Part shown: positions 1-64,000 of the stretch, piece by piece
Numbering within the stretch: position 1 is the first letter of the stretch
Layout of the letters: each line of letters opens with the position of its first letter
IMG/VR virus record: IMGVR_UViG_3300035703_000041
Coordinates: 31,225 to 95,224 of that record
Length of the DNA: 64,000 nt
DNA from: a virus
Reading direction: 5' to 3' (one strand)
Made by a program: the position numbers and the translations under genes
The notes under the pieces: model-generated
What the model was told of the DNA's origin: nothing
The model's database searches: none
What the model saw: only the letters and a program-made list of their open reading frames with translations

Positions 1-81
1 TCAATTCCAAACAATTTGACTAATGAACAAATTGATTTAGTAAAAAAGATCGTTGACATACAAAACGGTTTAAATACTTAA
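1..81 (+). CDS. 3' end of a gene truncated by the window edge, probably a DnaJ-class chaperone
   Basis: Frame 1 reads SIPNNLTNEQIDLVKKIVDIQNGLNT*, resembling the P-x-x-L-T-x-E-Q C-terminus of DnaJ proteins; directly upstream of clpA. Confidence 0.45.
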   Translation, partial: SIPNNLTNEQIDLVKKIVDIQNGLNT

Positions 82-97
82 TAGTACAATATATCGC

Positions 98-127
98 TTG
101 ACACTGTGTAAATCTGTACTATATTAT
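98..127 (+). promoter_or_regulatory. sigma70-type promoter for clpA
   Basis: TTGACA at 98-103 with TATATT/TATTAT at 120-127; GGAG SD before the TTG start at 156. Confidence 0.55.
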
Positions 128-155
128 ACATAACAACTTTAATGGAGAAAAACAG

Positions 156-2426
156 TTGGCACTTCAAAATAATCCAGAAATTGATCGGATCGTAGCACAT
201 GCTATTGATATTGCAAAAGCCGCTAGCCATAAACTAGTTACAACGGAACATTTGGCACTAGCATTAATTGTCAACGAAGGCTTTAGAAATGTCATTGAAG
301 ATGCCGGTGTTGATCAAAATTCGCTAGTTGATGAGATTTCTAAACACCTAGCACAACAAACTCACCTTATGGGCGATGCAGTAGAACAGCCAAATAAAAC
401 ACATGCACTTGAACGTGTATTCAATCGAGCATTTACACAAGTTCTGTTTAGCAATCGTCAAGTAATGCAACCAGTTGACTTGTATCTAAGTCTTAGCAAT
501 GAGACTGATAGTTGGGCTGCATACTTCTTTACCAAATATGGTATGGAAAAGTCTAAGATTGTAACTTCGCATAATAACAAAAATGCGCGTGGCGGTAATT
601 TAGATTCTTCTGGTGCGGATGCAATTCTAAAAGAGTATTGTACTGATCTAAATGAACTTGCTGAGAATAACGAAATCGATCCAGTTATTGGTCGCGAAAA
701 CGAACTTACTGAGATCGCACAGATCCTTGCACGTCGTAATAAAAACAACGTGCTTATGGTTGGTGATCCAGGTGTAGGCAAGACTGCAATTGCAGAAGGG
801 CTTGCACTTAACATTGTTAATAAAAATGTTCCAAAGTTCTTAAAAGACTGGCGTGTCTATAACTTGGACATTGGTACATTACTTGCTGGATCTAAATTCC
901 GTGGTGAGTTTGAAGAAAAGCTACGTGAAGTAATTAACGCTCTAAGTAAGAAGGGTAAGTCTATTCTATTCGTAGATGAAGCGCACCAAATGCGCGGAGC
1001 CGGTTCAGGCGGACACAGCGATGTTGACTTCTCTAACATGATTAAGCCAGCTCTTGCAAAAGGTAAGATCAAAGTTATTGCCTCAACTACGTGGGAAGAA
1101 TACAGCACAAGCTTTGAAAAGGATCGCGCACTTATGCGTCGTTTCCATAGGCTTACTGTTGATGAACCTACTCCTGTACATGCTAAGGAAATCCTAAAAG
1201 GATTACGTCCTTACTTTGAGAAGTTCCACACTGCTACAATTACAGATGATGCTATTGAAGCAGCAGTTGATCTTAGTGTTCGTTATCAAAGCGATAAGAA
1301 GCTACCAGACAAGGCACTTGACTTAATCGACAGTGCTTGTGCTCGTGAGAAAGTAAAAGATCACAAGAATTTTGCTGTTACACGTGGCATGATTGTTGAT
1401 GAGATTAGTACTGCAACAAAGATTCCAATTAGCCAAATTGATGCTAAGAGTGATGAAGTTGCTGTTGATCTTGAAGGTGCAATTAAGTCTAAGCTGTACG
1501 GACAAGATGCAGCAGTAGACAATGTACTTGAAAAGGTATATGTTGCTAAAGCTGGACTTAAGAGCATCAACAAGCCAATGGGTGTGTTCCTCTTCTTAGG
1601 ACCAACTGGTACAGGTAAGACTGAGCTTGCTAAGTTGCTTGGTGAAAACATGGGCATGAAGCTACTACGCTATGACATGGGCGAATACCAAGAGAAGCAT
1701 AGCGTTGCAAGGCTTATTGGTGCACCTCCAGGATATGTAGGATATGATGACGGTAACTTAGGTGGTGGTTTGCTAATTAGCGAAATTACTAAAAACCCAA
1801 ACGCAATTATCCTCTTTGACGAAGTGGAAAAGGCACATCCTGATGTTATGACAGCACTGCTTGCTCTCATGGACGAGGGTATGGTAACCGGATCAAACGG
1901 TAAGAAAGCTGATGCACGTAATTGTCTTGTTATTATGACAAGCAATCTGGGTGCTCAGGAGAGCGAGAAGAACAGCATCGGTTTTGGATCTCCTGAAAAG
2001 AAGGGAGAGGACGATAAGGCGGTGCAGCAGTACTTCCGCCCAGAATTCCGCAACCGTTTAGATGGTATTGTTAAGTTTGGTAAGCTTGATCAAATGAGCT
2101 TGCGTAAAATCGTAGCTAAGTTCATTGTTGAGATTAATGAACTGCTTGGTGATCGTGGTATTAAACTACGTCTTGATGAACCAGTAGTTGATTTAATTAT
2201 TGAACAGGGCTATGATGCTAAGATGGGTGCGCGTCCTATTAGTCGTAAGATTAATGAACTCGTAAAAGTTCCACTTAGCCGCAAAATTCTCTTTGATAAG
2301 ATCCCTGCAGGTGTTACACTTGTAGCGAAGCTTACTGATGGTAAAATTGAATTTGTACAACATGACGACAACAAAGTGGTAGGAGATGATGGAATTATCC
2401 GCGTTGATGGCTCGGTTACAATCTAA
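156..2426 (+). CDS. clpA: ATP-dependent Clp protease ATP-binding subunit (ClpA type)
   Basis: Clp-N domain, two AAA+ modules (GDPGVGKT, GPTGTGKT; Walker B FVDE and LFDEVEKAH), ClpP-docking IGF loop (NSIGFG), no ClpB middle coiled coil. Confidence 0.93.
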   Translation: MALQNNPEIDRIVAHAIDIAKAASHKLVTTEHLALALIVNEGFRNVIEDAGVDQNSLVDEISKHLAQQTHLMGDAVEQPNKTHALERVFNRAFTQVLFSNRQVMQPVDLYLSLSNETDSWAAYFFTKYGMEKSKIVTSHNNKNARGGNLDSSGADAILKEYCTDLNELAENNEIDPVIGRENELTEIAQILARRNKNNVLMVGDPGVGKTAIAEGLALNIVNKNVPKFLKDWRVYNLDIGTLLAGSKFRGEFEEKLREVINALSKKGKSILFVDEAHQMRGAGSGGHSDVDFSNMIKPALAKGKIKVIASTTWEEYSTSFEKDRALMRRFHRLTVDEPTPVHAKEILKGLRPYFEKFHTATITDDAIEAAVDLSVRYQSDKKLPDKALDLIDSACAREKVKDHKNFAVTRGMIVDEISTATKIPISQIDAKSDEVAVDLEGAIKSKLYGQDAAVDNVLEKVYVAKAGLKSINKPMGVFLFLGPTGTGKTELAKLLGENMGMKLLRYDMGEYQEKHSVARLIGAPPGYVGYDDGNLGGGLLISEITKNPNAIILFDEVEKAHPDVMTALLALMDEGMVTGSNGKKADARNCLVIMTSNLGAQESEKNSIGFGSPEKKGEDDKAVQQYFRPEFRNRLDGIVKFGKLDQMSLRKIVAKFIVEINELLGDRGIKLRLDEPVVDLIIEQGYDAKMGARPISRKINELVKVPLSRKILFDKIPAGVTLVAKLTDGKIEFVQHDDNKVVGDDGIIRVDGSVTI

Positions 2427-3090
2427 GGGAGTCGAGGTCTCCCTTAGACCTAACTTTAAAAAGTACTACAATAGATTTCCTCAAGTTATTCGTTTAAATG
2501 ATAGAATAAATCAAGGCAATAGCCGTAATGGGTATTTGATTCACCAACATTTATCTAAACGTGTCTATGAAGATCTAAACAAAAAATTAACTAAAGAGGA
2601 TTTTCGTTCTCGTCACGAATATTATGAATTAGTTATCTTTTGTTACGATGCAAAAAAGGTGTTATCATCAATAAAAATGGACACACTTAAAGAATTTAAT
2701 ACGATCACTATTGGTATTATGGAAGATAAAGTTTTTGAAGAATCAAAAACTAAAGTTGATCTTCCACGAGCTCAAACTGTAGTAGTTAAAAAACTACCAC
2801 ACAAGGGATATCGTTATCGTGTGTTTTGGCCAAAATCCGGCAAATTTAGAAAAATAGGCAAAGATGCACTTGGCGCAATTGTAGATCAAATTAACAATGA
2901 TCCACATACACGACCACTAAGTGGAGTTGCGACTGATTATTTGAAAAGAGGAAGCTATTATGGGGGCACTTACTTCTATACTAATAGCGAAGATTTGTTC
3001 TCAATTATTAGTTTAATTGATTCTCGCTTCATTGCTAAGATTGAAAAGTTTACTACAATTGAGGAACTAAATGAAAAAACAGCTAGCTGA
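2386..3090 (+). CDS. hypothetical protein
   Basis: 234-aa ORF with AGGAG SD, overlapping the clpA stop. Confidence 0.7.
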   Translation: MMELSALMARLQSKGVEVSLRPNFKKYYNRFPQVIRLNDRINQGNSRNGYLIHQHLSKRVYEDLNKKLTKEDFRSRHEYYELVIFCYDAKKVLSSIKMDTLKEFNTITIGIMEDKVFEESKTKVDLPRAQTVVVKKLPHKGYRYRVFWPKSGKFRKIGKDALGAIVDQINNDPHTRPLSGVATDYLKRGSYYGGTYFYTNSEDLFSIISLIDSRFIAKIEKFTTIEELNEKTAS

Positions 3091-3472
3091 AGCTCTTATC
3101 AATAAGGGTATTATGAAGCCCGGTACACTACTGTATGGTTATACACAAACATCTGGGCTAGGACAAACACTACAAACTCTTCCATTAGAATTAATGATGG
3201 AAGAGTTTGATGGAACTACATTTTATTGCAGAGATAGATTAGGAAAAAATTATACCATGCACATTAACGATGTACAAGAAGTTGATGGCATGGAACCAAC
3301 GCGATTAGCAAGTGTGTTCAATATTAAAGCAAATGGCGAAAATAAAATTGCTGGTAAAAAGCGTGGACGTAAACCTAAAGTAAAAACTACGCAGTTAATG
3401 GAAATAAATACTGTGGAGGGAGAAATCCATGGCAAAGATAAACGAACAGAAGATAACATTCACATTGAGTAA
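3071..3472 (+). CDS. hypothetical protein with AT-hook-like KKRGRKPK motif
   Basis: ORF with GAGGA SD and a basic motif. Confidence 0.7.
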   Translation: MKKQLAEALINKGIMKPGTLLYGYTQTSGLGQTLQTLPLELMMEEFDGTTFYCRDRLGKNYTMHINDVQEVDGMEPTRLASVFNIKANGENKIAGKKRGRKPKVKTTQLMEINTVEGEIHGKDKRTEDNIHIE

Positions 3473-3587
3473 GTTAGTACGCAACGGTGAAGAAAACGAT
3501 GCAATACTAGATGATGAGATGCTCGCAACCTTATTCCAAGCGTTACAGGAAATGGTTGGTAAAGAAGTTCTTATCGAACTTGAATAA
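3429..3587 (+). CDS. small hypothetical protein (52 aa, not in ORF track)
   Basis: MAKINEQKITFTLSKLVRNGEEND...VLIELE*; GGAG SD; fills the gap between neighbouring genes. Confidence 0.65.
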   Translation: MAKINEQKITFTLSKLVRNGEENDAILDDEMLATLFQALQEMVGKEVLIELE

Positions 3588-3597
3588 CAGGTAAACA

Positions 3598-4428
3598 ATG
3601 ACAGAAGAAGTAAATCAAAATCTTTCACCTGAGGAAGCGCAAAAGCAAGCTATAGAAAGATTACAAAAGATTCATATCCATTTTGGTACTCCTTGTTATG
3701 GTGGTAACATTATGGAACCATGCTTTGCAAGCTATTTAAGATTTTCAATGTTAGCAATGAAGTATGGTATTAACTTCAGTGTTGATACTATGGTAAATGA
3801 AAGTCTTATTCCGCGAGGAAGAAATAACTTAGTAGCTAAGTTTTTAGCGAATGAAAAAGCCACACATCTAATGTGGATTGACGCAGACATTCGTTGGGAA
3901 CCAGAAGCTGTGCTACGCATGGCATTGTATAATGCCGGGGTAGTTTGTGGACTTTATCCTATGAAGGGTATCCCAATACGATATGTATTAAACTCGTTGC
4001 CTGGTGGAAGGCGCGTTGGTCCTTTATTAGAAGTATCAACATCTGGCACAGGGTTTATGTTAATTAAAAGAGAAATTATCGAACAGCTTATTGAAAAAAT
4101 GCCTGAAACAAAATACAAGGATAGTTTAAATTTAGGCAAACAATATGAGCCATATATGTATGCGCTGTTTGATACTATGATTGATGAAAATGGACATTAC
4201 TTAAGTGAAGATTGGACCTTCTGCAAACGTGTTCGAGAAAAACTTAATGTTCCAGTTTGGGTTGATACTGAAATTAAATTAGATCATTGCGGCACATACA
4301 CGTTCCCAGGTGATGTTGAAGTGATTAAAAAGCTTGCAGATGAATGGTCTGCAAACTTAAAAGATAATGCTGAACAGCTAAAAGCATATGAAAAAATAGA
4401 GTCAAATGCAAACAACCTTAAATCTTGA
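3598..4428 (+). CDS. GT-A fold glycosyltransferase-like protein
   Basis: TPCYGG, ESLIPRGRN, HLMWIDAD (DxD), GTGFMLIKR and LSEDWTFC motifs. Confidence 0.75.
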   Translation: MTEEVNQNLSPEEAQKQAIERLQKIHIHFGTPCYGGNIMEPCFASYLRFSMLAMKYGINFSVDTMVNESLIPRGRNNLVAKFLANEKATHLMWIDADIRWEPEAVLRMALYNAGVVCGLYPMKGIPIRYVLNSLPGGRRVGPLLEVSTSGTGFMLIKREIIEQLIEKMPETKYKDSLNLGKQYEPYMYALFDTMIDENGHYLSEDWTFCKRVREKLNVPVWVDTEIKLDHCGTYTFPGDVEVIKKLADEWSANLKDNAEQLKAYEKIESNANNLKS

Positions 4429-4840
4429 GCCAATTGAAATATCAATTGTTCTTTCAAGTACTTTTTGGAAGGATCCACCAAAAGTTCGAACGTATATAGA
4501 TGATAATTTAATATTTGATGGTGAAATAACTGATCAAAAAACTATCAAATGGGTTGGAGAACTAACAGAAGATAAGCATAAATTAGTTGTTGAATTATAT
4601 GGAAAAGATAAGTATCAAACTATTTTAGAAAATAATAAAATAGTAAAGGATCAACTTTTAAACATAGAATCTATTGAATTTGATGAAATAGAAATTGGAA
4701 ACTTAAAGCATTCATTATCAAACTATTACCCTGTTGATGTTCAAGAACCAATAAAAAATTGTGTAAATTTAGGATGGAATGGGCGGTGGGAATTTGAGTT
4801 TACTACACCCATTTACATTTGGTTACTTGAAAACATTTAA
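4406..4840 (+). CDS. hypothetical protein
   Basis: 144-aa ORF ending FTTPIYIWLLENI. Confidence 0.7.
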   Translation: MQTTLNLEPIEISIVLSSTFWKDPPKVRTYIDDNLIFDGEITDQKTIKWVGELTEDKHKLVVELYGKDKYQTILENNKIVKDQLLNIESIEFDEIEIGNLKHSLSNYYPVDVQEPIKNCVNLGWNGRWEFEFTTPIYIWLLENI

Positions 4841-4846
4841 TACAAA

Positions 4847-4852
4847 TAAATA
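4847..4852 (+). promoter_or_regulatory. T4-like late promoter core TAAATA
   Basis: Same hexamer lies just upstream of many late-type genes (12467, 14746, 15881, 24083 as full TATAAATA, 43812, 47223, 59546, 63867). Confidence 0.6.
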
Positions 4853-4878
4853 GTCTATATACATTAATGGGCTATTAA

Positions 4879-7800
4879 ATGATCAATAAAACAATACTAA
4901 ATGAGGGCGGCAATGTTGAAATAGATGGCATTGCTGCCCAACGTCTTGATTTAAACAAAGTTTCTCGCAGTGCTGTAGTTGCTGAAATAGATAAAGCACT
5001 ACAAATTATTAACAGCACATTTAATAAAGCATACGGAGTTCCTTTATGGAGCCCAGAATTAATAAAAAACAAAGAGTTTTTAAGTGGTAGTGCGTTTCAC
5101 TTCTTTAACGTAAAAATACCAGATGATCAATTCACTAAAGTTAAGTCTAGCGTTGGTGACATCGACACTATGGTTGATAAAGATTTAGCACAAAAAGCAA
5201 GTGACTTTTTAACTAAAGCAAAAGGCAAGCAGTTTGGACCAGCAAAGTTAGTTGGCTTTAAACCTAACCCAGGAATGGATACACTTATTAGTTTGTGGCA
5301 ATTCAACAATCCACCTGTGAATGTACAAATAGATATGGAACTTGTCGACTACGATAAAGGTAGTCCAACAGAGTGGAGCAAGTTTAGCCACAGTAGCGCA
5401 TGGGAAGATTTAAGTGTTGGTGTTAAAGGCGTATTCCACAAGTATCTATTGCGTTCGCTAACACATAAAGATGCTAAAGATCGCTACATTCAAATGAAAA
5501 CAAAGCTTAAAAAAGTTACAGCAGCGGATTTAGCGTTTGCTGTTTCAGGTGGCGTGCGTAATAAGTTTGAACCAGTAATTGATCCAAAAACTAAAAAAAC
5601 AGCAGTAGCACCAGACGGACTTCCAATATACAAGGAAGTGCCAGCAAGTGAAAGCAAGTATGTAACAGACATTAAAGGTATGTTTACACTTTTAATTGGA
5701 CGCAAACCAGTTAAAGGTGAAGAAAAATTATTGGGTAGTTTTGTTGGCGTACTATCTTTAATCAACAAATATTTTAGCAATGAAGATAAAGATAAAATCA
5801 CAAGTGCATTTATGGCATTAATATTTGGCCCTGCTGCTCAACAACTATACAAAGGTGATCCAGCAACAGATAAAAGAGAAAAAGAAATTGCTCTTAACAA
5901 AATGTTGGAAATTTTAAAAGTTAATGTTGATAAAGCAAGTTTAGCAAAAACTGTTGCAGATTATTATTCTAAGTATAAAGCTGAATCAATTACAGAAGCA
6001 GATGCACCAGACTATAAGCGTCAAGGCATCAAGCACATTTATAATCCTGGCTCAACTGTTGAAATGAAAGATGTTGACTTCTTAGCATTTATTGATGCAA
6101 TTGCTAAGAATGGTGGCACACTTGATAACATACCAATTACACTTAAAGTAGATGGTGCAGGTATACGCTTTGGACGAGATCAAAGTGATAAACCATTTTT
6201 TATGACTAGTCGTGTTACAAATCCAATTTACGCTGATAACGTTGGTATGTTTGAAAAGTACGCTAGAGATAATAATGGCAATGAAGAACAAATTGCTCGT
6301 GCTGAAAAGTATGATCAAGCATTAAGTTTAATTGTTAACAGCGACTTTATTAAAGTATTACCAAAAGACACAATTGTCCAAGCAGAAATGATGTACAATC
6401 CAATGGCTGAAAAGACAAGTGCTGGACTTAAGTTTGTAAACATCCCATATGATCCAAAGTTACTTGGTAAACAAATGACGCTTGTGCCAATTGTCGCAAG
6501 TACATATTCAACTGGCGAAGCATTACCAAACACAATTCTTCAAAAAGTAATAAGCAAGTCTACTCCTCAAATTAAAATACTTGGTACTGAGTTACAGCAT
6601 AGCGATATTGATGTAAAAAATATTGTTGAACCAATTGCTAAGATGGATGATACGCTTCGTGCTGCGTTAGCAAGTAGGAAGAAAAATGATCCAGCAAAAG
6701 CAAAAGCAAAAGAAATACTAACAACAGCACGCAAGGCAATTAGTGATGCAATCATTAATAGCCCTAACATTAAAGGTAAAGATAAGCTAGGTAAGACTAT
6801 TGAAGGTTTAGTTATTGCTATGCCAAATGGTCAACTTGCTAAAGTTACCAGTAGCGAAATGAAAGGTGCAATGGCTGCAAAAGCTATTAAGAAAGCACCA
6901 ACAACAGGCAGCAATAGAACTAAAGCTGCTATTGTTACTGCTGGTAGCTTTGTTGGCCACATAGGTCATCAAAAAGTTGTTGATACTGTTATTAACTTTG
7001 CTAAAAAAGTTGGCGGTGACCCGTACATTTACATTAGCAGTAAAGTGGGACCAGATGATCCTATTCCACCAGAAGTAAAATTAGCTACTTGGAAGAAAAT
7101 GTATCCAGAGTATGCAAAAAGTTTCCAACTAATTGTAAGCCCAGATGGTGTAACTGTTCCAAGTCCAGTTAAAAAGATTGAAAAAGAATTAGTACTACCA
7201 GCAAACAGTCCTTACAAAAAGATTGTATTAATGGTTGGTACTGATCGTTATGAAGGTTTCAAGAAGTGGATGGATACTCTTGAAAAGCGTATGAAGGATC
7301 CAGTAGCATTAGCAAAATATGGTGGAACACAAGATCAAGTTGATTACGAAACTATTGCTATACCACGCGGCGCAGCATTAGGTGGTATTGATGCAAGCTT
7401 CACACAACTACGCAATACATTAAAAGATCCTAATCTTTCACTAAAAGAAAAGTTAGCTGTTTGGTCAAAAGGATTTGGTGGAAAGCTAGACGAAGATTGG
7501 ATCAAAAAGTTAATGATGCTTTCTGCTCAAGGCATGGGAATTAAGTTAGGAGAAGCTAAATCACCATGGGATAAAATGGTTAGAGCTGTTCCCAAACTAA
7601 AAGGACATGAAGATAGAGTTAACGATATATTAAAAGCAATTAAGCAAGCAAATGCAGAATATCAAGCAATACTTGATAAAGAAAAAAATCCATTAAAAGA
7701 AGATGATGATCTAAATGTCCGTTTCCATGATACATTAAATCCAGCACTATTTAGAAATAACAAGATGAGTCCTATCGTAAGAGAAAAGCTGCTAAAAATA

Positions 7801-10800
7801 GCAGAGGACTTTAAGGATAGTTTAGGTGTTAAGTTACCAAATCTAAAAGACATTACTGTAAGTGGCAGTAATGCTGCATTCACTTATACACCAAAAAGTG
7901 ATATTGATCTACACTTAGTTGTTGATTTACCTGAAGCAGATGGCGATGCTACTTATAGGGAATTGTTTGATGCTAAGAAGTTCCAATACAACGAGCAGCA
8001 TGACTACAAGATTAAAGAATACGATGTAGAACTTTATGTGCAAAATGCAAATGATGAACATGTAAGTCAAGGTATCTACAGTGTAATGAATGATGCTTGG
8101 ATTAAAGAACCACAACCAGTAAGTGGCGAGTACGATGAAGACAGCACACGCGCCAAATATGATCAAATAAAGTATCTCATACAAAAAGCATTAACTGTAA
8201 GAGATTATGCTTTAGCAGACAAGCTACGTCGAACTATTAAAAAGTATCGTCAAGTTGGGTTACATTCAACTGGTGAGTTTGGTCCTGAAAATCTTGCATT
8301 CAAAGCATTGCGTGCTAATGGCTACATTAAGAAACTGTATGAGTTATTAAATGATATTAAGGACAAAGAGTTTAGTTTAGAGAGTAACGATCAACGATTA
8401 CTTGAAATTGATATGAGTCCAGGAGCACTCAAAAAGTTCTCAACTACTGAGATTGCAAAGTCAACTAGTGTTGGTTTTGAGTTTGAAATGATCGTACCTA
8501 ACATGATAGATGACGGCAGTGAAAGTGAACCAGATTACGATTATGATGAATATGTAACAGATTCAACTGTTACTGCTATGCAAGATGATTTAATTAGATT
8601 CTTTAGAGATACTGAAACAAGTACAGCAATTAAACGAGCAGTTGAAGAAGTATCAGATGAAATAAATGATTTTATTTTAATGGAGTTTGATGGTGAATTA
8701 GATTCTGTAGATCAGCAGAGACGATTAAGAGAATTGTATAAAGCAGATACTTCACTCGAAGATGATGAAATAGAAAAGAGCATTGAAGATCAAGATAGCA
8801 CTTATGACGAAGTATTAAGTTCTTTGAGAGATGAGTATATGGAAGACTGGGACAATCTAAGTGGATTCTTAGAATATAACAGTCTTGAAATGATGTCTGA
8901 ATGGGCTAGTAGATTTAATTGGGAATGGCCACACTACACTGAAGCTGGCAGCGATGAAGTCGACGAACAAGCAATGCGTGAAGTAGCAGATGAAATCAAA
9001 AACGCTGTTAGTATGTCAGTTAGGTCTTCTCCTAATTATCATGCATTTAAGAAAAATAGAGAATCTGGTGTTTGGTATTTAGAAACTGATAGTTCAATTA
9101 ATGCTGATGAAAGTTCTGGTGAAGGTGGACTAGAATTAGTAAGTCCTCCATTGCCACTTGAGCAAGCATTAGAAAAGTTAGATGCAGTTCTAAATTGGAT
9201 GCAGAGATACGGCGCATATACTGATAGTTCAACTGGGTTCCATATGGGTGTAAGCATTCCGCAAATGGAAAATGTTGACTACATTAAGTTAATATTATTC
9301 CTAGGTGACAAATATGTATTAGATCAATTTGGTCGTTTAGGCAATTCATACACCCGCAGCGCACTAGATAAGATGGAAGTACAAAATGTTCCATATGTTA
9401 TGAAAAACATGCCAACTGTATTTGATGCTCTAAAAGGTGGATTAAACAAAGCAGCATTAAAAATGCTTGAATCAGCTCTTGTACCTCGAGGAGACAAATA
9501 TACTAGCGTAAACATTAAGGGCAGCACAACACCTAGTGGAGACATCAAGGATAATTACATTGAATTCCGTAGTGCTGGTGGAGATTACTTAGAAGCGATT
9601 GAAAAGATTAAAAATACACTATTGCGTTATGTTCGTGTAATGGCGCTTGCTGCTGATCCAAATGAAGCAAAGGAAGAGTATGCTAAGAAACTCTACAAGA
9701 TGCTATACAATGCTCAAAGCAATAAAAATGAAGATAATGTAGTTAGATTGTTTAGTATGTTTGCTAGCGGCAATATTTCAAAAGCAGAACTTGTAATGAA
9801 GCTTAAGGCAAAACAAGAATTAAGATTGGCAAAGAAAAGAGGCCCAATTGATTACGCAGTCTTAGATAGGAATAGCGATCCTATTACTATAGTTAAAGCA
9901 ATTAACAATAGCGAAGCTTTAACAAAAGGAATAGAATGGGAAAGAAGCAACCCAGTATCTGGCGGTGTGAGAGGTGTAAGATTAGCGACACTAGACGATA
10001 TAAAAGCTGTAGCTAATAGAAATACTGAAGGACAATGGCAACGTTGGAATGTTTATGGACACGAAGGACAAATCTTTACTAGTGTTTCAGCTCGCAATCG
10101 TCAAGAAGCAAGTCAACTTGCACTACGCTGGGGAAGAGAAAACGATAGTGTTATTTCTCATGTTACTCCTGAATCTGAGGATGAATTTGCAGCACTACAT
10201 AGAACAGAATCAAAAGAAGTTGTAACTGAACTTGCTAACAAGCCATACCCTTTTAAAACACAAGGCAATAAAAAGCATTTTCAAGCTCGTTTCGTAACAG
10301 ACAACAAACTAGTGTATAATGTTATGATTTTGGTCCCTCTTGAAGATTTTGAACCAAATAAAGCAGAAATAGAATTTTTCTCTGAAAATGAAGATGTTTT
10401 AAGAGGACATAAAATAACTGGAACTGGTGATTCTTTTAAAGTATTTGCGACTGTGTTAGAAATAATAAAAGCTTATCTAACAAAGCACAAAACAATCAAC
10501 GAATTTGAATTTGGTGCTAACAAAAGTGAACCGTCCCGTGTAAAGTTGTATGACACTATGGCAAAAATGTTACCAAAATATATTAATAATTTCAAATTTT
10601 TCAATAAGTATCCAAATAACTATAACGGATTCGCGTACCATTTTGTAAAAGTCAAAAAACCAACTACAGTAAAAGAAAATGAATTTGTAACTGAACTTGC
10701 TAATAAACCATATGAATATGATTTAGAAAGCGATAGCAGAGTTCTTCGTGCTACCTTTAAAACAGATGCTGGTCAACCTTATAGAATTTATATCGTAAAA

Positions 10801-11286
10801 GAGAAAGACGAAGAAGGGGAAGTAAAATATATCTCTGTTGAGTTCTCTGCTCTTAAATATGTAGATGGTCGATTCTTAACTACACAAGCTAAAACCGGAA
10901 CAGGTGACGCATTTAGAATATTTGCAACAGTTGGTGCAGTACTAAAACGCTATTTGGATGAAAATCCAGAAATTACTAGATTTGAATTCTCTGGTGATAA
11001 GGATGAACCAAGTCGAATAAAGCTATATGACACTATGGCTAAAATGTTGCCTAAGTTTATTCCACAATTCAAACTAATTGAAATTGAAAAAGGATTTATG
11101 TTTAATCATTATCAATTTTCAAAAGTAAGTAATGAATCAAAAAATCCAAGTTCATTGAAAGAATATATTGAAGTATCTTACAAACCTTTTATTCGAGAAA
11201 AGAAAGAAGAACCAAAAAAAGAGTTAACAGACATGCAAAAAGCGTGTATACTAGGCGGACAAGAATATACAGGTGAGATAAACTAA
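4879..11286 (+). CDS. 2135-aa multidomain polyprotein: Pol-beta-type nucleotidyltransferase, ligase-like domain, HIGH nucleotidyltransferase, second nucleotidyltransferase, amidoligase, duplicated C-terminal domain
   Basis: SGS...GDID...QIDM; KVDG...QAE...EGLVI...AK; GHIGH...VGTDR; SGSNA...SDIDLH; GFEFE...LELVSPP...GFHMGVS...IEFRS; two VTELANKPY repeats; domains separated by [LIV]xE linkers. Confidence 0.8.
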   Translation: MINKTILNEGGNVEIDGIAAQRLDLNKVSRSAVVAEIDKALQIINSTFNKAYGVPLWSPELIKNKEFLSGSAFHFFNVKIPDDQFTKVKSSVGDIDTMVDKDLAQKASDFLTKAKGKQFGPAKLVGFKPNPGMDTLISLWQFNNPPVNVQIDMELVDYDKGSPTEWSKFSHSSAWEDLSVGVKGVFHKYLLRSLTHKDAKDRYIQMKTKLKKVTAADLAFAVSGGVRNKFEPVIDPKTKKTAVAPDGLPIYKEVPASESKYVTDIKGMFTLLIGRKPVKGEEKLLGSFVGVLSLINKYFSNEDKDKITSAFMALIFGPAAQQLYKGDPATDKREKEIALNKMLEILKVNVDKASLAKTVADYYSKYKAESITEADAPDYKRQGIKHIYNPGSTVEMKDVDFLAFIDAIAKNGGTLDNIPITLKVDGAGIRFGRDQSDKPFFMTSRVTNPIYADNVGMFEKYARDNNGNEEQIARAEKYDQALSLIVNSDFIKVLPKDTIVQAEMMYNPMAEKTSAGLKFVNIPYDPKLLGKQMTLVPIVASTYSTGEALPNTILQKVISKSTPQIKILGTELQHSDIDVKNIVEPIAKMDDTLRAALASRKKNDPAKAKAKEILTTARKAISDAIINSPNIKGKDKLGKTIEGLVIAMPNGQLAKVTSSEMKGAMAAKAIKKAPTTGSNRTKAAIVTAGSFVGHIGHQKVVDTVINFAKKVGGDPYIYISSKVGPDDPIPPEVKLATWKKMYPEYAKSFQLIVSPDGVTVPSPVKKIEKELVLPANSPYKKIVLMVGTDRYEGFKKWMDTLEKRMKDPVALAKYGGTQDQVDYETIAIPRGAALGGIDASFTQLRNTLKDPNLSLKEKLAVWSKGFGGKLDEDWIKKLMMLSAQGMGIKLGEAKSPWDKMVRAVPKLKGHEDRVNDILKAIKQANAEYQAILDKEKNPLKEDDDLNVRFHDTLNPALFRNNKMSPIVREKLLKIAEDFKDSLGVKLPNLKDITVSGSNAAFTYTPKSDIDLHLVVDLPEADGDATYRELFDAKKFQYNEQHDYKIKEYDVELYVQNANDEHVSQGIYSVMNDAWIKEPQPVSGEYDEDSTRAKYDQIKYLIQKALTVRDYALADKLRRTIKKYRQVGLHSTGEFGPENLAFKALRANGYIKKLYELLNDIKDKEFSLESNDQRLLEIDMSPGALKKFSTTEIAKSTSVGFEFEMIVPNMIDDGSESEPDYDYDEYVTDSTVTAMQDDLIRFFRDTETSTAIKRAVEEVSDEINDFILMEFDGELDSVDQQRRLRELYKADTSLEDDEIEKSIEDQDSTYDEVLSSLRDEYMEDWDNLSGFLEYNSLEMMSEWASRFNWEWPHYTEAGSDEVDEQAMREVADEIKNAVSMSVRSSPNYHAFKKNRESGVWYLETDSSINADESSGEGGLELVSPPLPLEQALEKLDAVLNWMQRYGAYTDSSTGFHMGVSIPQMENVDYIKLILFLGDKYVLDQFGRLGNSYTRSALDKMEVQNVPYVMKNMPTVFDALKGGLNKAALKMLESALVPRGDKYTSVNIKGSTTPSGDIKDNYIEFRSAGGDYLEAIEKIKNTLLRYVRVMALAADPNEAKEEYAKKLYKMLYNAQSNKNEDNVVRLFSMFASGNISKAELVMKLKAKQELRLAKKRGPIDYAVLDRNSDPITIVKAINNSEALTKGIEWERSNPVSGGVRGVRLATLDDIKAVANRNTEGQWQRWNVYGHEGQIFTSVSARNRQEASQLALRWGRENDSVISHVTPESEDEFAALHRTESKEVVTELANKPYPFKTQGNKKHFQARFVTDNKLVYNVMILVPLEDFEPNKAEIEFFSENEDVLRGHKITGTGDSFKVFATVLEIIKAYLTKHKTINEFEFGANKSEPSRVKLYDTMAKMLPKYINNFKFFNKYPNNYNGFAYHFVKVKKPTTVKENEFVTELANKPYEYDLESDSRVLRATFKTDAGQPYRIYIVKEKDEEGEVKYISVEFSALKYVDGRFLTTQAKTGTGDAFRIFATVGAVLKRYLDENPEITRFEFSGDKDEPSRIKLYDTMAKMLPKFIPQFKLIEIEKGFMFNHYQFSKVSNESKNPSSLKEYIEVSYKPFIREKKEEPKKELTDMQKACILGGQEYTGEIN
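10220..11130 (+). repeat. tandem duplication of a ~150-aa domain inside the giant ORF
   Basis: TTGTAACTGAACTTGCTAAyAArCCATA at 10220 and 10685; both copies contain TGTGD(S/A)F.(V/I)FATV and EPSR.KLYDTMAKMLPK. Confidence 0.9.
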
Positions 11287-11287
11287 A

Positions 11288-11434
11288 ATGCCAGAGAAAA
11301 AGTTTAATGATGACACTGCTAAAACTATTTGGAACAAACTAAAAGGTAAGGATGTTCCACAAGACTACAGTGATAAAGACAAGGAAGATATTGTTAAACG
11401 ATACTGGCATAAAGCAATGGAAAGCGAACAGTAG
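11288..11434 (+). CDS. small hypothetical protein (48 aa, not in ORF track)
   Basis: MPEKKFNDDTAKTIWNKLKG...AMESEQ*; its TAG stop overlaps the GTG start of the next gene. Confidence 0.6.
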   Translation: MPEKKFNDDTAKTIWNKLKGKDVPQDYSDKDKEDIVKRYWHKAMESEQ

Positions 11435-11964
11435 TGTTATTAACAGATTACTATAAATCTGTTTTAGAAAAAGAACACGCCAACGGAGAATGGGGTATTG
11501 CTTCTGTTCATTATGCACCACGTGTTGCAAATATGATGAAGCGTTATAATCTAAATGAAGTTTTAGATTACGGTTCAGGTGCAGGCAATTTAGAAAAAAC
11601 ACTAAAAACTATATTACCTGATGTAATTGTTTATAATTATGAGCCAGGTATACCTAAATGGAATATTATTCCAGCACCATGTAAAATGGTTGCTTGTATT
11701 GATGTTATTGAACATATTGAACCTGAGTGTATAGATTCTGTATTAGATGATTTAGAAAGAATTATTGAGGGTTACGCATTTATATCAATTTCTACTACAT
11801 TAGCAAATAGAGTATTAAACAATGGATGGAATGCTCACATTTGCCTAAAAGATCCACAAGAATGGAAAGAAATTTTTGAGAGAAGATTTCAAATAATTTG
11901 CCCTGGAATGTATGACGGCGGTGTAGAAATTGAAATATGCAGGAGAGACAATGAAAATATATGA
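11434..11964 (+). CDS. class I SAM-dependent methyltransferase
   Basis: VLDYGSGAG motif I; CIDVIEHIE. Confidence 0.8.
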   Translation: MLLTDYYKSVLEKEHANGEWGIASVHYAPRVANMMKRYNLNEVLDYGSGAGNLEKTLKTILPDVIVYNYEPGIPKWNIIPAPCKMVACIDVIEHIEPECIDSVLDDLERIIEGYAFISISTTLANRVLNNGWNAHICLKDPQEWKEIFERRFQIICPGMYDGGVEIEICRRDNENI

Positions 11965-12469
11965 GTTAGCAGGTAAACCAACAGTTTTCGTAGATATGGA
12001 TGGCGTGCTTGCTGACCTGTTTAACCACGTTGGTGACATTCACGATGTTGAACATTACAATCAAATGACTGATCAACAGTGGCAAGATTTTTTTCAAAAT
12101 ACTAATGCTTATCACTTGTTTAAGGATTTACCCCCATTCCCAACAGCAAATCGTTTACTACGTATGGTAAAAGGAATGGTTGGTGGATACAAAATTCTTT
12201 CAAGTCCACTTAACTTTGACCGTGAAGGCAGCATAAAAGGCAAGCGTGAGTGGTTAAGTAGGCATATATCTGTAGCCCCAGATGGCGTTATTTTCGAGCA
12301 TGAAAAATACAAATATGCTGTTAGTAACGGTAAACCAAACATATTAATTGATGATTACGGTGTAAACATTAAAAAATGGCGTGCTGCTGGCGGTATTGGA
12401 ATTAAGTACCAAGCAGATGAAAACAGTTTAGAAGAATTAGCGGAACAGTTAGCGGCTGCTTTGAAATAA
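11951..12469 (+). CDS. HAD-family 5'(3')-deoxyribonucleotidase-like protein
   Basis: FVDMDGVLAD, ILSSP, LIDD motifs; start moved to MKIYEL at 11951 (AGGAG SD). Confidence 0.85.
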   Translation: MKIYELAGKPTVFVDMDGVLADLFNHVGDIHDVEHYNQMTDQQWQDFFQNTNAYHLFKDLPPFPTANRLLRMVKGMVGGYKILSSPLNFDREGSIKGKREWLSRHISVAPDGVIFEHEKYKYAVSNGKPNILIDDYGVNIKKWRAAGGIGIKYQADENSLEELAEQLAAALK

Positions 12470-12491
12470 ATATTACATAGGAACTTATGTA

Positions 12492-14177
12492 ATGAAAATT
12501 AAAGAATTATTAGAGGGTGTTGGACGCATTACACCATATAATCAAACAGTTGATGTAGGGCCAAACGAAATCAAAAAACAAGCAGCTAAGTTTGGATTTA
12601 AAGTAGACAAGGACGGTTATCCTCCTGTTATAGGCAACGGACGCTACGCTAAAAATTCCACCCCTAACAAACTAATGAATCTTGGACTTACTGAATCAAA
12701 AATTATTGAGGCTAGAGGTGTAACTGCTCGCGTTGCTGGTGAGCGATACATAAATGATAAAGATCCAAATGATTACAGAGTTATCCAATCCATTAAAGTT
12801 ATAAATCCACCAAAAACTCCAGCATACAAAACCGCTGAAGAACTTAAAGCTGCTATCAAGGAATATCTTCCTAGAAATGCTAAAACAGTCGATGACAACA
12901 AACATGGCAGTGATTTAAGAGCTGCAATCATAGCAAAAGTTGCTACACCATCAAATGATGTTGAGTATTGGATAAGGTATATTAAAGCAGTACCTCCAAC
13001 GGGTGTACATCAAATGTGGCAAACACTACGCGGATACAGTTATGATAATCCAAGATCAGCTAGTGAAAAGATTAAACTTAAACCATCTGATTTAATTAAA
13101 GATGAAAGTCCTAAAAATCTAAAACAACTAGCAACAGAAATTATGTCTTCTATCGAAGCAATGGGTGATGAAGAGTTGACAAACGCAATGCGTCAAGCAG
13201 TTAATCATGCCGTACAAGGTAAAGACATTGTAATTAAAGATGGTGTTAAATTTGCTACAGCTATATCTAAATATGCAGGAGAATATTTAGGTGCAATGTC
13301 GCTGATGACCGGTAAGATCATGAAAGGTGATCTTAAAAAAGCTATGGAAGCATTAGACATTAATACATTAAAAGGCAGTAAAATTACTTTCCCACAAGCA
13401 AGATTGCAAGAACTATATGACAGCACTTTAACAACATCAGATGGCAAAATATTACAAATAAGCACCAAGATGCATAAAACCGGTTCTGGATCAAGTTTAA
13501 GCGGTGTAGTAAAGCAACTTAATGATGATATTGAATCACAGTATCCAAAAGGTGCTGCTGTTTTACGTATGCTTGGTGGTGAATCAAGTGGTGCAGCTGG
13601 TGTGTTAAAAGCTGCTCAAGAGTACAAATTAATTAATGCCTCAGATGTAAAAGAAGTAATGAGTATGGATCCTGGTTCTAAAGATCCAACAATTATTAAA
13701 AGTCCAAGATTGCAAAGATTATTTTCAGAACAAAAAGTTAGTGCTGGAGCACCAAAAAGATTTGGTTACACAATACGCAGACATTTAATGGCTGCTATTG
13801 CAAACAGGACAGTTAAAACAATTAATGAAGATAATGAAGTATTAACTGCACTTATGCTCGCTTTAAACAACAACAATTATTTGCAAGTTGTTACTGAAAC
13901 ATCTATAACTGGCAACGATGTTACTATGACTTTTTATACAAAATATCCAACAGAATTTAGTGGCAAACCTAAATTACAAAATGCTGCTTTTTGGAGCACT
14001 GGTGAACAAGGTAGAATAGCATTCTCATTACCTACAACTAATGTTGATGTTGAAGTTGAAGAACCAGAAGTAGAAGTTCCAGTAAAAAGAAAACCAGTAC
14101 CAATTACAGCAAGAAATCCTAAATTAGATAAATCAAAGTCAGCCCCGAAAGGAGTTGGTCGCGGTAAGAGGGATTAA
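12492..14177 (+). CDS. two-part protein with MKIKELLE leader; C-terminal part possibly PD-(D/E)xK nuclease-like
   Basis: TAAATA at 12467; linker LTESKIIE|ARG; LYDS...LQISTK resembles the D...(E/Q)xK nuclease pattern. Confidence 0.55.
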   Translation: MKIKELLEGVGRITPYNQTVDVGPNEIKKQAAKFGFKVDKDGYPPVIGNGRYAKNSTPNKLMNLGLTESKIIEARGVTARVAGERYINDKDPNDYRVIQSIKVINPPKTPAYKTAEELKAAIKEYLPRNAKTVDDNKHGSDLRAAIIAKVATPSNDVEYWIRYIKAVPPTGVHQMWQTLRGYSYDNPRSASEKIKLKPSDLIKDESPKNLKQLATEIMSSIEAMGDEELTNAMRQAVNHAVQGKDIVIKDGVKFATAISKYAGEYLGAMSLMTGKIMKGDLKKAMEALDINTLKGSKITFPQARLQELYDSTLTTSDGKILQISTKMHKTGSGSSLSGVVKQLNDDIESQYPKGAAVLRMLGGESSGAAGVLKAAQEYKLINASDVKEVMSMDPGSKDPTIIKSPRLQRLFSEQKVSAGAPKRFGYTIRRHLMAAIANRTVKTINEDNEVLTALMLALNNNNYLQVVTETSITGNDVTMTFYTKYPTEFSGKPKLQNAAFWSTGEQGRIAFSLPTTNVDVEVEEPEVEVPVKRKPVPITARNPKLDKSKSAPKGVGRGKRD

Positions 14178-14191
14178 AATGGGAGATCAAT

Positions 14192-14434
14192 ATGAAAATA
14201 AAAAATACATTGGAGGATTTTACAATCCCCTTCAAACCAACATCACCCCCTGGAACGATCAAAAGAAAAGCTTTAGAATACTTAGGTAAAAAGCTTGGAG
14301 AAAAACTCTCCAAAAAAGATTTAAAACTTGTGGAATCTAAAGCAGACAAAATAAAGAAATCCACAGTTAAGGCAGATAGGCAAATAAATCATCAATTAGT
14401 AAAACAAGTTGAACTAATTAAAGATATAGAATAA
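14192..14434 (+). CDS. small basic hypothetical protein
   Basis: GGGAG SD; MKIKNTLE leader. Confidence 0.65.
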   Translation: MKIKNTLEDFTIPFKPTSPPGTIKRKALEYLGKKLGEKLSKKDLKLVESKADKIKKSTVKADRQINHQLVKQVELIKDIE

Positions 14435-14748
14435 TGCTAGTTCAAATTAATGTAGATGTATATGCTTATTACAAGCATCAACCCCCAGTTTATAGATTTT
14501 GGGTAAATGATACCCTTTACAACGAAAGAGAATTTTGGGTTGATTGTTTATCAAACTATATAGAAGAAGAAATGTATGTTGAACTAGAACCTGGCAAACA
14601 TACTTTTTTAATAGAAAAAGTAACTACTGACATACATTCTAAAATATGGGTAGAAAAGTTTGTTGTAAAATACAATGAAACTGTAAATACAGTGTTTTTA
14701 AATATAGATCCACAAGATAAACAAATAATTAATTTTGAAATAGGATAA
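14434..14748 (+). CDS. hypothetical protein
   Basis: TAATG stop-start coupling with the upstream ORF. Confidence 0.65.
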   Translation: MLVQINVDVYAYYKHQPPVYRFWVNDTLYNEREFWVDCLSNYIEEEMYVELEPGKHTFLIEKVTTDIHSKIWVEKFVVKYNETVNTVFLNIDPQDKQIINFEIG

Positions 14749-14776
14749 ATAATATTATTATACGGAGACGCAAGTC

Positions 14777-15163
14777 ATGACTAAGAAGAGAATTAAAGAA
14801 GGCCTCAGCGACGAAGCTATGGCAGTTGACCGCGACCATGAGGTACAAATGGCTCGCGCTCAACTTTATCATTTAGCTAATGATGCTGTACGCTTACATA
14901 AGTTGTTAAAGAACGTAACTGAATCAGAAGGACTAGAAGGTTGGATGCAAAGCAAGATTACACTTGCTGCGGACTACATTAAATCAACTGCTGATTACTT
15001 GGAATACGATAAGATTAAAGCACCTAGACCAGTAACAGTTACTCCAGCACCAATGATGCCAACTGCTGGTATGCCTGAAAGTGTAAGCGCAGGTGGTATG
15101 GGTGCTGGATCGGTTGCTACTGCTCCAATGGCTCTTAAAAAGAAACCATTAGTTAGAAGATAA
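14777..15163 (+). CDS. hypothetical protein, probable head-internal protein
   Basis: TAAATA at 14746, GGAG SD; RIKE|G leader; LEGWMQSKITLAADY helix motif. Confidence 0.7.
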   Translation: MTKKRIKEGLSDEAMAVDRDHEVQMARAQLYHLANDAVRLHKLLKNVTESEGLEGWMQSKITLAADYIKSTADYLEYDKIKAPRPVTVTPAPMMPTAGMPESVSAGGMGAGSVATAPMALKKKPLVRR

Positions 15164-15844
15164 TTTCAATATTTCCCAAGTATGCTCCCAGTTTTCAACA
15201 CGGTGAGCAATATCAACACTAACAGCCAGGGGGTAATCATTTCCCCCTGGCAATGTTTTATCACCAAAGAAAATAACTGGGCCTGTAGGTTTAATAAACT
15301 CTAATACTTGGCGCTTATCTTTACCTGTAGGGTAAATGTCTATTCCAGTATCACCACCAATCATAAAGTCAATGTTTTTGAACTGGCGTTCAAGTCTTAA
15401 TGCTATATCAATCCGCTCACCGTGTTCTTCATCATACTTTTTGTATGTGTCTCGCTGTTGGGAATCAGCGCCGCGACCTAATACACTAAAATTTACTAGT
15501 CCAGTTCGAATTTCTATATGATTCCCTGTACGTATGGGAAACTTACTGTTAGTTAATTCTTCATCTAACGCATCAATTAGTTCGTGTGGTGGTTGCCAGT
15601 TTGAAGCATGTGTTATTAGCTTACCTATTCTTACTTCGTTCCCGCAACAGTTAAAGATCATTTTAGCGTTATCTATTACTTCTTCCCCAACTTGTGCTAA
15701 AGTTTTAGGATAATCACTTCCAGTAACAAGATAAGTATTATGTGTTTTTTGCCACTCAACAAACCAATCTTTAAATTTAGGATCCATTTTAGCCCTGCTT
15801 GGTGTTAGTGTACCATCTACGTCAAAAACATAACTTATATTCAT
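15149..15844 (-). CDS. HAD-IIB hydrolase, eukaryotic-type phosphomannomutase-like
   Basis: FDVDGTLTPSR, LVTGSD, IEIRTGLVNFS, FFGDKTLPGGNDY; start at MNISY assumed. Confidence 0.85.
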   Translation of the reverse strand: MNISYVFDVDGTLTPSRAKMDPKFKDWFVEWQKTHNTYLVTGSDYPKTLAQVGEEVIDNAKMIFNCCGNEVRIGKLITHASNWQPPHELIDALDEELTNSKFPIRTGNHIEIRTGLVNFSVLGRGADSQQRDTYKKYDEEHGERIDIALRLERQFKNIDFMIGGDTGIDIYPTGKDKRQVLEFIKPTGPVIFFGDKTLPGGNDYPLAVSVDIAHRVENWEHTWEILKLSSN

Positions 15845-15905
15845 GTTTAAATTTAACATAAGTTATATGTTAAAATCAAATAAATAAACAATATTGGAGA
15901 CTTGA

Positions 15906-16334
15906 ATGTCACGCGGATTAATGAAAAAGTATATAGATATACTAATGGAAGCTTTAAGCTATTCCAGCTTGCAAGATGCAGGAGATGATTATAGTCCTGG
16001 CAATACTCAAATTTGGTATTGGAGAGAAGATCTTGGACGCGATATGATGATGGGATATGATTTCCTTAAAAAGCAAAACAAGCTTCCGGATCCAGCAAAT
16101 TTATCAGCTACACATGTACTAATTGGTAGCATTGCTGAAACTAATTTAGATAAAATTTATTCAATGATGCAATCAGAAAGTTGGAGCCCACAGGGTGAAG
16201 CTAGAGATTTAATTAATAAAAGCGGGGCTGGTCATACAAGTATGAGTGTTGGTGATATTATTGTAATTAATAATGATGCATCTATGGTTGATAAAGTTGG
16301 GTTCGTAAACCTAGCAACAGGGGAAGAAATATAA
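15906..16334 (+). CDS. YodL-like domain protein with MKKYIDILME leader
   Basis: GHTSMSVGDII motif; TAAATA at 15881. Confidence 0.6.
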   Translation: MSRGLMKKYIDILMEALSYSSLQDAGDDYSPGNTQIWYWREDLGRDMMMGYDFLKKQNKLPDPANLSATHVLIGSIAETNLDKIYSMMQSESWSPQGEARDLINKSGAGHTSMSVGDIIVINNDASMVDKVGFVNLATGEEI

Positions 16335-17710
16335 TGTTACTTGAAAGTTTATTAAAAGAGTTTGATGAAGCAGTAAACAAACCTAAATTTACTGGTTATT
16401 GGAAAGCTCAAGATAAAGCACCTCCAGGCAAGAAAATGGTTGGTGAAGAAGAAAAAACTACAGAAGCATCAACTTTGGATACTGACATTGAATATGAACC
16501 AAGTGTAGATCAAGAGTTTGATAAGAAAGAGCTTGCAGCATTGTTAACTCAAAAATTAACAGGACTAGCACCAAAAGAAGAACGAGCAATTAGATTAAAA
16601 ATATTTTATGATTATACTTATGATCAAATTGGTGAAAAATTTGGGGTATCTGGTGATAGAGCAAGAGACATCTTTATGAAGGGAATTAGAAAATTGAGGC
16701 ACCCTTCTCGCGCGAGAGAAATTAGACCTTTCCTTGAGGATGAAAATCCAACAGATAAAATTACAATGGATATACCACTATTTTTACGTATGATGGAATA
16801 TGCTAAAGAAGATGCAAAAACAGATATGGACTTGCATCAAGTAACTGCTCGCGCAATAGAATTAATGCAACAACATGACTACCTATGTATGGATAATTAT
16901 GATACTATCATAAACAATAGCGAACCTATAGATGAAGGTTGGTTAGATAAAGTTTACTCTGCTGGTCGTAACTTTGCTGATACTGCCACTCTAGGTGGTT
17001 ACAAGTATGCACGAGCTGGTGCTGATTACGCTGCTAAGAACATTGGCAATAAATTAGGGTTCGATGTGAAACCTACCACATATCAAAAAGAACTTGATCA
17101 GGAAGTTGAAAAACTTAACAAAGATTGGGAAAAGGAACCAGGTGCAAGTCTAGCTGGCATGGGTGGAGCAATGGCTTTACCTCTAGCCGGTCAATACGGC
17201 GCTGCTGTTAAAGGCGCACAGGGGTTAGGTGGTCAAGCATTAGATGCTTACGGTAAGTTTGTTAAAACATATCCATTGGCTAAAAAAGCTTTAGGTTTAG
17301 AAAACAAAGATGAAGATATAGATGAAGAGAAAAAAGGTCTTTACTATTATGTAAACAAGCGTAAAAAGGCTGGCACAAGCAGACCAGCTAGTCATCCAAA
17401 AGCACCAAGCGAACAAGATTGGAAGAACGCTGCTAAGACTGCAAAGAAAGAAAGTGTGGGCGAAGCGGGTCAATTTTCATATGGAGCTAAAACTCCACGC
17501 AAAGGCACAGTTGCTTACAACGCAGCACAAAAGCGTAAAGAAGATGAAAAAAGACAAAAACCAATTGAGCCAAAAGATCAAATGGTCGGTGTTGCTAAGG
17601 TAACAAAAGAAGGCAAGGAAAAAGGCGCTGATGGCAAAGCTTGCTGGCCAGGTTATCGTTATGCTGGCACAGAGAACGGCAAAGACAAGTGTGTGAAAGT
17701 TAAGAAGTAA
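16334..17710 (+). CDS. mosaic polyprotein containing a sigma70 region-4 HTH module and several short basic modules
   Basis: LAPKEERAIRL...TYDQIGEKFGVSGDRARDI..KGIRKLRHPSR; modules bounded by LKE, VGE, FLE, IDE. Confidence 0.75.
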   Translation: MLLESLLKEFDEAVNKPKFTGYWKAQDKAPPGKKMVGEEEKTTEASTLDTDIEYEPSVDQEFDKKELAALLTQKLTGLAPKEERAIRLKIFYDYTYDQIGEKFGVSGDRARDIFMKGIRKLRHPSRAREIRPFLEDENPTDKITMDIPLFLRMMEYAKEDAKTDMDLHQVTARAIELMQQHDYLCMDNYDTIINNSEPIDEGWLDKVYSAGRNFADTATLGGYKYARAGADYAAKNIGNKLGFDVKPTTYQKELDQEVEKLNKDWEKEPGASLAGMGGAMALPLAGQYGAAVKGAQGLGGQALDAYGKFVKTYPLAKKALGLENKDEDIDEEKKGLYYYVNKRKKAGTSRPASHPKAPSEQDWKNAAKTAKKESVGEAGQFSYGAKTPRKGTVAYNAAQKRKEDEKRQKPIEPKDQMVGVAKVTKEGKEKGADGKACWPGYRYAGTENGKDKCVKVKK

Positions 17711-19315
17711 ATGTTAATTAAAGATTTGCTACAAGGATCTACGCATGTTAATGAGGATGCTATATCAGATCTTGCCAGTAAATTAAAGAGTACTAAAGCA
17801 ACAAGTTATGATAATATCGATGCAATTATGCAAAAGATAGCAAAAGACAATAATATAACAGCTAAAGAATTACACGACATTTGGGTAAAAAAGTACGGTG
17901 AAAAACCAGATGATTGGATTAAAGATCAACTTAATGAAGCATTAACCGCTAAAGATACAGTTGAACGTTGGATTGCTGTTTTTAAAAGTAGTAAGCATCC
18001 AAAGTTTGCAGGTAAAACTCCTGAGCAGCGTGAGAAGATGGCAAGAGCTGCACAATATCGTGCAGTTCATAATAAAAAAATTAATGAAGCAAAAGTAACA
18101 CTATATACTGATCCATCATACTATGGTGCTGAAGTTGCAGACAATGCTGGCGAAGGTATACCCGTACAAGAAATACCATTAGACAATTTAGTTGGGTTTG
18201 AACCTGACGTTAAAATGCAGGACAAAAAGAGTGCAGCCAATATGTCTAAAATGGTTGACCTATTGAAAGCAGGCAAGGGCAAAGAACTACCACCAATACT
18301 AGTACGCAAGTATAAAAATGGTTATCAAGTATTAGATGGACATCATAGATTCCATGCTTACAAGAAAGCTGGAATAAAAACTATTCCAGCTAAACTTGTT
18401 CCTGATGAAGATATCAAAGTTGTTGATAAAATTGAAGAAGGTCCAGTTTGGGATAAAGTAAAGAATACTGCACTTGCTGGAACAATGGCAGGTGCGCTAG
18501 GGTATGGTGCGCTAACAGGGCAGTTACGTGACGAACCAAGGCAAGTGCCAGTTGACAAACCTCCTTTAGAAATTACTATACCAGGTGGTCAAGCAGAACC
18601 TGAAGTTAAAAAAGAACCAGAAAAACTATCACCAAGTACCGCTACAAACGCAAACAAAGAAATGGAAAAACTCGTGCTAACTGTTGCTTATCGCTCTGGG
18701 ATAAGAGGTCAAGAGTTGGCACAATTCATGGGACAAGTTGCTCATGAGACACTAGGATTTCAACGTTTAGTAGAAGTTGGTAGCGCAGAATACTTTAATA
18801 GATATGATCCAGAACATAGTCCTAAAAAAGCAAAGATACTTGGTAATGTTAATCCTGGTGACGGCATACGTTATAAAGGTCGCGGGTTTATACAAATAAC
18901 TGGGCGTGACAACTATAAGCGTGCTGGGAAAGCACTAGGGATTGATTTAGAAAATAACCCAAAGTGGGCAAGCAGTCCTAAAATTGCTGCTAAGATCGCT
19001 GTATGGTATTGGAAAAGTAGAGTAAAACCAGCAGTGGATGACTATACTGATACTATTGGTGTTACTTCAAAAATTAATCCTAGTATGAATGGTCTTGGTG
19101 ATAGAGACATGAACTTTCATCATTATTTAGAAAAGCTTAATTTAAATGAAAATTTTGCTGATGGAAAGAAACCAGGACGCAAGGGATTAGCCAAAAGAGT
19201 TGGTGTTAATTGTAAACAAAGCGTGACAAAGTTAAGAAAAATTGCTAGTAATAGTAGTGGTGAAAAACAGCGTATGGCACATTGGTGTGCAAATATGAAA
19301 GGCGGCAAAAAATGA
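17711..19315 (+). CDS. mosaic polyprotein with a ParB/Srx-like domain and a GH19 (lysozyme/chitinase) domain
   Basis: PPILVRK...VLDGHHR; AQFMGQVAHET...YKGRGFIQITGRDNY; linkers VNE, LNE, INE, IEE, LNE. Confidence 0.8.
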   Translation: MLIKDLLQGSTHVNEDAISDLASKLKSTKATSYDNIDAIMQKIAKDNNITAKELHDIWVKKYGEKPDDWIKDQLNEALTAKDTVERWIAVFKSSKHPKFAGKTPEQREKMARAAQYRAVHNKKINEAKVTLYTDPSYYGAEVADNAGEGIPVQEIPLDNLVGFEPDVKMQDKKSAANMSKMVDLLKAGKGKELPPILVRKYKNGYQVLDGHHRFHAYKKAGIKTIPAKLVPDEDIKVVDKIEEGPVWDKVKNTALAGTMAGALGYGALTGQLRDEPRQVPVDKPPLEITIPGGQAEPEVKKEPEKLSPSTATNANKEMEKLVLTVAYRSGIRGQELAQFMGQVAHETLGFQRLVEVGSAEYFNRYDPEHSPKKAKILGNVNPGDGIRYKGRGFIQITGRDNYKRAGKALGIDLENNPKWASSPKIAAKIAVWYWKSRVKPAVDDYTDTIGVTSKINPSMNGLGDRDMNFHHYLEKLNLNENFADGKKPGRKGLAKRVGVNCKQSVTKLRKIASNSSGEKQRMAHWCANMKGGKK

Positions 19316-19740
19316 GGCAGTGGATTAATTTGTTTGAAGACATTAATGATGAATGGTTCAGTAACGGCGGTTTCCAAGCATGGAAACAACCAGTCCCAGT
19401 AAAGTATACTACAGCAGCAGACTCAGGCACTATTCAAACACTTGAAGGTCCAGTAGCATATGGTGCTGGATTTAAAATTATTACTGGACCAAAAGGTGAA
19501 CAGTATCCAGTTCCTCCACAAAAGTTTGCAGAACTATATGATGATAATGAAGATGGTACTGCTACACCAAAGAAGATTGTTAAGACCGCTAAAGTAGCAG
19601 ATCACAACGGCGCTGTTAAGACAAGCTGGGGCGAGACGCTAAACTATACTGCAGGTGAGGATGTGATTGTACGACATGGACCAGGCGATTATGGTGTAGT
19701 TAAGAAAGATATTTTCGCTAAAACTTATACAACTTCTTAA
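19312..19740 (+). CDS. PGDYG-family protein
   Basis: QTLEG and HGPGDYGVV motifs; start moved to MRQWINLFE (ATGA overlap with upstream stop). Confidence 0.7.
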   Translation: MRQWINLFEDINDEWFSNGGFQAWKQPVPVKYTTAADSGTIQTLEGPVAYGAGFKIITGPKGEQYPVPPQKFAELYDDNEDGTATPKKIVKTAKVADHNGAVKTSWGETLNYTAGEDVIVRHGPGDYGVVKKDIFAKTYTTS

Positions 19741-21170
19741 GTTAATCTTACAAATACCTGCCCACTTACTTGATAGTAAGGATTACCAACAGCAACCCCA
19801 GCTAATGCAGCGGCTGCATCGTCAGCATAAGGACCAGGGATACCTGGCCATGCAGTTGATTGTACAGTATTATCAGGGAAAGTTAAATTACCATCAGTCT
19901 TAAAAGTCCACTCATACGCAGTAAGTTCAATGCCAAGCCCGCCGGTTGTGATTTTTACTTCACCTGAATCAGCCTCATTGAATGTTGCTATTGCTACATT
20001 GCCCATTTCAAAAGCATTTTCGCCCCAACCTAGCTGCATGCCGCCGCCAACGCCTGAGGTTGTAAATACCAAAAGTTCAGCAGGGGCTTGTAGCATCAAG
20101 GTTCCGTTAACAGGAGCATAATTTCCAATAGGAGATATAGTTAAATTCCCTGGTAAACTAAAGGAACCATCCTCACCAAATGTCCAACGTCTTAGTGTGC
20201 TGTCTGTTAGGTTGATGTCTATGTTGATAGCACTTTCGCTACCAATGTTGCCAGGTATGGTTAGATCACCGTCACTACCAAATATCCAAGACTTGCTGCT
20301 TTCACTATTTGCATTGGTTAGAACAGCAAACCCATCGTCGCTGAATACTACCAGTCCAGGTTCGTCTTCACTTATCCTGCCATTGCTGCTTCCAGGAAAA
20401 ATTAAATCACCACTTGAATTAAATGTCCAAGTCTTATACAATGCGCCAAATAAAACTGTTTGTGGCCCATCATCAAATCCTGCGGTAATATCTTGATCGA
20501 CATGTATTTGCCAGTTGCCAGCATCTTGTTGGATATCTGTAATCGTAGCAGTTATCGGTGTTCCCCATGCTGTGGTTACAGCACCACCTATTTGAATATT
20601 TGATCCCAATGCAGGATAGGTGTTGTCGTTGATAAACAAACGCCAAACATTGCCCGGAGGCACAAGTTCATCTACAGTGTGTACCGTGATATTCTCTATT
20701 AATGGATTTCCTATTGATATAAATGCATTAGTTGAGCTATTAATATTAACCGCGCTATTTGTGTCACTTACTTTTACATGGTTTATTTCACCACCGAGAA
20801 ATAGATCGGCTGTGCTTTGATCTATGCTCCCACCTGCTCTGATATGTATGTGACTAGGTTCACCACCAGTAGGTTCTATCACAAGATATTGATCGCTGCC
20901 GTTTCTCCTAAGTTCTTCGTCAGGAACCAGTTTAATAGTATCAAATTCATTGCCGTCACTGCTGTCTGCATCACCACCATAGAAGGTGCCTTTGTTTAGG
21001 ACCTTGCTTTTTACATGTGTTCGAATGCCGTCAAACATCAATAATTCTAATTTACCGTTGTCACCAACATAAAGAGCAAGTTCACCATAGGGACGGATTT
21101 CGTCTGTGCTAGTATTGTTAGCGCCGTCACCTTCAATTTGACTTACATTTATTCTTCTTACTCTCGTCAC
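19737..21170 (-). CDS. tail fibre / virion structural protein
   Basis: Four W.F..DG.L..P repeats; FPDNTVQSTA motif; acidic and Gly-rich. Confidence 0.65.
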   Translation of the reverse strand: MTRVRRINVSQIEGDGANNTSTDEIRPYGELALYVGDNGKLELLMFDGIRTHVKSKVLNKGTFYGGDADSSDGNEFDTIKLVPDEELRRNGSDQYLVIEPTGGEPSHIHIRAGGSIDQSTADLFLGGEINHVKVSDTNSAVNINSSTNAFISIGNPLIENITVHTVDELVPPGNVWRLFINDNTYPALGSNIQIGGAVTTAWGTPITATITDIQQDAGNWQIHVDQDITAGFDDGPQTVLFGALYKTWTFNSSGDLIFPGSSNGRISEDEPGLVVFSDDGFAVLTNANSESSKSWIFGSDGDLTIPGNIGSESAINIDINLTDSTLRRWTFGEDGSFSLPGNLTISPIGNYAPVNGTLMLQAPAELLVFTTSGVGGGMQLGWGENAFEMGNVAIATFNEADSGEVKITTGGLGIELTAYEWTFKTDGNLTFPDNTVQSTAWPGIPGPYADDAAAALAGVAVGNPYYQVSGQVFVRLT

Positions 21171-21185
21171 TTTGTTTGCCCCTAA

Positions 21186-24059
21186 TTAATCGTTGTTGTA
21201 TTCTGAACCGTAGAATATCTTAGCAGTCCATTGTATCTTAAGTGTATTGACCTCACCATCTAATCTACGGTAGCTGATAGTGCCTTCATTCTGCACGAAC
21301 CACAAGTCATCATTTTCGCCATCTGTTGACCCGCTTGATACCTCAGTGTGAGTGATGTTCTCTTCACCATCGTCATCTACTATGTGTATGGTTCCTATGA
21401 TGGTAGCATCGCCAGTAAACGCATGATAATCAATTATTGCACCGCGGAAGTCGTCACTGCCACCTGAAAGATCATTCTTATCCCACCATACAACAGGTTC
21501 AGCACCTGTTGAAACTCTATAATAAACCGTGTCTCCCTGTGTGACGGAAACATAACGATCACCTATGTGGTATAACTGAAGGAAGTTATTTGTGCTGCTG
21601 CCCACTACCTCAGCTGGATACCAAGTGCTGTTATCGAGACTAAATTCCAATTCATAGTCTGTTGGTCCATCGTAGAGAGTGTATAGATCTACATCCCAGT
21701 TTATGAATGTGTAATAATCGTTTCTAGTGTCAAAAGCAGTTGCCGCTACTGATGTTTGAGTTATTCTTTCAGTTACTGATACTTGTTTGTAACCAACAGC
21801 TTCTTCAATCCTGCGTTCGTCTGTTGCTCTAAGTTTAACGCGACCCAACCCTTCTGCGGATTTTAATATAGTACCATCAACAAATTTGATACCTTCATTT
21901 AGTTTAGTTCTATCTATCTCATAACGTAGATAACTAAAACCGCCTCCACCTCCTTGTGTCCAGCTTAACCAATATATACCAAAATATTGATCAGTGTCAG
22001 GAATATACATAATTGCTTTACTACCAGGGACTTTGTTACCTAACCCGCCGTTACCATATGCTTCATAAAAAGGAAGATAAGTTCTATCTTCCAAATTAGT
22101 TAAGTCATCCCACCCAGCAATGTTCCACAATGTTCCTAGAGGGCTTACATCTGAGTCCCATCCGTTTTCTCTGTACGGGTTATAGATGCCGTTGTTGGCA
22201 TCTCTAGTTATACCAATTTGTAAGGTTGAGTCATCGTTTTCTACGAAAGTATCTATCAAATTGCTATTATCAGGTTTTAGGAAATAGTTTGGATTAGTGA
22301 TTTGAGTTCTTGTGTAAGCAAATGATCCACCGTTATTTTGTCCCCAATCAGTAAACTCAAACTTGTAATACTTGTCGTTTATTGTGTCGTGCATTACAAG
22401 CTCAGCTTCAAGAATATTATTACCAACTTGGTTGTTAAGTGCTGAACGGAATGTAGTATAACTTCTAGATTCTAAATTTAATAAGTCTCCCCAACCATCG
22501 TTGTTCCATTCAGTGCCTAGAGGACTTAGATAAGTGTTATTGTCATACTCAATTTCAGCTTCTATATTATACAATGCTTGGTTACTACTGCGAGCGAGAG
22601 TTAAACCTGTATCTATCTCATCAGTTTGAGAACCATCTGCTGTTCTTGTAAATTCAAAAGGTTCACCTAAGACTGCTGCTTGCACAATAAGTGGATTGTT
22701 TGTTAGCTCTAGATAAGGTTGCGAAGTACTGCCGCCTCCTCCAGTAATAACATTGCCATCTACTAATAAATTACCTGTATTATCTATACTTAAAGCAACA
22801 TTGCCCAAGTATATTGTGCTATTGCTTACATATAAATCTTTCCATGGACGATCAATAGTACCTAAACTATGTTGAGGGGTTAAGTCTGGGCCTTCTATTA
22901 CACCTGGTAATAAATCTCCATCAAAATAAACATCCCCAGTTCCATCAAACAAAGTAGTGTGGAATTCATTTGTCGCTCTATCAACACGGGAAATTCTTAT
23001 ATCTTCAAAATTCATATTGATAGCTAATAATCCGTCTTCTGTTGCTATTTTACTACCAACAGTTGGTACTCTTAATTCGCCATCACCTAAAAATCTCCAA
23101 GCTTTACTTGGATTATTTTGCCATTGTGTTTGAATAAATGGACCAACAGCATCAATACCAATAAAGCTATCTAAATCATAACTTGCTAACTCAACATAAC
23201 TATTGGCTGCTGCTCTTATGTCTAAGCTATGTTGTCCTGCGGGATCATTAGGATTGCCTTGTTCTCCGTACCAAATTTCTAAACGTGGCCCGTCATTTAA
23301 ATGTGTTAGATCGTTAAATCTAATAAATCCTCCATCCCCAACATTGTGATCGGGGTCTGTTGAATTGTCTTCAAATATAATACTTTGTGATCTAAATCTA
23401 AATTCTAAAGTATCTAAACTTGTTTCTATTAAATTGTTAGAAACGTTTAAATTACCAATAGTGATATTTGATACCACGTTGCTAAATTCTATTCCATTTT
23501 CAGTGCTATTAACTTTAAGCAACAAACCTGCTTGGCTAGCAAAGCTATCAGGTGTTTCACCAATATTTGTAAATGTTATGTTTGGGACTCCATCTATAGT
23601 AGATGTTGCTGTTGGATTATAGTTCCAAGCATCTTCAATTGTAATTGGAGTAAATGCACCATAGTTATCATCAAGGTATAAAATTTCACCTGAACTTACG
23701 CTACTACCATCATCAGGATCAACTAAACGAGCAATTAGATGATAAAAACGATGTTGAAGATATCTTAAATCTTCTTCAGTAAATGTAATTGTAGCTACAC
23801 CAGAAGCTGGTGCAGTAATAGTAGCAGTTTTAGTTACAAAATGCTCTTTAGTTTCACGATCAACAATTTGAACTTGAACATCATAATTAGTCAAGTTCAC
23901 TACTTTTTGATTTACGCTAAAAACAACTAACCTAAATTGATTAGCAGTTCCTTTGTAAAGCATAATAGGCTGTTGATAAGCCATACGCCAATTAGTACCT
24001 GTTGTATTAGTACCAGTTGCGATTACGGGGTTATAACTGAAGGCATATATAGTTTGCAT
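21186..24059 (-). CDS. tail fibre / baseplate-attached structural protein
   Basis: N-terminal BppU-like beta domain, LGTIDRPWKDLYVSNSTIYLG fibre motif, duplicated SPLGT.WN..GW.DL.NLE.R.Y module. Confidence 0.65.
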   Translation of the reverse strand: MQTIYAFSYNPVIATGTNTTGTNWRMAYQQPIMLYKGTANQFRLVVFSVNQKVVNLTNYDVQVQIVDRETKEHFVTKTATITAPASGVATITFTEEDLRYLQHRFYHLIARLVDPDDGSSVSSGEILYLDDNYGAFTPITIEDAWNYNPTATSTIDGVPNITFTNIGETPDSFASQAGLLLKVNSTENGIEFSNVVSNITIGNLNVSNNLIETSLDTLEFRFRSQSIIFEDNSTDPDHNVGDGGFIRFNDLTHLNDGPRLEIWYGEQGNPNDPAGQHSLDIRAAANSYVELASYDLDSFIGIDAVGPFIQTQWQNNPSKAWRFLGDGELRVPTVGSKIATEDGLLAINMNFEDIRISRVDRATNEFHTTLFDGTGDVYFDGDLLPGVIEGPDLTPQHSLGTIDRPWKDLYVSNSTIYLGNVALSIDNTGNLLVDGNVITGGGGSTSQPYLELTNNPLIVQAAVLGEPFEFTRTADGSQTDEIDTGLTLARSSNQALYNIEAEIEYDNNTYLSPLGTEWNNDGWGDLLNLESRSYTTFRSALNNQVGNNILEAELVMHDTINDKYYKFEFTDWGQNNGGSFAYTRTQITNPNYFLKPDNSNLIDTFVENDDSTLQIGITRDANNGIYNPYRENGWDSDVSPLGTLWNIAGWDDLTNLEDRTYLPFYEAYGNGGLGNKVPGSKAIMYIPDTDQYFGIYWLSWTQGGGGGFSYLRYEIDRTKLNEGIKFVDGTILKSAEGLGRVKLRATDERRIEEAVGYKQVSVTERITQTSVAATAFDTRNDYYTFINWDVDLYTLYDGPTDYELEFSLDNSTWYPAEVVGSSTNNFLQLYHIGDRYVSVTQGDTVYYRVSTGAEPVVWWDKNDLSGGSDDFRGAIIDYHAFTGDATIIGTIHIVDDDGEENITHTEVSSGSTDGENDDLWFVQNEGTISYRRLDGEVNTLKIQWTAKIFYGSEYNND

Positions 24060-24064
24060 ATGAA

Positions 24065-24090
24065 TATTTATTTGAAACTACCTATAAATA
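24065..24090. promoter_or_regulatory. back-to-back divergent late promoters
   Basis: TATTTA at 24065-24070 (TAAATA on minus strand) and TATAAATA at 24083-24090. Confidence 0.7.
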
Positions 24091-24113
24091 CATATAGTTA
24101 TTAGGAACATGCC

Positions 24114-24437
24114 ATGCGAGCAACAGACATTATAAGACAAGTTTTAAATATGATTGACAGCATAGAAACAAACATGGCACAGGGCAAAGAAGAACCTGTT
24201 GTTAGTGTTGAAATTGAAGCTGGTGCCGATGATGAATTAGCTCGTATGAAACAGATTGCAGGTCTACTAGGATCTGGGGAAACTCAATATAGCAATCAAC
24301 CTCAGGAACGTATTGCAAGTATTGAAGCAGTAACAACTGATGCTGGGGGAGGCGTTAATGGTCCAAAACATCCAGCTGATATGAGAGCAGATAGCATAAG
24401 CATGTATCCAAATCATCAACATAAGCCAGGAATGTAA
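24114..24437 (+). CDS. hypothetical late protein
   Basis: AGGA SD; downstream of TATAAATA. Confidence 0.7.
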   Translation: MRATDIIRQVLNMIDSIETNMAQGKEEPVVSVEIEAGADDELARMKQIAGLLGSGETQYSNQPQERIASIEAVTTDAGGGVNGPKHPADMRADSISMYPNHQHKPGM

Positions 24438-24440
24438 AAT

Positions 24441-24860
24441 ATGGCAAATATAACAATAAGCGTACAAAGCTTTTTAAACGCGGCAGACACACTTAGTATT
24501 ACTATTGCAGATACTAATACTGTAGCTCAATTGAAAACTGCTATAAGTTTGCAGGAAGCTGTTCCAACAACTCAGATGAAGTTGTTTTTCAACAATGCAT
24601 TATTGGGTAATACTAGCACTTTAGTTAGTTTAGGAATTGTAAGTGGAAGTTATATTAAAACAGCTAATACAATTGCTCGTTTATCAACAAGAGAAGATAG
24701 ACAAAAAGCTAAATTGGATTTAGCAGCACTTGATCGTGCAGCATATGGTTCTCGTCCAAGCACATACGACATAAACAAACTTCCAAATCCATATAATGGC
24801 AATAGTGTTGATCCTGATGACGGTGCTTCAACACTAACAACAGGCCGTCCCTGGAGTTAA
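24441..24860 (+). CDS. ubiquitin-like (beta-grasp) domain protein
   Basis: ITISVQS...TLSITIADTNTVAQLKTAISLQEAVPTTQMKLFFNNALL...TLVSLGIVSGSYI follows the ubiquitin pattern position by position. Confidence 0.75.
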   Translation: MANITISVQSFLNAADTLSITIADTNTVAQLKTAISLQEAVPTTQMKLFFNNALLGNTSTLVSLGIVSGSYIKTANTIARLSTREDRQKAKLDLAALDRAAYGSRPSTYDINKLPNPYNGNSVDPDDGASTLTTGRPWS

Positions 24861-24863
24861 TAA

Positions 24864-26690
24864 ATGGCAGGCAGAGAAGGCCCTTACAGGCGAGATTACA
24901 ATTCAACTGATTATATCCATCCTAATGAAGAGAATCTGTTCAATCTTCACAAGGCTATGCAATATAATAATGCTGGACAACCTGTTATACGAACTCATGT
25001 GGATGGTATCACTTTAGAAGGCGATGTACTCGTAGATAAAGTTAGAGTTGAAGTTAATGCTGCTGGCGATACTATAACGCCTGATACCCCTGTATCAATA
25101 AGCAAAGATGATAATCCTAACTCGAGCAGCAATCCAATCTATGTTGCAGCTAACATAACAGGTGGTAATGTTAATGCTGCTGTGACCGGCACTGTTACTG
25201 TGAGTAGCATTACTAATACTGCTAATGTTAACATATTAAACATACCAAGTGTGACAATCAATAGTGGAACAATTACTGCTATTACAAACACTGTAAATGT
25301 TAATGTTCTTAATATTCCGAGCGTAACTGTTAACAGTGGAAACATTACATTAGCTACAGGTAGCAATGTCATTGGACAAGTCAATCAAGCTACTGCTAGC
25401 AATCCGTGGCATGTTGATGGAAATGTAAATGCCACTATCACAGGCACGGTAACAACCACCGTTGTTGATGGTGCAGTAGATGCTTTTGGTAGGTTAAGAG
25501 TAAGTGAAGCATTTACACTGGGTGACTACAAACACACCTACGGTATTGATCCTAACTTTAGGGACACACTGTCTAATGGTGGAACCGTGACCCACATTAC
25601 CAATCAAGCCGCTGCAAGATTGGCAACTACTAATAACTCTAGTAGCCGTGTCATTCATCAGACAAAAATGTATCACAACTACATGCCTGGTAAAAGCCAA
25701 CTGGTTAAAAGCACCATAAACTTTTACAGTGCCACAGCAAATGTAACCAAACGCACGGGATACTATGATGATCTGAATGGCATTTACTTTGAGCAGATTG
25801 GCACCGGAGAGTTGGCATTTGTGATCAGGACAGATACCAGTGGCACTGCCAGTGATGCTCGCAGAGCAATTCAATCCAGCTGGAACAAAGATAAGTGTGA
25901 TGGCACAGGACCGAGTGGATTTAACTTAGACATTACAAAAACACAAATTTTCTTTACTGATTTTCAATGGTTGGGTGTAGGTCGAGTTCGCTGTGGATTC
26001 GTTCATGATGGACTAACGATTATAGCGCACGAGTTTTATAACAGCAATAACTTAGCCACAGTGTATATGAGCAATCCTAACTTACCTATTCGTTGTGAAA
26101 TCTTAAACACAGGTGCTACTGCTGGTGGATACTTTGATCAAATCTGCTCCACTGTAATTTCTGAGGGTGGGTATATAGAAAGTGGTATCGACTTTAGCGT
26201 CGACAGTGGTCAAACATCGCAGAGCGTTACTGTTGCTAATGGAATGTATCCTATTGTTGCTATCAGATTGAAGAATACATTTAGAGGATATCCCAACAGA
26301 GTTGTGGTGCGTTCAGGTAATATTAACGTGTATGCTGAAGAATTTCCAGCATACTGGGCATTGTTCAAACTGTCAGGTTTATCTGCTATCACATTGTCTG
26401 ATGCCACTTGGACTTCTGCTAATGCTGATTCGGCAGTGGAGTATAGTTTAAATGCTACAGCATTTACTGGTGGCGACAGATTAGATGGTGGAATTGTAGG
26501 AACAACAAGTCCTGGCGGTTCAGCGAAAGGTACAGGCACTGCACCTGTGAATCAACCAAGCAACGCTAAGAAAAACTTTATCGCACAGAATCAAGACAGT
26601 ACTGATAGTGAGATTTACCTAGTCTGTGCAAAAGCAATAGGTGGAACCAGCAAGCTATGGGTTGACTTTCAGTGGCGTGAGATTTATTAA
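24864..26690 (+). CDS. virion structural protein
   Basis: N/T/V-rich stalk with repeat NT(A/V)NVN(I/V)LNIPSVT(I/V)NSG; DAFGRLRVS motif; beta-rich C-terminal domain. Confidence 0.65.
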   Translation: MAGREGPYRRDYNSTDYIHPNEENLFNLHKAMQYNNAGQPVIRTHVDGITLEGDVLVDKVRVEVNAAGDTITPDTPVSISKDDNPNSSSNPIYVAANITGGNVNAAVTGTVTVSSITNTANVNILNIPSVTINSGTITAITNTVNVNVLNIPSVTVNSGNITLATGSNVIGQVNQATASNPWHVDGNVNATITGTVTTTVVDGAVDAFGRLRVSEAFTLGDYKHTYGIDPNFRDTLSNGGTVTHITNQAAARLATTNNSSSRVIHQTKMYHNYMPGKSQLVKSTINFYSATANVTKRTGYYDDLNGIYFEQIGTGELAFVIRTDTSGTASDARRAIQSSWNKDKCDGTGPSGFNLDITKTQIFFTDFQWLGVGRVRCGFVHDGLTIIAHEFYNSNNLATVYMSNPNLPIRCEILNTGATAGGYFDQICSTVISEGGYIESGIDFSVDSGQTSQSVTVANGMYPIVAIRLKNTFRGYPNRVVVRSGNINVYAEEFPAYWALFKLSGLSAITLSDATWTSANADSAVEYSLNATAFTGGDRLDGGIVGTTSPGGSAKGTGTAPVNQPSNAKKNFIAQNQDSTDSEIYLVCAKAIGGTSKLWVDFQWREIY

Positions 26691-26734
26691 AGTACATGCA
26701 AATTATCATAAATTACTAAAAAGGAGAAATCAAA

Positions 26735-26896
26735 ATGTCTAAAGCAAAAATTGGCGGTCAAGGCGCTGCAAAAAACATGCTTGGCCGCGCAGGAAGTGGT
26801 AAAAAGACTAGCATCGGCGCTAGTAACAATAGCCGACCAAAAAGTCGCAGCGCAAAACTAAGTACAAAAGCTTATCGCGGGCAAGGTCGTCCGTAA
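26735..26896 (+). CDS. small basic protein ending YRGQGRP (53 aa, not in ORF track)
   Basis: AAGGAG SD; K/R/G/S-rich. Confidence 0.7.
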   Translation: MSKAKIGGQGAAKNMLGRAGSGKKTSIGASNNSRPKSRSAKLSTKAYRGQGRP

Positions 26897-26952
26897 TTAA
26901 ATTTTGCTTTTTATCTCTAAGACTGTTAGCTTATGTTATCTAAGGAGCATAT

Positions 26953-27216
26953 ATGACAACTACTCGAAACTTTAATGCTGAAGAAAAGGCCAAGCTTACT
27001 CAGATCATCCGCGAAGGTTCAACCATCCTACAAGAAGTAGAAGACCTTAATGGTAGTCTTAGTGATACAATTAAAGCTGTAGCAGAAGAGCTACAGATTA
27101 AACCAAGCATTCTTAAAAAAGCAATTGCTATTGCTCACAAGGGCGAATATCAACGCCATGCTGAGGACTTTAGTATTCTCGAAGACGTACTCGCTGCTGT
27201 TGGTAAAGCAGAATAA
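26953..27216 (+). CDS. dsDNA-binding protein, T4 DsbA/GapR-like
   Basis: 87-aa helical protein with IKAVAEELQIKPSILKKAI; TAAGGAG SD. Confidence 0.6.
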   Translation: MTTTRNFNAEEKAKLTQIIREGSTILQEVEDLNGSLSDTIKAVAEELQIKPSILKKAIAIAHKGEYQRHAEDFSILEDVLAAVGKAE

Positions 27217-27225
27217 AAATAAGTA

Positions 27226-28302
27226 ATGGCGAGTTTAACCACAGTTGGTCCAAGGATCAAATCAATATGTGGTATGTTGAGCGATATAGGTCGCGATCAA
27301 TCAACAGAAGTTATTGATTTATACTCGCCATTACTTAAAATAAAAAATCAAAAATCAGTTTGGGTTGGGATAAATTTAATATTTCCATCAAAAAAAGAAT
27401 TGTTAGTTCCTGTTACAAAGGAAACTAAATGTTATATTGCAACCTTTCATGGTGATCCTATTGATTCAAAATGGATTAAATCTACTTCAGAAAGACTATT
27501 ACAATATGATAAAAACTTATTAAAAAATTTTATTGTATGCAGCAATTATCCAAATCCACAAATACCACAAAATATCAAACATTTTCAAATTGAGCATTTG
27601 CATTTGTTGCCAAAATTTTATGGTAATAGCAACTTACACTTATCTCGCCCTGCAAAATATAGACAATTTAATTTTAGTTTTTATTCTTTTCGACCAAGTT
27701 GGTATAGGACAGCATTATTCATTTGTCTATACCGTTTAGAAAAAGCAATTTTATCTTTTCCTAACAACCCAGACTTAAACGATAAAGAATTAAGAAACTT
27801 TTTAAAAGAGAATGATATTGAATGCTCATTTGAGGATTTAGAAAGTTTTTTACCACTGCCAGTAGATAATTATTTTGAAAGTAATACAGACTTGCAACAC
27901 GCATGGTCAGTAAATAATATCGCGTATCAAAACTGCCTTATTAATGTTGTAAATGAATCATCTATAGAATATACTGGACATATGAGTGAAAAAAGTTTTA
28001 AACCGCTTATTAGCAAAACTTTACCAATTTATAGTAATCAAGCACAAATTTCTCGTCTTAGAGAATTTGGATTTAAAATAAATTCATCTTTTTATGATAA
28101 TCATCCAAATTCAATTATTAGGCAAGTTAACACACTAAAAAACTTGTTAAAATTACCTAACAGTAAATTAATTGACGTTGTTAACGAATATGCAGATCAT
28201 AATAGAGATTGGTTTTTTAATAATTTTTATGATAAAATTACAGAGGAAAATCAAGGTGTTTTAAAAGAGCTAGTTGAATATGTTAAAAATATTGTAGATT
28301 AA
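27226..28302 (+). CDS. hypothetical protein, possibly glycosyltransferase-related
   Basis: INVVNES...SEKSFKPL...LREFGFK pattern; very AT-rich. Confidence 0.5.
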   Translation: MASLTTVGPRIKSICGMLSDIGRDQSTEVIDLYSPLLKIKNQKSVWVGINLIFPSKKELLVPVTKETKCYIATFHGDPIDSKWIKSTSERLLQYDKNLLKNFIVCSNYPNPQIPQNIKHFQIEHLHLLPKFYGNSNLHLSRPAKYRQFNFSFYSFRPSWYRTALFICLYRLEKAILSFPNNPDLNDKELRNFLKENDIECSFEDLESFLPLPVDNYFESNTDLQHAWSVNNIAYQNCLINVVNESSIEYTGHMSEKSFKPLISKTLPIYSNQAQISRLREFGFKINSSFYDNHPNSIIRQVNTLKNLLKLPNSKLIDVVNEYADHNRDWFFNNFYDKITEENQGVLKELVEYVKNIVD

Positions 28303-28351
28303 TAACAAGAATAATACTATTGTATTCGTGTTAAAAACACATGTAGAGGTA

Positions 28352-28375
28352 GGTCAGCCGCAAGTGACTAGGAGG
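28352..28375 (+). promoter_or_regulatory. hairpin abutting the polymerase SD (candidate autogenous translational operator)
   Basis: GGTCA-GCCGCAAG-TGACT (5 bp stem, 8 nt loop) followed by AGGAGG. Confidence 0.4.
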
Positions 28376-28379
28376 TTTC

Positions 28380-31040
28380 ATGAGTTATGTAGACTGTCTG
28401 TTTGACAGAGAGCGTGATCGCATTCACGTTGTAGAACGAGTTAACGGAGAACGCCGTTACACAGATTATCCCGCACAATATATTTTCTATTACGATGATC
28501 CTAAAGGTAAGTTTAAAACTATCTACGATACTCCAGTAAGTAGATTTAGTACACGTAATAACAAAGAATTCCGCAAGGAACTAGCAGTACGCAAAGGTAA
28601 GACAACATGGGAAAGCGATATGAATCCTGTGTTTCGTTGTCTTGCTGAACATTATTTAGGCAAAGACGCGCCTAAACTACATGTAGCATTTTTCGACATC
28701 GAAACAGATTTTGATCCTGAACGAGGATTTAGTAGCCCAGAAGATCCGTTTACTAAAATTACGGCTGTTACTGTTTATCTACAGTGGCTAGATCAACTAG
28801 TTACACTTGCTATGCCACCTAAATCTATGAGCATGGAAAGTGCAAATGAAATTGCTGCTAAGTTTGATAACACATTTATGTTTGAAGATGAAACAGATTT
28901 AATTAAAACTTTCTTAGATCTAATTGAAGATGCTGATGTATTGAGTGGATGGAACAGTGAAGGATTTGATATTCCTTATATGATTAATCGCACTACAAAC
29001 ATCTTAAGTAAAGATGATACTAGACGTTTTTGTTTGTGGCAACAACTTCCTAAAGGCAGAGAATACGAAAAGTTTGGTGCAACACGTCAAACATATGACT
29101 TAGTTGGTCGTATACATGTTGACTATATGAACTTGTATCGCAAGTATACATATGAAGAACGTCACAGCTATAGTCTCGATGCTATTGGTGATTATGAGTT
29201 AGGTGAACGCAAGGTAATTTATGAAGGTAGTTTGGATGCATTATATAACAAGGACTTTGAAAAGTTTATTGCGTATAACAGACAAGACGTTGCACTACTT
29301 GGTAAACTAGATAACAAACTTAAATTTATGGATTTAAGTAATGTGCTCGCACATGAGAACACAGTGCTTATTCAAACAACTATGGGCGCAGTAGCACTTA
29401 CTGAACAAGCTATTATTAACGAAGCACATAGTCTTGGATTAGTTGTACCTGATCGTAAAAATCATGGCAGCGATACACAAGCTGCTGGTGCTTATGTTGC
29501 TTATCCTAAAACTGGATTACATGAATGGATTGGTGCAATTGACATTAATTCGCTTTATCCTTCAAACATTCGCGCACTAAACATGGCGCCAGAAACTATC
29601 GTTGGGCAATTGCGTCCAATCATGACTGACAAATACATTAACAATAAAATTGATAATGAAAAATGTTCCTTTGCAGAAGCATGGGAAGGACTTTTTGGTA
29701 GTTTAGAATACACTGCGGTGATGGAGCAAAAACGAGGAGTGGAGATCACTGTTGATTGGGTAGATGGCACTGAAGATATTTTTACTGGCCATGAAGTCTA
29801 CAACATGATTTTTAAGAGTAATCAACCTTGGATCCTAAGTGCAAACGGAACGATCTTTAGTTATGAACGCAAAGGTGTTGTACCTGGACTGCTTGAACGT
29901 TGGTATGCAGAACGTAAAGTACTACAAAAGAACTTGAAGGCAGCTATCGCAGCAGGTGACAAAGAACAAATTGAATTTTGGGACAAGCGCCAGCTAGTTA
30001 AGAAAATTAACTTGAACTCACTGTATGGTGCAATTCTTAATCCTGGTTGTAGGTTCTTCGACAAACGCATTGGACAATCAACTACGCTTACTGGTCGTAC
30101 AATTGCAAAGCATATGGATGCTTATGTTAACGAGTGTATTACTGGCAAATACGATCACACAGGTGATGCAATCATTTATGGTGATACAGACTCTGTTTAC
30201 TTTAGTGCATGGCCAATTATTAAAGATGATGTTGAAGCTGGCCGTATGGAATGGAACAAAGAAATTTGTGTGCAGCTATATGATAGCATTGCAGATCAAG
30301 TTAATCAAAGTTTTCCTGCATTTATGGAACAAGCATTCCACTGCCCACGTGAACTTGGTGAAATCATTAAAGGTGGTCGTGAACTTGTAGCTACACGTGG
30401 TCTGTATATTACCAAAAAACGTTATGCTGTTATGATTTATCAAAAAGAAGATAAACGTATTGATGTTGATGGTAAACCTGGCAAAGTAAAAGCTATGGGA
30501 CTTGATCTTAAACGAAGTGATACTCCTAAAGTTGTACAAGACTTTTTAATGAAAGTTCTAATGGATGTATTACAAGGTGCTAACGAACAACAGGTACTAG
30601 ATAAGATTGTTGAATTCCGTAAGGAGTTTAGTGAACGACCTGCATGGGAAAAGGGCACACCAAAGCGTGTCAATAAACTTACATATTATGGAAACATGGA
30701 AAAGCAACACGGTAAATTTAACATGCCAGGACATGTAAGAGCCGCTGTAAATTGGAACACACTACGTAAGATGCATGGTGATAACTATAGTCAAAAGATA
30801 ACTGATGGACAAAAAGTTATTGTATGTAAGCTTAAGGATAATCCACTAGGTTATACTAGTGTTGCCTATCCAATTGATGAAAATCACTTACCTGAATGGT
30901 TCTTAGAAATGCCATTTGATCATAGTTCTATGGAAGGAACTATTGTTGATGGTAAGGTTAAAAACTTGCTTGGTGTTCTTAACTGGAATTTAGCAAGCAC
31001 TGCTGGTGACCAAAACTCATTTAATCTAATGTTTGGATAA
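28380..31040 (+). CDS. family B DNA polymerase (gp43-like)
   Basis: Exonuclease FFDIET, GWNSEGFDIPY, YNRQDV; polymerase DINSLYPS, KINLNSLYG, YGDTDS, KKRY. Confidence 0.97.
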   Translation: MSYVDCLFDRERDRIHVVERVNGERRYTDYPAQYIFYYDDPKGKFKTIYDTPVSRFSTRNNKEFRKELAVRKGKTTWESDMNPVFRCLAEHYLGKDAPKLHVAFFDIETDFDPERGFSSPEDPFTKITAVTVYLQWLDQLVTLAMPPKSMSMESANEIAAKFDNTFMFEDETDLIKTFLDLIEDADVLSGWNSEGFDIPYMINRTTNILSKDDTRRFCLWQQLPKGREYEKFGATRQTYDLVGRIHVDYMNLYRKYTYEERHSYSLDAIGDYELGERKVIYEGSLDALYNKDFEKFIAYNRQDVALLGKLDNKLKFMDLSNVLAHENTVLIQTTMGAVALTEQAIINEAHSLGLVVPDRKNHGSDTQAAGAYVAYPKTGLHEWIGAIDINSLYPSNIRALNMAPETIVGQLRPIMTDKYINNKIDNEKCSFAEAWEGLFGSLEYTAVMEQKRGVEITVDWVDGTEDIFTGHEVYNMIFKSNQPWILSANGTIFSYERKGVVPGLLERWYAERKVLQKNLKAAIAAGDKEQIEFWDKRQLVKKINLNSLYGAILNPGCRFFDKRIGQSTTLTGRTIAKHMDAYVNECITGKYDHTGDAIIYGDTDSVYFSAWPIIKDDVEAGRMEWNKEICVQLYDSIADQVNQSFPAFMEQAFHCPRELGEIIKGGRELVATRGLYITKKRYAVMIYQKEDKRIDVDGKPGKVKAMGLDLKRSDTPKVVQDFLMKVLMDVLQGANEQQVLDKIVEFRKEFSERPAWEKGTPKRVNKLTYYGNMEKQHGKFNMPGHVRAAVNWNTLRKMHGDNYSQKITDGQKVIVCKLKDNPLGYTSVAYPIDENHLPEWFLEMPFDHSSMEGTIVDGKVKNLLGVLNWNLASTAGDQNSFNLMFG

Positions 31041-31048
31041 GTATATGC

Positions 31049-32050
31049 ATGGGACTTCCTCTAAGTGAAATATTCAATCGTCTTATTAAAATAAGAAATT
31101 TGAATTTTGATGGCAATAAACAAGATATCTTAAACAAGATTGATAGTTTTAATAACTACCTTAAAAACGTTAAATTTATAGAATCCAATGAATTAAAAAG
31201 TATTGAAGAAAAGCTAGTTAAAGAATTAAACAATTATAGCGAGTTAATTAAAAAAATTGAACTTAAATTAGAAAAAGCAGTTTTAGATAATGAAGCATCT
31301 TACATTAAAGCAAGCAAAAAAATGTATGTTGAAAATTTAGAAAAAATGTTGTTTGAAGAACATTTAGAGTGGAGTCAACTATGGCCGCCAACTGATTTAG
31401 AATTTGATCATTTTTTAAATCAAATCAAACAATATATTAATTGGCAAGAACCATCTTTAATTTTTGGTGCTAATAATTCTAAAATATTAAAAGCAACGAT
31501 CGGTACTGAGCCAATTTATATTTTAGAACGCTATCCAGAATATTTTAACTTACAAAAAGAAAAATTTAATGTAAGCTTTTCAAGAAAATTACGTTTTTAT
31601 GATATTAACTCAATTAATTTATTACCTAAAAATAGTATTGGGTTATTGATATGCTTTAATGAACTTAACTTTCTGCCGTGGGATATTAGTTCTTATCTAT
31701 TAACTACGTTTTCTCAAATATTATCACCAGGCGGGAAACTTATTTTCAATTATAATAACTGTAAGACACTTAGAGGTTTTGTAGAATTTGAAAACCAAAG
31801 TATGGTATTTTCAACTCCTGAAATGTATATTAAACATTTAAAAAAATATAATTTAAATTGTATACACGAATATACATCAAACAGAGAAACATTTAGTTTT
31901 ATGATTTTTGAAAAAAGCGGAGTTAAAAACTTAGTTAAGAAAAGTCCTAGTGTTGGATATATTAAACAACAGCTAACATTATCAAAACCTGTTGAACACA
32001 AAGCTAGAATTGAACATATTGAAAAATTAATAAACAATAAATTGACCTAG
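31049..32050 (+). CDS. degenerate methyltransferase-fold protein
   Basis: LPKNSIGL...ILSPGGKLIFNYN resembles the C-terminal half of class I methyltransferases; very AT-rich. Confidence 0.5.
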   Translation: MGLPLSEIFNRLIKIRNLNFDGNKQDILNKIDSFNNYLKNVKFIESNELKSIEEKLVKELNNYSELIKKIELKLEKAVLDNEASYIKASKKMYVENLEKMLFEEHLEWSQLWPPTDLEFDHFLNQIKQYINWQEPSLIFGANNSKILKATIGTEPIYILERYPEYFNLQKEKFNVSFSRKLRFYDINSINLLPKNSIGLLICFNELNFLPWDISSYLLTTFSQILSPGGKLIFNYNNCKTLRGFVEFENQSMVFSTPEMYIKHLKKYNLNCIHEYTSNRETFSFMIFEKSGVKNLVKKSPSVGYIKQQLTLSKPVEHKARIEHIEKLINNKLT

Positions 32051-32070
32051 CGATAAATAAAACTTATAAT
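32042..32070 (+). promoter_or_regulatory. sigma70-type promoter with an embedded TAAATA
   Basis: TTGACC-17-TATAAT; TAAATA at 32054. Confidence 0.65.
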
Positions 32071-32096
32071 AATAACATTAACAATAAAGGTAAAAT

Positions 32097-32828
32097 ATGA
32101 AAGACTACTTAATCGACATCGTTAAGCACACTGTCAACATGGGGTGTTTTGAAACACTACGCATTGACGGTACAGATGCTGAAACTAAACTTAGTTCAAC
32201 TGAAAAAGAACGTACAGTTGTTCTAAGAGCAAAACTACATGGTACCATTAAAGAGTTTGAAGGTACTTTTGGTGTACCAAACTTAGCATTGCTTAATACA
32301 ATTTTGAATATTCCAGAGTATCAAAGTGATGATGCTAAGATTACTGTGGAACGTAGAGCTATTAATAACGTAGAACAACCAACTAGCATTAAGTTTGAAA
32401 ATGGTGTTGGTGACTTTAAGAACGAGTTTCGTTTGATGGCATCTAACTTAATTGAAGCTATCGAGCCACTACTCAAGTTCAACGTTACAAGTTGGCCAGC
32501 TACATTTGTACCAACAGTAGCAGCACAAAGCAGACTTAAGTATCAAGCATCTGCACATCCAGAAGAAAAAGCTGTAACTTTCCGTATTGAAAATGGCGAA
32601 GTACGTGCAAATATGGGTGATGGTTCAAGTCACAATGGTAGCTTTGTTTTCCATACTGGCGTAGACAAAAAGATCAAGGAAACAATTGTAGTTCCCGTAG
32701 CGGTTGTAACAAGTGTGCTTGCACTTGCTGGCGACAAAACAATGCAAATGGGTGGACCAGGAATGATGATTAGCGTTGACTCTGGTCTTGCTAATTATGA
32801 TTATATCATTCCAATGTTGACAAAGTAA
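32097..32828 (+). CDS. probable DNA polymerase sliding clamp (gp45-like)
   Basis: 243 aa, near the polymerase; FGVPNL..L..IL and C-terminal YDYIIP patterns. Confidence 0.55.
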   Translation: MKDYLIDIVKHTVNMGCFETLRIDGTDAETKLSSTEKERTVVLRAKLHGTIKEFEGTFGVPNLALLNTILNIPEYQSDDAKITVERRAINNVEQPTSIKFENGVGDFKNEFRLMASNLIEAIEPLLKFNVTSWPATFVPTVAAQSRLKYQASAHPEEKAVTFRIENGEVRANMGDGSSHNGSFVFHTGVDKKIKETIVVPVAVVTSVLALAGDKTMQMGGPGMMISVDSGLANYDYIIPMLTK

Positions 32829-32838
32829 GGAGTAAAAA

Positions 32839-34587
32839 TTGGCAGAGCAATCTAACAAACAATCAAATCATGATTTATATAACTTTCAAAAAGGGGAAAA
32901 ATTAGAAAAGCCAAACTTTGCGGTATTCCTGCCTGCCATTTCTACTTTTTACAATACAACAATTAGCAAGCACAGACATACAGGGAGTTATGTTAATCCA
33001 AACAGAATTCCTCAGTCTTTGCCGCATGGTGTTGAAAGCTTAAACTTTTTAGATCCACAAAAAAGTATATTCTTTTATCCGTGGGCGCTTTACTCAGCTG
33101 GACATGCTAATTTAGATGTGTCTAAACCTATACCTAAGGAAAGCATGACACGCGATCGTCCACGAGATGGAACAACATGGTTGCTTGGTGATTCAGGCGG
33201 GTTCCAAATTGGTAAAGGTAAATGGGAAGGAGAGTGGAGAGATCCAACTGGCCCTGAAGTTACAGCACAAATGGCTGCATATGTAGCACAGGGTATTGAA
33301 ACAAAACCCGTATTAGACAAAAATGGTAATCCTAAACTTGATAAAAATGGCAACCCAAAAACAATCAAAATTGATCATGCTAAAAATTATCAAGCAAAAC
33401 TAGATGCAGCACAAGATAAGCGTAAAGCAGTTCTTGAATGGATGGATGCATATATGGATTATGGCATGATCCTTGATATTCCTGCCTGGGTATCACGTAG
33501 CCCAGCTGGCATTGCAGCAACAGGTATTACTAGTTATCAAGAAGCTGTTAACGCAACCAAGTATAATAACGAGTTCTTTATTAAAAACAGAACAGGTGCT
33601 TGTAAGTTCTTAAACGTACTACAGGGCGAAACACATGCAGATGCAGACGATTGGTATCAACAAATGAAAGATTTCTGTGATCCTAAAAAGTACAGCAATC
33701 ACTTTAATGGTTGGGCAATGGGTGGACAGAACATGTGTGATGTACACTTAATTCTCAAACGTTTGGTAGCATTACGGTTTGATGGTTTACTTGAAAAAGG
33801 ATTGCATGATTGGATGCACTTCTTAGGCACAAGCAAACTTGAGTGGGCGCTACTGTTAACTGATTTACAAAGTGCTGTACGCAAGTATCATAATGAAGAT
33901 TTTACTATTAGCTTCGACTGTGCAAGTCCATTCTTAGCAAATGCTAACGGATTAATCTACACTTTTACAAAAGTTGAAGATAGAGAAAAGTGGATTTATA
34001 AGATGGAACCAAGTGTTGATGATCGCAAATACAGCACAGACACAAGACTATTACGTGATGCAATGATACAAGATAAAATTGTTCCTGTATTTGAAGATAG
34101 TTTAGTATCTTCATTATTACAAGTTAAGGATATTTGTACTTATCAACCAGGTGCAGCAAATAAGATGGGCATTGTGTCTAAGACAAGTTGGGATAGCTTT
34201 AGTTACACATTGCAAATGGCTCATAATGTTTGGATGCACTTAGATGCGGTACAAAAAGCTAATGATGCTTATGCAAACAAAAATATGTCACCAAATATGT
34301 TAGTAGATGAACGATTTGATCGTATCTATTTTAGAGATATTATTAATAGTATATTTGAAACAAGCGACAGAGCTGTAGCGGAAGCTAGGATTGAGGAATG
34401 GAATAGCTTTTACTTGCGTATTATTGGACAACGTGGTGCTGTTGGTAAGAAAACTCTAAATAGCAAAACTGCATTTAATGAAATGTTTGATATACCGCCA
34501 GTTAGTTTTGATACAGTTACTATTGAAGATGAATATGTATTAGATCAAAGCAAAGCAGATAAATTAGATGAGGACGAAGATGTTTAA
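32839..34587 (+). CDS. dpdA: 7-deazaguanine DNA transglycosylase (TGT-fold, DpdA family)
   Basis: LGDSGGFQ, MILDIP, LNVLQG, WMHFLG, SFDCASP TGT-barrel motifs; clustered with folE/queD/queE and the polymerase. Confidence 0.8.
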   Translation: MAEQSNKQSNHDLYNFQKGEKLEKPNFAVFLPAISTFYNTTISKHRHTGSYVNPNRIPQSLPHGVESLNFLDPQKSIFFYPWALYSAGHANLDVSKPIPKESMTRDRPRDGTTWLLGDSGGFQIGKGKWEGEWRDPTGPEVTAQMAAYVAQGIETKPVLDKNGNPKLDKNGNPKTIKIDHAKNYQAKLDAAQDKRKAVLEWMDAYMDYGMILDIPAWVSRSPAGIAATGITSYQEAVNATKYNNEFFIKNRTGACKFLNVLQGETHADADDWYQQMKDFCDPKKYSNHFNGWAMGGQNMCDVHLILKRLVALRFDGLLEKGLHDWMHFLGTSKLEWALLLTDLQSAVRKYHNEDFTISFDCASPFLANANGLIYTFTKVEDREKWIYKMEPSVDDRKYSTDTRLLRDAMIQDKIVPVFEDSLVSSLLQVKDICTYQPGAANKMGIVSKTSWDSFSYTLQMAHNVWMHLDAVQKANDAYANKNMSPNMLVDERFDRIYFRDIINSIFETSDRAVAEARIEEWNSFYLRIIGQRGAVGKKTLNSKTAFNEMFDIPPVSFDTVTIEDEYVLDQSKADKLDEDEDV

Positions 34588-34834
34588 GATTGAGGGTGAT
34601 TATATGTATATCAGTACATATGCACAAAACGATTACAGCACTACAAACAACGGGCAACCAGGAATAAAAGTCCAAGTATCCCTAATGCCAAGCATTGCAG
34701 ATTTACTAAGACGTTTAGAAACAATGGAGCGCGAGTGGCAGGAACAGAAGAAACTTATTGACTCAAATCCTGCTGTTAAAGCAAGTTATGATCAATTTCA
34801 ACAAATGATAGCTTTAGCTAAAGAGGCTGCTTAA
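34580..34834 (+). CDS. hypothetical protein
   Basis: GAGGA SD; C-terminal NPAVKASYDQF motif. Confidence 0.65.
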   Translation: MFKIEGDYMYISTYAQNDYSTTNNGQPGIKVQVSLMPSIADLLRRLETMEREWQEQKKLIDSNPAVKASYDQFQQMIALAKEAA

Positions 34835-35346
34835 TGTTAGAGAACAGACAAACTCGTACATTCTTTACTGGTGTTGAAGTTGAACATACAGTTGCGTATG
34901 GTTCTAAAACACTTTTTATTATAGGCACACCATCTATAGATATGATCAACACTGAGATACGTGATCTTGCAGAAGATAACTTTATTACTCAACATTTGTA
35001 TTTTGGTACAAGTCAAACGTATAAAAATATTGATATGGAAACTGCAAAAACTTTTGAACATTTGATCATACATTATCTCGATAATAGTAACTTCTGGGTT
35101 ACACTAGATTTTGATGTAGCAGATATTAATCGTATACATGAAGCTGGCTATTGCAAATATAATCGTTTTATACCAATGATTAGTGTTAAGCTGCCTTATA
35201 TTAATTTGCTTAACTATCATGCTACGCTTAAGCTAGATGATACGCAGTGGGGACACAGTAATCCAGGAGTATGGACACATCACTTGCAAAGCTTGCTTGG
35301 TAAGAATGTCTATACTGATTGGAGCGCATATAAAGGCGATAAATGA
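34834..35346 (+). CDS. hypothetical protein in the dpd cluster
   Basis: Stop-start coupled ORF; FFTGVEVEHT and SNPGVW motifs. Confidence 0.7.
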   Translation: MLENRQTRTFFTGVEVEHTVAYGSKTLFIIGTPSIDMINTEIRDLAEDNFITQHLYFGTSQTYKNIDMETAKTFEHLIIHYLDNSNFWVTLDFDVADINRIHEAGYCKYNRFIPMISVKLPYINLLNYHATLKLDDTQWGHSNPGVWTHHLQSLLGKNVYTDWSAYKGDK

Positions 35347-36236
35347 AAAGTTTAGTTGTTGGGTTAGGTATTGGGCGTTTATATGTAGACGTGTTAGCAA
35401 AGATGGGTGCTGATGTTGTAACTGTTGATACAGATGCAAATAAAAATCCATCTTTCACCAACTTTGCAGAAGCATGTGCTAGTGCTAAGTTTGATACTGT
35501 TCATATTTGCACACCAAACTTTACACATGAAGATCTATTTTATGATTATGTAAAGTCAAACCCAAAAGAAAACAGCATCGTATTTGTTGAGAAACCTGGA
35601 TTTAAAACAGCACAACGTTGGCAAAAAGCTACTGATGCACCTGTTAGACTTATGATGGTTAAAAATAATCAATATAGATCTAATATCAAAGATATGGAAA
35701 ATGATGCAAATAAATCATTAGCGATTTATGGTCGTTGGATAAACTACAATCGTGTTCCAAATCCTGGTACTTGGTTTACTACAAAAGAACTTGCATGGGG
35801 CGGTGTTAGCAGAGATTTAATGCCACATATGTTAAGTTATATTCCCATATTTGTTCCAGATTATAGAAATAGTAAAATAGTTACAAAAATTGTACAACAG
35901 CGTTCTCGCTTATCAGATTTGACGTCAAGCGATTATGGTGTTGTTAAAGAAGATGGAATTTATAATGTTGATGACTATTGTTCGTTACAACTAACTTACA
36001 ATGGTATAAATGTCTTTTTAACTACAGATTGGCGCAGTATGCGTGAAGATGATGTATCAATTGGTATGAATAAAGGATCCATATATACATTAGGACTTTG
36101 TCCAGAAGAAGCGTATGCTACTATGATAAAGACTGCTGTTGAAAAACAAAACAATGCTAATTTTTGGTTTTCACAAAAACTGCAAGATATTTGGATACAC
36201 AAAATACTAGAGGAATTAGATGCAACGAACAGTTAA
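35343..36236 (+). CDS. Gfo/Idh/MocA-family NAD(P)-dependent oxidoreductase
   Basis: VVGLGIG, ICTPNFTH, VFVEKP, GGVSRDLMPH. Confidence 0.88.
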   Translation: MKSLVVGLGIGRLYVDVLAKMGADVVTVDTDANKNPSFTNFAEACASAKFDTVHICTPNFTHEDLFYDYVKSNPKENSIVFVEKPGFKTAQRWQKATDAPVRLMMVKNNQYRSNIKDMENDANKSLAIYGRWINYNRVPNPGTWFTTKELAWGGVSRDLMPHMLSYIPIFVPDYRNSKIVTKIVQQRSRLSDLTSSDYGVVKEDGIYNVDDYCSLQLTYNGINVFLTTDWRSMREDDVSIGMNKGSIYTLGLCPEEAYATMIKTAVEKQNNANFWFSQKLQDIWIHKILEELDATNS

Positions 36237-37131
36237 ACTACTCACTACAAAAGGCGATGGCAAGTTTATTGAAGTAGACTGGGTAAAACCAGAGATTACA
36301 CCGTATGAGATTGAAGTAGCCGCACTTATGACTGGTGTTTGTCGCAGTGATATTGATATGATGAACGGACAGTTTAACTTGCCAATGGAAATGCATGGAC
36401 ACGAAGGACTCGGTGTTGTCACTCGAGTTGGTAGTAGCATTCCAGACGTATTTGTCGGCGACTACGTTGCTACACGCGGCGAACCAGCTTATGCAGACCT
36501 TTATAATGTAGCAGTCGGCTCGTATGTTAAAGTTCCTAAACCAGATCCAAAATACATTGTAGAACCAATCGCTTGCGGTATCAATGTGTTTAGCGAAGCA
36601 ATGCTACGCTCGAATATTTTTAATGGACAACGTATTGCTATTATTGGCACTGGTTTCTTAAGTCATGTTGTTTACACTAATTTTAACATACGTGGTGTAT
36701 GGTCTGGTATTGATATAATTGGAAATCACAATAAAGAATTTTGGGAAGAAGAACATAGCATTGTCGTACAAGAAAAATCAGATGGCAAATATGACGTTGT
36801 AATTGATTTAAGCAATAACGACATTTCATTAACGCAGGACATATACAAACCAAACGCATTGCTAGTATTTGCAAGTTCAAAGCATCCAAGCATTACGAGC
36901 ACGTTTGATCACATTCTTTGGAACGCTGTAACTATGATATGCCCTAGCCCACGTTCACCAGGATTTCATTCGTGTATGCTTGAAGCAGTACATCAAATTG
37001 AAGCTGGTAAATTGGACGTTAGTAACTTTTGGACACGTGGATACAATCGTCATACGCAAGAATGGCGTTTGGCATTTGCGGATAGTTTGGATCGCCCACC
37101 AGGATTCAACCGCGCATACATTTATTGGTAA
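36220..37131 (+). CDS. zinc-dependent medium-chain (sugar/alcohol) dehydrogenase
   Basis: GVCRSD, GHEGLG, VEPIACG, IIGTGFL. Confidence 0.88.
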   Translation: MQRTVKLLTTKGDGKFIEVDWVKPEITPYEIEVAALMTGVCRSDIDMMNGQFNLPMEMHGHEGLGVVTRVGSSIPDVFVGDYVATRGEPAYADLYNVAVGSYVKVPKPDPKYIVEPIACGINVFSEAMLRSNIFNGQRIAIIGTGFLSHVVYTNFNIRGVWSGIDIIGNHNKEFWEEEHSIVVQEKSDGKYDVVIDLSNNDISLTQDIYKPNALLVFASSKHPSITSTFDHILWNAVTMICPSPRSPGFHSCMLEAVHQIEAGKLDVSNFWTRGYNRHTQEWRLAFADSLDRPPGFNRAYIYW

Positions 37132-37145
37132 TACCAATTTAACCT

Positions 37146-37174
37146 TTGACAAAACATTCTTTTTACAGTAGGAT
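37146..37174 (+). promoter_or_regulatory. sigma70-type promoter, probably leaderless transcript
   Basis: TTGACA-17-TAGGAT; ATG 6 nt downstream. Confidence 0.6.
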
Positions 37175-37180
37175 ACGAAA

Positions 37181-37594
37181 ATGCACACAACAGCAGTTGA
37201 CAAAATGATTTGGGTAACATTTAGCAGGGAAGGTATTCACCGTTATCCTGCTGCACTTGAAGATCCCAAACTGAAGACAGGCGATGAATATGATGTAAGT
37301 TTTCTTGGTCATCCCCATAGACATATCTTTCATTTTAAAGTATATATTGAAGTATTCCATGATGATAGGGATATTGAGTTTATCCAATTTAAGCGTTGGC
37401 TCAATAACCTCTATGGTCAAGGTGAATTGCAACTGGATTACAAGTCATGCGAAATGATTGCAAACGACTTGTATCTTAAAATCAACTCCAAGTATCCAAG
37501 GAGAGAAGTATGGATCGAAGTTAGCGAAGATAACGAAAACGGCACTTTTATTAAATTTGAAAACATTGAAATTAATGAGGATGAAGTACAATGA
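37181..37594 (+). CDS. QueD paralog, DpdL-like (proposed CDG decarboxylase)
   Basis: LGHPHRHIF matches the LxxxHRHxF signature; SCEMIA and VSEDNENG T-fold motifs. Confidence 0.7.
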   Translation: MHTTAVDKMIWVTFSREGIHRYPAALEDPKLKTGDEYDVSFLGHPHRHIFHFKVYIEVFHDDRDIEFIQFKRWLNNLYGQGELQLDYKSCEMIANDLYLKINSKYPRREVWIEVSEDNENGTFIKFENIEINEDEVQ

Positions 37595-37782
37595 AGGAAC
37601 AGCTAACTAAAATTTTCGACGACCTTGATAACTATCGCAAGTTTTGCGTAGAGTATGGGTATGTGTTTAATGAAGCACATCTATACAAGGGTGATACCCC
37701 TTGGGGCCAGTATTCACGCTGGCGTAGGGGAGACCGTGTAGTTGACAATTGGAAGAAGGATAGCCGCTATGTTATGGAATAA
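37591..37782 (+). CDS. hypothetical protein
   Basis: ATGA-coupled 63-aa ORF. Confidence 0.7.
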   Translation: MKEQLTKIFDDLDNYRKFCVEYGYVFNEAHLYKGDTPWGQYSRWRRGDRVVDNWKKDSRYVME

Positions 37783-38194
37783 GCTGCTAGCGGCTGCGCT
37801 GTTTACATTTGCGTTTATTGCTCCTGCCCAAGCAGGTTGGGTAGCCGTAACTGTAGACATTAGCGAACAAAAGATGATTGTACAAACAGAAGATGGAAGC
37901 AAAGAAGTCTATCCTGTTAGTACAGCAGCAGGTCGTAAGGTAACCCCAACTGGAGAGTTCCAACCATACCTTATGCGTAGGATGCATTATTCAAGTCGTT
38001 ACAATAATGCGCCAATGCCGTTTAGTATTTTCTACAGCGGCAACTATGCAATCCATGGAACTGAGCATATTAAAAAGCTTGGGCGACCAGCAAGTAAGGG
38101 CTGTGTGAGATTGCATCCAGAACATGCAGAACGATTGTTTAGCATGGTAAAAGCAGTAGGTATGGATAATACCTACATTAGGATCGTACCCTGA
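37769..38194 (+). CDS. L,D-transpeptidase (YkuD family) with signal peptide
   Basis: YAIHGT...LGRPASKGCVRL catalytic motif; signal peptide ending AQA; start moved to 37769 (AAGGA SD). Confidence 0.9.
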   Translation: MLWNKLLAAALFTFAFIAPAQAGWVAVTVDISEQKMIVQTEDGSKEVYPVSTAAGRKVTPTGEFQPYLMRRMHYSSRYNNAPMPFSIFYSGNYAIHGTEHIKKLGRPASKGCVRLHPEHAERLFSMVKAVGMDNTYIRIVP

Positions 38195-38466
38195 ACGAAA
38201 TAGAATACATTATTGAAGAAACTCCAGTCGAGGCCAATTGGTTTCGGCTGGAGTTGCCATTTAAACGTGCAGAAGGTCTATACAAATGGCGCCAAGGAAA
38301 TGATAGGCTACACAAAATTAAAGAATTTATGACTAATGAAGGTTATCGCATTAATATAGATTTCAAGATAGAACCCATGTATTATTACGACAGTATTGTA
38401 ATATTTCTCTCCCCAAGGATTGAGAAGTATGCAAGTATGATAATTTTAAAATGGGATCCTAAATGA
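38191..38466 (+). CDS. hypothetical protein of the short LRW/LKW-ending family; probable CTG start
   Basis: Open frame extends back to CTG at 38191, which overlaps the upstream TGA and has AGGA 7 nt upstream; ends ASMIILKWDPK. Confidence 0.55.
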   Translation: MNEIEYIIEETPVEANWFRLELPFKRAEGLYKWRQGNDRLHKIKEFMTNEGYRINIDFKIEPMYYYDSIVIFLSPRIEKYASMIILKWDPK

Positions 38467-39506
38467 GCAAAGTATATATCGTAGACATTGAAGCAGTAGA
38501 CACACGTTACACTAAGCAATGGAAAGAACACTTACCTAAACAAATGCGTGAAGCAGGGTTGGATGTTGTAAAAATATCTGGTGGTGATGTGCCAATGGCA
38601 ACTACCCCAGGTGCGTTTTTAAACTTTGCTGGTACTAACAACTACAAAGCACAGCAAATGATTGAAATTAGCCGTGAGTTTGCATTTGGCAATATCAAAG
38701 ACGGCGATTATTTTCTTTACACAGATGCATGGAACCCAACTGTAATACAGCTTAAGTATATGGCTGAACTGCTTGGTGTTAAGATCCGCATTGGTGGTAT
38801 GTGGCATGCCGGTAGTTATGATCCACATGATTTCCTAGGACGACTAATTGGCAATAAGCCATGGGTGCGTAGTGCTGAAAGCAGCATGAAATCTTGTTAT
38901 GATGACAATTTCTTTGCTACACAGTTTCACGTTGATTTATTTAATACTGCATTTACATTAGACGACAGTGTTAAGATTGTTGGTTGGCCAATGGAATATC
39001 TAGTTCCACTTTTAACGCCATATAGCAACCTAGTAAAGAAGAACAAGATTATCTTCCCGCACAGACTTGCACCAGAGAAGCAATTAGACATCTTTAAGGA
39101 TCTTGCTGCAAGTATGCCAGAATATGAATGGTTTATTGCACAGGAGCATGAACTAACGAAGGACGAATATCACAAGCACATGGCTGAGAGTAAGGTCATG
39201 TTTAGTGCTAACTTGCAAGAGACACTTGGTATTAGCGCATACGAAGCTGCACTAGTTGGTACATATCCAATGGTACCAAAACGTCTTAGCTATACTGAGA
39301 TGTGGGATGAAACATATCCAGAACGTTGGGTTACAAGCTTTAAAGCATACCAAGACAACAAAGGTTATTTAATGCAGTTCATTCGTAATACAATGGAACG
39401 CAATGATTTGTATGAGGTATCAAAAGATATGGCTGCTAAGGCTAATAAACAGTTCTTTAGTGGTGCAGCATTATACTCGACTATTAAACAATACATGGTC
39501 GCCTAA
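38463..39506 (+). CDS. GT-B fold (GT4-like) glycosyltransferase
   Basis: FPHRLAPEKQ and QETLGISAYEA (E-x7-E) motifs. Confidence 0.85.
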   Translation: MSKVYIVDIEAVDTRYTKQWKEHLPKQMREAGLDVVKISGGDVPMATTPGAFLNFAGTNNYKAQQMIEISREFAFGNIKDGDYFLYTDAWNPTVIQLKYMAELLGVKIRIGGMWHAGSYDPHDFLGRLIGNKPWVRSAESSMKSCYDDNFFATQFHVDLFNTAFTLDDSVKIVGWPMEYLVPLLTPYSNLVKKNKIIFPHRLAPEKQLDIFKDLAASMPEYEWFIAQEHELTKDEYHKHMAESKVMFSANLQETLGISAYEAALVGTYPMVPKRLSYTEMWDETYPERWVTSFKAYQDNKGYLMQFIRNTMERNDLYEVSKDMAAKANKQFFSGAALYSTIKQYMVA

Positions 39507-39556
39507 ATATTGCTTATAGTTGCAACAAACTATATTATACACATTAGGAGTTAACA

Positions 39557-40231
39557 ATGAAAGTTTCAGAACAGATTCGCCAACGAATATTGAATGCTGG
39601 CGCAAAGTTTCACAGCAATGACAACATTGCAGATTTTATCAATGAAGGCGAACTTGATCAACTTGTAGATGAAGTTGCCTTAGAGTTTCAAGATGTATTA
39701 CAGTCGCTTGTAATTGATACAGATCATGATCATAATACACAAGACACTGCAAGGCGTGTAGCCAAGATGTTTGTCTTAGAAACATTTAATGGTCGCTATC
39801 GCCCAGTACCAAAAGTAACAGCATTCCCTAACATGGGTTACAAGAGTTTATATACTACAGGTCCTATTTCTATTCGCAGCACATGCGCTCATCACTTTCA
39901 AAACATTGTTGGACGTTGCTGGGTTGGTATTGTCCCAGAAGATGAAGTAATTGGATTAAGCAAGTTCAATAGGCTTGTGCATCATATTTGCGAACGTCCT
40001 CAGATTCAAGAGGAAATGACTACGCAAATTGCAGAGGCGTTAAAGAAGTATGCAAAGACAGAAAACATTGCAGTGCTGGTTAAAGCAGAACATCACTGCA
40101 TGACAATGCGTGGTGTGCGCGAACATGAAAGCGATATGACTACGGCTATTATGCTTGGTGCGTTTGATACACATGCCCCACTTAAGAAAGAATTTTATGA
40201 CATCTGCTTAAGCATGAAAGGTCATGGTTAA
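39557..40231 (+). CDS. folE: GTP cyclohydrolase I
   Basis: DTARRVAKM, STCAHH, IGLSKFNR, PQIQE, AEHHCMTMRGV. Confidence 0.96.
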   Translation: MKVSEQIRQRILNAGAKFHSNDNIADFINEGELDQLVDEVALEFQDVLQSLVIDTDHDHNTQDTARRVAKMFVLETFNGRYRPVPKVTAFPNMGYKSLYTTGPISIRSTCAHHFQNIVGRCWVGIVPEDEVIGLSKFNRLVHHICERPQIQEEMTTQIAEALKKYAKTENIAVLVKAEHHCMTMRGVREHESDMTTAIMLGAFDTHAPLKKEFYDICLSMKGHG

Positions 40232-40581
40232 TGGCAACAAACGTACCAAATATTACAGTATCAGGTACAGGCGCTGTTGGAGCATCATCTGGATTATACC
40301 TAACTGGTACAGGGGGTGGTGGAGTTCAATTTATAAATGCTGCTAGTACATATACAACATATGCGAACGCTGTACCTTCTTTTTCAAATGACATCATAAT
40401 ACATAGAGATGGTAAACCTAATATCAAAGTAGCAGAAACATTAGAAATGCTGATGGATAGACTTTGCATTATACTGCCAGCAATGGAGTTAATTGAGAAA
40501 TATCCTGCATTACGAGATGCATACGAAAATTACAAACTTATTGAAGCAATGGTAAAGAACGGAAATGAAGATAATGAATAG
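40231..40581 (+). CDS. hypothetical protein
   Basis: Low-complexity N-terminus; KYPALRDAYENY motif. Confidence 0.7.
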   Translation: MATNVPNITVSGTGAVGASSGLYLTGTGGGGVQFINAASTYTTYANAVPSFSNDIIIHRDGKPNIKVAETLEMLMDRLCIILPAMELIEKYPALRDAYENYKLIEAMVKNGNEDNE

Positions 40582-40945
40582 AAGTAGAAAAAAATCATAC
40601 GGTTCATCGCCTGGTGTTTATATTGATTATGATGACGCACCTAAAAGAAAAAATCGTCGATCATTAAAACAATGGTTGCGTGATTATTTAAAGGAAGAAC
40701 CTGAAAAGGTATACCCAGCAGAAGCAATACCACAATCACACGTTTCATTTGCTAAAAGTTTTGAAGGTTGGAATATTAGATTGCATCGTGCTAATGGCGG
40801 TCACATTGTTGAGGCATGGAAAAATGAAGATGGCCCAATGTCTTCAAACTATAAACCTCCACATGAATTGTTTATGGTACAAGACAGCGAAGACATGGGC
40901 GAAAGATTAAATAGCATTTTAGTTCAACTAATGCTACGAGGTTAA
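40574..40945 (+). CDS. hypothetical protein
   Basis: ORF in operon; RLHRANGGHIVE. Confidence 0.7.
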   Translation: MNRSRKKSYGSSPGVYIDYDDAPKRKNRRSLKQWLRDYLKEEPEKVYPAEAIPQSHVSFAKSFEGWNIRLHRANGGHIVEAWKNEDGPMSSNYKPPHELFMVQDSEDMGERLNSILVQLMLRG

Positions 40946-40946
40946 C

Positions 40947-41237
40947 ATGGAACCAGATGAAAATAAAGTAACTTGGACTGTCGTTGCAGATCAAACTGAG
41001 GACGAAGTTTTTTACGATTATGATTCTAGCGATTTTAAAATTACTTTTGCAAACATAGATATTAATTATGATAATGACAGCACTTATGGTGTAGTGCCGG
41101 AAGAAAATAATCCTTTACTATATACAAGCTATGAGCAACGGGAGCAACATGATAAATATCCAGCGTTGAAAAAAGCGTGGGAAGATTATGTTAAAATGTT
41201 TAATCTAACTAAAGGAGAACCTCCAGTTGTCGACTAA
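40947..41237 (+). CDS. acidic hypothetical protein
   Basis: GAGG SD; KYPALKKAWEDY motif. Confidence 0.7.
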   Translation: MEPDENKVTWTVVADQTEDEVFYDYDSSDFKITFANIDINYDNDSTYGVVPEENNPLLYTSYEQREQHDKYPALKKAWEDYVKMFNLTKGEPPVVD

Positions 41238-41436
41238 TGATTTTGAAAATAGATATAAGGATTGGCATCAAAAAATCAGTTTCTTAAAAAGTGGCATTCG
41301 TATTGCTGCTTGTCTAGGAACCATTATAATTTTAATGTTGTATGGAGTTCATGACATCATATCAATTTCAGTACTGTTACTATCTATTGGACTATTGTTA
41401 GCTGAAATTCTTGGAATTTTTGAGGAATGGATTTAA
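41227..41436 (+). CDS. small membrane protein
   Basis: Two hydrophobic segments; AAGGAG SD. Confidence 0.7.
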   Translation: MSTNDFENRYKDWHQKISFLKSGIRIAACLGTIIILMLYGVHDIISISVLLLSIGLLLAEILGIFEEWI

Positions 41437-41789
41437 GCAATAAAATTCGCTATATTTCTCATTTCGATGAATTAACATGGCGACCACATTTACTTGAACG
41501 CCCATTTAATGAAATAAAAGTTCCGTATATGGGTCGCCCATCTTTTGTTACTTGGATAAACACAAATGTAGAATCATATGTATACATTTGGTCTGGTGTA
41601 ATTACCCCTGAGCCTAACGAGAGCAATTGGGGTAGATTAATTGCGCCAGACAAAGAAACTACATTTTTAATTTTTAATAATGAAGGTGATCAAACACGTT
41701 ATACATTAGAGTTTGTAGGTAGTGATAATACTATACATGTCAAAATTCACAAAAACGGATTGGATGCTTATCACAGCAGAAGAAAATAA
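41427..41789 (+). CDS. hypothetical protein
   Basis: ORF overlapping the upstream stop. Confidence 0.65.
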   Translation: MDLSNKIRYISHFDELTWRPHLLERPFNEIKVPYMGRPSFVTWINTNVESYVYIWSGVITPEPNESNWGRLIAPDKETTFLIFNNEGDQTRYTLEFVGSDNTIHVKIHKNGLDAYHSRRK

Positions 41790-41831
41790 ATATTGTTGCT
41801 AATGCAACGTTAGCTTATAATCATAGCTATA

Positions 41832-41883
41832 AGAGGTCTTAACACTCACCCCTCTCAAAGAATTCTGCGTGTTAAACAGAAAG
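41832..41883 (+). ncRNA. candidate preQ1-I-like riboswitch variant in the queD leader
   Basis: AGAGG/CCTCT stem, loop ending CAC(C), A-rich tail; TTAACAC (41839-45) complementary to GTGTTAA (41869-75); TATAAT at 41816. Confidence 0.55.
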
Positions 41884-41890
41884 ATTTATT

Positions 41891-42391
41891 ATGGCGAATA
41901 TACCTGTAACTTACAAATATACATCTACAAAAGAATATCACGATGCATTCCCATGTGCATATAGACAATGGCGTGCAGACAGTCATTGCAACATGATCCA
42001 TGGATACAGCTTCTCTATGAAGTTTTACTTTGGCACTAACGATCTCGATGTACGCAATTGGGCAGCAGATTATGGTGGTTTAAAAGAACTTAAGAAGGTA
42101 TTAGAAGATCAGTTTGATCACACGTTACTTGTTGCAGAAGATGATCCAGAGATGGAAACATTTAAGATGCTGCAAGACAAGAAACTTGCAAAGCTAACTA
42201 TACTTCCCAAATTAGGATGTGAAGGTTTAGCTGATATGCTTTACAAATATGTAAATGGTGTATATATTCCTGATATGTGGGGACCAAGCGAAGCTGCAAG
42301 GCTTTGGTGTTATAGAGTTGAAGTGCGTGAAACACAAGCTAACATGGCATTTAGAGAAGGTCACCGAGAGTGGAATGAGGAACTGTTTTGA
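41891..42391 (+). CDS. queD: 6-carboxy-5,6,7,8-tetrahydropterin synthase
   Basis: HCNMIHGY (CxxxHG), DYGGLK, FDHTLL, GCEGLA, VRET. Confidence 0.9.
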   Translation: MANIPVTYKYTSTKEYHDAFPCAYRQWRADSHCNMIHGYSFSMKFYFGTNDLDVRNWAADYGGLKELKKVLEDQFDHTLLVAEDDPEMETFKMLQDKKLAKLTILPKLGCEGLADMLYKYVNGVYIPDMWGPSEAARLWCYRVEVRETQANMAFREGHREWNEELF

Positions 42392-42564
42392 AAACAGCAA
42401 CTGGTGTAGCACTAATTATTATAGCCACAATCACATTATTCTATTTCATTGTTAGTAAGGAAATGGAATTTATTGATCGTTGTGAAAAGGCTGGTGGTGC
42501 ACCAGTAGTTGGAAAAGGCATACAAGCTTGTTTAAAACGAGACATGGTGGTACCAGTACAATGA
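42388..42564 (+). CDS. small membrane-anchored protein (58 aa, not in ORF track)
   Basis: TTG start overlapping the queD stop with GAGGA SD; N-terminal TM helix; CEKAGG...C. Confidence 0.6.
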   Translation: MKTATGVALIIIATITLFYFIVSKEMEFIDRCEKAGGAPVVGKGIQACLKRDMVVPVQ

Positions 42565-42752
42565 CACAGTATCCAAAAGATCTAGGTAACAATCGTTGGA
42601 TTGTTGAAGTAAGAACGCAGGGCGGGAGCGATGAACTATACATTGAACTCCCGCCCCGTGCGCTAAACCAAATGGGATGGGACGTTGGTGACATTATTCT
42701 CTGGGAAGAACAAGAAAATGGTTCTTACATAATAAGGAAAAAAGATGAGTGA
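42561..42752 (+). CDS. AbrB/MazE-like swapped-hairpin DNA-binding protein
   Basis: LYIELP...LNQMGWDVGDIILW...GSYIIRK. Confidence 0.65.
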   Translation: MTQYPKDLGNNRWIVEVRTQGGSDELYIELPPRALNQMGWDVGDIILWEEQENGSYIIRKKDE

Positions 42753-42945
42753 ACAACTTACATTATACTTTGTTGGACTTAGAGATAAGAATCATAGAGT
42801 AACAATTCAATCTGCTGCTGCGATGACGTATGATGAAGCAATTGAGAAAGTTCTTGCAGCGCCAATAATGGAAAACATAGTAGCATATACTAGAATGTCA
42901 AACGCAGATGAATTAGTATGGATAGATATAGATGAACAAAATTAA
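42745..42945 (+). CDS. hypothetical protein
   Basis: ORF in operon with AAGGA SD. Confidence 0.6.
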   Translation: MSEQLTLYFVGLRDKNHRVTIQSAAAMTYDEAIEKVLAAPIMENIVAYTRMSNADELVWIDIDEQN

Positions 42946-43780
42946 AATTAGTGAAATTTTTTACAGCCTACAAGGTGAAGGACAATATGTTGGTGTACCT
43001 TCCATCTTTATGCGAACGTTTGGATGTAACTTTACTTGCAGTGGATTTGGTATGCCTGCAGGAGAACTTAGCACAGAAAGGGATAATGTAGATGCTAAAT
43101 CGTTTATTGACTACCGTGACTTACCATTGGTATCGACTGGTTGTGATAGCTATGCTAGTTGGGATCCTCGCTTTAAGCATCTTTCACCACTACTCGATAT
43201 AAGCGCAATTATTGAACGTTTTAAAGACCTATTACCAGATGGTAAGTTTGGACGCGACAAACACTTAATCATTACAGGTGGTGAACCATTACTTGGATGG
43301 CAACGTAGCTATCCAGAGCTACTTAAAGAATGCATGAAGATGGGGCTTACACATCTTACATTTGAAACAAATGGCACACAACCTATATCAGATGAACTTT
43401 GGGGTTTTCTAAATAGTCAATCAGTATGGCCTGGACTTGAAGTAACATTCTCTATCTCAGCTAAACTACCATGCAGTGGTGAAAAGTGGGAAGAAGCAAT
43501 ACGCCCTGATGTTGTTAAGGGTTACGTAAACATTAAGGATCATCGTAGTTACTTTAAATTTGTTGTAAGCACACAACAAGACGTTGAAGATGCAATGCGA
43601 GCTAAAGCAGAATATGAAGCTGCTGGCATTAAAATTCCAGTATATCTAATGCCTGTTGGCGGTGTTAATAGCGTATATGAATTAAACGAAAGACAAGTAG
43701 CAGATTTTTGCAGGGATAATGGTTTACGTTTTAGCCCACGTATTCAAGTACCTTTATGGAAAAACCAGTGGGGTACCTAA
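42932..43780 (+). CDS. queE: 7-carboxy-7-deazaguanine synthase (radical SAM)
   Basis: EIFYSLQGEG, RTFGCNFTC...CDS (expanded cysteine motif), ITGGEP, FETNGT. Confidence 0.93.
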   Translation: MNKIKISEIFYSLQGEGQYVGVPSIFMRTFGCNFTCSGFGMPAGELSTERDNVDAKSFIDYRDLPLVSTGCDSYASWDPRFKHLSPLLDISAIIERFKDLLPDGKFGRDKHLIITGGEPLLGWQRSYPELLKECMKMGLTHLTFETNGTQPISDELWGFLNSQSVWPGLEVTFSISAKLPCSGEKWEEAIRPDVVKGYVNIKDHRSYFKFVVSTQQDVEDAMRAKAEYEAAGIKIPVYLMPVGGVNSVYELNERQVADFCRDNGLRFSPRIQVPLWKNQWGT

Positions 43781-43783
43781 AAA

Positions 43784-43838
43784 ATTACCCCAAGTATTTT
43801 AGTTAAAATGCTAAATAAACTATAATGCTTGGGGTAAT
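43784..43838 (+). promoter_or_regulatory. long hairpin sequestering the endonuclease RBS, with a late promoter in its loop
   Basis: ATTACCCCAAGTATT pairs with AATGCTTGGGGTAAT; TAAATA at 43812. Confidence 0.7.
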
Positions 43839-43841
43839 AGA

Positions 43842-44597
43842 ATGACAAATCCAAAAAATAAAAAAACACATGAAGAATTTGAAAAAGAGCTAAAAAATAA
43901 ACACCCAACAATAATGCTATTAGAAAATTATATAAACACCGACACTAAACTTAGATATAAATGTGATCACGGAGAGAACTCTGCTCGTCCTTGGCAACTG
44001 CTTACAATGAAGCATTGTTGTAGGAAAGGATATTATTCTTCAGGTGTTATGTGGGATAAACGCACGTTGACTTTAGAGCAAGTTAAAGAAAAAGCGTTAA
44101 AAACTCGAAAAAACATTGATGTAAGTGAATGTTATATTGAAACAGAAAAATATAAAAAAATACTGAATATTAAATGTACCGTGCATAACGTTTATTATTC
44201 AAGTTATGTAAAAGGTAAAATTGGACTTTGTCCAAAATGTAATGAAGAAAGAAATTTAGCACAATTAGCAGTAGCTATGCCGTTAGCTTGGGCAAGTCAA
44301 AAAAATGGTAGTTTTGTCTCTAAAAAAGAAACAAAATGGTTAGATTCTCTTGGAATAGAAAACAGACAAGTCTGGTTAGAAGATGTAAAATATAAAGTAG
44401 ATGGATACGACCCAAATACTAATACTGTATATCTATATCATGGAAAATTTTGGCATGGTTGTCCTGAAACATTTGATCCTGAAATGATACATCCAGTTGT
44501 AAAAATTCCAATGAAAGATTTGTATCAAAAAACTTTATTTTATGAGAGAAAGATTAAAAGTGCAGGATACAACTTAATAATAAAATGGGAAGAATAA
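43842..44597 (+). CDS. free-standing putative homing endonuclease (Zn-finger repeats plus Vsr/DUF559-like PD-(D/E)xK domain)
   Basis: KC.H and CPKC; KVDGYD...YLYHGKFWHG...GYNLIIKWE; AT-rich. Confidence 0.75.
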   Translation: MTNPKNKKTHEEFEKELKNKHPTIMLLENYINTDTKLRYKCDHGENSARPWQLLTMKHCCRKGYYSSGVMWDKRTLTLEQVKEKALKTRKNIDVSECYIETEKYKKILNIKCTVHNVYYSSYVKGKIGLCPKCNEERNLAQLAVAMPLAWASQKNGSFVSKKETKWLDSLGIENRQVWLEDVKYKVDGYDPNTNTVYLYHGKFWHGCPETFDPEMIHPVVKIPMKDLYQKTLFYERKIKSAGYNLIIKWEE

Positions 44598-44598
44598 T

Positions 44599-45015
44599 AT
44601 GTCATTGTGGAATAAATTTTTAGAAGCACTTGCGCCGCCTGAGGCTCAATTAAAGTTTAAGCAGGAAAGTAAATCAAAGAAACCACGCAAACCTAAAGTA
44701 ACTAAAACTCCAAAAGAGATTGCTAACGAAAAAGGTGAACCATATATTTCTGTAGTTTCAGTTGATTTAGACAAAGCAAATGTTGGCAACGGTTCTTTTG
44801 AACTTGATTGGAACGACACATTTATTAAGCAACTACGTGCCGCTGGTTATCCTGGTAAAACAGATGAAGATGTAGTTGACATGTGGTTTAGAAGTGTATG
44901 TCGTAATGTATTAGCAGAAGCTTATGAACAAGAAGTTGCTCAAAAATCTCCACCAGATAATGTACGATACATTAATCGTAAAACTGGGGACGATGGTAAA
45001 ACAGAAGTTTCATGA
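44599..45015 (+). CDS. hypothetical protein
   Basis: GSFELDWN...VVDMWF. Confidence 0.75.
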   Translation: MSLWNKFLEALAPPEAQLKFKQESKSKKPRKPKVTKTPKEIANEKGEPYISVVSVDLDKANVGNGSFELDWNDTFIKQLRAAGYPGKTDEDVVDMWFRSVCRNVLAEAYEQEVAQKSPPDNVRYINRKTGDDGKTEVS

Positions 45016-45542
45016 TCCTCTACGTAAATGGCGAAAGTTTTAGTGCTGGTGCTAAAGCAGTAAATGATTTTTCATTTGCTAATGATGACTTTAGATATGT
45101 AGCATTAGGAAATAAACCACACCCAGATAATTTAAAAGTAAGTTATGGCATGCATTTATCTAAAATGCTTGCGCTTGCACTGGTGTGTAACGCAGAAAGC
45201 AATGCTACAAATGAACAAATACTGCTTACTACCTATGAGTATTTAGAATCTATTTCTCCAAAACAAAAAACACTTATTGTAATTGGATGGTCAGCAATTA
45301 ATAAAAAAACGTTAGAAGATCACAATAACATTTATCAATTGCACCAATACTTATCAAACAATAGTGTGCCACATTTATTTTTTAACGCAACTGATCCATT
45401 TACTTTGGTTCCTCAAAAACTACACAAGAATTGGGGTGTGAACTTTGTTCATCCATATATTAAAAGCGCAAACGGACATACCCATTTAAATTGGGCACAA
45501 TACTTGTTTAACTGGTTGACTACAAATAACATTAGTGTATAG
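45012..45542 (+). CDS. SGNH-hydrolase-like hypothetical protein
   Basis: LYVNGESFSAG, IVIGWS, C-terminal GH...WA. Confidence 0.5.
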   Translation: MILYVNGESFSAGAKAVNDFSFANDDFRYVALGNKPHPDNLKVSYGMHLSKMLALALVCNAESNATNEQILLTTYEYLESISPKQKTLIVIGWSAINKKTLEDHNNIYQLHQYLSNNSVPHLFFNATDPFTLVPQKLHKNWGVNFVHPYIKSANGHTHLNWAQYLFNWLTTNNISV

Positions 45543-45549
45543 TGAACGT

Positions 45550-46560
45550 ATGAAATACTTACTCGTAGATGCATCAAACACATTCTTCCGTGCTCGACAT
45601 GTTGCGGCACGTGGAACTGATCAATGGACCAAACTTGGTTATGCTATTCACCTTACGCTAGGTAGTATACATAAAGCCCAACGTGATTTAGGCGGTGACC
45701 ATGTTGTTATTTGTTTAGAAGGACGCAGTTGGCGCAAAGATTTCTATCCGCCATACAAGCGCAATCGCAGTGCTGCTCGTGAAACTATGACAGCGGAGGA
45801 AAGCGAAGAAGATAAGCTTTTCTACGAAACATACGATGAAATGAACAAGTTCTTCCGTGAGAAGACTGCTTGTACTGTACTACGCCATCCACAAGGTGAA
45901 GCAGATGATATGATTGCGCGTTGGATTGCACTGCATCCCGACGACGAACATATTATTATTTCCAGCGACAGCGACTTTCATCAACTTATTAGCGAACGTG
46001 TTACACAGTTTAATGGTGTAACTGGGGAATGGACTAACCTGCACGGTGTGTTTAACGATAAGATGAAACCAGTTAAGGATAAAAAGACTGGTGAACAAAA
46101 GACTATTGGTGATCCAAAGTTTGTGCTATTTGAGAAGTGTATGCGTGGTGACCCAACTGACAACGTGTTTAGTGCGTATCCAGGCGTGCGTGTAAAAGGT
46201 ACTAAGAATAAAGTTGGACTTACTGAGGCTTTTGCTGACATGGGTAAGAAAGGTTACGCATGGAACAATATGATGTTGCAGCGTTGGACTGATCACGACA
46301 ATATTGAACACCGTGTTCTTGACGATTACGAACGCAACGTAAAACTAATTGATCTTACTGCACAACCAGATGACGTTAAGTCACTGTTTGATGCTGAGAT
46401 CAAACATCTTGTTAACGTTGATGTACCAAACCAAATTGGCACACAACTACTCAAGTTTTGCGGCAAGTATGATCTAGTTAAAATTGCTGAACAAGCAAGT
46501 TCATATAGTGAATGGATGAAGAAAGAATATCGCGGAGCATTGCTAAATGTTAAAAGCTAA
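45550..46560 (+). CDS. rnh: RNase H / 5'-3' exonuclease (T4 Rnh-like)
   Basis: LLVDASN, SWRK..YPPYK.NR, EADD, SSDSDF.QL, GDPTDNV; TTGACT-16-TATAGT promoter with ATG 6 nt downstream. Confidence 0.9.
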   Translation: MKYLLVDASNTFFRARHVAARGTDQWTKLGYAIHLTLGSIHKAQRDLGGDHVVICLEGRSWRKDFYPPYKRNRSAARETMTAEESEEDKLFYETYDEMNKFFREKTACTVLRHPQGEADDMIARWIALHPDDEHIIISSDSDFHQLISERVTQFNGVTGEWTNLHGVFNDKMKPVKDKKTGEQKTIGDPKFVLFEKCMRGDPTDNVFSAYPGVRVKGTKNKVGLTEAFADMGKKGYAWNNMMLQRWTDHDNIEHRVLDDYERNVKLIDLTAQPDDVKSLFDAEIKHLVNVDVPNQIGTQLLKFCGKYDLVKIAEQASSYSEWMKKEYRGALLNVKS

Positions 46561-47029
46561 AACTGTAATGCCAAACAAGTTTTGGATATTAGAAAACAAT
46601 GCAGGTGTGCGTCAAGGTACACTCAGTATCCAAAACAAAAAAGCAAAAGTAGTCCTCGATAATGTTGAAAAAACATATGAGGATGTTAATCAAGCATGTT
46701 GGGATCTTGCAATTAATCTGGATAATGAATCCCCAACTGAAGTAAAAGAAGAAAAGGAAGATGCAGTACTTGGTTATCCAACTAAGTGCGCTGCTTTTAA
46801 CCCAATTTGGGATATCAAACGTAAAATTCCAGTCTTTACTAAAACAGCAAAAAGCAAAACTCTACATGCGGCTGGATATTATATTGTTGAGTTTGAAACT
46901 GGATGGGTCCCAAGCTTTTGTCCAAAAGTATCAACATTAGACTTAAATCAATTTCAAGGTCCCTACAAGGATAAACTTGAAATGCGAGCACAATTAAGGA
47001 AAGCAGTAAATGACAATGCCTTCGACTAA
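46547..47029 (+). CDS. hypothetical protein
   Basis: GGAG SD; AAGYY...FCPK. Confidence 0.75.
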   Translation: MLKAKTVMPNKFWILENNAGVRQGTLSIQNKKAKVVLDNVEKTYEDVNQACWDLAINLDNESPTEVKEEKEDAVLGYPTKCAAFNPIWDIKRKIPVFTKTAKSKTLHAAGYYIVEFETGWVPSFCPKVSTLDLNQFQGPYKDKLEMRAQLRKAVNDNAFD

Positions 47030-47216
47030 CGCTATTCGTAACTTTGCTGACCGTGTGCGTGGATTAGCTGGACATAATAAAGAGATTACGCTAAATGCTG
47101 CGGAAGCACGTAACTTAAATCACGAAATCCAACAGCTATTAGCACGGTTAGTTGAGCTGCAAGATCAAATGGAAACGGGTAAAATCCAAGTGGAACTTTC
47201 TTCCAATAAGTTCTAA
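47016..47216 (+). CDS. small coiled-coil hypothetical protein
   Basis: ORF in operon; start at 47010 or 47016. Confidence 0.65.
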   Translation: MPSTNAIRNFADRVRGLAGHNKEITLNAAEARNLNHEIQQLLARLVELQDQMETGKIQVELSSNKF

Positions 47217-47258
47217 TTGGGATAAATAACTGTGTATATAATTAGAAAGCACAGTTCA

Positions 47259-47561
47259 ATGAGTAGACCAAAACCAAATGTATTGTTAGAGTTCACAGAT
47301 AAAAACACTTATAAAAGTGAGCAAGTTTTAGCCAGCGAAGGCATCTGGGCAGTTTACTATCAAAACAAACCAATTAATCTAAAAAGTTTTAATAGCTTAG
47401 TTGGGTATCCAGGACCCAAGTATAAGAAAGTGTCATTTTCTAATCAAGGCCATGCAATCAATTTAGCTAAAAAACTAAACAAACTTTTTAAAACTGAAGA
47501 ATTTTCCGTTGTATTATTGACAGCCGGCAAACAGATATTTCCAAATGGATCTGAAGCGTAA
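47259..47561 (+). CDS. hypothetical protein
   Basis: MSRPKP...GPKYKKVSFSN.GHA; TAAATA at 47223. Confidence 0.75.
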   Translation: MSRPKPNVLLEFTDKNTYKSEQVLASEGIWAVYYQNKPINLKSFNSLVGYPGPKYKKVSFSNQGHAINLAKKLNKLFKTEEFSVVLLTAGKQIFPNGSEA

Positions 47562-47907
47562 GTTAGCTTTTGACGTTTGCTCATATTTAGGATTAACAGA
47601 TAATAGTTTTGACTCTGTATATCTAAATATGTGGCGTAATATAAGGGAAGATGGCGGTTATCGTTTAACTGAACGTGGACACGAATGGTTGAATGAACTT
47701 GGGTTGAAGTGTCACACGATCAAATTGGATTATGATTCTCACAAAACAAACGTAACAACTGGCAACATCTTACTTGGATTAGACCGCCATTTGAAGGCGC
47801 CATATTTTCTAAAAGGTGGAAAGCTTAGTATTTTTGATGATAGTATCAGCACACAATTGTTGCTGTATGGCGGGGATATCAAAGCTTATATTGAAGCTAA
47901 CAGTTAG
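47545..47907 (+). CDS. hypothetical protein
   Basis: GGYRLTERG; ends in TAG. Confidence 0.7.
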   Translation: MDLKRKLAFDVCSYLGLTDNSFDSVYLNMWRNIREDGGYRLTERGHEWLNELGLKCHTIKLDYDSHKTNVTTGNILLGLDRHLKAPYFLKGGKLSIFDDSISTQLLLYGGDIKAYIEANS

Positions 47908-48524
47908 TGTAAGCTTGGGTTATATATTGGATCTATAATTACACCAGTATCACCTCTAAACAAGAAATTTCCAAAATGCAAATCTAGCTGATCTCCTTTT
48001 CCTCTTATCTTGTTAATTTTCATAAGTGTATCATAAAGAAGTGGGTCTACTTTTTTAAGTCTTATAGCTCTATTTTTGATAGTAGCTGGAGAGTAAATGT
48101 CCTCAACTGCATCTTTAAACATTTTATGTTTTGGATTATCTCGGTTGATATAATCAAGTTTTTCTAAACGAACAACATAAACACCCTTTGCTATTTTAAT
48201 ATACTTTCCTTTAATTTTTGGAAGATATGGATTACCTTGATTAGCTCTAACAAATTCAAAGAACTTAAAATATGATGGATCATTATAGAAAAGCTTAAAC
48301 ACCCAAGGGTACTGAGGATGAGTAAATGTTGCACCAAACGAACCTTGGCCTAATTCCTTAAACCCTTTTTTCTTTAGATATTTAGAAAAGGTAATTAATG
48401 CATTGTTACGTCCATAATTCCATTCTGTGCCTAATTCATCCCTAGAACCAACTGGAGGAAACTTTTTTTTAGCTTTCTTATAGATTAGATTGCTTTTGTA
48501 TGGGGTAAGTTCACTAATTTTCAT
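47904..48524 (-). CDS. protein-kinase-like protein with MKISEL leader
   Basis: LGQGSFG glycine loop, VFK lysine, DLHFGN catalytic loop, IIDP; TAAATA 7 nt upstream on the minus strand. Confidence 0.8.
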   Translation of the reverse strand: MKISELTPYKSNLIYKKAKKKFPPVGSRDELGTEWNYGRNNALITFSKYLKKKGFKELGQGSFGATFTHPQYPWVFKLFYNDPSYFKFFEFVRANQGNPYLPKIKGKYIKIAKGVYVVRLEKLDYINRDNPKHKMFKDAVEDIYSPATIKNRAIRLKKVDPLLYDTLMKINKIRGKGDQLDLHFGNFLFRGDTGVIIDPIYNPSLH

Positions 48525-48581
48525 AACCAATTATTTATTTGTTTTCTTAGTTTCATGTTGCTATAATGACAATATTAAACA

Positions 48582-48657
48582 GCCTGGTTAGCTCAGTGGC
48601 AGAGCGGAAGACTCTAAATCTTCGCCAGCGTGGGTTCAATCCCCACACCGGGCACCA
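48582..48657 (+). tRNA. amber suppressor tRNA, anticodon CUA
   Basis: Cloverleaf: GCCTGGT/ACCGGGC acceptor, GCTC/GAGC D arm, GAAGA-CT-CTA-AA-TCTTC anticodon arm, GTGGG-TTCAATC-CCCAC T arm, encoded ACCA; TGCTATAAT upstream. Confidence 0.93.
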
Positions 48658-48672
48658 ATTTTTAGGATTGAT

Positions 48673-48825
48673 ATGTACGATAAACGTTCACAATTTAAAT
48701 ATGACCTTGAACGCACACTGTATGCGCTCAAACATGATATTAAAAATGTTCCAACAACAAGTAATCAACGTATCATACAATTATTAGAATATTCAAAGGA
48801 AAACAATGCACAGCGTAAAGATTAG
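48673..48825 (+). CDS. small hypothetical protein (50 aa, not in ORF track)
   Basis: AGGA SD; MYDKRSQFKYDLERTLYALKHD...; ends TAG ACG TAA. Confidence 0.5.
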   Translation: MYDKRSQFKYDLERTLYALKHDIKNVPTTSNQRIIQLLEYSKENNAQRKD

Positions 48826-49165
48826 ACGTAACGAACTATTAGAAATTGTTCGTGGAAACAAAGAAAAGCATATTAAGGAATTCAACGAAGCAGTTGAAGA
48901 TTTCAAGAGAGCTGTAATTAAAATTAGCGAAGAAAACCTAGCACTAGCTAATAGTGGTGATCTTAAAGAAATCGCTAAGATTAAGTCTGTTCCACAAAAG
49001 CCAATTAGTTATGAATCAAGCTACACACGAGCAATTCGTATGCTTGAACTAAGTGTTGAAACTGAGATTGAACTTGAGCTTCATGATTTTGATCAGCTAG
49101 TACAAGATGAGTGGCAGTGGAAGCAATCGTTCACAACATCAAACAGCACATATAAGAGCTTCTAA
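48806..49165 (+). CDS. hypothetical protein
   Basis: AAGGA SD; YTRAIRMLE...FDQLVQDEWQW. Confidence 0.75.
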   Translation: MHSVKIRRNELLEIVRGNKEKHIKEFNEAVEDFKRAVIKISEENLALANSGDLKEIAKIKSVPQKPISYESSYTRAIRMLELSVETEIELELHDFDQLVQDEWQWKQSFTTSNSTYKSF

Positions 49166-49169
49166 AGAA

Positions 49170-49362
49170 TGCGCCTGCCTCCTATACCCACAGGCCCAGT
49201 CGCGAGGGTAGGTAACGTTGTGGTGATATTGCATCTACTGCGGAGGACTAGGGGTGGAGATCAAACCCTCACGTAGGTGGGAAGCCTACAACTAAATAGA
49301 AATGTGAACGCGGTGTTCACATCCAACAGAGTTTAAATTTGGGTACTTACTCTGTGTACCGT
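49170..49362 (+). ncRNA. unassigned GC-rich structured intergenic RNA
   Basis: About 200 nt without a long ORF, with multiple complementary segments (see findings). Confidence 0.5.
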
Positions 49363-49377
49363 TAAAAAGGAAACAAA

Positions 49378-50184
49378 ATGATGTATAACGCAGGCTTCGC
49401 TGTAGCCATAAAAAATAACGGCAAAGTTCTCAGAGAATTTAACAAAGACACAGTATTCCTACCATTTGGTAGCGAGTATACAATACTTGTTAAGAACCTC
49501 AACACAAAGCGAGCAATAGTAAACATTACTATTGATGGTCAAAACATGACTAAAGATGGATTAGTTGTTAATGCTGGTAGCGAAGTTGAACTTGAACGTA
49601 AGATTACTGACAACCTATCAAAAGGCAATAAGTTTAAGTTTATTGAACGCACTTCTCAAATTGAACAACATCGTGGCGTAAAGCTTGAAGATGGTGTTAT
49701 ACGTATTGAATATCAGTACGAAAAAATCTACCATTATCAACCACTCTACTATGTCGCACCAAATGTTTGGTATGGCGGTGGTTCAACTTGGAATGACATA
49801 GTTGTTGGCGGTACAACAACCTCAACTAATTCAGTTCTACGTAGTGCAGCTATCAATAGCATACAATGTTCTGCAACATCAAGCATGAGCGAACATCCTG
49901 GTGTAGCTTGTAGCGACTTTGTGCAACAAGGGTTTAACGATGCAGGCATTACTGTGCCTGGTAGTGAAAGCAATCAGAAGTTTAACACTGTTTCAAGTTT
50001 CCCGTTGGAATACGAGAAGCATGTAATGATCCTTAAGTTGGTTGGTGAAACGCCAGATAACGAACCTATCCGTAAACCTGTTACTGTTAAGGCAAAACCA
50101 AAGTGTGTAACGTGCGGCAAGCAAAACAAAGCACACGCTAAGTTTTGTAGCCATTGCGGCACTGCACTTACAGTAATCGCATAA
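49378..50184 (+). CDS. hypothetical protein with C-terminal zinc ribbon
   Basis: CVTCG...FCSHCG. Confidence 0.8.
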   Translation: MMYNAGFAVAIKNNGKVLREFNKDTVFLPFGSEYTILVKNLNTKRAIVNITIDGQNMTKDGLVVNAGSEVELERKITDNLSKGNKFKFIERTSQIEQHRGVKLEDGVIRIEYQYEKIYHYQPLYYVAPNVWYGGGSTWNDIVVGGTTTSTNSVLRSAAINSIQCSATSSMSEHPGVACSDFVQQGFNDAGITVPGSESNQKFNTVSSFPLEYEKHVMILKLVGETPDNEPIRKPVTVKAKPKCVTCGKQNKAHAKFCSHCGTALTVIA

Positions 50185-50244
50185 TAAATTGCTCTTAAAT
50201 AGTGTTGGTGCTTTAATAGCATCAACACTATCAATAAGGAAATT

Positions 50245-50421
50245 ATGATGAGTGATAAAAAGATGGTCAAGCTTAATGTAGAAGGCATTAATGCTGAGAT
50301 TGAAGAAGATCTAATACAAGATGCAATGGCAATTCATGGTATTGACATTGTTAAAGAAATGACCGAAGTATTACAAAAAGAAACCGCTATTGAAAAGGAA
50401 AGAACAAATGAGCTAGGTTGA
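50245..50421 (+). CDS. small protein resembling a fragment of a gp23-type major capsid protein (not in ORF track)
   Basis: TAAGGA SD; LIQDAMAIHGIDIVKEM. Confidence 0.55.
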   Translation: MMSDKKMVKLNVEGINAEIEEDLIQDAMAIHGIDIVKEMTEVLQKETAIEKERTNELG

Positions 50422-50977
50422 AATTGGTTGTCGTGAATTAGTATTTCACTTCAACAAAAAGCATTTAGAAGATCCCACAATACCTATGTGGGTAGTAAAG
50501 ACAAAAGGCGAAAGTTACTACGTACACCACGTAGACTGTACAGTTCCTTGGAGCACAAAGGAAACGCCAAATAACTCGCACACCAAAGGCAGCATTAAGG
50601 TAAAGAACTGTCTACTCGTTATTGACGAGGAAAACTGTGCTACAATACAAAAACTAACATCCTCAGACTTATTGCGTTTAAAGAAGAAGAACAGCGTTCG
50701 TGTCATCACACATTTTGGCACAGAGTTGCGTTCTGCTTTACACAATATCAAGCATGGCGACATAAAGATGTTTTATGGTTCATGCAGCACCACATATTAC
50801 GTAGTTGATCTTTTCAGTAAAGATGATTTACCAATGTTGCTGTTGGGTTGGCCTAAGCCCCATAACGCTATACGTGTATTAATGCCCAATGAGGAATACT
50901 ATAAGTTGTACGATTCTACAACTAAAGATAGTATTAATATTGATGAAGAGGATTGGGCAGATCTATATGAGGACTAA
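50408..50977 (+). CDS. hypothetical protein interrupted by an in-frame TAG at codon 3 (amber readthrough candidate)
   Basis: AAGGA SD, then ATG AGC TAG GTT GAA ATT..., open and in frame with the ORF-track start at 50486. Confidence 0.7.
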
Positions 50978-51027
50978 GTCCTTGTTTTCATTACGGAATC
51001 TTTTTTGCGAATTTGAGCACTTTTTGG

Positions 51028-51055
51028 TTGACGTTTCCTAGTTTGGCACTATTAT
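51028..51055 (+). promoter_or_regulatory. sigma70-type early promoter
   Basis: TTGACG-16-TATTAT with upstream T-tracts; ATG at 51062. Confidence 0.65.
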
Positions 51056-51061
51056 GTGAAT

Positions 51062-51397
51062 ATGGAACAAAAGAAGCGCAAGCGTAGGACTGACCGCAAC
51101 CATGCAATTTACAAAATTGTAGTGGGCAAGGAGTTTTACATTGGCGTGACCGTTGTTGACAGCGGCAAAAAGGCAGAGGTTAGTGTTAACCGCCGCTTTG
51201 TTAAGCATTGGAGCCGGCGCAACGATGCTGACCGTTGGGCTTGGAAAATTTATGAGGCTCTTCGCCGCGTTGAGCGTGAAACCGTTAAGCTTGAAGTAAT
51301 CGAGGTTGTGCGCGGCAAGGCTGCTGCCCACGAGCGTGAACGTGAAATTATCAAGCGCAAGAAGCCCACCCTTAACAGCGATGTGCGAGGAGCATAA
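51062..51397 (+). CDS. GIY-YIG nuclease-like protein
   Basis: AIYKI...FYIGVT...RF.KH...ERE.I...LN. Confidence 0.75.
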   Translation: MEQKKRKRRTDRNHAIYKIVVGKEFYIGVTVVDSGKKAEVSVNRRFVKHWSRRNDADRWAWKIYEALRRVERETVKLEVIEVVRGKAAAHEREREIIKRKKPTLNSDVRGA

Positions 51398-51398
51398 A

Positions 51399-51647
51399 AT
51401 GGGAACATATATTTACAAGACAAAGTCTGCATACAATCCAAATACGTTGGAGTTGACAATTACAGAAACAGATGAAGGTGGATATACAACTTTTCTTTTT
51501 GAGGGTTTCTACAACCTCAAAGAGGCAAACGCCTATGCTACTAAGTGGCAGGACAATTGGGAGTTTGGATACTTTGGGTCAGCATACGCAGAGGAAACAC
51601 CTAAAGGTCCAATTGTTCGTGCGCGGCGCCGAAATAGCTGCGATTAA
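51399..51647 (+). CDS. hypothetical protein
   Basis: GAGGAG SD; start moved to MGTYIY. Confidence 0.65.
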   Translation: MGTYIYKTKSAYNPNTLELTITETDEGGYTTFLFEGFYNLKEANAYATKWQDNWEFGYFGSAYAEETPKGPIVRARRRNSCD

Positions 51648-51699
51648 CAGTTGACATTATAAACGTAGGCTGTATAAGCAACATATGAGTGAGGGACAC

Positions 51700-51861
51700 A
51701 TGAACGATAAACTTGCTAAGGCAATAGAACTACTTGCAGAGGCAAACACACTCGTACAGGAAGTTTTTCCTGCAGATGATGAGTTGTATGACTTGCATTG
51801 TGCAATTGAAGATGTAATCTCAACAATTGAAGATATGGCTGGAGAAATTGAAAATGGCTAA
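51700..51861 (+). CDS. small acidic protein (53 aa, not in ORF track)
   Basis: TTGACA-16-TATAAG promoter at 51651; GAGGG SD; MNDKLAKAIELLAEANT... Confidence 0.6.
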   Translation: MNDKLAKAIELLAEANTLVQEVFPADDELYDLHCAIEDVISTIEDMAGEIENG

Positions 51862-52135
51862 CCTTTCCATTAACGAAGTAAATTCCGCTATTATGCATCA
51901 GGACTGGACAAACGACCAGCTTAACAGCATGGCAATGGCAGTTAAGTATGCGCGTGAGCGTCTTACCAAGCGTACCGTTTGGACACTTACTCTTGGTGCT
52001 GATGTTAAGTTTACCAACAGCCGCACTGGTCGCGTTCATGTTGGTAAGGTCACAAAGATTAACCGTAAGCGTGTTATTGTGCGTGAAGGTTTCACCAATT
52101 GGACTGTGCCCGCTGCAATGCTTAGTGCGGCGTAA
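51854..52135 (+). CDS. small protein with SH3/KOW-like C-terminal barrel
   Basis: GADVKF...GKVTKINRKRVIV...WTVPAAML; GGAG SD. Confidence 0.7.
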   Translation: MANLSINEVNSAIMHQDWTNDQLNSMAMAVKYARERLTKRTVWTLTLGADVKFTNSRTGRVHVGKVTKINRKRVIVREGFTNWTVPAAMLSAA

Positions 52136-52219
52136 GGTCCAATATAATCTATTGACATTGTCTGTAGATGTGTTAAAAGTGTAATTGTTAATTAGCTAAC
52201 TGATTGGGAGATACAAAAT

Positions 52220-53341
52220 ATGGCTAAGACTGATAAGAACGCTAATGCTATTAGCGAAGTACGTACCGTTACGTCTGCAGAAGCGCGTAACCTTATTAAG
52301 ATTGCCGCAGTGCGGCGTAAGCGTCCCATTTTCCTTTGGGGACCTCCGGGTATTGGTAAGTCCGAACTTGTTGCCGATATCGGTACTGAGATTGATGCGC
52401 TTGTAATTGACTTGCGTATGGCACTACTTGATCCAACTGACCTGCGTGGTATTGGTTTCTATAACCCCAACACCAACACAATGGATTGGGCGCCGCCTGT
52501 TGACCTTCCTACTGCGGAAATGGCAGCTAGGCACAAGTATGTCATTTTGTTCCTTGACGAAATGAACTCTGCTCCGCCTGCTGTACAGGCTGCTGCATAC
52601 CAGCTTATTCTTAACCGGCGTATTGGTCAGTATCGTCTGCCCGACAACGTGGTAATTATTGCTGCTGGTAACCGCGAGACTGACAAGGGTGTTACTTACC
52701 GTATGCCTGCTCCGCTTGCTAACCGTTTCGTTCACTTCGAGATGCGCGTTGACTTTGAAGCTTGGCACACTTGGGCAGTTACGCATAACGTTCACTCGGA
52801 CGTAATTGGTTATCTGTCCCAGCACAAGGGCGACCTGTTCGACTTTACTCCAACTAGTTCTTCTCGTTCGTTTGCTACTCCGCGTAGCTGGACGTTCGTT
52901 AGCGACATCCTGCAGGAGCAGATGTCAGACAAGGAAGTGACCGACGTTATTGCTGGTACCGTAGGCGAGGGCATTGCCCACAAGTTTATTGGTCACCGCA
53001 AGTTCTCTGGTCAGCTTCCAAAGGCTGAGGACGTAGTTGAAGGTAAGGTTAAGGACCTTAAGGTGCAGGAAATTTCCGCACATTACACCCTTATGATCAA
53101 TCTCTGCTACGAGCTTAAGGAGCGTTTCGAGAACAACTCCAAGAAGGCTGACGACAAGTGGCACTCTAACGTAGACAACATGCTGCGTTACATTATGGAC
53201 AACCTCAGTGCTGAGCTGACCATTATGGGTATGCGTACTGCGGTAATGACCTACCGTCTGCCAATTGCTGCTCAGAAGCTTAAGAACTGGGATGAGTTCA
53301 ACAAGAAGTACGGCAAGTACATTCTCGCCGCTGCTGAGTAA
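52220..53341 (+). CDS. MoxR-family AAA+ ATPase
   Basis: WGPPGIGKS, LFLDEMN, AAGNR, PAPLANRF, TPRSW; TTGACA at 52152. Confidence 0.92.
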   Translation: MAKTDKNANAISEVRTVTSAEARNLIKIAAVRRKRPIFLWGPPGIGKSELVADIGTEIDALVIDLRMALLDPTDLRGIGFYNPNTNTMDWAPPVDLPTAEMAARHKYVILFLDEMNSAPPAVQAAAYQLILNRRIGQYRLPDNVVIIAAGNRETDKGVTYRMPAPLANRFVHFEMRVDFEAWHTWAVTHNVHSDVIGYLSQHKGDLFDFTPTSSSRSFATPRSWTFVSDILQEQMSDKEVTDVIAGTVGEGIAHKFIGHRKFSGQLPKAEDVVEGKVKDLKVQEISAHYTLMINLCYELKERFENNSKKADDKWHSNVDNMLRYIMDNLSAELTIMGMRTAVMTYRLPIAAQKLKNWDEFNKKYGKYILAAAE

Positions 53342-53356
53342 GCATCCACAATAGTT

Positions 53357-53383
53357 GGAGCGGGGTACCCAATCCCCCGCTCC
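53357..53383 (+). terminator. GC-rich hairpin after the MoxR gene
   Basis: GGAGCGGGG / CCCCGCTCC; no U-tract. Confidence 0.5.
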
Positions 53384-53461
53384 TGGTAAGTTGTCCTTGG
53401 GAGGTTTGGGACGACAGTGGTGAGGCGATTGGTTGGGGCTATTCATCACAAGGTATTCATA

Positions 53462-53827
53462 ATGGCAAACAGGTATAAAAAAATTACTGATCCAGATGGG
53501 AATCACATAGATACCTTCTCTACTAGAGAACAAGCCTTTCTAGAAAAACTAGATGGTCGTAATCCACTTTACAAACATTATAAGTATCGTTTCACTGTTA
53601 GTGGCAAAGAGTTACCTTCTAAATTTTTAAATTGGATGGTAAACAACTTTGGTCCACCAACAAGTTATGGAATGGCTAAACATTATGTTAAATGTGGACA
53701 AGGTTTAGAAAATGTACCTTGGGTTCATTATAACGAAAGAAGTTATTGGAATCACCACCACATTTATTTCAATCAGGATTGCGAAGTATTAGTTCGTCTT
53801 AACTTCATGCAAGGCAGGACGTTTTGA
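53462..53827 (+). CDS. hypothetical protein (short paralog array)
   Basis: WMVNNFG...HIYFNQDCEVLVRL; start at ATG 53462 assumed. Confidence 0.65.
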   Translation: MANRYKKITDPDGNHIDTFSTREQAFLEKLDGRNPLYKHYKYRFTVSGKELPSKFLNWMVNNFGPPTSYGMAKHYVKCGQGLENVPWVHYNERSYWNHHHIYFNQDCEVLVRLNFMQGRTF

Positions 53828-54051
53828 GACTTGTCCTCAATAGTGATCTTTGGAATAAAATTTACTACACTTTAGGACGCGATGCACTTAACAGTCGTAC
53901 CGGCAGGTATGAAATGGAAAAGTGGTTTAAAGAAAATCACAACATAACAATCAACACATTTCCAGATGGTCGTTGGAAAAGTGTTGATATTGATGACGAA
54001 GACCTTGTAATGATAATGCTTAAAATAGGAGCACCACATGACGTTATTTGA
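53824..54051 (+). CDS. hypothetical protein (short paralog array)
   Basis: EKWFKE...DEDLVMIMLK. Confidence 0.65.
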   Translation: MRLVLNSDLWNKIYYTLGRDALNSRTGRYEMEKWFKENHNITINTFPDGRWKSVDIDDEDLVMIMLKIGAPHDVI

Positions 54052-54274
54052 AGATTTTGATATTTGGTGGAAGATGCCTAAGTATAAGGACGTTGAAATT
54101 CCTGCAAAGGAGTTTAGTGATGTTGAGATTAAACAGCGCAATGGATCCAACAAAGGATGGCCTGGTCCCGAGGATAATGTTCACTATTGGGTTGAACTTG
54201 AAAATGGCATGGCTGTTGGTATTATTACTCCAAAGAAGAAACCAGCTACGTTTCCATTTTATAGAATGGTGTAA
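54038..54274 (+). CDS. hypothetical protein
   Basis: AGGAG SD; WPGP..NVHYWVELENG. Confidence 0.65.
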   Translation: MTLFEDFDIWWKMPKYKDVEIPAKEFSDVEIKQRNGSNKGWPGPEDNVHYWVELENGMAVGIITPKKKPATFPFYRMV

Positions 54275-54738
54275 TGACAAACAACCACAGAGATAATCGT
54301 GGGGCTGGCACAGGAGTTATCCTTGCTGGCTCCAAACCATTTGCACGTGGTATTTGGGACGTTTACGAAACAACCAATAATCATATTGGATTATTTGAAC
54401 GTAGCTTTTGGTTACAAGGGAATGATAAATGGCCTAGCAACGTTGGTACCCGCAATATTTTAAGTGAAGCACTGGATGACTTTGCTCGGTTTGTTGATGA
54501 AAATTTCCAAGACAATTTGATAATGCTAGAATGGACTAATATTCGTGTTATGGGCGGTATCGGATCTATTGATGGTAAACAAATTGCTGGCTCAGTATAT
54601 TTAGAAGAAAAAGCAAGAAAAGCTAAAGGCATTGTTGACGCTTATGAAGATACCCCAAGAATAATGGGCTATGAACTACGAGTTAGCGAACGCGATGCGT
54701 TTACTTTTCTAACTTTATGGAAGGGTTATGATGGATGA
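54274..54738 (+). CDS. hypothetical protein (short paralog array)
   Basis: Ends ERDAFTFLTLWKG. Confidence 0.7.
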   Translation: MTNNHRDNRGAGTGVILAGSKPFARGIWDVYETTNNHIGLFERSFWLQGNDKWPSNVGTRNILSEALDDFARFVDENFQDNLIMLEWTNIRVMGGIGSIDGKQIAGSVYLEEKARKAKGIVDAYEDTPRIMGYELRVSERDAFTFLTLWKGYDG

Positions 54739-54982
54739 GTATATATCAACGGAAGATGAATTAAATCGAGTTTGGCGTAGATATTACATGCAACGATTCT
54801 ACGAAGAACCTACTCTATGGAATCTTAATTATGCTCAAATTGATCGCAGAGGGTATAAGGCACGTTGTTTTGAAGATTGGTTATATGATCAAGGCATTAG
54901 TGTAATTCAACGAAACAGAAAACGTTATATGCGATTTTTTGATCGCAACGAAGCAACAATGTTTATATTGACATACCTATGA
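54728..54982 (+). CDS. hypothetical protein (short paralog array)
   Basis: Ends FFDRNEATMFILTYL. Confidence 0.7.
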   Translation: MMDEYISTEDELNRVWRRYYMQRFYEEPTLWNLNYAQIDRRGYKARCFEDWLYDQGISVIQRNRKRYMRFFDRNEATMFILTYL

Positions 54983-55200
54983 CAGAAGACATGTCGTTAA
55001 ACGATTACCTTAAAGGTATTAAGCGTATGCATTGGCATATTGTTCGTGTACCATCTGGTAACAGTTATCATCTAATGGAAAGATGGCGAGAAGAAAATAA
55101 TTTTGGAGATTGTATATTCTTAGGAATGCATGGTGAGAACGTTACATACTTATTTGAAAGAGATCAGGACGCAGTTATGTTTGCGTTGAGGTGGGGATGA
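54979..55200 (+). CDS. hypothetical protein (short paralog array)
   Basis: Ends FERDQDAVMFALRWG. Confidence 0.7.
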   Translation: MTEDMSLNDYLKGIKRMHWHIVRVPSGNSYHLMERWREENNFGDCIFLGMHGENVTYLFERDQDAVMFALRWG

Positions 55201-55514
55201 TCTGGCCTTTCTCTCTGCCACCAAGAATAGATGCTACCAGGCAATTAAACATTCCAATTGATTGGGCGTATAGTGAGTACAAATATGTTTTTCGTATAAA
55301 CTGGAATTATCGTTTTTTATTTCGTGCTAACGATCTAAGACAAGAATTAGAGCAAGCATGTATGCAAAACTTTGCATATTATGTATTTGATCGTGTAATT
55401 TATGATTATTGGAGCAAGCGTTGGTTCTCTAATTCAATTGGTGGCGGAGACGAAATTTTTATCGTTACAAATTATGATGCTGGTGTTACATTATTACAGT
55501 TGAGGTGGTCATGA
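55197..55514 (+). CDS. hypothetical protein (short paralog array)
   Basis: ATGA-coupled; ends VTLLQLRWS. Confidence 0.7.
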   Translation: MIWPFSLPPRIDATRQLNIPIDWAYSEYKYVFRINWNYRFLFRANDLRQELEQACMQNFAYYVFDRVIYDYWSKRWFSNSIGGGDEIFIVTNYDAGVTLLQLRWS

Positions 55515-55708
55515 AAGAATTGCCATTAGGATTGTACGGAAAAAACGATGCTGTTGCTACAAAAGCAAATAGGGATGAAGTCGTTGCATGGTGTGTAGAA
55601 AATAAAATTGGTGCTTTTTTCTATGGCAAGTATTTGGTCAACGGGAATGATTATTGGATTGTATCCGATGATGAACACCGTGTAATGTTTATGTTGAGGT
55701 GGTCATGA
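55511..55708 (+). CDS. hypothetical protein (short paralog array)
   Basis: ATGA-coupled; ends DEHRVMFMLRWS. Confidence 0.7.
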   Translation: MKELPLGLYGKNDAVATKANRDEVVAWCVENKIGAFFYGKYLVNGNDYWIVSDDEHRVMFMLRWS

Positions 55709-55959
55709 TACATCACTGGCGTCGAGACGAAGGCGGCGGTTATTTTGAGCCAAACGTAAAAACTGCTTGGCGTTGCATCATCTATGCTAGAGATTTCAAT
55801 TTGGATTTAGAGCGATGGTTCTTGGATCAAGGAGCCGTAGATGAGGTTGACTACGATTTCAATAAACGCTATAATTCAGGAGACCCAGCATATTTTATTT
55901 CAATTTATCGAGAAGATTTAGCAACTGCATTTTTGTTGAGATGGAATAATGAAAATTGA
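55705..55959 (+). CDS. hypothetical protein (short paralog array)
   Basis: ATGA-coupled; ends EDLATAFLLRWNNEN. Confidence 0.7.
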   Translation: MIHHWRRDEGGGYFEPNVKTAWRCIIYARDFNLDLERWFLDQGAVDEVDYDFNKRYNSGDPAYFISIYREDLATAFLLRWNNEN

Positions 55960-56293
55960 AGTTAAAGAATTTGAATTTAATGGTCTACGATTTTTTATAT
56001 CTAAGCATCCTATCAACACGAATCACCGTAAAATTTGGTCCGAAAGTAATGTTAGTCCAACTGAAATGAAAATAGTATGTAAAGATTTAGGCGACAAACG
56101 TTGGATGTGTAGAGCAGAAGTGCCGGCAGAGCAAGCTCGAGAGTTTGAGTCTTGGGTAGAGGAAACTATGAGTGAACGTTGCCTAATCAGCAAAGAATTT
56201 GAACATGATCCAGATGGCACACTAAGACGTATCTACGAAGTTCGTGGCGGAGATGTTAGTGACAGAACAATGTTAATGTTGAGGTGGAAATGA
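55949..56293 (+). CDS. hypothetical protein (short paralog array)
   Basis: Ends SDRTMLMLRWK. Confidence 0.7.
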   Translation: MKIEVKEFEFNGLRFFISKHPINTNHRKIWSESNVSPTEMKIVCKDLGDKRWMCRAEVPAEQAREFESWVEETMSERCLISKEFEHDPDGTLRRIYEVRGGDVSDRTMLMLRWK

Positions 56294-56610
56294 AATTAGA
56301 TAAAGTAAAAGTTGAAGCAAAGACGAGAACGTTATCAGCCAATTACACTGTTGAACAGTCTGAAGAGATTGAACACATTCTTGGTGACGAATTACAAAAA
56401 GAGATTGATAATGAAGTAATGAATTCAATTCTTGGACCTACACTAAGAGAAAGAGGTTGGTATCCTATTGTATTAAAAGATACATATTGGGCGGATATTC
56501 CAAAAGAATGGATTGCAGGAAATATTCAATACGAATATAGTTGCTTTGGTAGTTATTGGTATTTTGCAAATCAAGCAGACGCTACTGCATTTGCATTAAA
56601 ATGGACATAA
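56290..56610 (+). CDS. paralog-array protein with an N-terminal gp23 major-capsid-like fragment
   Basis: KLDKVKVEAKTRTLSANYTVE...ILGDELQKEIDNEVM; ends DATAFALKWT. Confidence 0.7.
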   Translation: MKLDKVKVEAKTRTLSANYTVEQSEEIEHILGDELQKEIDNEVMNSILGPTLRERGWYPIVLKDTYWADIPKEWIAGNIQYEYSCFGSYWYFANQADATAFALKWT

Positions 56611-56611
56611 C

Positions 56612-56815
56612 ATGGCACTTTGGACTTTCTGTGATGATTTGGACACACCAGAACTTGGCATTTGTTTAAGCATGGATTGGTGGGACAAAAATGGCAACAC
56701 TGTAAAAGAGTGGTTCCAAAATGAAGGAGAAGGTGTTGGTTCCGTTGTAAGCGATCACATGATTTTTGTTTACCCAAATAAAAGAACGCTTTTTTTGCTA
56801 AGATTTGGACCTTAA
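56612..56815 (+). CDS. hypothetical protein (short paralog array)
   Basis: Ends KRTLFLLRFGP. Confidence 0.65.
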   Translation: MALWTFCDDLDTPELGICLSMDWWDKNGNTVKEWFQNEGEGVGSVVSDHMIFVYPNKRTLFLLRFGP

Positions 56816-56854
56816 ATTGATTAATCAAATCAAACACTTAGCATGGTGCTGGAT

Positions 56855-56882
56855 TTGACATTTTAACAGTTGATGCTATAAT
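56855..56882 (+). promoter_or_regulatory. sigma70-type early promoter
   Basis: TTGACA-16-TATAAT; AGGAG SD downstream. Confidence 0.8.
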
Positions 56883-56907
56883 TACTACATTAATTAGGAG
56901 ATATCTA

Positions 56908-58176
56908 ATGCACGTTTATATGGCTAAGAAGAAGAAAGATATTGCAAAGTGCCTGCCTTATGACGCGAAGCGTGACGCACAGGCACGTGACCGTCTTATC
57001 CAGGCGCGCGTTAAGATGCTTATGACCCAAGACTTTTGGGGTAAGATTGCTACACGTATGAAGCTTATCAATGCTGACGAATGGTGTGCTACACTAGCCA
57101 CTGATGGTCGTAATTTTTATTACAACTCCGCATTTGTTCTATCGCTTAAGCACATTGACAAAGTAATCTTTGGTTTTGCTCACGAAGTGCTGCATTGCGT
57201 ATATGATCACATTGCGCGTACTGGCAGCCGTGATCGCCAGCTTTCCAACATTGCACAAGACTATGTAATTAACGCTGATCTTGTTCGTCACCGTATTGGT
57301 CAGAAGATTGATGAAATTGACATCATCTATGACGACAAGTATTATGGGTGGGCATGGGAAGCGGTCTATGATGAACTAATGAAGAATGTTAAGTTCATCA
57401 ACGTTGAAGACCTTGCTGACATGCTACTTGACGATCACCTTGAGGAAGGTGAAGATGATGGTGATGGCAAAGAAGGTGACAAGGATAGCGTAAGCCGCAA
57501 GCGTCCTGTTATCAGCCGTGAGGAGCGTGAGAAGCTTAGGGACGAGTTCCGTGAAGCTATCCTGCAAGCTGCACAGGGCGCAAAGCCTGGTTCGCTGCCG
57601 TCAGGTGTTGAACGCATGGTAAAGAGCATGACTGATCCCAAGCTGGATTGGCGTTCGCTTATTACTATGAAGATCCCTTCGCTTGCTAAGAACGACTATA
57701 GCTACCAGCGCCCCAACAAGAAGTATCAGTACTCCGGTATTGTTATGCCTGGTCTACAGCGTGAAGAAGCAATTGACGTTTGTATTGCTATTGACACATC
57801 CGGTTCTATCAGCCAGCAGCAGCTCGAAGAAGTGTTGAGCGAGATTGTTGGTCTTATGGACATGTATGCGGAGTTTACGCTACGCATTTGGCAGTTTGAT
57901 ACTGGCATTTACGGTTACGAAACTTTCACTAAGGACACTGCTGGTGACCTTATGCGTTATGAAATTAAGGGTGGCGGTGGTACTAGCTTTGCTGCTAACT
58001 GGGACTTCATGAAGAATGAAGGTATCGAACCCAAGCTGTTCATTATGTTTACGGACGGTGAAAGCTTTGATGGTTGGGGTGATCCAGACTATCAGGACGA
58101 TATGCTTTGGATTATCAACAATCCGTATAACAAGAGCATTGAACCTCCCTACGGTGCGTGGGCATACTACGAGTAA
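56908..58176 (+). CDS. metallopeptidase-vWA protein (DUF2201-like), probable MoxR partner
   Basis: TLATDG, HEVLH (HExxH), AQDYVIN; vWA DTSGS, GGGGTSF, FTDG. Confidence 0.9.
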   Translation: MHVYMAKKKKDIAKCLPYDAKRDAQARDRLIQARVKMLMTQDFWGKIATRMKLINADEWCATLATDGRNFYYNSAFVLSLKHIDKVIFGFAHEVLHCVYDHIARTGSRDRQLSNIAQDYVINADLVRHRIGQKIDEIDIIYDDKYYGWAWEAVYDELMKNVKFINVEDLADMLLDDHLEEGEDDGDGKEGDKDSVSRKRPVISREEREKLRDEFREAILQAAQGAKPGSLPSGVERMVKSMTDPKLDWRSLITMKIPSLAKNDYSYQRPNKKYQYSGIVMPGLQREEAIDVCIAIDTSGSISQQQLEEVLSEIVGLMDMYAEFTLRIWQFDTGIYGYETFTKDTAGDLMRYEIKGGGGTSFAANWDFMKNEGIEPKLFIMFTDGESFDGWGDPDYQDDMLWIINNPYNKSIEPPYGAWAYYE

Positions 58177-58182
58177 GCAACA

Positions 58183-58206
58183 GGGCGGGGTAGAAATATC
58201 CCGCCC
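58183..58206 (+). terminator. GC-rich hairpin after the vWA gene
   Basis: GGGCGGG / CCCGCCC. Confidence 0.55.
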
Positions 58207-58224
58207 AAACTTTATGAGGATGAA

Positions 58225-58464
58225 ATGAAAAACGAAGTTTGGTCAGCAGTACTTGATGACATTTACGAGTGCAAGGTTATTAGAACTGAAGACAATCGAG
58301 GAGTGCTATCTATTCGACGTAAGGGTAAATCAACCGGTACACTACTTTGGGAAACTGGAGTTAATCTAAGCTACGGTGCAGCATTTGGCCCTGACGTTTT
58401 TGACGTTGCTGAATGGGAAGCAATGTGTTTGGATTTTGTTGATAACATTGATAAGGTAAAGTAA
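58225..58464 (+). CDS. hypothetical protein
   Basis: GAGGA SD; LSYGAAFGPDV.DV..W. Confidence 0.7.
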   Translation: MKNEVWSAVLDDIYECKVIRTEDNRGVLSIRRKGKSTGTLLWETGVNLSYGAAFGPDVFDVAEWEAMCLDFVDNIDKVK

Positions 58465-58734
58465 ATGAAGACTTACTGGACAGGTTGGTATAAGGACGGT
58501 ACTTCAGATAAGATTTGGGGTATCCTAAAAGTAAATGATGGATATTATAACTTTTGGTGCCGTCGTGGTGCTAAAATGCAGTTCAAAGCTATTGATTATC
58601 CAAAGTATGGTCACAAGGAAAAGAAAGGATATCGTGCAATTAGCGATGCTCAACTTGAAACAATTTATCCTGGATTCTTTGATGAAGCACAAAGCAATCT
58701 TGTGTTTGCACTAATGGCGGATAAGGTGCGATGA
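58465..58734 (+). CDS. WGR-like domain protein
   Basis: GTSDKIW...FWCRRG...KEKKGY. Confidence 0.6.
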   Translation: MKTYWTGWYKDGTSDKIWGILKVNDGYYNFWCRRGAKMQFKAIDYPKYGHKEKKGYRAISDAQLETIYPGFFDEAQSNLVFALMADKVR

Positions 58735-59186
58735 ACCCTGCTCCAGTAAGTTTTATGTTTGCCTACGGCATGAATACTAATCTAACAAGCATGATGCTTA
58801 GATGTCGTAATGCAAAATGTCTAGGGAAAGCTTACCTTCCCGATCACACATTACAATTTCGCTACCACTTGGATATTGCTCCAAGCAAGTTTGATGTTGT
58901 ACAAGGAGTTCTTTGGCAACTTGATTACGAAGATTTCAAAGTGATCGATCAACTTGAAGGATACCCAGATTACTACAGTCGTTACATTTATCAACCCTAT
59001 ATTGATAATTACTATAACACGTTTCCTGCTTGGACTTATGCAATGTGGAACAAGGACTCATTTGAATATCCTGATGAACGTTACTTGGATTTAGTAATTG
59101 AAGGGTATCGTCAAAATGATATCGACGTGCAGCAACTTAATAACGCGCTACAACAAGTTGAGAAGTATAAACAGGAGACAATGTAA
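58731..59186 (+). CDS. gamma-glutamylcyclotransferase (AIG2-like)
   Basis: FAYGMN, VQGVLW, IDQLEGYP..Y. Confidence 0.85.
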   Translation: MNPAPVSFMFAYGMNTNLTSMMLRCRNAKCLGKAYLPDHTLQFRYHLDIAPSKFDVVQGVLWQLDYEDFKVIDQLEGYPDYYSRYIYQPYIDNYYNTFPAWTYAMWNKDSFEYPDERYLDLVIEGYRQNDIDVQQLNNALQQVEKYKQETM

Positions 59187-59524
59187 TGGCAACTAACATG
59201 CGTAGTTGGGGTATCCTTGGAAACCCCTCAAAAGAAAAAATTGAACAATACAAAAACATGCCCGTTGGCAGTTTTAGAAACATGGTGAAGAACCTTAGCC
59301 GTACCAAGAAGGGCAAAGTACTACAGGAATTTACTGTTTATGTGACTAAGCGGGACGTTGATATGACCCGTGGCACCATCAAAGTTGAATCTTTTGAATG
59401 GGCAGATGCTGTGCAAATTGCACGTGAGCGCAGTGACCAAGTTGCGTGGGATACAGATCCTTACGCTACAAACAAAGAAGAATACGTGTATTCAAACATG
59501 GATCCTTTAAAGTACAAAGTTTAA
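59186..59524 (+). CDS. hypothetical protein
   Basis: AGGAG SD; TAATG coupling. Confidence 0.7.
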   Translation: MATNMRSWGILGNPSKEKIEQYKNMPVGSFRNMVKNLSRTKKGKVLQEFTVYVTKRDVDMTRGTIKVESFEWADAVQIARERSDQVAWDTDPYATNKEEYVYSNMDPLKYKV

Positions 59525-59558
59525 CCAAAAAGCTGTTCAACATAATAAATATGATATC

Positions 59559-60443
59559 ATGTTGAACAGTAAACAAAAAGCATTCTTAACTCTTTGCGAA
59601 GCAATAGTAAACGAAGCTAGTTCACTCCCAGCAGTTATTGGAACGGGAATGGCAGCTACTGCTATTATGAAGCATATACACAGCAAAATGGAGAAAACCC
59701 ATGATGTTGCTGTTAAATCTATACCTTCTATAGAGCTAGCTGACATAAAAAAATATGGTGGTTTTTATATAATCCAAGGTGAATTAGGTTATGTAGCTAT
59801 TACTGGTGGTCGCTATGGAATGCAACTAGGTGGTGTTAAAAAAGGCCAACAGCAAGTAGTTTCCGTTGAAGTTACAGGTGTCCCACAGCTAAGAAAATTT
59901 GTAAAAGAATACGCTGGTAAACTAGAAAAATACTGGAGAGGCACTGACAGATATGGCGGCGATAACCGAGATATTAAAGGCAAACGCGCTCAACTTAGAA
60001 CAGTTAATCGTGCAGTAGTCAATACTGATTCTTTGTTTGAACGATTTAGACCTCTTTTCACAAAAGCAGCACAGTTAGCAGTAAACGATATACGTGGTAT
60101 TGCTTCAAACATGATTAAAACTGGTAACTACAGCGATGCAGAAAGAAAACTAAGAGTTTTGGCTAGATTAGATAATCACCTACAAACTCTTGAAATAAAC
60201 CCAAAGCTTGCCAGTAAAGATCGAGATTACACTATTCGTGGTACTAAAGATTTTTTCTCTGAAAAAATACAAGATGCAATTGAAACAACTGCACATCATT
60301 TTTATGGACAGCATGATGATCCAACTGCAAAAGTAAGTGTTAGTCAAGAGCACGTAAATCAATTGTTTTCAGACATACAAAATGGTGATACTAAAAAGCT
60401 TTCAGCATTACTTGCATATTTTAAGAGTGGATTGGTAAGATGA
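59559..60443 (+). CDS. hypothetical late protein with a cleavable-type leader (AIVNE|ASS)
   Basis: TAAATA 7 nt before the ATG. Confidence 0.7.
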   Translation: MLNSKQKAFLTLCEAIVNEASSLPAVIGTGMAATAIMKHIHSKMEKTHDVAVKSIPSIELADIKKYGGFYIIQGELGYVAITGGRYGMQLGGVKKGQQQVVSVEVTGVPQLRKFVKEYAGKLEKYWRGTDRYGGDNRDIKGKRAQLRTVNRAVVNTDSLFERFRPLFTKAAQLAVNDIRGIASNMIKTGNYSDAERKLRVLARLDNHLQTLEINPKLASKDRDYTIRGTKDFFSEKIQDAIETTAHHFYGQHDDPTAKVSVSQEHVNQLFSDIQNGDTKKLSALLAYFKSGLVR

Positions 60444-61510
60444 TTATCGAAGAATTATTTTTAGTTGAAGGTCCAGTTGAAGATAGGATCATGAATGATC
60501 CAAAATATGGCAAGATGCTTGCCCTTGCATTTAAGCATGACAACACTATACCTAACGCTGTACATGCAGCGTTAGGCCCTAAACCAGATCCACGCAAAGC
60601 TGCTGAAATTTGGCTTAAGCTTCTTGATAAAGCAAACAACAATTCCCAGTTAGGTGTAATTAGTCCAGAGAAAAAGTTTTATGATTGGGCTACAAAAGTA
60701 TATACCAACCAAGGTATGAGTTGGGAAAATTTTATATCACGTGGCGTTGATAATTTACATTCCTATTATCTACTAAGCAGACGTAACTTATTAAAACCAG
60801 CTGATCAAGACGTTAATCGTTTCCCTTCATTATCTACATTTGAAAATGCGATGGCTAAATATCGCGAGCAATTACAAAAAATTAAAGAAGAAGAGCGTCT
60901 AAAGCAAATGGCTAAGGACGCTAAGATTGTTACTATTGTGGACAACGATACATTTACTGCATGGGTTCCATTAAATTATGGTGGTAGTTGTACGCTATCT
61001 CGTTCAACTGGTGAGTTCGCTAATTGGTGTACAGGTACTCTTTCAAGCGATAACTATTTTAATATGTATAGCAAAAAAGGCCCACTTATTGTTTTCCAAA
61101 GTAAGGTTCGTCCAGAAGACAAATTCCAAATGCACGCCCCAACAAATCAATTCAAAGATAAAAAAGATGAAGAGATTGATCGCGATGCGTTTGCCAAAAA
61201 GTATCCAAATGCAATGGTTGAAATTCAACAGGGACTAATTGCTAGCGGTGAAAAGTTTGCAGAGATATATCCAAATATTGAGAACCATGCTACTCAACTT
61301 AAAAATACATTAAGAGCTGCATTTGGTAAAGAACAAGAAGCTCAAAAAACTTGGCAAATTACTGGATTTAACGAACGAGGAGCAATTGATCGTAATGTAG
61401 TTCTTCACAGATTTAATGCTCCAAATAGAGAAGCAGCAGCAGAAATCGTTACCCAATGGCGTCGTGAAAATCCAGGTGTTATGTCTGCTGGGCTCGACGA
61501 AATAACATAG
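60440..61510 (+). CDS. hypothetical protein with MIIEELFLVE leader
   Basis: WCT...YFNMY...GPL...KFQMH core; C-terminal W.I...A.NR..A......W.REN module shared with the 2135-aa protein. Confidence 0.75.
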   Translation: MIIEELFLVEGPVEDRIMNDPKYGKMLALAFKHDNTIPNAVHAALGPKPDPRKAAEIWLKLLDKANNNSQLGVISPEKKFYDWATKVYTNQGMSWENFISRGVDNLHSYYLLSRRNLLKPADQDVNRFPSLSTFENAMAKYREQLQKIKEEERLKQMAKDAKIVTIVDNDTFTAWVPLNYGGSCTLSRSTGEFANWCTGTLSSDNYFNMYSKKGPLIVFQSKVRPEDKFQMHAPTNQFKDKKDEEIDRDAFAKKYPNAMVEIQQGLIASGEKFAEIYPNIENHATQLKNTLRAAFGKEQEAQKTWQITGFNERGAIDRNVVLHRFNAPNREAAAEIVTQWRRENPGVMSAGLDEIT

Positions 61511-61539
61511 TTGACACTTAAAAACTCTCATGCTAAACT
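61511..61539 (+). promoter_or_regulatory. sigma70-type promoter, probably leaderless transcript
   Basis: TTGACA-17-TAAACT; ATG 6 nt downstream. Confidence 0.65.
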
Positions 61540-61545
61540 AAATGC

Positions 61546-61728
61546 ATGGAAATTAATAATAACGAATTAGGACTAGACGAAGTGGTAATGGAAAAATGTC
61601 ATTTCCATATTGAACGCATGAGCGATACTAGTTTTTGGATTGGCGTTAGTAACAACAAAGATGGGTATTATCACATCAACTTGCATATTGAAAAAGGCAA
61701 GTTAATAGCAAGGATTGAAAAACAATGA
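61546..61728 (+). CDS. hypothetical protein
   Basis: LDEVV...HIERMS...WIG. Confidence 0.65.
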   Translation: MEINNNELGLDEVVMEKCHFHIERMSDTSFWIGVSNNKDGYYHINLHIEKGKLIARIEKQ

Positions 61729-62438
61729 AAATTTATTTAGGTCCATACGTTTATCATATTGGTACTTATCAAATTGCCAATAAAATTTTATTTTGGAAAG
61801 ATGTAGATAGTGATGCTGTAAAAAAGCTTGTTTCTATTCTAGAAAAACTAGGAGTTAGAAAACTTACTGATTGGGTAAACACAAAGCAAAATCGTAAAAT
61901 CAAAATACGCATTGACAAATATGATACTTGGGGTATGGATCACACCCTTGCTCTTATTGTACTTCCCATGCTTAAGCAGCTTAAGGCTACTAAACATGGC
62001 AGTCCCTGTGTAGATCAAAAAGATTTACCAGTCGAGCTACGCTTTACTAAACGTGAACAGCTTGTATTTGATAAAGGGTATTTGGGCGAAAAAATCAAAA
62101 CAAACGACGAAGAACTCGATGCAGTTCACAAAAAGTTTCATTCCCAGTGGGCATGGATACTAGATCAAATGATTTGGTCATTTGAAAATCACGAAGATGA
62201 TAAAGAAGAATATCATCATTACTATGACCCATATATGCCAGGTGAACTTCTTGAGGAAGAACCAAAATCTTATGTAATTAAAGAAGATGGTACACGAGAA
62301 GAAACTGAACCTCTTTTTGACGAAAACTTTCGCCGTAAAATGGGTAAGTTTAATCAAGAAAAATTTGAAGCATACACAGAACGCAAACAACGCGGGTTTG
62401 TATTGTTTGGAAAATATTTTCAAAACTTGTGGGATTAA
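61725..62438 (+). CDS. hypothetical phage protein
   Basis: DTWGMDHTLA.I..PMLKQL...HG.P; W.WILDQMIWSF; LFGKYFQNLWD. Confidence 0.8.
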   Translation: MKIYLGPYVYHIGTYQIANKILFWKDVDSDAVKKLVSILEKLGVRKLTDWVNTKQNRKIKIRIDKYDTWGMDHTLALIVLPMLKQLKATKHGSPCVDQKDLPVELRFTKREQLVFDKGYLGEKIKTNDEELDAVHKKFHSQWAWILDQMIWSFENHEDDKEEYHHYYDPYMPGELLEEEPKSYVIKEDGTREETEPLFDENFRRKMGKFNQEKFEAYTERKQRGFVLFGKYFQNLWD

Positions 62439-62771
62439 ATGGCTGGCTATAATTTTAAATGGTATGAAGACATGCCAACCCCATGGGATATAGATTGCAG
62501 GGGTAAATTTTGTATTCACGAAATGACTTTTAACGAGGACGAATATCGTTCTAAAAGCGCAGAACACAAGTATGAGGTATTTCATCGGCTTAGAAAAGAA
62601 ATGGAAGAATCTGGTAAACTTGAGTTTTTTAAGAATCAAGGAATTGACTATTTTCAATCAGCCAAATATGCTGTAGTTAGAAATCATACTACATATGAAG
62701 TGACACTCACAGTTTTAGTTGACATGCCGCATAGTTTGCGTACACTATACAAATTAACATTTACGGAGTAA
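62439..62771 (+). CDS. hypothetical protein
   Basis: ORF in operon. Confidence 0.65.
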   Translation: MAGYNFKWYEDMPTPWDIDCRGKFCIHEMTFNEDEYRSKSAEHKYEVFHRLRKEMEESGKLEFFKNQGIDYFQSAKYAVVRNHTTYEVTLTVLVDMPHSLRTLYKLTFTE

Positions 62772-62773
62772 AA

Positions 62774-62980
62774 ATGAGAAACGATCTAATTGAAGCAAGC
62801 CGCAAGCATTTTGAGGCTCACATTGAAAAGCATAGAATGAATGTTGAAGTTATTCTAAGCAACCCAACTGCTATCCATGGACATGTAGATGTTATGGATG
62901 CAATTGAAAAAGAACTAGCTGAAATGGCGGATTACGCAGATAAGCTAGAAATGCTCACTACATATTTTAAGGTAAGCTAA
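62774..62980 (+). CDS. hypothetical protein
   Basis: GGAG SD; 68-aa helical hairpin. Confidence 0.75.
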   Translation: MRNDLIEASRKHFEAHIEKHRMNVEVILSNPTAIHGHVDVMDAIEKELAEMADYADKLEMLTTYFKVS

Positions 62981-63573
62981 TGCCAAACTTAGTTCCAATT
63001 GTACTAGAGAAAACTGCTAACGGAGAACGTAGCTATGACATTTATAGCCGACTGCTTAAGGATCGTATTGTCATTATGGATACGGATGTTAACGAGCACA
63101 GCGCCAGTCTCATTGTGGCACAAATGCTTTTCCTTGAAAGTGAAGGCCCTGGTGATCCAATTAACTTTTACATTAACAGCCCAGGTGGTAGCGTAACAGC
63201 AGGCATGGGTATCTATGATACCATGCAGTTTATTAAGAGCCCAGTACACACATATGTCTTTGGACAAGCTGCAAGCATGGGATCGCTACTTGCACAAGCA
63301 GGTGAACCTGGACACCGTTATATGATGCCACATGCGCGACACATGATCCATCAGCCAAGTGGCGGTGCTCGTGGTATGGTAAGTGACATTGAGATTACTT
63401 ACAAGGAAATCCAACGTCTTAAGGAAGAGCTTACACGTATCTATGTAACACATAATAGTGCAGGTAAAACTTTTGAGCAGCTTACAAAAGATATGGATCG
63501 CGATACTTGGATGACTGCTGAACAAGCAGTTGAGTATGGATTAGTAGATCAAATTGTAAAGAAAAGAGTATGA
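62980..63573 (+). CDS. clpP: ATP-dependent Clp protease proteolytic subunit
   Basis: ERSYDIYSRLLKDR, YINSPGG, AASMG (Ser), MIHQP (His), DRD (Asp). Confidence 0.97.
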   Translation: MPNLVPIVLEKTANGERSYDIYSRLLKDRIVIMDTDVNEHSASLIVAQMLFLESEGPGDPINFYINSPGGSVTAGMGIYDTMQFIKSPVHTYVFGQAASMGSLLAQAGEPGHRYMMPHARHMIHQPSGGARGMVSDIEITYKEIQRLKEELTRIYVTHNSAGKTFEQLTKDMDRDTWMTAEQAVEYGLVDQIVKKRV

Positions 63574-63860
63574 GCTTATACTTAGATAACAAAGTTGATC
63601 CAATCGCAGCAGCAGGTGGAAGAGAGTTGGACTTCATTCCAAAACACTTCCATTGTGTGTCCCTATCTAATGGCTATTATGATCAAAGATCTATACGAAA
63701 TTGGATTTGGAAAAATCAAAGTGGTAGATTTGCTATTGCTACTAAAGTATCAGAGGACATGCGTAACGAGCTATTTGCTGCTTTTGAAGATTCAGGCGAA
63801 GCAATTATGTTTACACTTATTTTACCTACACTAAAGTCAGACTTTTTTGATGACTTTTAA
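63570..63860 (+). CDS. hypothetical protein
   Basis: IRNWI...GRF...FEDSGEAIMFTL, similar to the short-paralog family. Confidence 0.7.
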   Translation: MSLYLDNKVDPIAAAGGRELDFIPKHFHCVSLSNGYYDQRSIRNWIWKNQSGRFAIATKVSEDMRNELFAAFEDSGEAIMFTLILPTLKSDFFDDF

Positions 63861-63899
63861 TTAAGCTAAATAAAGTTAGCATATTATTAAGAGGACAAT

Positions 63900-64000
63900 A
63901 TGGAAAAACAAGAATCTTTAAATTTAAATGATTTAAAACTAATGGCGCAACTTATTAAAGTTGTGTCTACAAGAGGTGCTATTCAAGCAGAAGAAATGGC
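63900..64000 (+). CDS. 5' end of a hypothetical protein truncated by the window edge
   Basis: TAAATA at 63867, GAGGA SD; MEKQESLNLNDLKLMAQLIKVVSTRGA. Confidence 0.65.
   Translation, partial: MEKQESLNLNDLKLMAQLIKVVSTRGAIQAEEM

Follow-up and report, generated by a model that had tools for sequence, protein, structure and literature searches.

What is made by a run of phage genes that begin alike and then continue into unrelated proteins? The question is raised by a stretch of viral DNA of 64,000 nucleotides, here called the window, in which such genes form a block at positions 4879-19740. The window was taken from a 95 kb contig, itself a fragment (about 26% complete) of an uncultured jumbo phage of the Rak2/Atu_ph07 branch of the T4 superfamily. 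Judged from sequence, the block proteins, including a chain of 2135 residues, are probably loaded into the capsid, separated by cleavage and delivered along with the DNA. The architecture supported by the sequences is one leader, followed by modules that are joined at sites of the head-protease type.

Leaders and late-promoter motifs

The leaders in the block are 5-15 residues long and end in [LIV]-x-Glu. Counting as a leader any [LIV]xE that ends at residue 5-20, 9 of the 10 plus-strand ORFs in the block have one, compared with 35 of the other 139 ORFs of the contig (Fisher p = 7e-5). The ORF at 14434-14748 and the minus-strand ORF at 15149-15859 have none. The ORFs and leaders listed in a first-pass annotation were all found where it had placed them. 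Most of these leaders fit, but MKIKNTLE has Thr at P3, MKIYE is just five residues long, and the leader of a methyltransferase-like ORF at 11434 is doubtful. The pattern of leaders and [LIV]xE joints is real and extends beyond that first description. Similar N-termini can be found in T4, where ipII and ipIII begin MKTYQEFIAE before Ala and ipI has ...STITE before Ala.

Among 62 distinct homologue N-termini, leaders of 5-17 residues vary in length and sequence. All 59 leader-bearing sequences have L, I or V at P3, 60 of the 62 have Glu at P1, and an invariant GGN follows the Glu directly. Leaderless homologues (in BUDD, pv27, P0053 and P0064) begin MGGN, that is, with the residue right after the Glu, so this Glu is not part of the domain.

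The same genes were said to lie behind TAAATA late promoters, and the promoter motif is real. The heptamer ATAAATA is an avoided motif in the window (13 copies observed, 30.3 expected), and nearly all copies lie directly upstream of gene starts. Four are in the block: a late-promoter-like copy on the plus strand before the polyprotein gene (4846-4852), recognized by motif count and upstream sequence, and further copies at 12466-12472, 14745-14751 and 15880-15886. Others precede tail-fibre and virion genes; the block shares the motif with structural genes.

Modules and joints of the long chain

The 2135-residue chain consists of seven or eight modules, all encoded on the plus strand. Its leader, MINKTILNE (residues 1-9; 4879-4905), resembles the T4 capsid-targeting sequence, and residues 1-11 have pLDDT < 50 in the AlphaFold model. 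Module 1 (residues 10-373; 4906-5997) is a Pol-beta-type nucleotidyltransferase with a GDxD motif; it matches phrog_19290, has a weak fold match to Pol beta, and exists as a stand-alone gene in BUDD, pv27 and CP20. It ends in ITE at E373, which is invariant in 39 sequences and lies in a segment (368-375) with pLDDT < 50.

Modules 2 and 3 (residues 374-892; 5998-7554) combine an RNA-ligase-like KxDG domain with an HxGH adenylyl/cytidylyltransferase and end in LGE at 892. K423/D425/G426 and H694/G696/H697 are invariant, and the folds match T4 Rnl1/Rnl2 and NaMNAT/FAD synthetase. BUDD gene C matches residues 380-657, phrog_3041 spans residues 666-801, and gp154 of the cyanophage S-CREM2 matches residues 694-809 of the HxGH module (27% identity). 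No [LIV]xE is present between modules 2 and 3. The domains had been called unrelated, but in the Xanthomonas phage BUDD the first three modules are separate, leaderless neighbouring genes in the same order. This suggests that the Pol-beta nucleotidyltransferase, RNA-ligase-like and NMNAT-like domains belong to one pathway, and indicates that they can work without packaging.

A helical spacer peptide of 49 aa follows (residues 893-941; 7555-7701), running from LGE at 892 to LKE at 941. Both of its ends are module insertion points in relatives: ParB has been inserted at KLDE in P0005, and P0002 and P0004 have an extra module of 110 aa ahead of DDLNV. Residues 892-910 and 934-955 have pLDDT < 50. 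Module 4 (residues 942-1176; 7702-8406) is a nucleotidyltransferase of the NTP_transf_2/aminoglycoside-NTase type that ends in LLE at 1176. It matches PF01909 and phrog_36119, with a weak fold match to AAD(9), and S-CREM2 gp156 (leader MKKLISE) aligns with it end to end (residues 10-237 with 945-1168, 34% identity).

Module 5 (residues 1177-1784; 8407-10230) is a glutamine-synthetase-like amidoligase (PF12224) with two small alpha/beta repeats, ending in VTE at 1784. It contains 4 [LIV]xE sites where 11.6 are expected. In its homologue gp196 of Atu_ph07, the leader (...KLTE) ends at Glu13, which aligns with E1176. Modules 6 and 7 (residues 1785-1939 and 1940-2095; 10231-11163) are tandem DUF6934 units (PF22028) with a GNAT-like fold and a weak fold match to AAC(6')-Ib. 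Each begins after VTE with LANKPY, and they are deleted or reordered in relatives. The disordered C-terminal tail after LKE at 2095 (residues 2096-2135; 11164-11286; pLDDT < 50) is kept as the C-terminus in relatives without DUF6934, where residues 2083-2135 align to P0006, P0008 and P0011-13. No peptidase domain was detected.

The motif is not enriched in the chain overall (29 copies against 32.8 expected from composition), and 18 of the 29 lie inside folded domains, in helices or strands. Copies are overrepresented where model confidence is low, however: 8 of 29 fall in the 9.8% of residues with pLDDT < 50 (binomial P = 0.0055). Sites are present in all eight low-confidence segments between modules or at termini (E9, 373, 892, 941, 1176, 1784, 1933/1939 and 2095/2107), where the first-pass annotation had expected disorder, and in none of six floppy loops inside domains; E1363 is about five residues from one such loop. 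The ligase-to-cytidylyltransferase joint departs from the rule of that annotation, and some of the internal sites that it listed are weak or inside folded domains.

Comparison with relatives bears out a further prediction, that domain swaps break at these sites. Relatives insert, delete and reorder modules at the joints, and all seven exchange breakpoints (residues 373, 892, 941, 1176, 1784, 1933/1939 and 2095) are at most 12 residues from a site, for which the chance probability is about 2e-4. An unbiased comparison of split and fused forms gives a site at 88 of 244 junctions, against 48.2 +/- 6.2 at random positions. Against a background rate of 11%, the motif occurs in all 31 distinct contexts of the amidoligase joint (L/V/I-x-E followed by (V/I)xMSPxAL; P2 variable) and in 13 of 13 of the DUF6934 joint ((V/L)(T/N)E followed by LANKPY). 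Some joints deviate in detail: P3 is Met, Phe, Ala, His or Thr at some ParB and NTP_transf_2 joints of relatives, and P1' can be Ile, Val or Leu, versus Ala after the T4 internal-protein leaders. The conserved Glu could in part serve to cap the structure of the domain that comes after it.

The own leaders of stand-alone modules end where the fused joint lies; in L020, for example, the amidoligase is a separate gene beginning ...AELAE followed by VSMSPGAL. Since leader-bearing stand-alone forms exist for most modules, fusion of such genes is the likely origin of the chain. The joints might then be mere relics of fusion, with packaged proteins losing the N-terminal leader only and the chain staying whole, like the N4 virion RNA polymerase. 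That polymerase and several polyvalent proteins are described as transferred unprocessed (PMC5512222). This reading is unlikely, as the internal joints keep the minimal h-x-E alone, with the rest of the leader gone, and lie in low-confidence linkers. Retention of h-x-E in every diverged amidoligase and DUF6934 context despite a variable P2 argues for continued selection on the joints. Moreover, cleavage at several sites is known from T4 scaffold/core proteins and from ejection proteins of the phiKZ type (PMC9026906).

Other block proteins and a shared N-module

The rest of the block, also on the plus strand, encodes varied proteins. The NT5C 5'-nucleotidase (11951-12469; PF06941) has only the short leader MKIYE and is a weaker cargo candidate. 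Next is a 561-aa protein (12492-14177) with leader MKIKELLE (residues 1-8), an N-module at residues 9-68 ending in NLGLTE, then SKIIE, a main domain from 74 to about 520 and a basic tail. It has no Pfam or PHROG match, and its shorter homologues begin MRAKEFLSE followed by SRGVTAR.

The N-module, which heads many different cargo proteins, is new in this analysis. It is about 60 aa long, occurs in 459 clusters and is bracketed by two h-x-E sites at fixed distances. Unrelated cargo is found behind the same module and joints, including SOD, GH19, NT5C and sigma region 4. Behind the N-module, the most frequent cargo is NT5C (16 of 136), which also occurs inside the polyproteins of relatives.

Three small proteins follow. 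An 80-aa basic protein (14192-14434) begins with the off-consensus MKIKNTLE (P3 = Thr), and its L011 orthologue with MKIEDTLE. A 128-aa protein with a basic C-terminus (14777-15163; leader MTKKRIKE) has its own ATAAATA. A 137-aa protein (15921-16334; leader MKKYIDILME) has a weak YodL-like match, and its L011 orthologue begins ...RKYLDILME.

The 458-aa protein (16334-17710; leader MLLESLLKE) has a sigma-70 region 4 domain (PF04545) and a lysine-rich tail; its L011 orthologue has ...MKQLDE at the same place. Sigma region 4 is also found in polyproteins of relatives and behind the N-module. A 534-aa protein (17711-19315; PF02195, PF00182) opens with a leader ending ...THVNE. Its ParB-N module (residues 124-244) comes after INE; beyond it are a hydrophobic segment and a GH19 muramidase-type domain, and LNE precedes a basic tail that contains Cys. 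Relatives' polyproteins contain the ParB module again after h-x-E followed by (G/A)KVxLYTDP, and P0202 and P0210 share the tail module. GH19 endolysins of S-CREM2, 46% identical to this GH19 domain, are among the virion proteins of that phage. The block ends with a 142-aa PGDYG-domain protein (19312-19740; PF14083; leader MRQWINLFE).

Alternatively, the long chain could be a multi-enzyme machine that works unpackaged in the cytoplasm, repairing RNA or modifying nucleotides, its leader and joint Glu residues being ordinary linker or cap features. Its nucleotidyltransferase and ligase-like modules match adjacent leaderless genes of BUDD, with a cytidylyltransferase gene next in the same order, and phages are known to pair Pol-beta nucleotidyltransferases with RNA ligases for RNA repair (PMC7824862). 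The lack of overall [LIV]xE enrichment also fits. Such a machine is nevertheless very unlikely: leaderless homologues drop the Glu, the leader is common to unrelated neighbours and to the protease and scaffold of relatives, late-promoter motifs stand at the genes, two module homologues are detected in virions, and unrelated cargo shares the N-module and joints.

Proposed packaging and cleavage, and known systems

In T4, cleavage by gp21 follows L/I-X-E, and a capsid-targeting sequence of 10 residues suffices to have a protein packaged (PMC9026906). A gp21-like protease had been expected in this genome. No S77/gp21-type gene is present on the 95 kb fragment, which is about 26% complete, but S77 proteases are found in GAP32, Atu_ph07, CP20, BUDD and two partial relatives that carry the polyprotein. 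In relatives, this protease and the adjacent scaffold-like gene begin with the same kind of leader.

The leaders might instead be tags by which the phage's own Clp system, or another protease, recognizes proteins for regulated turnover, and not serve head loading. A Clp-type ATPase (156-2426; assigned by PHROG) and a DnaJ-like gene immediately precede the block. A ClpP-like ORF is at 62980-63573, but its assignment comes from the N-terminal sequence alone. ClpP degrades processively, and to our knowledge has no h-x-Glu site specificity. Proteins marked for turnover are not expected in virion proteomes, and the motif fits the reported S77 specificity (PMC9026906), making this reading extremely improbable.

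Homologues of modules 4 and 5 have been reported in the virion proteomes of S-CREM2 and Atu_ph07, neither of which is conclusive. Atu_ph07 gp196, the module 5 homologue, was detected with 14 peptides at 30% coverage (PMC6102473 Table S5), in PEG-purified phage for which 131 proteins are listed, topoisomerase among them (PMC6102473). S-CREM2 gp154, gp155, gp156 and gp160 were detected in virions (PMC10665884), and all four have leaders by the present analysis. Leaders are absent from gp157 and gp158, and gp159 has just an off-consensus Phe-Ser-Glu; these three do not appear in the available passages of Table 3 of that paper. Its authors caution that abundant proteins may co-purify.

It is fairly likely that the block encodes head-internal (ejection) proteins that are loaded by their leaders, cut at the joints and delivered with the DNA. 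The genes would be transcribed from the ATAAATA late promoters alongside structural genes, and a leader of the T4 capsid-targeting type (M-K/L-I/L-x-D/E-L-h-x-E) would take each protein into the prohead scaffold core. A gp21-type prohead protease (Peptidase_S77), cutting after L/I-x-Glu, would remove the leader and cut the exposed linkers. The long chain would yield about seven pieces: the Pol-beta nucleotidyltransferase, the RNA-ligase-like and NMNAT-like unit, the 49-aa spacer, the ANT-type nucleotidyltransferase, the glutamine-synthetase-like amidoligase, two GNAT-like DUF6934 units and the tail. These would exit together with the DNA and become active as infection begins. For the delivered proteins, the likely functions are repair of RNA (tRNA), chemistry on nucleotides or cofactors, lysis of the wall by GH19, handling of DNA by ParB and interference with RNA polymerase by sigma region 4. 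The first-pass annotation had also proposed an injected payload. The leader, joints and module swaps of that proposal are backed by relatives, whereas targeting and packaging, cleavage at internal joints, injection and biological roles are what we infer.

The T4 internal proteins IPI, IPII, IPIII and Alt have the same short N-terminal leader ending in L/I-x-Glu, the same diverse, fast-changing cargo behind it, late expression and a gp21-family protease (here in relatives), and are injected alongside the DNA to counter defences or take over the host (PMC3012670, PMC9026906). They have no sequence homology to the present proteins. In T4, one small protein or enzyme makes up each cargo, whereas here up to seven or eight enzyme modules follow one leader, the cutting motif is repeated at joints, and an N-module of about 60 aa often follows the leader.

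Polyvalent proteins (Iyer et al. 2017, PMC5512222) are likewise large; they combine 2-15 effector domains and, by prediction, are packaged and then delivered along with the DNA. They have an overlapping repertoire (ParB, lysozyme, GNAT, Pol-beta NTase, YodL) and likewise mosaic domain shuffling, with an analogy drawn to viral polyproteins. Their processing is proposed to occur by an embedded zincin-like metallopeptidase, whereas the joints here match a prohead protease acting in trans. The leader, the N-module and the nucleotidyltransferase/amidoligase set do not occur in the searched parts of that paper, and the term amidoligase is absent from it throughout.

Cleavage after Glu is also known from phiKZ-like giants (proteases phiKZ gp175 and SPN3US gp245), where a diverged gp21 homologue processes many head-internal proteins at several sites and propeptides contain redundant ones (PMC9026906). 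Their motif is S/A-x-E and not L/I/V-x-E, the lineage is another one, and the substrates are described mainly as structural proteins of the inner body and of ejection rather than as enzyme strings.

S-CREM2 is a T4-like cyanophage, and the available parts of its description (PMC10665884) make no mention of leaders or processing. Its virion-detected gp154 and gp156, homologous to the HxGH module and module 4, have leaders ending in h-x-E. There, they are encoded by separate small genes; in the phage described here the homologous modules are fused.

Leaders and probable late promoters of the candidate cargo block

The contig, of which the window is bases 31225-95224 out of 95,224, comes from IMG/VR and has a CheckV completeness of 26%. 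Its DNA polymerase shares 44-50% identity with the enzymes of Sinorhizobium phage Phosso, Agrobacterium phage Atu_ph07 and two Rak2-like phages, GAP32 and CBB. This places the source among the uncultured jumbo phages of the T4 superfamily. The block at window 4879-19740 has no DNA match or close relative among cultured phages by megablast. Genes for a Clp-type ATPase (756 aa, phrog_4871, window 156-2426) and, directly upstream of it, a DnaJ-like protein (ending at window base 81) sit immediately before the block. A ClpP-like ORF, named from its N-terminus alone, is located at 62980-63573.

The ORFs of the block and their N-termini match the description in the first-pass annotation. Under a loose criterion, [LIV]xE ending at residue 5-20, a leader is present in 9 of the 10 plus-strand ORFs of 4879-19740, against 35 of 139 ORFs elsewhere on the contig (Fisher p = 7e-5). 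Some entries of the proposed list are weaker: Thr occupies P3 (the third residue before the cut) in MKIKNTLE, MKIYE has only five residues, and the methyltransferase-like ORF is a doubtful case. Two ORFs within the block interval have no leader. Similar-looking leaders occur in the window at 59559-60443 (...AIVNE/, the slash following the leader glutamate) and 60440-61510 (MIIEELFLVE/G). About 16.2 kb upstream of the window start, a 344-aa ORF (contig 14979-16013) begins MLLVDLFE/GG, with TAAATA 10 bases upstream; judged by its sequence, it is a candidate for a further leader-bearing protein.

The T4-type late promoter is TATAAATA. The window contains 13 copies of ATAAATA (3404-59551) where about 30 are expected, so the motif is avoided, and nearly all copies lie immediately 5' of gene starts. 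Four of them (4846, 12466, 14745 and 15880) head transcription units of the block. Others precede a 957-aa minus-strand ORF interpreted as a tail-fibre gene (24065, minus strand), the ORFs at 47904-48530 (minus strand, MKISEL...) and 59559-60443, and a unit containing a virion structural protein. The first-pass annotation had placed TAAATA promoters before the block genes; the motif is avoided elsewhere and stands before the first genes of the block and before structural genes. This phage probably uses ATAAATA as its late promoter, which fits the T4 type.

A search of 5.8 billion proteins returned 340 relatives of the 2135-aa ORF, the polyprotein gene that starts at 4879, with lengths of 1174-3737 residues. 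Two of these homologues sit on longer contigs, P0002 on one of 179 kb and P0008 on one of 357 kb. Leaders preceding module 1, its first domain, are 5-17 residues long and variable in sequence (62 distinct N-termini). Every one of the 59 with a leader has L, I or V at P3; P2 is free, Glu stands at P1 in 60 of 62, and an invariant GGN directly follows this glutamate. The homologue in CP20, a T4-like Campylobacter phage, reads ...MFILE/GGN. In Xanthomonas phage BUDD, Vibrio phage pv27 and two further homologues (P0053 and P0064), the leader is missing and the protein starts M-GGN. The leader glutamate is therefore not part of the domain.

Direct comparison with T4 shows the N-terminus MKTYQEFIAE/A in ipII and ipIII, and a 19-residue leader ending ITE/A in ipI. 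Like T4 cargo with a capsid-targeting sequence (CTS), the block proteins have a leader of about ten residues that ends in L/I-x-Glu and is dispensable for the mature protein. Processing in T4 is blocked by Asp at P1. The T4 prohead protease gp21 cleaves after L/I-X-E, and capsid targeting needs only the first 10 residues of IPIII (PMC9026906). The idea that the leaders are ordinary AT-rich N-termini was rejected, given how P3 and P1 are conserved and that the motif is used again within proteins. That the leaders have a Clp-related function is very improbable, since the site specificity does not fit; the Clp ATPase with ClpP was rejected as the processing system on the same mismatch.

Modules and joints of the polyprotein

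The anatomy of the 2135-aa ORF was derived from HMM hits, split homologues and two alignment-based AlphaFold models. After the leader (residues 1-9) come a Pol-beta-type nucleotidyltransferase (10-373), an RNA-ligase-like KxDG domain with an HxGH adenylyl/cytidylyltransferase (374-892), a helical spacer (893-941), an NTP_transf_2 nucleotidyltransferase (942-1176), a glutamine-synthetase-like amidoligase with two small repeats (1177-1784), two DUF6934 domains (1785-1939 and 1940-2095) and a tail (2096-2135). In the AlphaFold model, two small alpha/beta repeats (residues 1655-1769, window 9841-10185) separate the first DUF6934 from the amidoligase core; they have no site between them and no assigned family.

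As in polyvalent proteins, several unrelated domains share one polypeptide: 7-8 modules are recognized from Pfam/PHROG, split homologues and folds, and the 534-aa ORF (17711-19315) joins ParB to GH19 by Pfam. Foldseek labels for the modules are Pol beta, T4 Rnl1/Rnl2, NaMN adenylyltransferase, AAD(9), glutamine synthetase and AAC(6'), with high probability and weak E-values; both multi-domain models returned nothing at E <= 1e-3, and the matches serve as fold labels only. For modules 1 and 2 against the Pol beta and T4 Rnl1/Rnl2 folds, probability is at least 0.9 with E-values of 2e-3 or worse. Neither module has a Pfam match that would place module 1 in the RlaP family or module 2 in a characterised RNA ligase family; their motifs, GDxD in module 1 and KxDG in module 2, are invariant. 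By tblastn, the ligase and cytidylyltransferase part matched only two Xanthomonas phages, so what links it to cyanophage cytidylyltransferases is a PHROG profile together with a single weak pairwise match.

Phage RNA repair is known to pair a Pol-beta nucleotidyltransferase with an RNA ligase (PMC7824862). Modules 1-3 resemble this pairing plus an NMNAT-like enzyme, which hints at a possible role in early repair of cleaved tRNA or in nucleotide-cofactor chemistry.

Internal boundaries had been said to fall on [LIV]xE. This holds at the flexible joints. It does not extend to an enrichment over the whole 2135-aa ORF, which was rejected (29 copies versus 32.8 expected), and helices or strands hold 18 of the 29 copies. 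At or between modules, pLDDT falls below 50 at residues 1-11, 368-375, 892-910, 934-955, 1162-1176, 1770-1783 and 2085-2135, and dips to 53 at 1930-1939. Every one of these low-confidence inter-module segments holds or abuts a site (E9, 373, 892, 941, 1176, 1784, 1933/1939 and 2095/2107), in agreement with the prediction of disordered linkers there. Six floppy loops within domains have no site inside, E1363 lying some five residues from one of them. Eight of the 29 sites are within the 9.8% of residues at pLDDT below 50 (P = 0.0055). The inferred linkers (about 196 residues) contain 12 sites and the module interiors (about 1939 residues) contain 17, a ratio that is not fully independent because module limits were partly set from the same breakpoints. 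Depletion within modules is modest (17 versus 27 expected) and significant for the amidoligase module only. The ligase-to-cytidylyltransferase joint has no site, and these two domains are therefore treated as one unit.

Conservation and rearrangement in relatives also mark the joints. The amidoligase joint is L/V/I-x-E in 31 of 31 contexts and the DUF6934 joint (V/L)(T/N)E in 13 of 13, the background being 11%. Close relatives differ by whole modules, with alignment breaks at 363, 886-896, 936-941, 1181, 1782-1783, 1931-1947 and 2083-2090. As anticipated for domain swaps, all seven have a site no more than 12 residues away (probability by chance about 2e-4). Two homologues (P0014 and P0015) are without exactly residues 1182-1781, and another (P0017) is without 364-938. 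In P0005, a ParB module homologous to residues 124-244 of the 534-aa ORF is inserted at KLDE/ and ends KMKE/; other polyproteins contain this module again, following h-x-E/(G/A)KVxLYTDP, where h is hydrophobic. The tail of the 534-aa ORF (residues 472-534, window 19126-19315) is basic and contains Cys, following LNE/ (NFADGKKPG...CANMKGGKK). It is a mobile module, found again after h-x-E at the C-termini of P0202 and P0210 (55-61% identity).

In modules encoded as separate genes, the leader ends at the position of the fused joint. The separate amidoligase at one relative's locus (L020) starts ...AELAE/VSMSPGAL, compared with ...RLLE/IDMSPGAL at the joint in the 2135-aa ORF, and proteins of the P0101 type start ...EILNE/VNMSPSAL. 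Glu13 of Atu_ph07 gp196 aligns to E1176, and S-CREM2 gp156 (MKKLISE/) matches residues 945-1168 end to end. In an all-against-all comparison of split and fused forms, without hand-picking, a site is present at 88 of 244 junctions (36%), versus 48.2 +/- 6.2 and a maximum of 70 at random positions (1000 trials). The difference is significant, although truncated ORFs and inexact alignment ends dilute the signal. Taken alone, cutting at the internal joints has roughly an even chance of being correct. The main rival, that the proteins are packaged but not cut internally and the joints are relics of fusion, is unlikely.

N-module, prohead protease and virion proteomes

The 561-aa ORF (12492-14177) carries a second recurring part. 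Its leader, MKIKELLE/ (residues 1-8), is followed by an N-module ending NLGLTE/ (residues 9-68, window 12516-12695), then SKIIE/ (69-73) and the main domain from residue 74, which in shorter homologues starts MRAKEFLSE/SRGVTAR. The N-module is basic, about 60 residues long (GRIxKGVNTTxDVGPxEIKKQAAKFG...NLGLTE), and has h-x-E sites at both ends. At E <= 1e-3, a search of 1.84 billion proteins places it in at least 459 clusters (represented at 50% identity), with carriers of 58-1472 residues. It is found N-terminal to many cargo domains, within polyproteins, and alone in genes of 58-71 aa. Among 111 copies bearing AAKFG, h-x-E lies 21-24 residues before this motif in 102 and 37-39 after it in 95, and this holds for N-terminal (81) and internal (30) copies alike.

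Domains after the N-module include NT5C (16 of 136), DUF5661 (8), GH19 (5), IF2_N, sigma region 4, GNAT, Cu/Zn SOD, a poly(A)-polymerase-type enzyme, lysozymes and an HD domain. Its cargo families are those of the separate leader-bearing genes of the block (NT5C, sigma region 4, GH19 and DUF6934), and they also occur in polyproteins of relatives. The N-module belongs to no Pfam or PHROG family, a 62-aa query matched no cultured phage by tblastn, and no paper describing it was found. A targeting adaptor and a basic internal peptide are both possibilities. For the whole 561-aa protein, no close relative was found by an IMG/VR pattern scan or by tblastn against cultured phages, and no Pfam or PHROG family. 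The ESM Atlas gave only clusters of viral hypothetical proteins and, at 0.90, a faint lead to a restriction endonuclease, an identity that was not adopted.

The first-pass annotation called for a gp21-like protease to be located in the genome. A search with PF03420 (Peptidase_S77, the gp21 type) found none on the 95 kb contig, which is about 26% complete. The protease is encoded by GAP32, Atu_ph07, CP20 and BUDD, and by two of five partial relatives carrying a polyprotein homologue (62% and 47% complete); S77 genes of relatives lie at loci L024 and L025. The relatives' S77 proteases have leader-like N-termini themselves (MKHSYLRE/..., MKTTLAE/...), and the scaffold-like gene next to them starts in the same way (MLDAFKQLVE/..., MSKLDKFLNE/...).

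Homologues of modules 4 and 5 are present in the virion proteomes of S-CREM2 and Atu_ph07, respectively, which bears indirectly on whether the block proteins are in the head and are cleaved after the Glu. Atu_ph07 gp196, a homologue of the amidoligase module encoded two genes from the portal gene, was detected by mass spectrometry with 14 unique peptides and 30% coverage (PMC6102473 Table S5). At this locus (L027, Atu_ph07 bases 154929-161860), gp196 is flanked by the nucleotidyltransferase gp195, annotated as T4 GC1542, and by gp197, an 845-aa virion protein adjoining the portal gene gp198. Such head-gene context is missing from the fragment of the window phage. The S-CREM2 virion proteome includes gp154 (a cytidylyltransferase), gp155, gp156 and gp160 (PMC10665884), and all four have leaders ending in h-x-E. 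Cleavage after the leader would predict N-termini at Ala11 of gp154, Leu8 of gp156, after LRE18 of gp155 and, in Atu_ph07, at Leu14 of gp196 (after ...KLTE). Their neighbours gp157 and gp158 have no leader and gp159 has only an off-consensus Phe-Ser-Glu; these three do not appear in the part of the virion table that was covered (PMC10665884). The same source lists GH19 endolysins as virion-associated (PMC10665884), and their catalytic domain shares 46% identity with the one in the 534-aa ORF.

Atu_ph07 virions were purified with PEG, and a topoisomerase is among the 131 proteins listed (PMC6102473); the S-CREM2 authors caution that abundant proteins may co-purify (PMC10665884). N-termini are reported in neither paper (PMC6102473, PMC10665884). 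A purely cytoplasmic multi-enzyme protein would agree with the row of leaderless genes in BUDD. This alternative is quite improbable, as it leaves the shared leaders, the N-module and the virion detections unexplained.

Proposed route and known systems

Packaging with removal of the leader is the likely reading. The block genes would be expressed late, and the leader would take their products into the prohead core. There the S77 protease would remove the leader and cut the exposed joints, and the cargo pieces would leave the head with the DNA. Products predicted for the 2135-aa ORF are about 41, 58, 5.5, 27, 69, 18 and 18 kDa. A general rule for the T4 superfamily, proposed to span cyanophages to jumbo phages of 350-500 kb, is conceivable at somewhat less than even chances. 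It would consist of a CTS-type leader, often an N-module, and any number of enzyme beads joined by h-x-Glu, cut in trans by the prohead protease and delivered as separate enzymes with the DNA.

If true, the kit would comprise RNA repair, NMNAT-like, amidoligase, GNAT, nucleotidase, SOD, lysozyme, ParB and sigma-mimic functions. A DNA phage would then use a polyprotein strategy with its capsid maturation protease as the processor, and one gene would be a changeable enzyme kit. The head cargo of T4-type phages would greatly exceed, in size and in modularity, the handful of small internal proteins known from T4. Whole enzyme sets would already be in the cell when phage gene expression starts, a point that matters for phage escape from RNA-cutting, NAD-depleting and restriction defences. 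The rule of leader, N-module and h-x-E would permit injected proteins to be predicted from sequence in thousands of uncultured phages. It would also offer a natural scheme by which T4-based delivery particles could be loaded with several proteins.

Literature searches found no description of CTS-led, h-x-E-jointed enzyme polyproteins in T4-type phages. Parts of the finding are anticipated both by the CTS/gp21 system of T4 and by the concept of polyvalent proteins (PMC5512222). Iyer et al. proposed that polyvalent proteins are self-processed by embedded metallopeptidases, and drew the analogy with viral polyproteins (PMC5512222). Pfam and PHROG scans and fold matches identified no peptidase family in the block proteins. 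No zincin-like metallopeptidase, or other peptidase, for self-processing is present in them, and their joints fit a capsid protease acting in trans.

Follow-up and report, generated by a model that had tools for sequence, protein, structure and literature searches.

Four tandem nucleotidyl-transfer domains in a jumbo phage polyprotein suggest a capsid-delivered kit for nucleic acid end repair

The open reading frame P0001, which lies in the 64,000-nt window of viral DNA analyzed here, encodes a modular polyprotein with four nucleotidyl-transfer domains in tandem (D1 to D4; Table 1), and we lean modestly toward the view that it is a capsid-delivered kit for end extension and nick sealing of polynucleotides. 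All four domain calls of a preliminary description of this DNA proved right: the motifs lie where they had been placed, and since their catalytic residues are invariant across 46 relatives (D1 to D3) or 37 relatives (D4), the sequence comparisons indicate that they are not chance occurrences. That description had missed that D1, D2, and D3 are, as judged by sequence, one evolutionary module, and also that the domains probably do not act as one 2,135-aa enzyme but are released from one another by proteolysis. The source virus is a giant uncultured T4-like (jumbo) phage, represented by a 95-kb contig that is a fragment, ~26% complete according to CheckV. The module map was derived by blastp against 120 relatives, and relatives of similar length (1.9 to 2.2 kaa) are known.

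Table 1. Modules of the P0001 polyprotein, with positions in the window
Feature	Position	Strand	Motif positions (nt) or remarks
Whole ORF P0001, modular polyprotein	4879..11286	+	Open frame, 2135 aa
N-terminal leader MINKTILNE, candidate capsid-targeting propeptide	4879..4905	+	Ends L-N-E9
D1, aa 10-373, Pol-beta superfamily NTase, Pol-X-like palm/thumb and helical tail	4906..5997	+	SGS 5083; GDID 5155; QID (D152) 5332
D2, aa 374-665, covalent nucleotidyltransferase (polynucleotide ligase) domain, without OB domain	5998..6873	+	K423-VDG 6145; QAE (E503) 6385; EGLVI 6802; AK(K655)V 6841
D3, aa 666-892, HxGH (HIGH) nucleotidylyltransferase, FAD-synthetase/cytidylyltransferase-like	6874..7554	+	HIGH 6958-6969; second signature SFTQLR 7396
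49-aa spacer	7555..7701	+	L-G-E892 to L-K-E941
D4, aa 942-1176, minimal Pol-beta-fold NTase and four-helix bundle, AadA/ANT/MNT/CD-NTase-like	7702..8406	+	SGSNA 7861; SDID 7897; VE(E1051)LYV ~8029
Acidic linker, Amidoligase_2 (glutamine-synthetase-like), and further uncharacterized region, aa 1177-1784	8407..10230	+	Pfam PF12224, 4e-12; 1-4 Amidoligase_2 copies in relatives
Two DUF6934 repeats and conserved C-terminal tail (aa 2085-2135)	10231..11283	+	Pfam PF22028

Residues 1 to 890 align as one unit, at 38 to 88% identity, in ~70 long proteins with unrelated C termini, with relatives present in 228 IMG/VR stretches. Xanthomonas phage BUDD and Stenotrophomonas phage Mendera carry the three domains as individual adjacent genes, with the order D1-D2-D3 retained, and D2-D3 fusions of 490 to 740 aa are common. 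These arrangements suggest that D1 plus D2-D3 is an ancient functional cassette. The C-terminal domains of relatives vary (ParB, GNAT, lysozyme, kinase, and deaminase), and one sister protein has an added Zeta_toxin/AAA_33 P-loop kinase domain. The D1-D3 module is absent from two near-complete relatives (G001 and G002), and another record (G004) encodes it together with a canonical RNA ligase, showing that the module is an accessory rather than merely the RNA ligase of the phage. We found no description of it in the literature searched.

D1 has the hG[GS] turn, the [DE]x[DE] on the next strand, and the third carboxylate on a later strand that characterize the Pol-beta superfamily. G70, S71, D94, D96, D152, and E154 are invariant among the 46 relatives (38 to 88% identity), and in the AF2 model the catalytic carboxylates are carried by loop/strand 94-100 and by strand 146-156; for this model, VIA gave matches to Pol mu (8.3), TUT7 (8.0), and Pol beta (7.5). 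An alternative that we regard as possible, if on balance unlikely, is that the kit serves DNA: D1 would carry out Pol-X-type short-gap filling, perhaps with ribonucleotides, and D2 would seal the nick in the incoming genome, countering nicking, glycosylase, or restriction damage at entry, as in bacterial LigD, PgVPolX, and the ASFV PolX/ligase pair, in which a viral Pol-X-type polymerase and a ligase perform short-gap repair. In line with this alternative, the Atlas neighbors include DNA_pol_B_palm or DNA_pol_B_thumb clusters (leads only), and the predicted D1 and D2-D3 fragments are basic (pI 9.2 and 9.4, respectively) and would be packed beside DNA. The split cassette adjoins primase/helicase genes in BUDD and Mendera, where a ParB-like gene follows it, and a D3-type gene does so in a cyanophage. 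Moreover, PgVPolX of Phaeocystis globosa virus is a working viral PolX-ligase fusion that performs BER (PMC5537341). On the other side, no Pfam Pol-X family matched P0001 at E values up to 1, and D1 showed no sign of an 8-kDa lyase or HhH domain. PgVPolX likewise couples a Pol-X-type polymerase to a ligase for short-gap repair, but its ligase part resembles NAD+ ligases and works on DNA, whereas ATP-dependent RNA ligases are the closest match of D2 and no lyase domain is detectable in D1.

The properties of D2 also argue against a DNA kit. D2 scores 1 to 3 Z units higher with RNA ligases than with DNA ligases (11.8 versus 8.8), and an OB domain with motif VI, found in all DNA ligases, is absent: the D2 model ends at helix 659-664 after motif V, with no OB-like strands, and the HxGH domain begins at about residue 680. 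As expected of a covalent nucleotidyltransferase, D2 carries the KxDG lysine and motifs III, IIIa, IV, and V in order on the strands of an NTase fold (motif I, K423xDG; motif III, E503; motif IV, E642-G643; motif V, K655), and K423, D425, G426, G428, R430, E503, E642, G643, and K655 are invariant among the 46 relatives. The D2 ligase family, which comprises 348 clusters, is invisible to sequence searches of Pfam, NCBIfam, and the PDB, none of which returned a match for D2; hhalign comparison with phage Rnl5-like and DNA-ligase-like proteins gave probabilities below 1%, and RNA_ligase (PF09414) had no match on record G000. Sequence similarity to the nick-sealing enzymes Naegleria gruberi RNA ligase (Rnl5), T4 Rnl2, and TbREL1 is likewise undetectable. 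Unlike these enzymes, D2 has a helical insert of ~75 aa, neither the N-terminal OB-like domain of Rnl5 nor the C-terminal domain of Rnl2 is present in it, and the HxGH NTase follows instead. The structural model suggests that D2 is RNA-ligase-like and very divergent, with an evident catalytic lysine, and that it belongs to a compact family isolated in sequence.

D3 carries the two signatures G689-S-F-V-G-H694-I-G-H697 and S840-F-T-Q-L-R845, in which G689, G693, H694, G696, H697, and R845 are invariant among the 46 relatives and T842 is nearly so. Profile matches were obtained to phrog_3041 (5e-14) and to RibF (2.5e-4, aligning to both signatures), Pfam FAD_syn matches D3 in 31 of 47 family members, the BUDD orthologue matches CTP_transf_like above the cutoff (1.7e-6), and 28 of the 30 nearest named clusters in the Atlas are CTP_transf_like. 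The two signatures and the profile matches place D3, as a prediction, in the HIGH nucleotidylyltransferase/cytidylyltransferase-like superfamily. Because there is no conserved cleavage site between them, D2 and D3 are predicted to form a single product.

D4 has the GS...DxD...[DE] core and helical C-terminal domain of the NTP_transf_2 and ANT-MNT minimal NTases, with G996, S997, D1008, D1010, and E1051 invariant among 37 D4 relatives. It matches phrog_36119 (7e-39), and its Pfam NTP_transf_2 score of 20.1 bits is just below the 21-bit cutoff. Its AF2 model (pLDDT 83) matched AAD(9) (2.4e-5) and also ANT(4'), AadA, and CdnE in Foldseek, and 2rff (6.8), AadA (6.7), and CdnD (6.7) in VIA. The predicted fragment has a pI of 5.3, and the amidoligase almost always comes after D4.

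These affinities bear on whether the domains are metabolite or signaling enzymes, with D3 rebuilding NAD+/FAD-type cofactors against NAD-depleting defenses and D1 and/or D4 making or capping nucleotide signals, or AMPylating host proteins or small molecules. The proximity of D3 to FMN-adenylyltransferase and cytidylyltransferase families is consistent with such roles, as is the presence in jumbo phages of NMN adenylyltransferases of the HIGH-NTase type that serve NAD+ salvage (PMC7824862). For D4, there are matches to aminoglycoside adenylyltransferases, whose substrates are small molecules; its profile weakly touches the DrrA AMPylase (E 0.17), and both D4 and D1 also have matches of similar Z to CD-NTases, OAS2, and cGLRs. 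The CD-NTase matches are, however, no better than the polymerase or TUTase ones, the cassette has no NAMPT or Nudix partner, and a metabolite or signaling role leaves the covalent-lysine ligase domain fused to D3 and the constant linkage to D1 unexplained; we give it only a slim chance. The preliminary description had listed RNA or tRNA end repair, NAD or nucleotide-signal manipulation, and protein AMPylation side by side. We favor nucleic acid end repair, since the conserved cassette of D1 and D2 (with D3) resembles a nick-sealing ligase combined with a polymerase for gap filling or tailing, the other functions being conceivable mainly for D3 and D4. Its caution that substrates cannot be read from sequence has been borne out.

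The same description had proposed that the kit is prepackaged, and comparative evidence now supports this. The T4 capsid-targeting sequence (CTS) has 10 residues, in which positions 4 and 7 direct targeting and positions 8 and 10 are required for processing, and the gp21 protease cleaves after L/I-x-E (PMC9026906). The 9-residue P0001 leader, MINKTILNE, which GGN follows, resembles this sequence and fits the T4 pattern of a 7- to 19-aa propeptide that ends in L/I-x-E. At the leader column, [LIVM]xE/GGN (the slash marks the predicted cut) is found in 75 of 80 IMG/VR loci, for example as MKLLELF...[LIV]xE/GGN, and standalone D1 orthologues start MGGNV, at the residue right after that cut. D2-first proteins begin MKTFKQFLSE/ or alike, the Glu being mostly residue 10, in agreement with the length of the T4 CTS, and similar leaders are seen on the nearby genes at 12492, 14777, and 16334. 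Over residues 1 to 900, [LIVM]xE is kept in at least 90% of rows at only two columns, E9 (43/46) and E373 (44/46), the next being E141 (26/46), and the only two disordered segments of the AF2 model, residues 1-11 and 369-375, contain E9 and E373, a coincidence roughly estimated at (18/665)^2, or ~7e-4. Farther along, [LIVM]xE stands ahead of each of the D4, amidoligase, and DUF6934 modules and flanks D4 in 38/45 and 34/45 relatives, and V-T-E/LANKPY precedes each DUF6934 repeat. Peptidase_S77, the gp21 family, occurs in related genomes of 219 to 353 kb (E 1e-25 to 5e-27), including G001, G002, and G003, the last of which also has the D1-D3 module, and sister polyproteins carry lysozyme or SleB-type wall (peptidoglycan) hydrolase domains.

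It is also conceivable, though we consider it improbable, that P0001 is an ordinary cytoplasmic multienzyme made after infection, its leader and [LIV]xE sites being incidental linker features and nothing being packaged. The source contig, about 26% of a genome, yielded no gene for a prohead protease, portal, or capsid protein, and the missing protease gene weighs against prepackaging. The total number of [LIV]xE sequences in P0001 is not enriched (29 versus 32.8 expected), so the cut-site argument is one of position and conservation only. Standalone D1, D2, and D3 of BUDD, Mendera, and Vibrio phage pv27 have no leaders, indicating that these enzymes also work without packaging. A cytoplasmic enzyme would nevertheless not account for the coincidence of the two best-conserved sites with the two disordered segments, the 10-residue CTS-like leaders on many D2-first proteins, the [LIVM]xE ahead of the later modules, the gp21 family in relatives, or the wall hydrolases of sister proteins. 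From the T4-style head-loading tag, we infer that P0001 is probably packed into the capsid, cut, and injected.

According to our preferred reading, a capsid-delivered repair kit, the CTS-like leader would take the polyprotein into the prohead core, and a gp21-type prohead protease would cut after the Glu of [L/I/V]-x-E in flexible linkers, yielding D1 (~40 kDa), D2-D3 (~57 kDa), D4 (~27 kDa), the amidoligase, and two DUF6934 pieces, which would be ejected along with the DNA. D1 would most likely add one or a few nucleotides at a broken 3' end or gap, and D2 would seal the nick via a Lys423-AMP intermediate, so that RNA (tRNA) cut by the host, or a nicked or gapped incoming genome, would be repaired ahead of phage gene expression. 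D3 would probably make or recycle an adenylylated cofactor or substrate for D2, and D4 may act separately, with the amidoligase. More tentatively, and with rather less than an even chance of being right, we envisage a virion-borne repair machine in which a Pol-X-like gap-filler or tailer and a new RNA-ligase-fold family, permanently coupled to an HxGH adenylyltransferase that perhaps supplies or regenerates the ligase cofactor, would mend defense-made breaks in tRNA or the entering genome prior to expression.

Each part of this proposal has a partial counterpart in known systems. In the RNA ligase-RlaP pairs of phages and bacteria, a Pol-beta-fold NTase is likewise genetically linked to an RNA-ligase-fold enzyme, and RlaP puts 1 or 2 NMPs on damaged RNA 3' ends before ligation (PMC7824862; bioRxiv 10.64898/2025.12.29.696909). 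P0001 differs from these pairs: D2 lies outside the Pfam ligase families, the unit contains a HIGH NTase, delivery is apparently by the capsid, and neither D1 nor D4 matches the RlaP profile (PF10127), which had no match on P0001 at E values up to 1 and is absent from records G000 to G004, positive controls being detected in the same search. The T4 internal proteins IPI, IPII, and IPIII and the packaged ADP-ribosyltransferase Alt, which are CTS targeted, processed by gp21, and ejected, likewise have a short propeptide ending in L/I-x-E, and the likeness extends to a gp21-family protease in related phage genomes and to diverse, conflict-related, basic cargo. Unlike them, P0001 combines many enzymes in one 2,135-aa precursor with predicted internal cut sites, and its putative cargo comprises a ligase, an amidoligase, and nucleotidyltransferases, in place of a nuclease inhibitor or ART. 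Polyvalent proteins also join disparate enzymatic domains in one polypeptide, with predicted DNA coinjection and highly variable C-terminal domains, but an amidoligase, a covalent ligase domain, and a HIGH NTase all go unmentioned in their survey, where Pol-beta NTases are reported solely from proteins of conjugative elements (Iyer et al. 2017, PMC5512222). None of the polyvalent hub domains (MuF, metallopeptidase, and ArdC) was found in P0001 with Pfam.

Phage counterdefense is usually held to begin at early gene expression, and, to our knowledge, few prepackaged phage effectors are understood, examples being T4 IPI*, Alt, and N4 vRNAP. The presence of the D1-D2-D3 cassette in the cultured phages BUDD and Mendera makes genetics possible, and the large natural collection of CTS-like leaders and gp21-type cut sites may be of use in engineered T4-like protein delivery. 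If our proposal is true, D2 would be a sixth kind of RNA ligase, and P0001 would represent the first virion-delivered nucleic acid repair system in a bacteriophage. Phages would then also bring along enzymes able to reverse damage to tRNA or to phage DNA, a capability that would matter for defenses that act within seconds or stop translation.

P0001, the 2135-aa polyprotein, is encoded by an uninterrupted ORF on the plus strand (see table). The preliminary description had read four tandem nucleotidyl-transfer domains in it, and these are real, as judged by catalytic residues invariant in relatives, by structural models of D1 (a Pol-beta/Pol-X-like nucleotidyltransferase, NTase), D2 (ligase-like) and D4 (a minimal NTase), and by the signatures of D3 (an HxGH NTase); the motifs themselves all lie where they had been placed. 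Across 46 sequences of module A (D1, D2 and D3), the invariant residues are G70, S71, D94, D96, D152 and E154 in D1; K423, D425, G426, G428, R430, E503, E642, G643 and K655 in D2; and G689, G693, H694, G696, H697 and R845 in D3. In 37 D4 sequences, G996, S997, D1008, D1010 and E1051 are invariant. A nucleotide search with the ORF found no match among 50,697 phage records, nor did an NCBIfam scan find one, and the ligase-like stretch matched no family in library scans of P0001.

Features of P0001 and the genes behind it (window nucleotides; P0001 residues; in leaders and linkers, a slash after Glu marks a predicted cut)
Feature	Nucleotides	Residues	Content or match
P0001 ORF (+)	4879-11286	1-2135	Polyprotein
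Module A		1 to about 890	D1+D2+D3; kept as a block in about 70 proteins (38-88% identity)
PHROG 19290		18-363	Unknown; library scan
D1 SGS/GDID/QID	5083-5340		
D1 E141	5299-5301	141	Inside beta-strand
D2 K423-VDG	6145		
D2 QAE	6385		
D2 EGLVI	6802		
D2 AKV	6841		
PHROG 3041		666-801	"Cytidyltransferase"; library scan
D3 H694-IGH	6958		
FAD_syn			Faint library match over HIGH motif
PHROG 36119		940-1167	Unknown; library scan
Module B		941-1168	D4; first domain in many other proteins, amidoligase next
D4 SGSNA/SDID	7861/7897		
NTP_transf_2		982-1041	Slightly below cut-off in library scan
Module C		1170-1690	Acidic linker + Amidoligase_2; 1-4 copies in relatives
D4 + Amidoligase_2	7702-10230		Amidoligase_2 glutamine-synthetase-like; library scan, 4e-12
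Module D		C-terminal part	Two DUF6934 repeats (library scan) + conserved C-terminal tail
C-terminal tail	11131-11283	2085-2135	About 50 aa
Methyltransferase-like gene	11434-11964		
HAD-type gene	11930-12469		5'(3')-deoxyribonucleotidase-like
Downstream gene	12492-14177		Leader MKIKELLE/G
Downstream gene	14192-14434		Leader MKIKNTLE/D
Downstream gene	14777-15163		Leader MTKKRIKE/G
Downstream gene	16334-17710		Leader MLLESLLKE/F; sigma-70 region-4-like piece
Downstream gene	17711-19315		Leader MLIKDLLQG; ParB-like + endolysin-type protein
TATAAATA	24083		T4 late-promoter octamer

Searching 5.8 billion proteins yielded 340 long relatives, and mapping these onto P0001 showed a protein assembled from modules A to D. 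Module A is encoded on 228 further IMG/VR stretches; in the roughly 70 proteins that keep it as a block, the C-termini are unrelated (ParB, amidoligase, Zeta/AAA_33 kinase, dCMP deaminase, lysozyme+LysM, SleB-type hydrolase, GP88 and DUF6321). The C-terminal tail recurs with 59-71% identity at the extreme end of many relatives, with or without DUF6934, and may serve as another targeting or propeptide element. The source IMG/VR contig (95,224 bp, the last 64 kb of which form the window) was rated 26% complete by CheckV, which makes it part of a jumbo-phage genome of about 350 kb.

T4 gp21, the prohead protease, cleaves after L/I-x-E (PMC9026906; PMC3012670; PMC5694885), and in IPIII residues 1-10 form the T4 capsid-targeting sequence (CTS), where positions 4 and 7 matter for targeting and 8 and 10 for processing; the authors reporting this proposed the CTS as a general route by which T4-like phages load varied proteins (PMC9026906). 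P0001 as a whole shows no enrichment of [LIV]xE (29 sites against 32.8 expected). In the 46-sequence alignment of aa 1-900, [LIVM]xE occupies at least half of the rows at three columns only, E9 (43/46), E373 (44/46) and E141 (26/46). The AlphaFold2 model of D1+D2 (aa 1-665; pLDDT 89.4) has just two disordered segments, aa 1-11 and 369-375, which contain E9 and E373, a coincidence with a roughly estimated chance of 7e-4; E141 lies within the D1 fold, and the conservation of its column probably reflects structure, not cleavage. Leaders such as MKLLELF..., MLLRELF... and MKISALLE... end in [LIV]xE/GGN in 75 of 80 loci, [VI]xE/GGN still precedes module A in proteins with an additional N-terminal domain, and standalone leaderless D1 proteins begin MGGNV, at the residue after the predicted cut. 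D2-first proteins very often have a 10-residue N-terminus of the MKTFKQFLSE/ type. Upstream of D4 stands ...MVE/SDDLN, or MNIHE/LD where D4 comes first; the amidoligase starts after RLTE/IDMSPGAL and the DUF6934 modules after (V/L)TE/LANKPY. The D2/D3 junction has no conserved cut site, and the predicted products are D1 (40 kDa, pI 9.2), D2-D3 (57 kDa, pI 9.4), D4 (27 kDa), an amidoligase piece (69 kDa) and two DUF6934 pieces.

Peptidase_S77, the gp21 family, occurs in related viral genomes (E 1e-25 to 5e-27); one of these measures 352,754 bp and has terminal repeats, and module A is present in another. Sister polyproteins include wall hydrolases, and the whole downstream block (12492-19315), judged by its leaders, looks like capsid cargo. 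The predicted packaging and processing of P0001 are thus well supported by comparison, through the conserved sites, the CTS-like leaders, Peptidase_S77 in relatives, the leader-bearing neighbors and the wall-hydrolase sisters. The earlier suggestion that the protein is pre-packaged gains comparative support from these leaders, cut sites and proteases, but no prohead protease (PF03420) was found on the window's own contig, about a quarter of the genome. The T4 late-promoter octamer occurs once in the 64 kb, away from the P0001 gene (7.65 expected from shuffles). Two genes downstream of P0001, behind the methyltransferase-like gene, lies the HAD-type gene (phrog_2643, 5e-24, with a weak polynucleotide-kinase PHROG match), in which an internal start would give MKIYE/LAGKP; NT5C domains occur as fusions in sister polyproteins.

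In the cultured phages BUDD (Xanthomonas) and Mendera (Stenotrophomonas), of 160-200 kb, the cassette is split: D1, a gene of ~320 aa, D2 and D3 lie side by side as individual genes directly downstream of primase, and a ParB-like gene and the baseplate hub come next. The ~320-aa gene has no Pfam or PHROG match and no counterpart in P0001, and its BUDD and Mendera copies are unlike by blastp. In Campylobacter CP220-like and Vibrio phages, D1 is found alone. That D1, D2 and D3 are fused in some genomes and adjacent in others argues that they act in one pathway, and the tightest coupling within the cassette is that of D2 with D3. Module A is accessory, because it is absent from two near-complete relatives (G001 and G002) and one carrier, G004, also encodes a canonical RNA ligase.

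D2 is, on sequence grounds, an isolated family. When 1.84 billion representatives were scanned in full with its HMM, only 348 clusters came up: polyproteins, proteins of 280-320 aa that stand alone, and D2+D3 proteins of 490-740 aa; this full scan was required, as a word index recovered only seven fragments of standalone D2. Searches of the PDB with D1 and D2, as single sequences and as alignment profiles (A1 and A7), returned low-complexity or helical noise and no ligase or polymerase. With hhalign, the D2 profile scored below 1% probability against both an Rnl5-like ORF (L160) and a DNA-ligase-like ORF (L161) of related phages, motif IV alone aligning in the latter (EGIVI to EGIMI). D2 as a stand-in for a missing canonical RNA ligase was ruled out, because G004 carries both. 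The 457-aa proteins of G001 (L161:356-1729) and G002 (L162:306-1679) have KLDGVR, an OB-type C-terminus (LRFPRF) and a weak PF09414 "RNA_ligase" match, and are more like ATP-dependent DNA ligases than RNA ligases.

Both motifs that mark the HxGH nucleotidylyltransferase superfamily are present in D3: GxFxxxHxGH, and GG.G.SFTxLR, which aligns with ISSTxxR in RibF. Of 47 family members, 31 match FAD_syn, the BUDD orthologue scores above the CTP_transf_like cut-off, and CTP_transf_like accounts for 28 of the 30 nearest Atlas clusters. D3 also shares homology with the protein annotated as "cytitidyltransferase" in T4-like cyanophages and in RaK2-like phages, a name under which the literature searched contained no paper. 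The homologue in Synechococcus phage SynMITS9220M01 (L159:3653-4879; 7e-16) begins MKNFFQFLSE/A, a T4 CTS-like decapeptide, and may be a head-internal protein too. Three IMG/VR loci (L120, L127 and L152) encode leader-D1-D2 proteins of 679-690 aa that end ahead of D3, which shows that one polypeptide need not include D3 as well. Our guess is that D3 makes or recycles an adenylylated cofactor for D2.

D4 is probably part of a different activity from D1-D3. It is almost always accompanied by Amidoligase_2 (relatives P0100-P0119). Modeled alone with AlphaFold2 (pLDDT 83), it forms a minimal NTase core and a four-helix bundle. Its top Foldseek matches are the spectinomycin/streptomycin adenylyltransferases AAD(9) and AadA, ANT(4'), CdnE/CdnD and MNT antitoxins (best E 2.4e-5), and VIA over D4 aa 20-144 gave 2rff 6.8, AadA 6.7 and CdnD 6.7. 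Matches to the helical bundle (aa 150-235) dominated a wide VIA search, and the NTase core was read from Foldseek and the PDB-restricted VIA. The sole PADLOC match, weak and MNT-like, fell on D4. The pairing with the amidoligase is reminiscent of that between GlnE adenylyltransferase and glutamine synthetase; against the GlnE-like AMPylase DrrA, the D4 profile gave a weak match (E 0.17).

Two characterized systems likewise link a Pol-beta-fold enzyme genetically to one with a ligase fold. RlaP NTases partner RNA ligases in phages and bacteria and add 1-2 nucleotides to damaged RNA 3' ends, making tRNAs resealable (PMC7824862; bioRxiv 10.64898/2025.12.29.696909), and PgVPolX, a PolX-ligase fusion, fills gaps and ligates during base-excision repair (PMC5537341). 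Neither D1 nor D4 is an RlaP by sequence. We would place RNA repair slightly ahead of DNA repair, because RNA ligases outrank DNA ligases for D2 and D2 is without an OB domain. Against this, a D1-D2 cassette that repairs DNA, a reading slightly behind, would fit the Pol-X-like extent of D1, the replication genes beside the split cassette and the basic fragments, predicted as packed with DNA. "Ribo-patch" DNA repair, an idea that comes from LigD, would reconcile repair of RNA with repair of DNA.

A 2017 survey of polyvalent proteins makes no mention of an amidoligase, covalent ligase domain or HIGH NTase and has Pol-beta NTases in conjugative elements only (PMC5512222); a 2021 survey of jumbo phages covers RlaP, Rnl1/2 and NMNATs and leaves out the D1-D2-D3 module (PMC7824862). 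P0001 combines known kinds: CTS-loaded head proteins, polyvalent proteins, and NTase and ligase repair pairs.

Follow-up and report, generated by a model that had tools for sequence, protein, structure and literature searches.

One gene of the window, the stretch of 64,000 nucleotides of DNA that was analysed, encodes a phage protein in which the apparent tail of a bacterial primary sigma factor is set among segments unrelated to sigma factors. The locus raises the question of what this piece is, where it begins and ends, and what use a phage might make of the end of a sigma factor that lacks the rest of the molecule. The initial annotation had described it as an isolated mimic of RpoD region 4 that is released as a peptide and competes for RNA polymerase or -35 elements, or acts as a decoy for regulators that bind sigma factors. 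The peptide quoted there is present, and positions 16520-16740 are in frame within the ORF at 16334-17710 on the plus strand, where they translate to ...LAPKEERAIRLKIFYDYTYDQIGEKFGVSGDRARDIFMKGIRKLRHPSRAREIRPFLED.

The protein encoded by this ORF (P0001) holds a true homologue of the C-terminus of primary sigma factors. Pfam matches it to Sigma70_r4 at E 6e-7 with 29.3 bits, above the cut-off of 24.1. Six-frame scanning of the complete viral record of 95 kb, to which the window belongs, gives Sigma70_r4 33.6 bits as the sole match in the record, and other copies of the piece score 47-56 bits against the same family. The relationship is with RpoD and not with helix-turn-helix domains in general, as all 58 chains matched by phmmer in the PDB are primary (group-1) sigma factors (RpoD/SigA), the best being Caulobacter RpoD (7ye1_F, E 1.2e-11). 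KLRHPSR had been taken as part of the C-terminal hallmark of region 4.2 in primary sigma factors, and the alignment of the KLRHPSR...FLE tail does reach the final RpoD residue. Searches by tblastn aligned residues 2-101 of the 106-residue query to plasmid-borne rpoD genes, and alphaproteobacterial RpoD is the closest primary sigma factor. Confidence in the AF2 model is limited to about aa 58-134 (pLDDT 77-93), where helices are placed at 58-74, 80-92, 96-103, 107-121 and 124-134. The top Foldseek matches are all sigma70/sigmaA chains, with TM of 0.64-0.69 and rmsd of 2.1-3.0 A against isolated sigma-4 chains, and the model has the helical fold of regions 4.1 and 4.2 with its helix-turn-helix. 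Only sigma-factor families are matched by this stretch in Pfam and PHROGs, where it does not belong to the families of AsiA, gp33 or P23-45 gp39, and Pfam finds no AsiA match in P0001. The piece shares with bacterial RpoD/SigA about 97 residues up to the exact C-terminus and the five-helix fold of region 4, but it is embedded in a phage protein that is not a sigma factor and cannot act as one. Identity with the defence sigma factor MzaA was also considered and was dropped as non-discriminating, since the piece reaches 44.2 bits against a cut-off of 800 whereas the PADLOC model of MzaA gives 239 bits to an ordinary RpoD (P0238).

The position first assigned to the piece was right, although the real unit is slightly wider and takes in aa 38-136 (Table 1). 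Residues 34-134 align with positions 135-237 of the 238-position TIGR02393 (RpoD_Cterm) profile, and the copy begins within the distal half of region 3.2, the 'sigma finger', and ends at the exact C-terminal end of RpoD (aa 46-136). An alternative alignment with a 14-residue deletion over the finger tip was dropped in favour of the near-gapless one obtained with tblastn, phmmer and HMM searches. Regions 2 and 3 had been described as missing, which holds for regions 1, 2 and 3.0/3.1, as Pfam finds neither Sigma70_r2 nor Sigma70_r3 in P0001; for region 3 it holds only for 3.0/3.1 because the homology begins in distal region 3.2. No Sigma70_r2 match occurs anywhere in the 95-kb record. NCBIfam scores for full-length RpoD are far from being reached in P0001 (41 bits against a cut-off of 555 for NF004208, and 35.8 against 354 for TIGR02393). 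The acidic segment that corresponds to the finger and linker is disordered in the AF2 model.

Table 1. Coordinates of the modular gene, its parts and its neighbours in the window
Feature	Position (nt)	Strand	Basis or remark
TAAATA box, T4-late-promoter-like (putative promoter)	15881..15886	+	19 nt 5' of first operon gene
Upstream ORF, 142 aa; stop overlaps start codon of modular gene	15906..16334	+	
Modular, putatively late gene, 458 aa (P0001)	16334..17710	+	ORF; modules set by homology
N-terminal leader, aa 1-13 (MLLESLLKEFDE/A)	16334..16372	+	resembles leaders of neighbouring ORFs
Module W, aa 14-37 (PKFTGYWK...GKKMVG)	16373..16444	+	in 32/238 fetched proteins
Optional sigma cassette (S4), aa 38-136	16445..16741	+	presence/absence breakpoints
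Acidic segment, aa 46-66 (STLDTDIEYEPSVDQEFDKKE)	16469..16531	+	homologous to distal sigma finger and 3.2/4 linker
Sigma region 4 (4.1, 4.2 and C-terminal helix), aa 67-136	16532..16741	+	
Sigma70_r4 match, aa 76-123	16559-16702	+	Pfam
Module D, aa 137-198 (NPTDKITMDIPLFLRMMEYAKEDAKTDMDLH...)	16742..16927	+	most widespread module
Module G, aa 199-326, helical, Gly/Ala-rich stretch	16928..17311	+	
Basic modules Y (aa 327-382, KKGLYYYVNKRKK...) and Q (aa 383-431)	17312..17626	+	
C-terminal module C, aa 432-458 (GADGKACWPGYRY...CVKVKK), beta hairpin	17627..17707	+	pLDDT 65-78
Next operon gene, ParB_N and glycoside hydrolase 19 fusion, also modular	17711..19315	+	

The term polyprotein does not suit P0001, which is the 458-aa product of an ordinary gene in a four-gene operon and not a long chain of several enzymes. 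Its modules were defined from homology to 238 fetched proteins and follow the order leader-W-S4-D-G-Y-Q-C. This order is permuted among the fetched homologues, and P0001 is a patchwork of short modules that are shuffled from one homologue to another; in P0144, for example, module W stands C-terminal to the sigma piece. Modules Y and Q have pI values of 9.3 and 9.9. Module D has no Pfam family, its AF2 fold is of low confidence, and no informative fold match was found for it, an atlas search included. The 142-aa ORF upstream, for which Pfam gives only a weak YodL-like match, keeps its synteny in a related locus (L177). The TAAATA box ahead of the operon is a candidate late promoter, and in the window as a whole 6 ORF starts have TAAATA at 15-30 nt upstream, where 0.72 would be expected.

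That the sigma piece is a separable cassette, with x-x-E junctions as its borders, is supported by comparison of loci with and without it. In two sequencing runs from two studies (X1 and X7), contigs join position 16445 to 16742/16744, with 25-29 other letters filling the gap in X7, and 6 residues stand at the place of the cassette in the syntenic ortholog of L177. Taken together, the syntenic relative and the contigs of the two runs replace the cassette by 6-10 residues at the same breakpoints. Two further proteins (P0004 and P0005) are 92-96% identical elsewhere and have no cassette, while a run from another study (X2) holds an identical 223-nt piece across the junction of module W and the cassette. 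The public runs listed as holders of this DNA include none of RNA. The Glu-containing flanks noted initially are there, as VGE/E at aa 36-39 and FLE/D at aa 133-136. With a GC content of 34.7%, near the phage's own, the cassette is phage-like in composition.

The cassette is also rare. It occurs in six protein clusters only (6/238 fetched proteins), in 0/85 related viral loci and in 0/5 large relatives. Scanning of IMG/VR viral contigs returned only a spurious match within an unrelated 1933-aa ORF (L004), and scans of JGI metagenomes and GTDB genomes returned no further phage copies, the matches there being real rpoD genes with at most 47% identity. No stand-alone cassette was found among proteins of near or shorter length in a word-index search, which returned P0002, P0003 and two RpoD fragments. 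Because the cassette is dispensable and is absent from all five large relatives, any role that it has must be accessory.

The six copies of the cassette, which stand in three architectures, are 39-86% identical to each other, and all are open and foldable in their three protein contexts. Only 26-29 of the 68 columns that are invariant in RpoD (about 40%) are kept, and the copies have in common a 4-residue loop deletion and the substitutions Q589D, E591F/V and A594G (E. coli numbering). These shared derived traits point to one old capture that was probably kept under selection. The residues of E. coli sigma70 that read the -35 element (R584, E585, R588 and Q589) are G, D, R and D in P0001; the equivalent of E585 is never Glu in any copy, and that of Q589 is Asp in five of six. 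Since these residues are altered, reading of TTGACA is unlikely, and the competition for -35 elements that was proposed at the outset becomes less probable. P0144 keeps a near-canonical recognition helix (TRDRIRQI), and that copy could therefore still bind DNA. The basic positions R586, R588, K593, R596, K597 and R599 are kept, as are RKLRHPSR and the F-L tail. In P0001 this tail includes the equivalents of F610 and L611, which are reported to be targeted both by MotA and by the flap tip (PMC6755090). The best-conserved part of the cassette is the finger/linker at aa 46-66, where 15-17 of 21 residues (71-81%) are identical between subgroups, compared with 44-48% in region 4.1.

The best explanation of the record is a T4-related freshwater jumbo phage of about 340-360 kb that uses the RNA polymerase of its host. 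Relatives whose DNA polymerase is 63-69% identical carry a gp55-like late sigma factor, and a gp21-type (Peptidase_S77) head protease is found in 3/3 near-complete relatives and in phage Phosso. The TAAATA boxes ahead of the operon likewise suit a T4-like use of the host polymerase. Neither the head protease nor gp55 nor the major capsid gene was found in the 95-kb record, an absence that says little because the record is only about 26% complete.

The preferred reading of the cassette, held tentatively and at somewhat less than an even chance, is that a sigma tail has been domesticated and either occupies the sigma-4 site of the host's RNA polymerase or competes for it, perhaps after delivery by the capsid. 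The phage would have taken into its own service ~97 residues from the C-terminal end of a primary sigma factor of alphaproteobacterial type, comprising the distal sigma finger, the 3.2/4 linker and region 4, and it retains them in a variable slot, as an optional cassette of a putatively late 'beads-on-a-string' protein. The residues that read TTGACA have been lost from the cassette; the sigma-4 fold and the RKLRHPSR...F-L tail have been kept, and the acidic linker has been kept most strongly. The kept parts of a real sigma factor lie on the beta flap tip, on the C-terminal region of beta and in the RNA exit channel, which makes the sigma-4 docking site the most likely target. It is with this tail that a sigma factor docks on RNA polymerase, so the cassette probably interferes with host transcription, and occupation of the docking site would be expected to weaken -35-dependent transcription of the host. 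In its effect the cassette would match T4 AsiA or gp33, with a true sigma homologue as the means. Complex prediction with the cassette alignment and E. coli beta 831-1057 gave a score of 0.30 against a mark of 0.32, a result that is counted on neither side of the question of binding.

Other uses of a sigma tail have to be weighed against this one. The helix-turn-helix could have been retargeted to read another sequence, or to bind DNA generally without touching RNA polymerase, and could then either anchor the modular protein on phage DNA, within the capsid for example, or act as the regulator of a phage promoter. Binding to -35 DNA is known for isolated sigma region 4, PDB entry 1ku7 is among the fold matches of the cassette, and the kept basic positions, the near-canonical helix of P0144 and the modules Y, Q and C, which are strongly basic (pI 9.3-9.9) as DNA-associated internal proteins are, would all suit a DNA-binding role. 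This role nevertheless seems unlikely, as DNA-facing positions have gained Gly and Asp in P0001 (R584G, E585D, Q589D), conservation is strongest in the finger/linker, which has no DNA role in sigma factors, and the C-terminal F-L, reported to contact the flap and MotA (PMC6755090), is kept. It has also been proposed that the piece is a decoy, which would soak up proteins that bind sigma-4, such as anti-sigma factors or activators of the host, AsiA-like proteins made by rival phages, or the partners of a defence sigma factor such as MzaA. The patch contacted by activators and anti-sigma factors (RKLRHPSR) is intact, a variable slot is typical of arms-race modules, titration by sigma mimicry is known from PhyR-NepR, and MzaA is the top NCBIfam match and the only PADLOC match of the cassette. 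The MzaA match does not discriminate, however, no candidate partner was found within the window, and known binders of sigma-4 do not explain the strong conservation of the finger/linker, so that a decoy is judged quite unlikely.

It is improbable that the cassette is an inert passenger, a sigma fragment brought in by illegitimate recombination that rides without function in a tolerant linker slot. Its rarity and dispensability would be expected of such a fragment, but six diverged copies have stayed open and foldable with their derived substitutions in common, the composition has become fully phage-like, and this form turns up again in a run that belongs to a different study. The last alternative is a split sigma factor, in which the cassette would supply region 4 to a gp55-like late sigma factor with region 2 alone, in place of or in addition to a flap binder of the gp33 type at late promoters. 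Relatives do encode gp55-like proteins, the gene stands behind a late-type TAAATA box, and gp33 occupies the flap during late transcription in T4. This arrangement is very improbable, given that T4-type late promoters have no -35 element and that close relatives lack any Sigma70_r4 and orthologous genes lack the cassette; since related genomes and orthologues do without it, late transcription cannot depend on the cassette.

Occupation of the sigma-4 site by the cassette would have parallels in several known systems. AsiA, gp33 and gp39 are unrelated small phage proteins that take over the contact between sigma-4 and the beta flap. Host -35 promoters are no longer read when T4 AsiA acts, which is also the effect proposed for the cassette, but AsiA is unrelated to sigma-4 in sequence and fold, binds and remodels sigma-4, and is an early free 10-kDa protein, whereas the cassette is a sigma homologue inside a putatively late modular protein. 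Likewise, the T4 late coactivator gp33 takes sigma-4's place on the flap in a lineage whose gp55-type late sigma factor lacks region 4; unlike the optional and rare cassette, it is essential for late transcription, and it is not homologous to sigma-4. PhyR, of the alphaproteobacterial general stress response, has a degenerate sigma-derived domain that competes for a sigma partner and has no sigma activity. It differs from the cassette, which derives from a group-1 tail and is phage-borne, in being ECF-derived (regions 2 and 4), cellular and controlled by phosphorylation. AsiA has been described as an anti-sigma factor and a functional mimic of sigma region 4 that acts at the site formed by sigma-4, the beta flap tip and the C-terminal region of beta (PMC6755090). 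If the preferred reading is true, a diverged piece of a sigma factor would be a new route to the takeover of this contact and a natural dominant-negative sigma fragment. The residues kept and lost by the cassette provide a natural mutational map that sets contact with the polymerase against DNA reading by sigma-4.

Delivery of the cassette may follow the route of the T4 internal proteins, with targeting to the prohead, cutting at x-x-E by a gp21-type protease and injection together with the DNA. One of these proteins, T4 Alt, is injected and modifies the RNA polymerase of the host. Proteins of the P0001 kind may resemble the T4 internal proteins (IPI-III and Alt) in being a diverse, fast-changing set of putatively late proteins that have similar short N-terminal leaders and junctions ending in Glu, in a lineage whose near-complete members have a gp21-type protease; they differ in having several modules each, in permuted order. 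The internal proteins of T4 have been described as a diverse set with only a targeting sequence in common (PMC3012670). In P0001, all seven [LIVMF]xE sites fall on module borders, and across the family [LIVM]xE[GAS] occurs at most 8 aa upstream of module Y in 38/72 distinct contexts, where 4.1 would be expected (about 9-fold). The strict [LIVM]xE[GAS] motif stands upstream of the cassette in only 1/5 distinct contexts, and the Glu-rich linkers between modules could reflect linker composition instead of cleavage sites. In its fullest form the proposal is a dominant-negative sigma tail that is packaged in the capsid, released by the protease and injected, with its acidic finger/linker in the RNA exit channel and region 4 on the flap tip, such that -35-dependent host promoters would be turned off from the first minute. 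This version is doubtful, and an injected blocker of -35 recognition could also harm the phage's own early sigma70-dependent promoters. If it is true, the injected tail would be the first phage weapon against the polymerase that is made from the host's own sigma factor; and if P0001 is delivered by the capsid, shuffled proteins of its type would supply uncultured jumbo phages with small modules that target the host. The likeness of the P0001 leader to the T4 capsid targeting sequence is one of form alone, with no homology to MKTYQEFIAE; similar leaders are found on the ORFs at 11434, 12492, 14192, 16334, 17711 and 60440.

P0001, the 458-aa product of the modular gene listed in the table, carries a cassette (aa 38-136) that is a homologue of the primary sigma factor C-terminus specifically. 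The region-4 peptide quoted in the initial annotation is found letter for letter in this reading frame, and its assignment to primary sigma factor region 4 is upheld. Residues 76-123 match Pfam Sigma70_r4 with 29.3 bits (cut-off 24.1), and the 95-kb record contains no other such match. All 58 sequences matched by phmmer in the PDB are RpoD or SigA, the top one being Caulobacter RpoD (7ye1_F, E 1.2e-11), and the alignments stop at the final residue of RpoD. The AF2 model of whole P0001 is poor (mean pLDDT 52), but aa ~58-134 reach 77-93 and form five helices for which the top Foldseek matches are all sigma70/sigmaA chains (with isolated sigma-4 constructs, TM is 0.64-0.69). Of the rpoD tails in GTDB genomes, the 80 that match best are nearly all alphaproteobacterial (38-47% identity); the pattern scan is possibly biased, and this affinity is taken as a lead, one in agreement with the fact that the nearest cultured phages infect Alphaproteobacteria.

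The homology extends beyond region 4, since the RpoD_Cterm model (positions 135-237 of 238, aligned to aa 34-134), a nearly gapless tblastn alignment to rpoD genes (query residues 2-101 of 106) and a direct alignment pairing STLDTDIEYEP with the S-x-L-G-D-F-I-E-D motif all reach the region-3.2 finger. The cassette thus corresponds roughly to residues 517-613 of E. coli sigma70, comprising the distal finger, the 3.2/4 linker, regions 4.1 and 4.2 and the C-terminal helix. The initial statement that regions 2 and 3 are missing holds for region 2 and regions 3.0/3.1 but not for distal region 3.2. Regions 1, 2 and 3.0/3.1 are absent from P0001, and its scores fall short of the RpoD family cut-offs by an order of magnitude. 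P0001 cannot be a sigma factor.

The P0001 family is a little-understood group of shuffled late proteins. From two large protein searches came 641 and 4,924 relatives, most of which have only one or two short stretches in common with P0001, and 238 proteins were fetched for module mapping. P0001 itself reads leader-W-S4-D-G-Y-Q-C, S4 being the sigma cassette, and among the fetched proteins the modules recur in permuted order (G-Y/Y-G, C-Y/Y-C, W-S4/S4-W). Module D, for which neither a Pfam family nor a confident fold was found, also occurs in the 735-kb uncultured phage LR756501 and reaches up to ~80% identity across otherwise unrelated proteins.

The cassette is rare and dispensable. It is present in six of the 238 proteins (P0001, P0002, P0003, P0019, P0022 and P0144) and missing from P0004 and P0005, though these are 92-96% identical to P0001 elsewhere. 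In the syntenic locus L177, which has the same gene order, the ortholog reads GKKMVGGE-SVNKEA-ENPTDK, with 6 residues in place of the 99 of P0001, and DNA identity to the window restarts exactly at GAAAATCCAACAGATAAA. Position 16445 is joined to 16742 or 16744 in one contig from the public run X1 (possibly the source sample) and in two from X7, a freshwater metagenome of another study, the latter with 25-29 other letters at the join and the frame kept; a 223-nt contig from a third study, X2, crosses the W/cassette junction with zero differences. Among relatives the W-D slot (16445/16742) is empty or holds the sigma cassette, a ~100-aa module (NFTIDDIKQLE...; P0006, P0009) or, in P0004, a ~230-aa module without a family. 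Neither the 85 related viral loci nor the five large related records contain a sigma-4 match, and a search for a short stand-alone form of the cassette found none. The initial interpretation is partly supported, in that a separable module, its sigma origin and its non-sigma use are borne out.

Features of the modular-gene region and related sites
Feature	Position	Strand	Remarks
2135-aa ORF	4879-11286		just upstream; own TAAATA box in front
Eukaryote-type phosphomannomutase	15149-15859	-	PF03332, E 4e-30
Modular gene (P0001)	16334-17710	+	ordinary ORF, 458 aa; encloses 16520-16740
Module D	16742-16927		aa 137-198 of P0001, NPTDKITMDIPLFLRMMEYAKEDAKTDMDLH...; in >100 of 238 fetched proteins
ParB_N + glycoside hydrolase 19 (lysozyme/chitinase-like) fusion	17711-19315		second modular gene of the operon
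TAAATA sites	4847, 12467, 14746, 15881, 24085, 43812		often aaaTAAATA; 15881 precedes the P0001 operon
[LIVMF]-x-E sites of P0001			LLE/S, FDE/A, VGE/E, FLE/D, IDE/G, IDE/E, VGE/A

The six copies were compared with 74 RpoD C-termini taken from the 80 best GTDB genome loci. All six lack four residues of the 4.1/4.2 loop and have A594G, E591F/V and G564F/Y, and all but P0144 have Q589D; of 68 columns at least 95% conserved in RpoD, the copies retain only 26-29. These common derived changes and the few RpoD columns kept, together with a phage-level base composition (cassette G+C 34.7%, GC3 18%, not above the rest of the gene), argue for one ancient acquisition that later moved among modular proteins rather than for repeated recent pick-ups.

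In the recognition helix, E585 is not Glu in any copy and R584 is Gly in P0001-P0003. Sigma-4 genetics and structures on -35 DNA indicate that such changes should abolish reading of TTGACA. Because E585, R584 and Q589 are altered, this reading should be lost in the window's copy, and the competition for -35 elements proposed initially is unlikely. The hydrophobic core and RKLRHPSR are retained, as is the last-helix F-L in P0001-P0003. Mutation of F610/L611 is described as impairing MotA binding, and the flap tip as targeting those same residues (PMC6755090). The best-conserved part between two phage subgroups is the acidic finger/linker, aa 46-66 (15-17 of 21 residues identical, versus 11-12 of 25 in region 4.1), which AF2 predicts to be disordered. 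In real sigma factors the finger/linker, which has no DNA role, lies beneath the flap and runs along the RNA exit channel. That it is conserved here is the main argument that the target would be RNA polymerase rather than DNA.

Family-B DNA polymerase identities of 50% to Sinorhizobium phage Phosso, 44-46% to Atu_ph07, GAP32 and CBB, and 63-69% to the uncultured 327-345-kb records G001-G003 and G005 identify the source as a jumbo phage related to T4, about 340-360 kb in size. The IMG/VR record (95,224 bp, CheckV completeness 26%; G+C 38%) ends with the window as its final 64 kb. Homologues of the T4 late sigma gp55 are encoded in G001-G003, and Phosso and G001-G004 encode a head protease of the gp21 family (Peptidase_S77, 85-95 bits); neither was found in the 95-kb record, to which little weight attaches as it is about a quarter of a genome. 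The gp55-like genes (G001:215746-215958, G002:206337-206549 and L256 in G003) lie inside ORFs of 302-321 aa, versus 185 aa in T4, and Sigma70_r4 had no match in the extra part. TAAATA stands 15-30 nt 5' of six ORF starts in the window (0.72 expected) and its 64 kb contain a single canonical T4 late box, TATAAATA (7.65 expected), which suggests a variant late-promoter consensus; by analogy only, the P0001 operon would be read as late.

Since the lineage carries a gp55-type late sigma, it depends on host RNA polymerase. T4-type phages manipulate the sigma-4/flap-tip site via AsiA and gp33. Given this dependence and precedent, the likeliest reading is that the cassette would dock at the same site of the host polymerase, or compete there with host sigma, and that its binding would lower -35-dependent host transcription. 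Phage interference at this interface is already known; here, unlike AsiA or gp33, the agent would be a piece of sigma that the phage has domesticated.

As a sound alternative, the cassette may tether the remaining P0001 modules to polymerase. A decoy for sigma-4-binding proteins, as the initial annotation also offered, is one rival. A retargeted DNA-binding domain is another, with the finger/linker conservation against it; the cassette may also be an inert passenger. A further rival, in which the cassette serves the gp55-like sigma as its region-4 partner, is nearly excluded because the cassette is dispensable.

The initial label of polyprotein would go further than the data, though the thinking behind it gains some indirect support. 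The T4 protease gp21 cleaves after (L/I)-x-E. In P0001 all seven [LIVMF]-x-E sites fall on homology-drawn module borders and none inside modules. Across the family, 38 of the 72 distinct contexts of module Y show [LIVM]xE[GAS] within eight residues upstream, where 4.1 +/- 2.0 would be expected; before G the counts are 5 of 11 (0.2 expected) and before D 8 of 52 (2.4 expected). The residues directly preceding the cassette in the six copies are TTE/A, TLE/A, IQE/V, IAE/V or STE/S, the strict motif being present in only one of five distinct contexts. Neighbouring ORFs have similar short leaders (MKIKELLEG, MLIKDLLQG, MLLTDYY, MLLVDLFEGG, MIIEELFLVEG). The internal proteins of T4 are diverse, with a capsid targeting sequence as their sole common feature (PMC3012670). 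Border sites, leaders and the gp21-type protease of relatives make capsid loading and cutting of P0001-type proteins plausible, although the Glu-rich borders could reflect linker composition alone.

The P0001 start codon overlaps the stop codon of a preceding 142-aa ORF, and the ParB_N/GH19 fusion gene and then a PGDYG-domain gene follow directly. The fusion protein, whose leader resembles that of P0001, is a second modular protein of the operon, and 79 viral loci carry its parts separately. The phosphomannomutase gene lies on the opposite strand within the modular-gene block, with synteny kept in L177, and the 2135-aa ORF has several unrelated PHROG matches, one cytidyltransferase-like stretch among them. 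The T4 major capsid family Gp23 has two short, partial matches, at ~56224-56430 (30.8 bits) and ~50254-50394 (17 bits), the better of which is broken by one TGA and one TAG.
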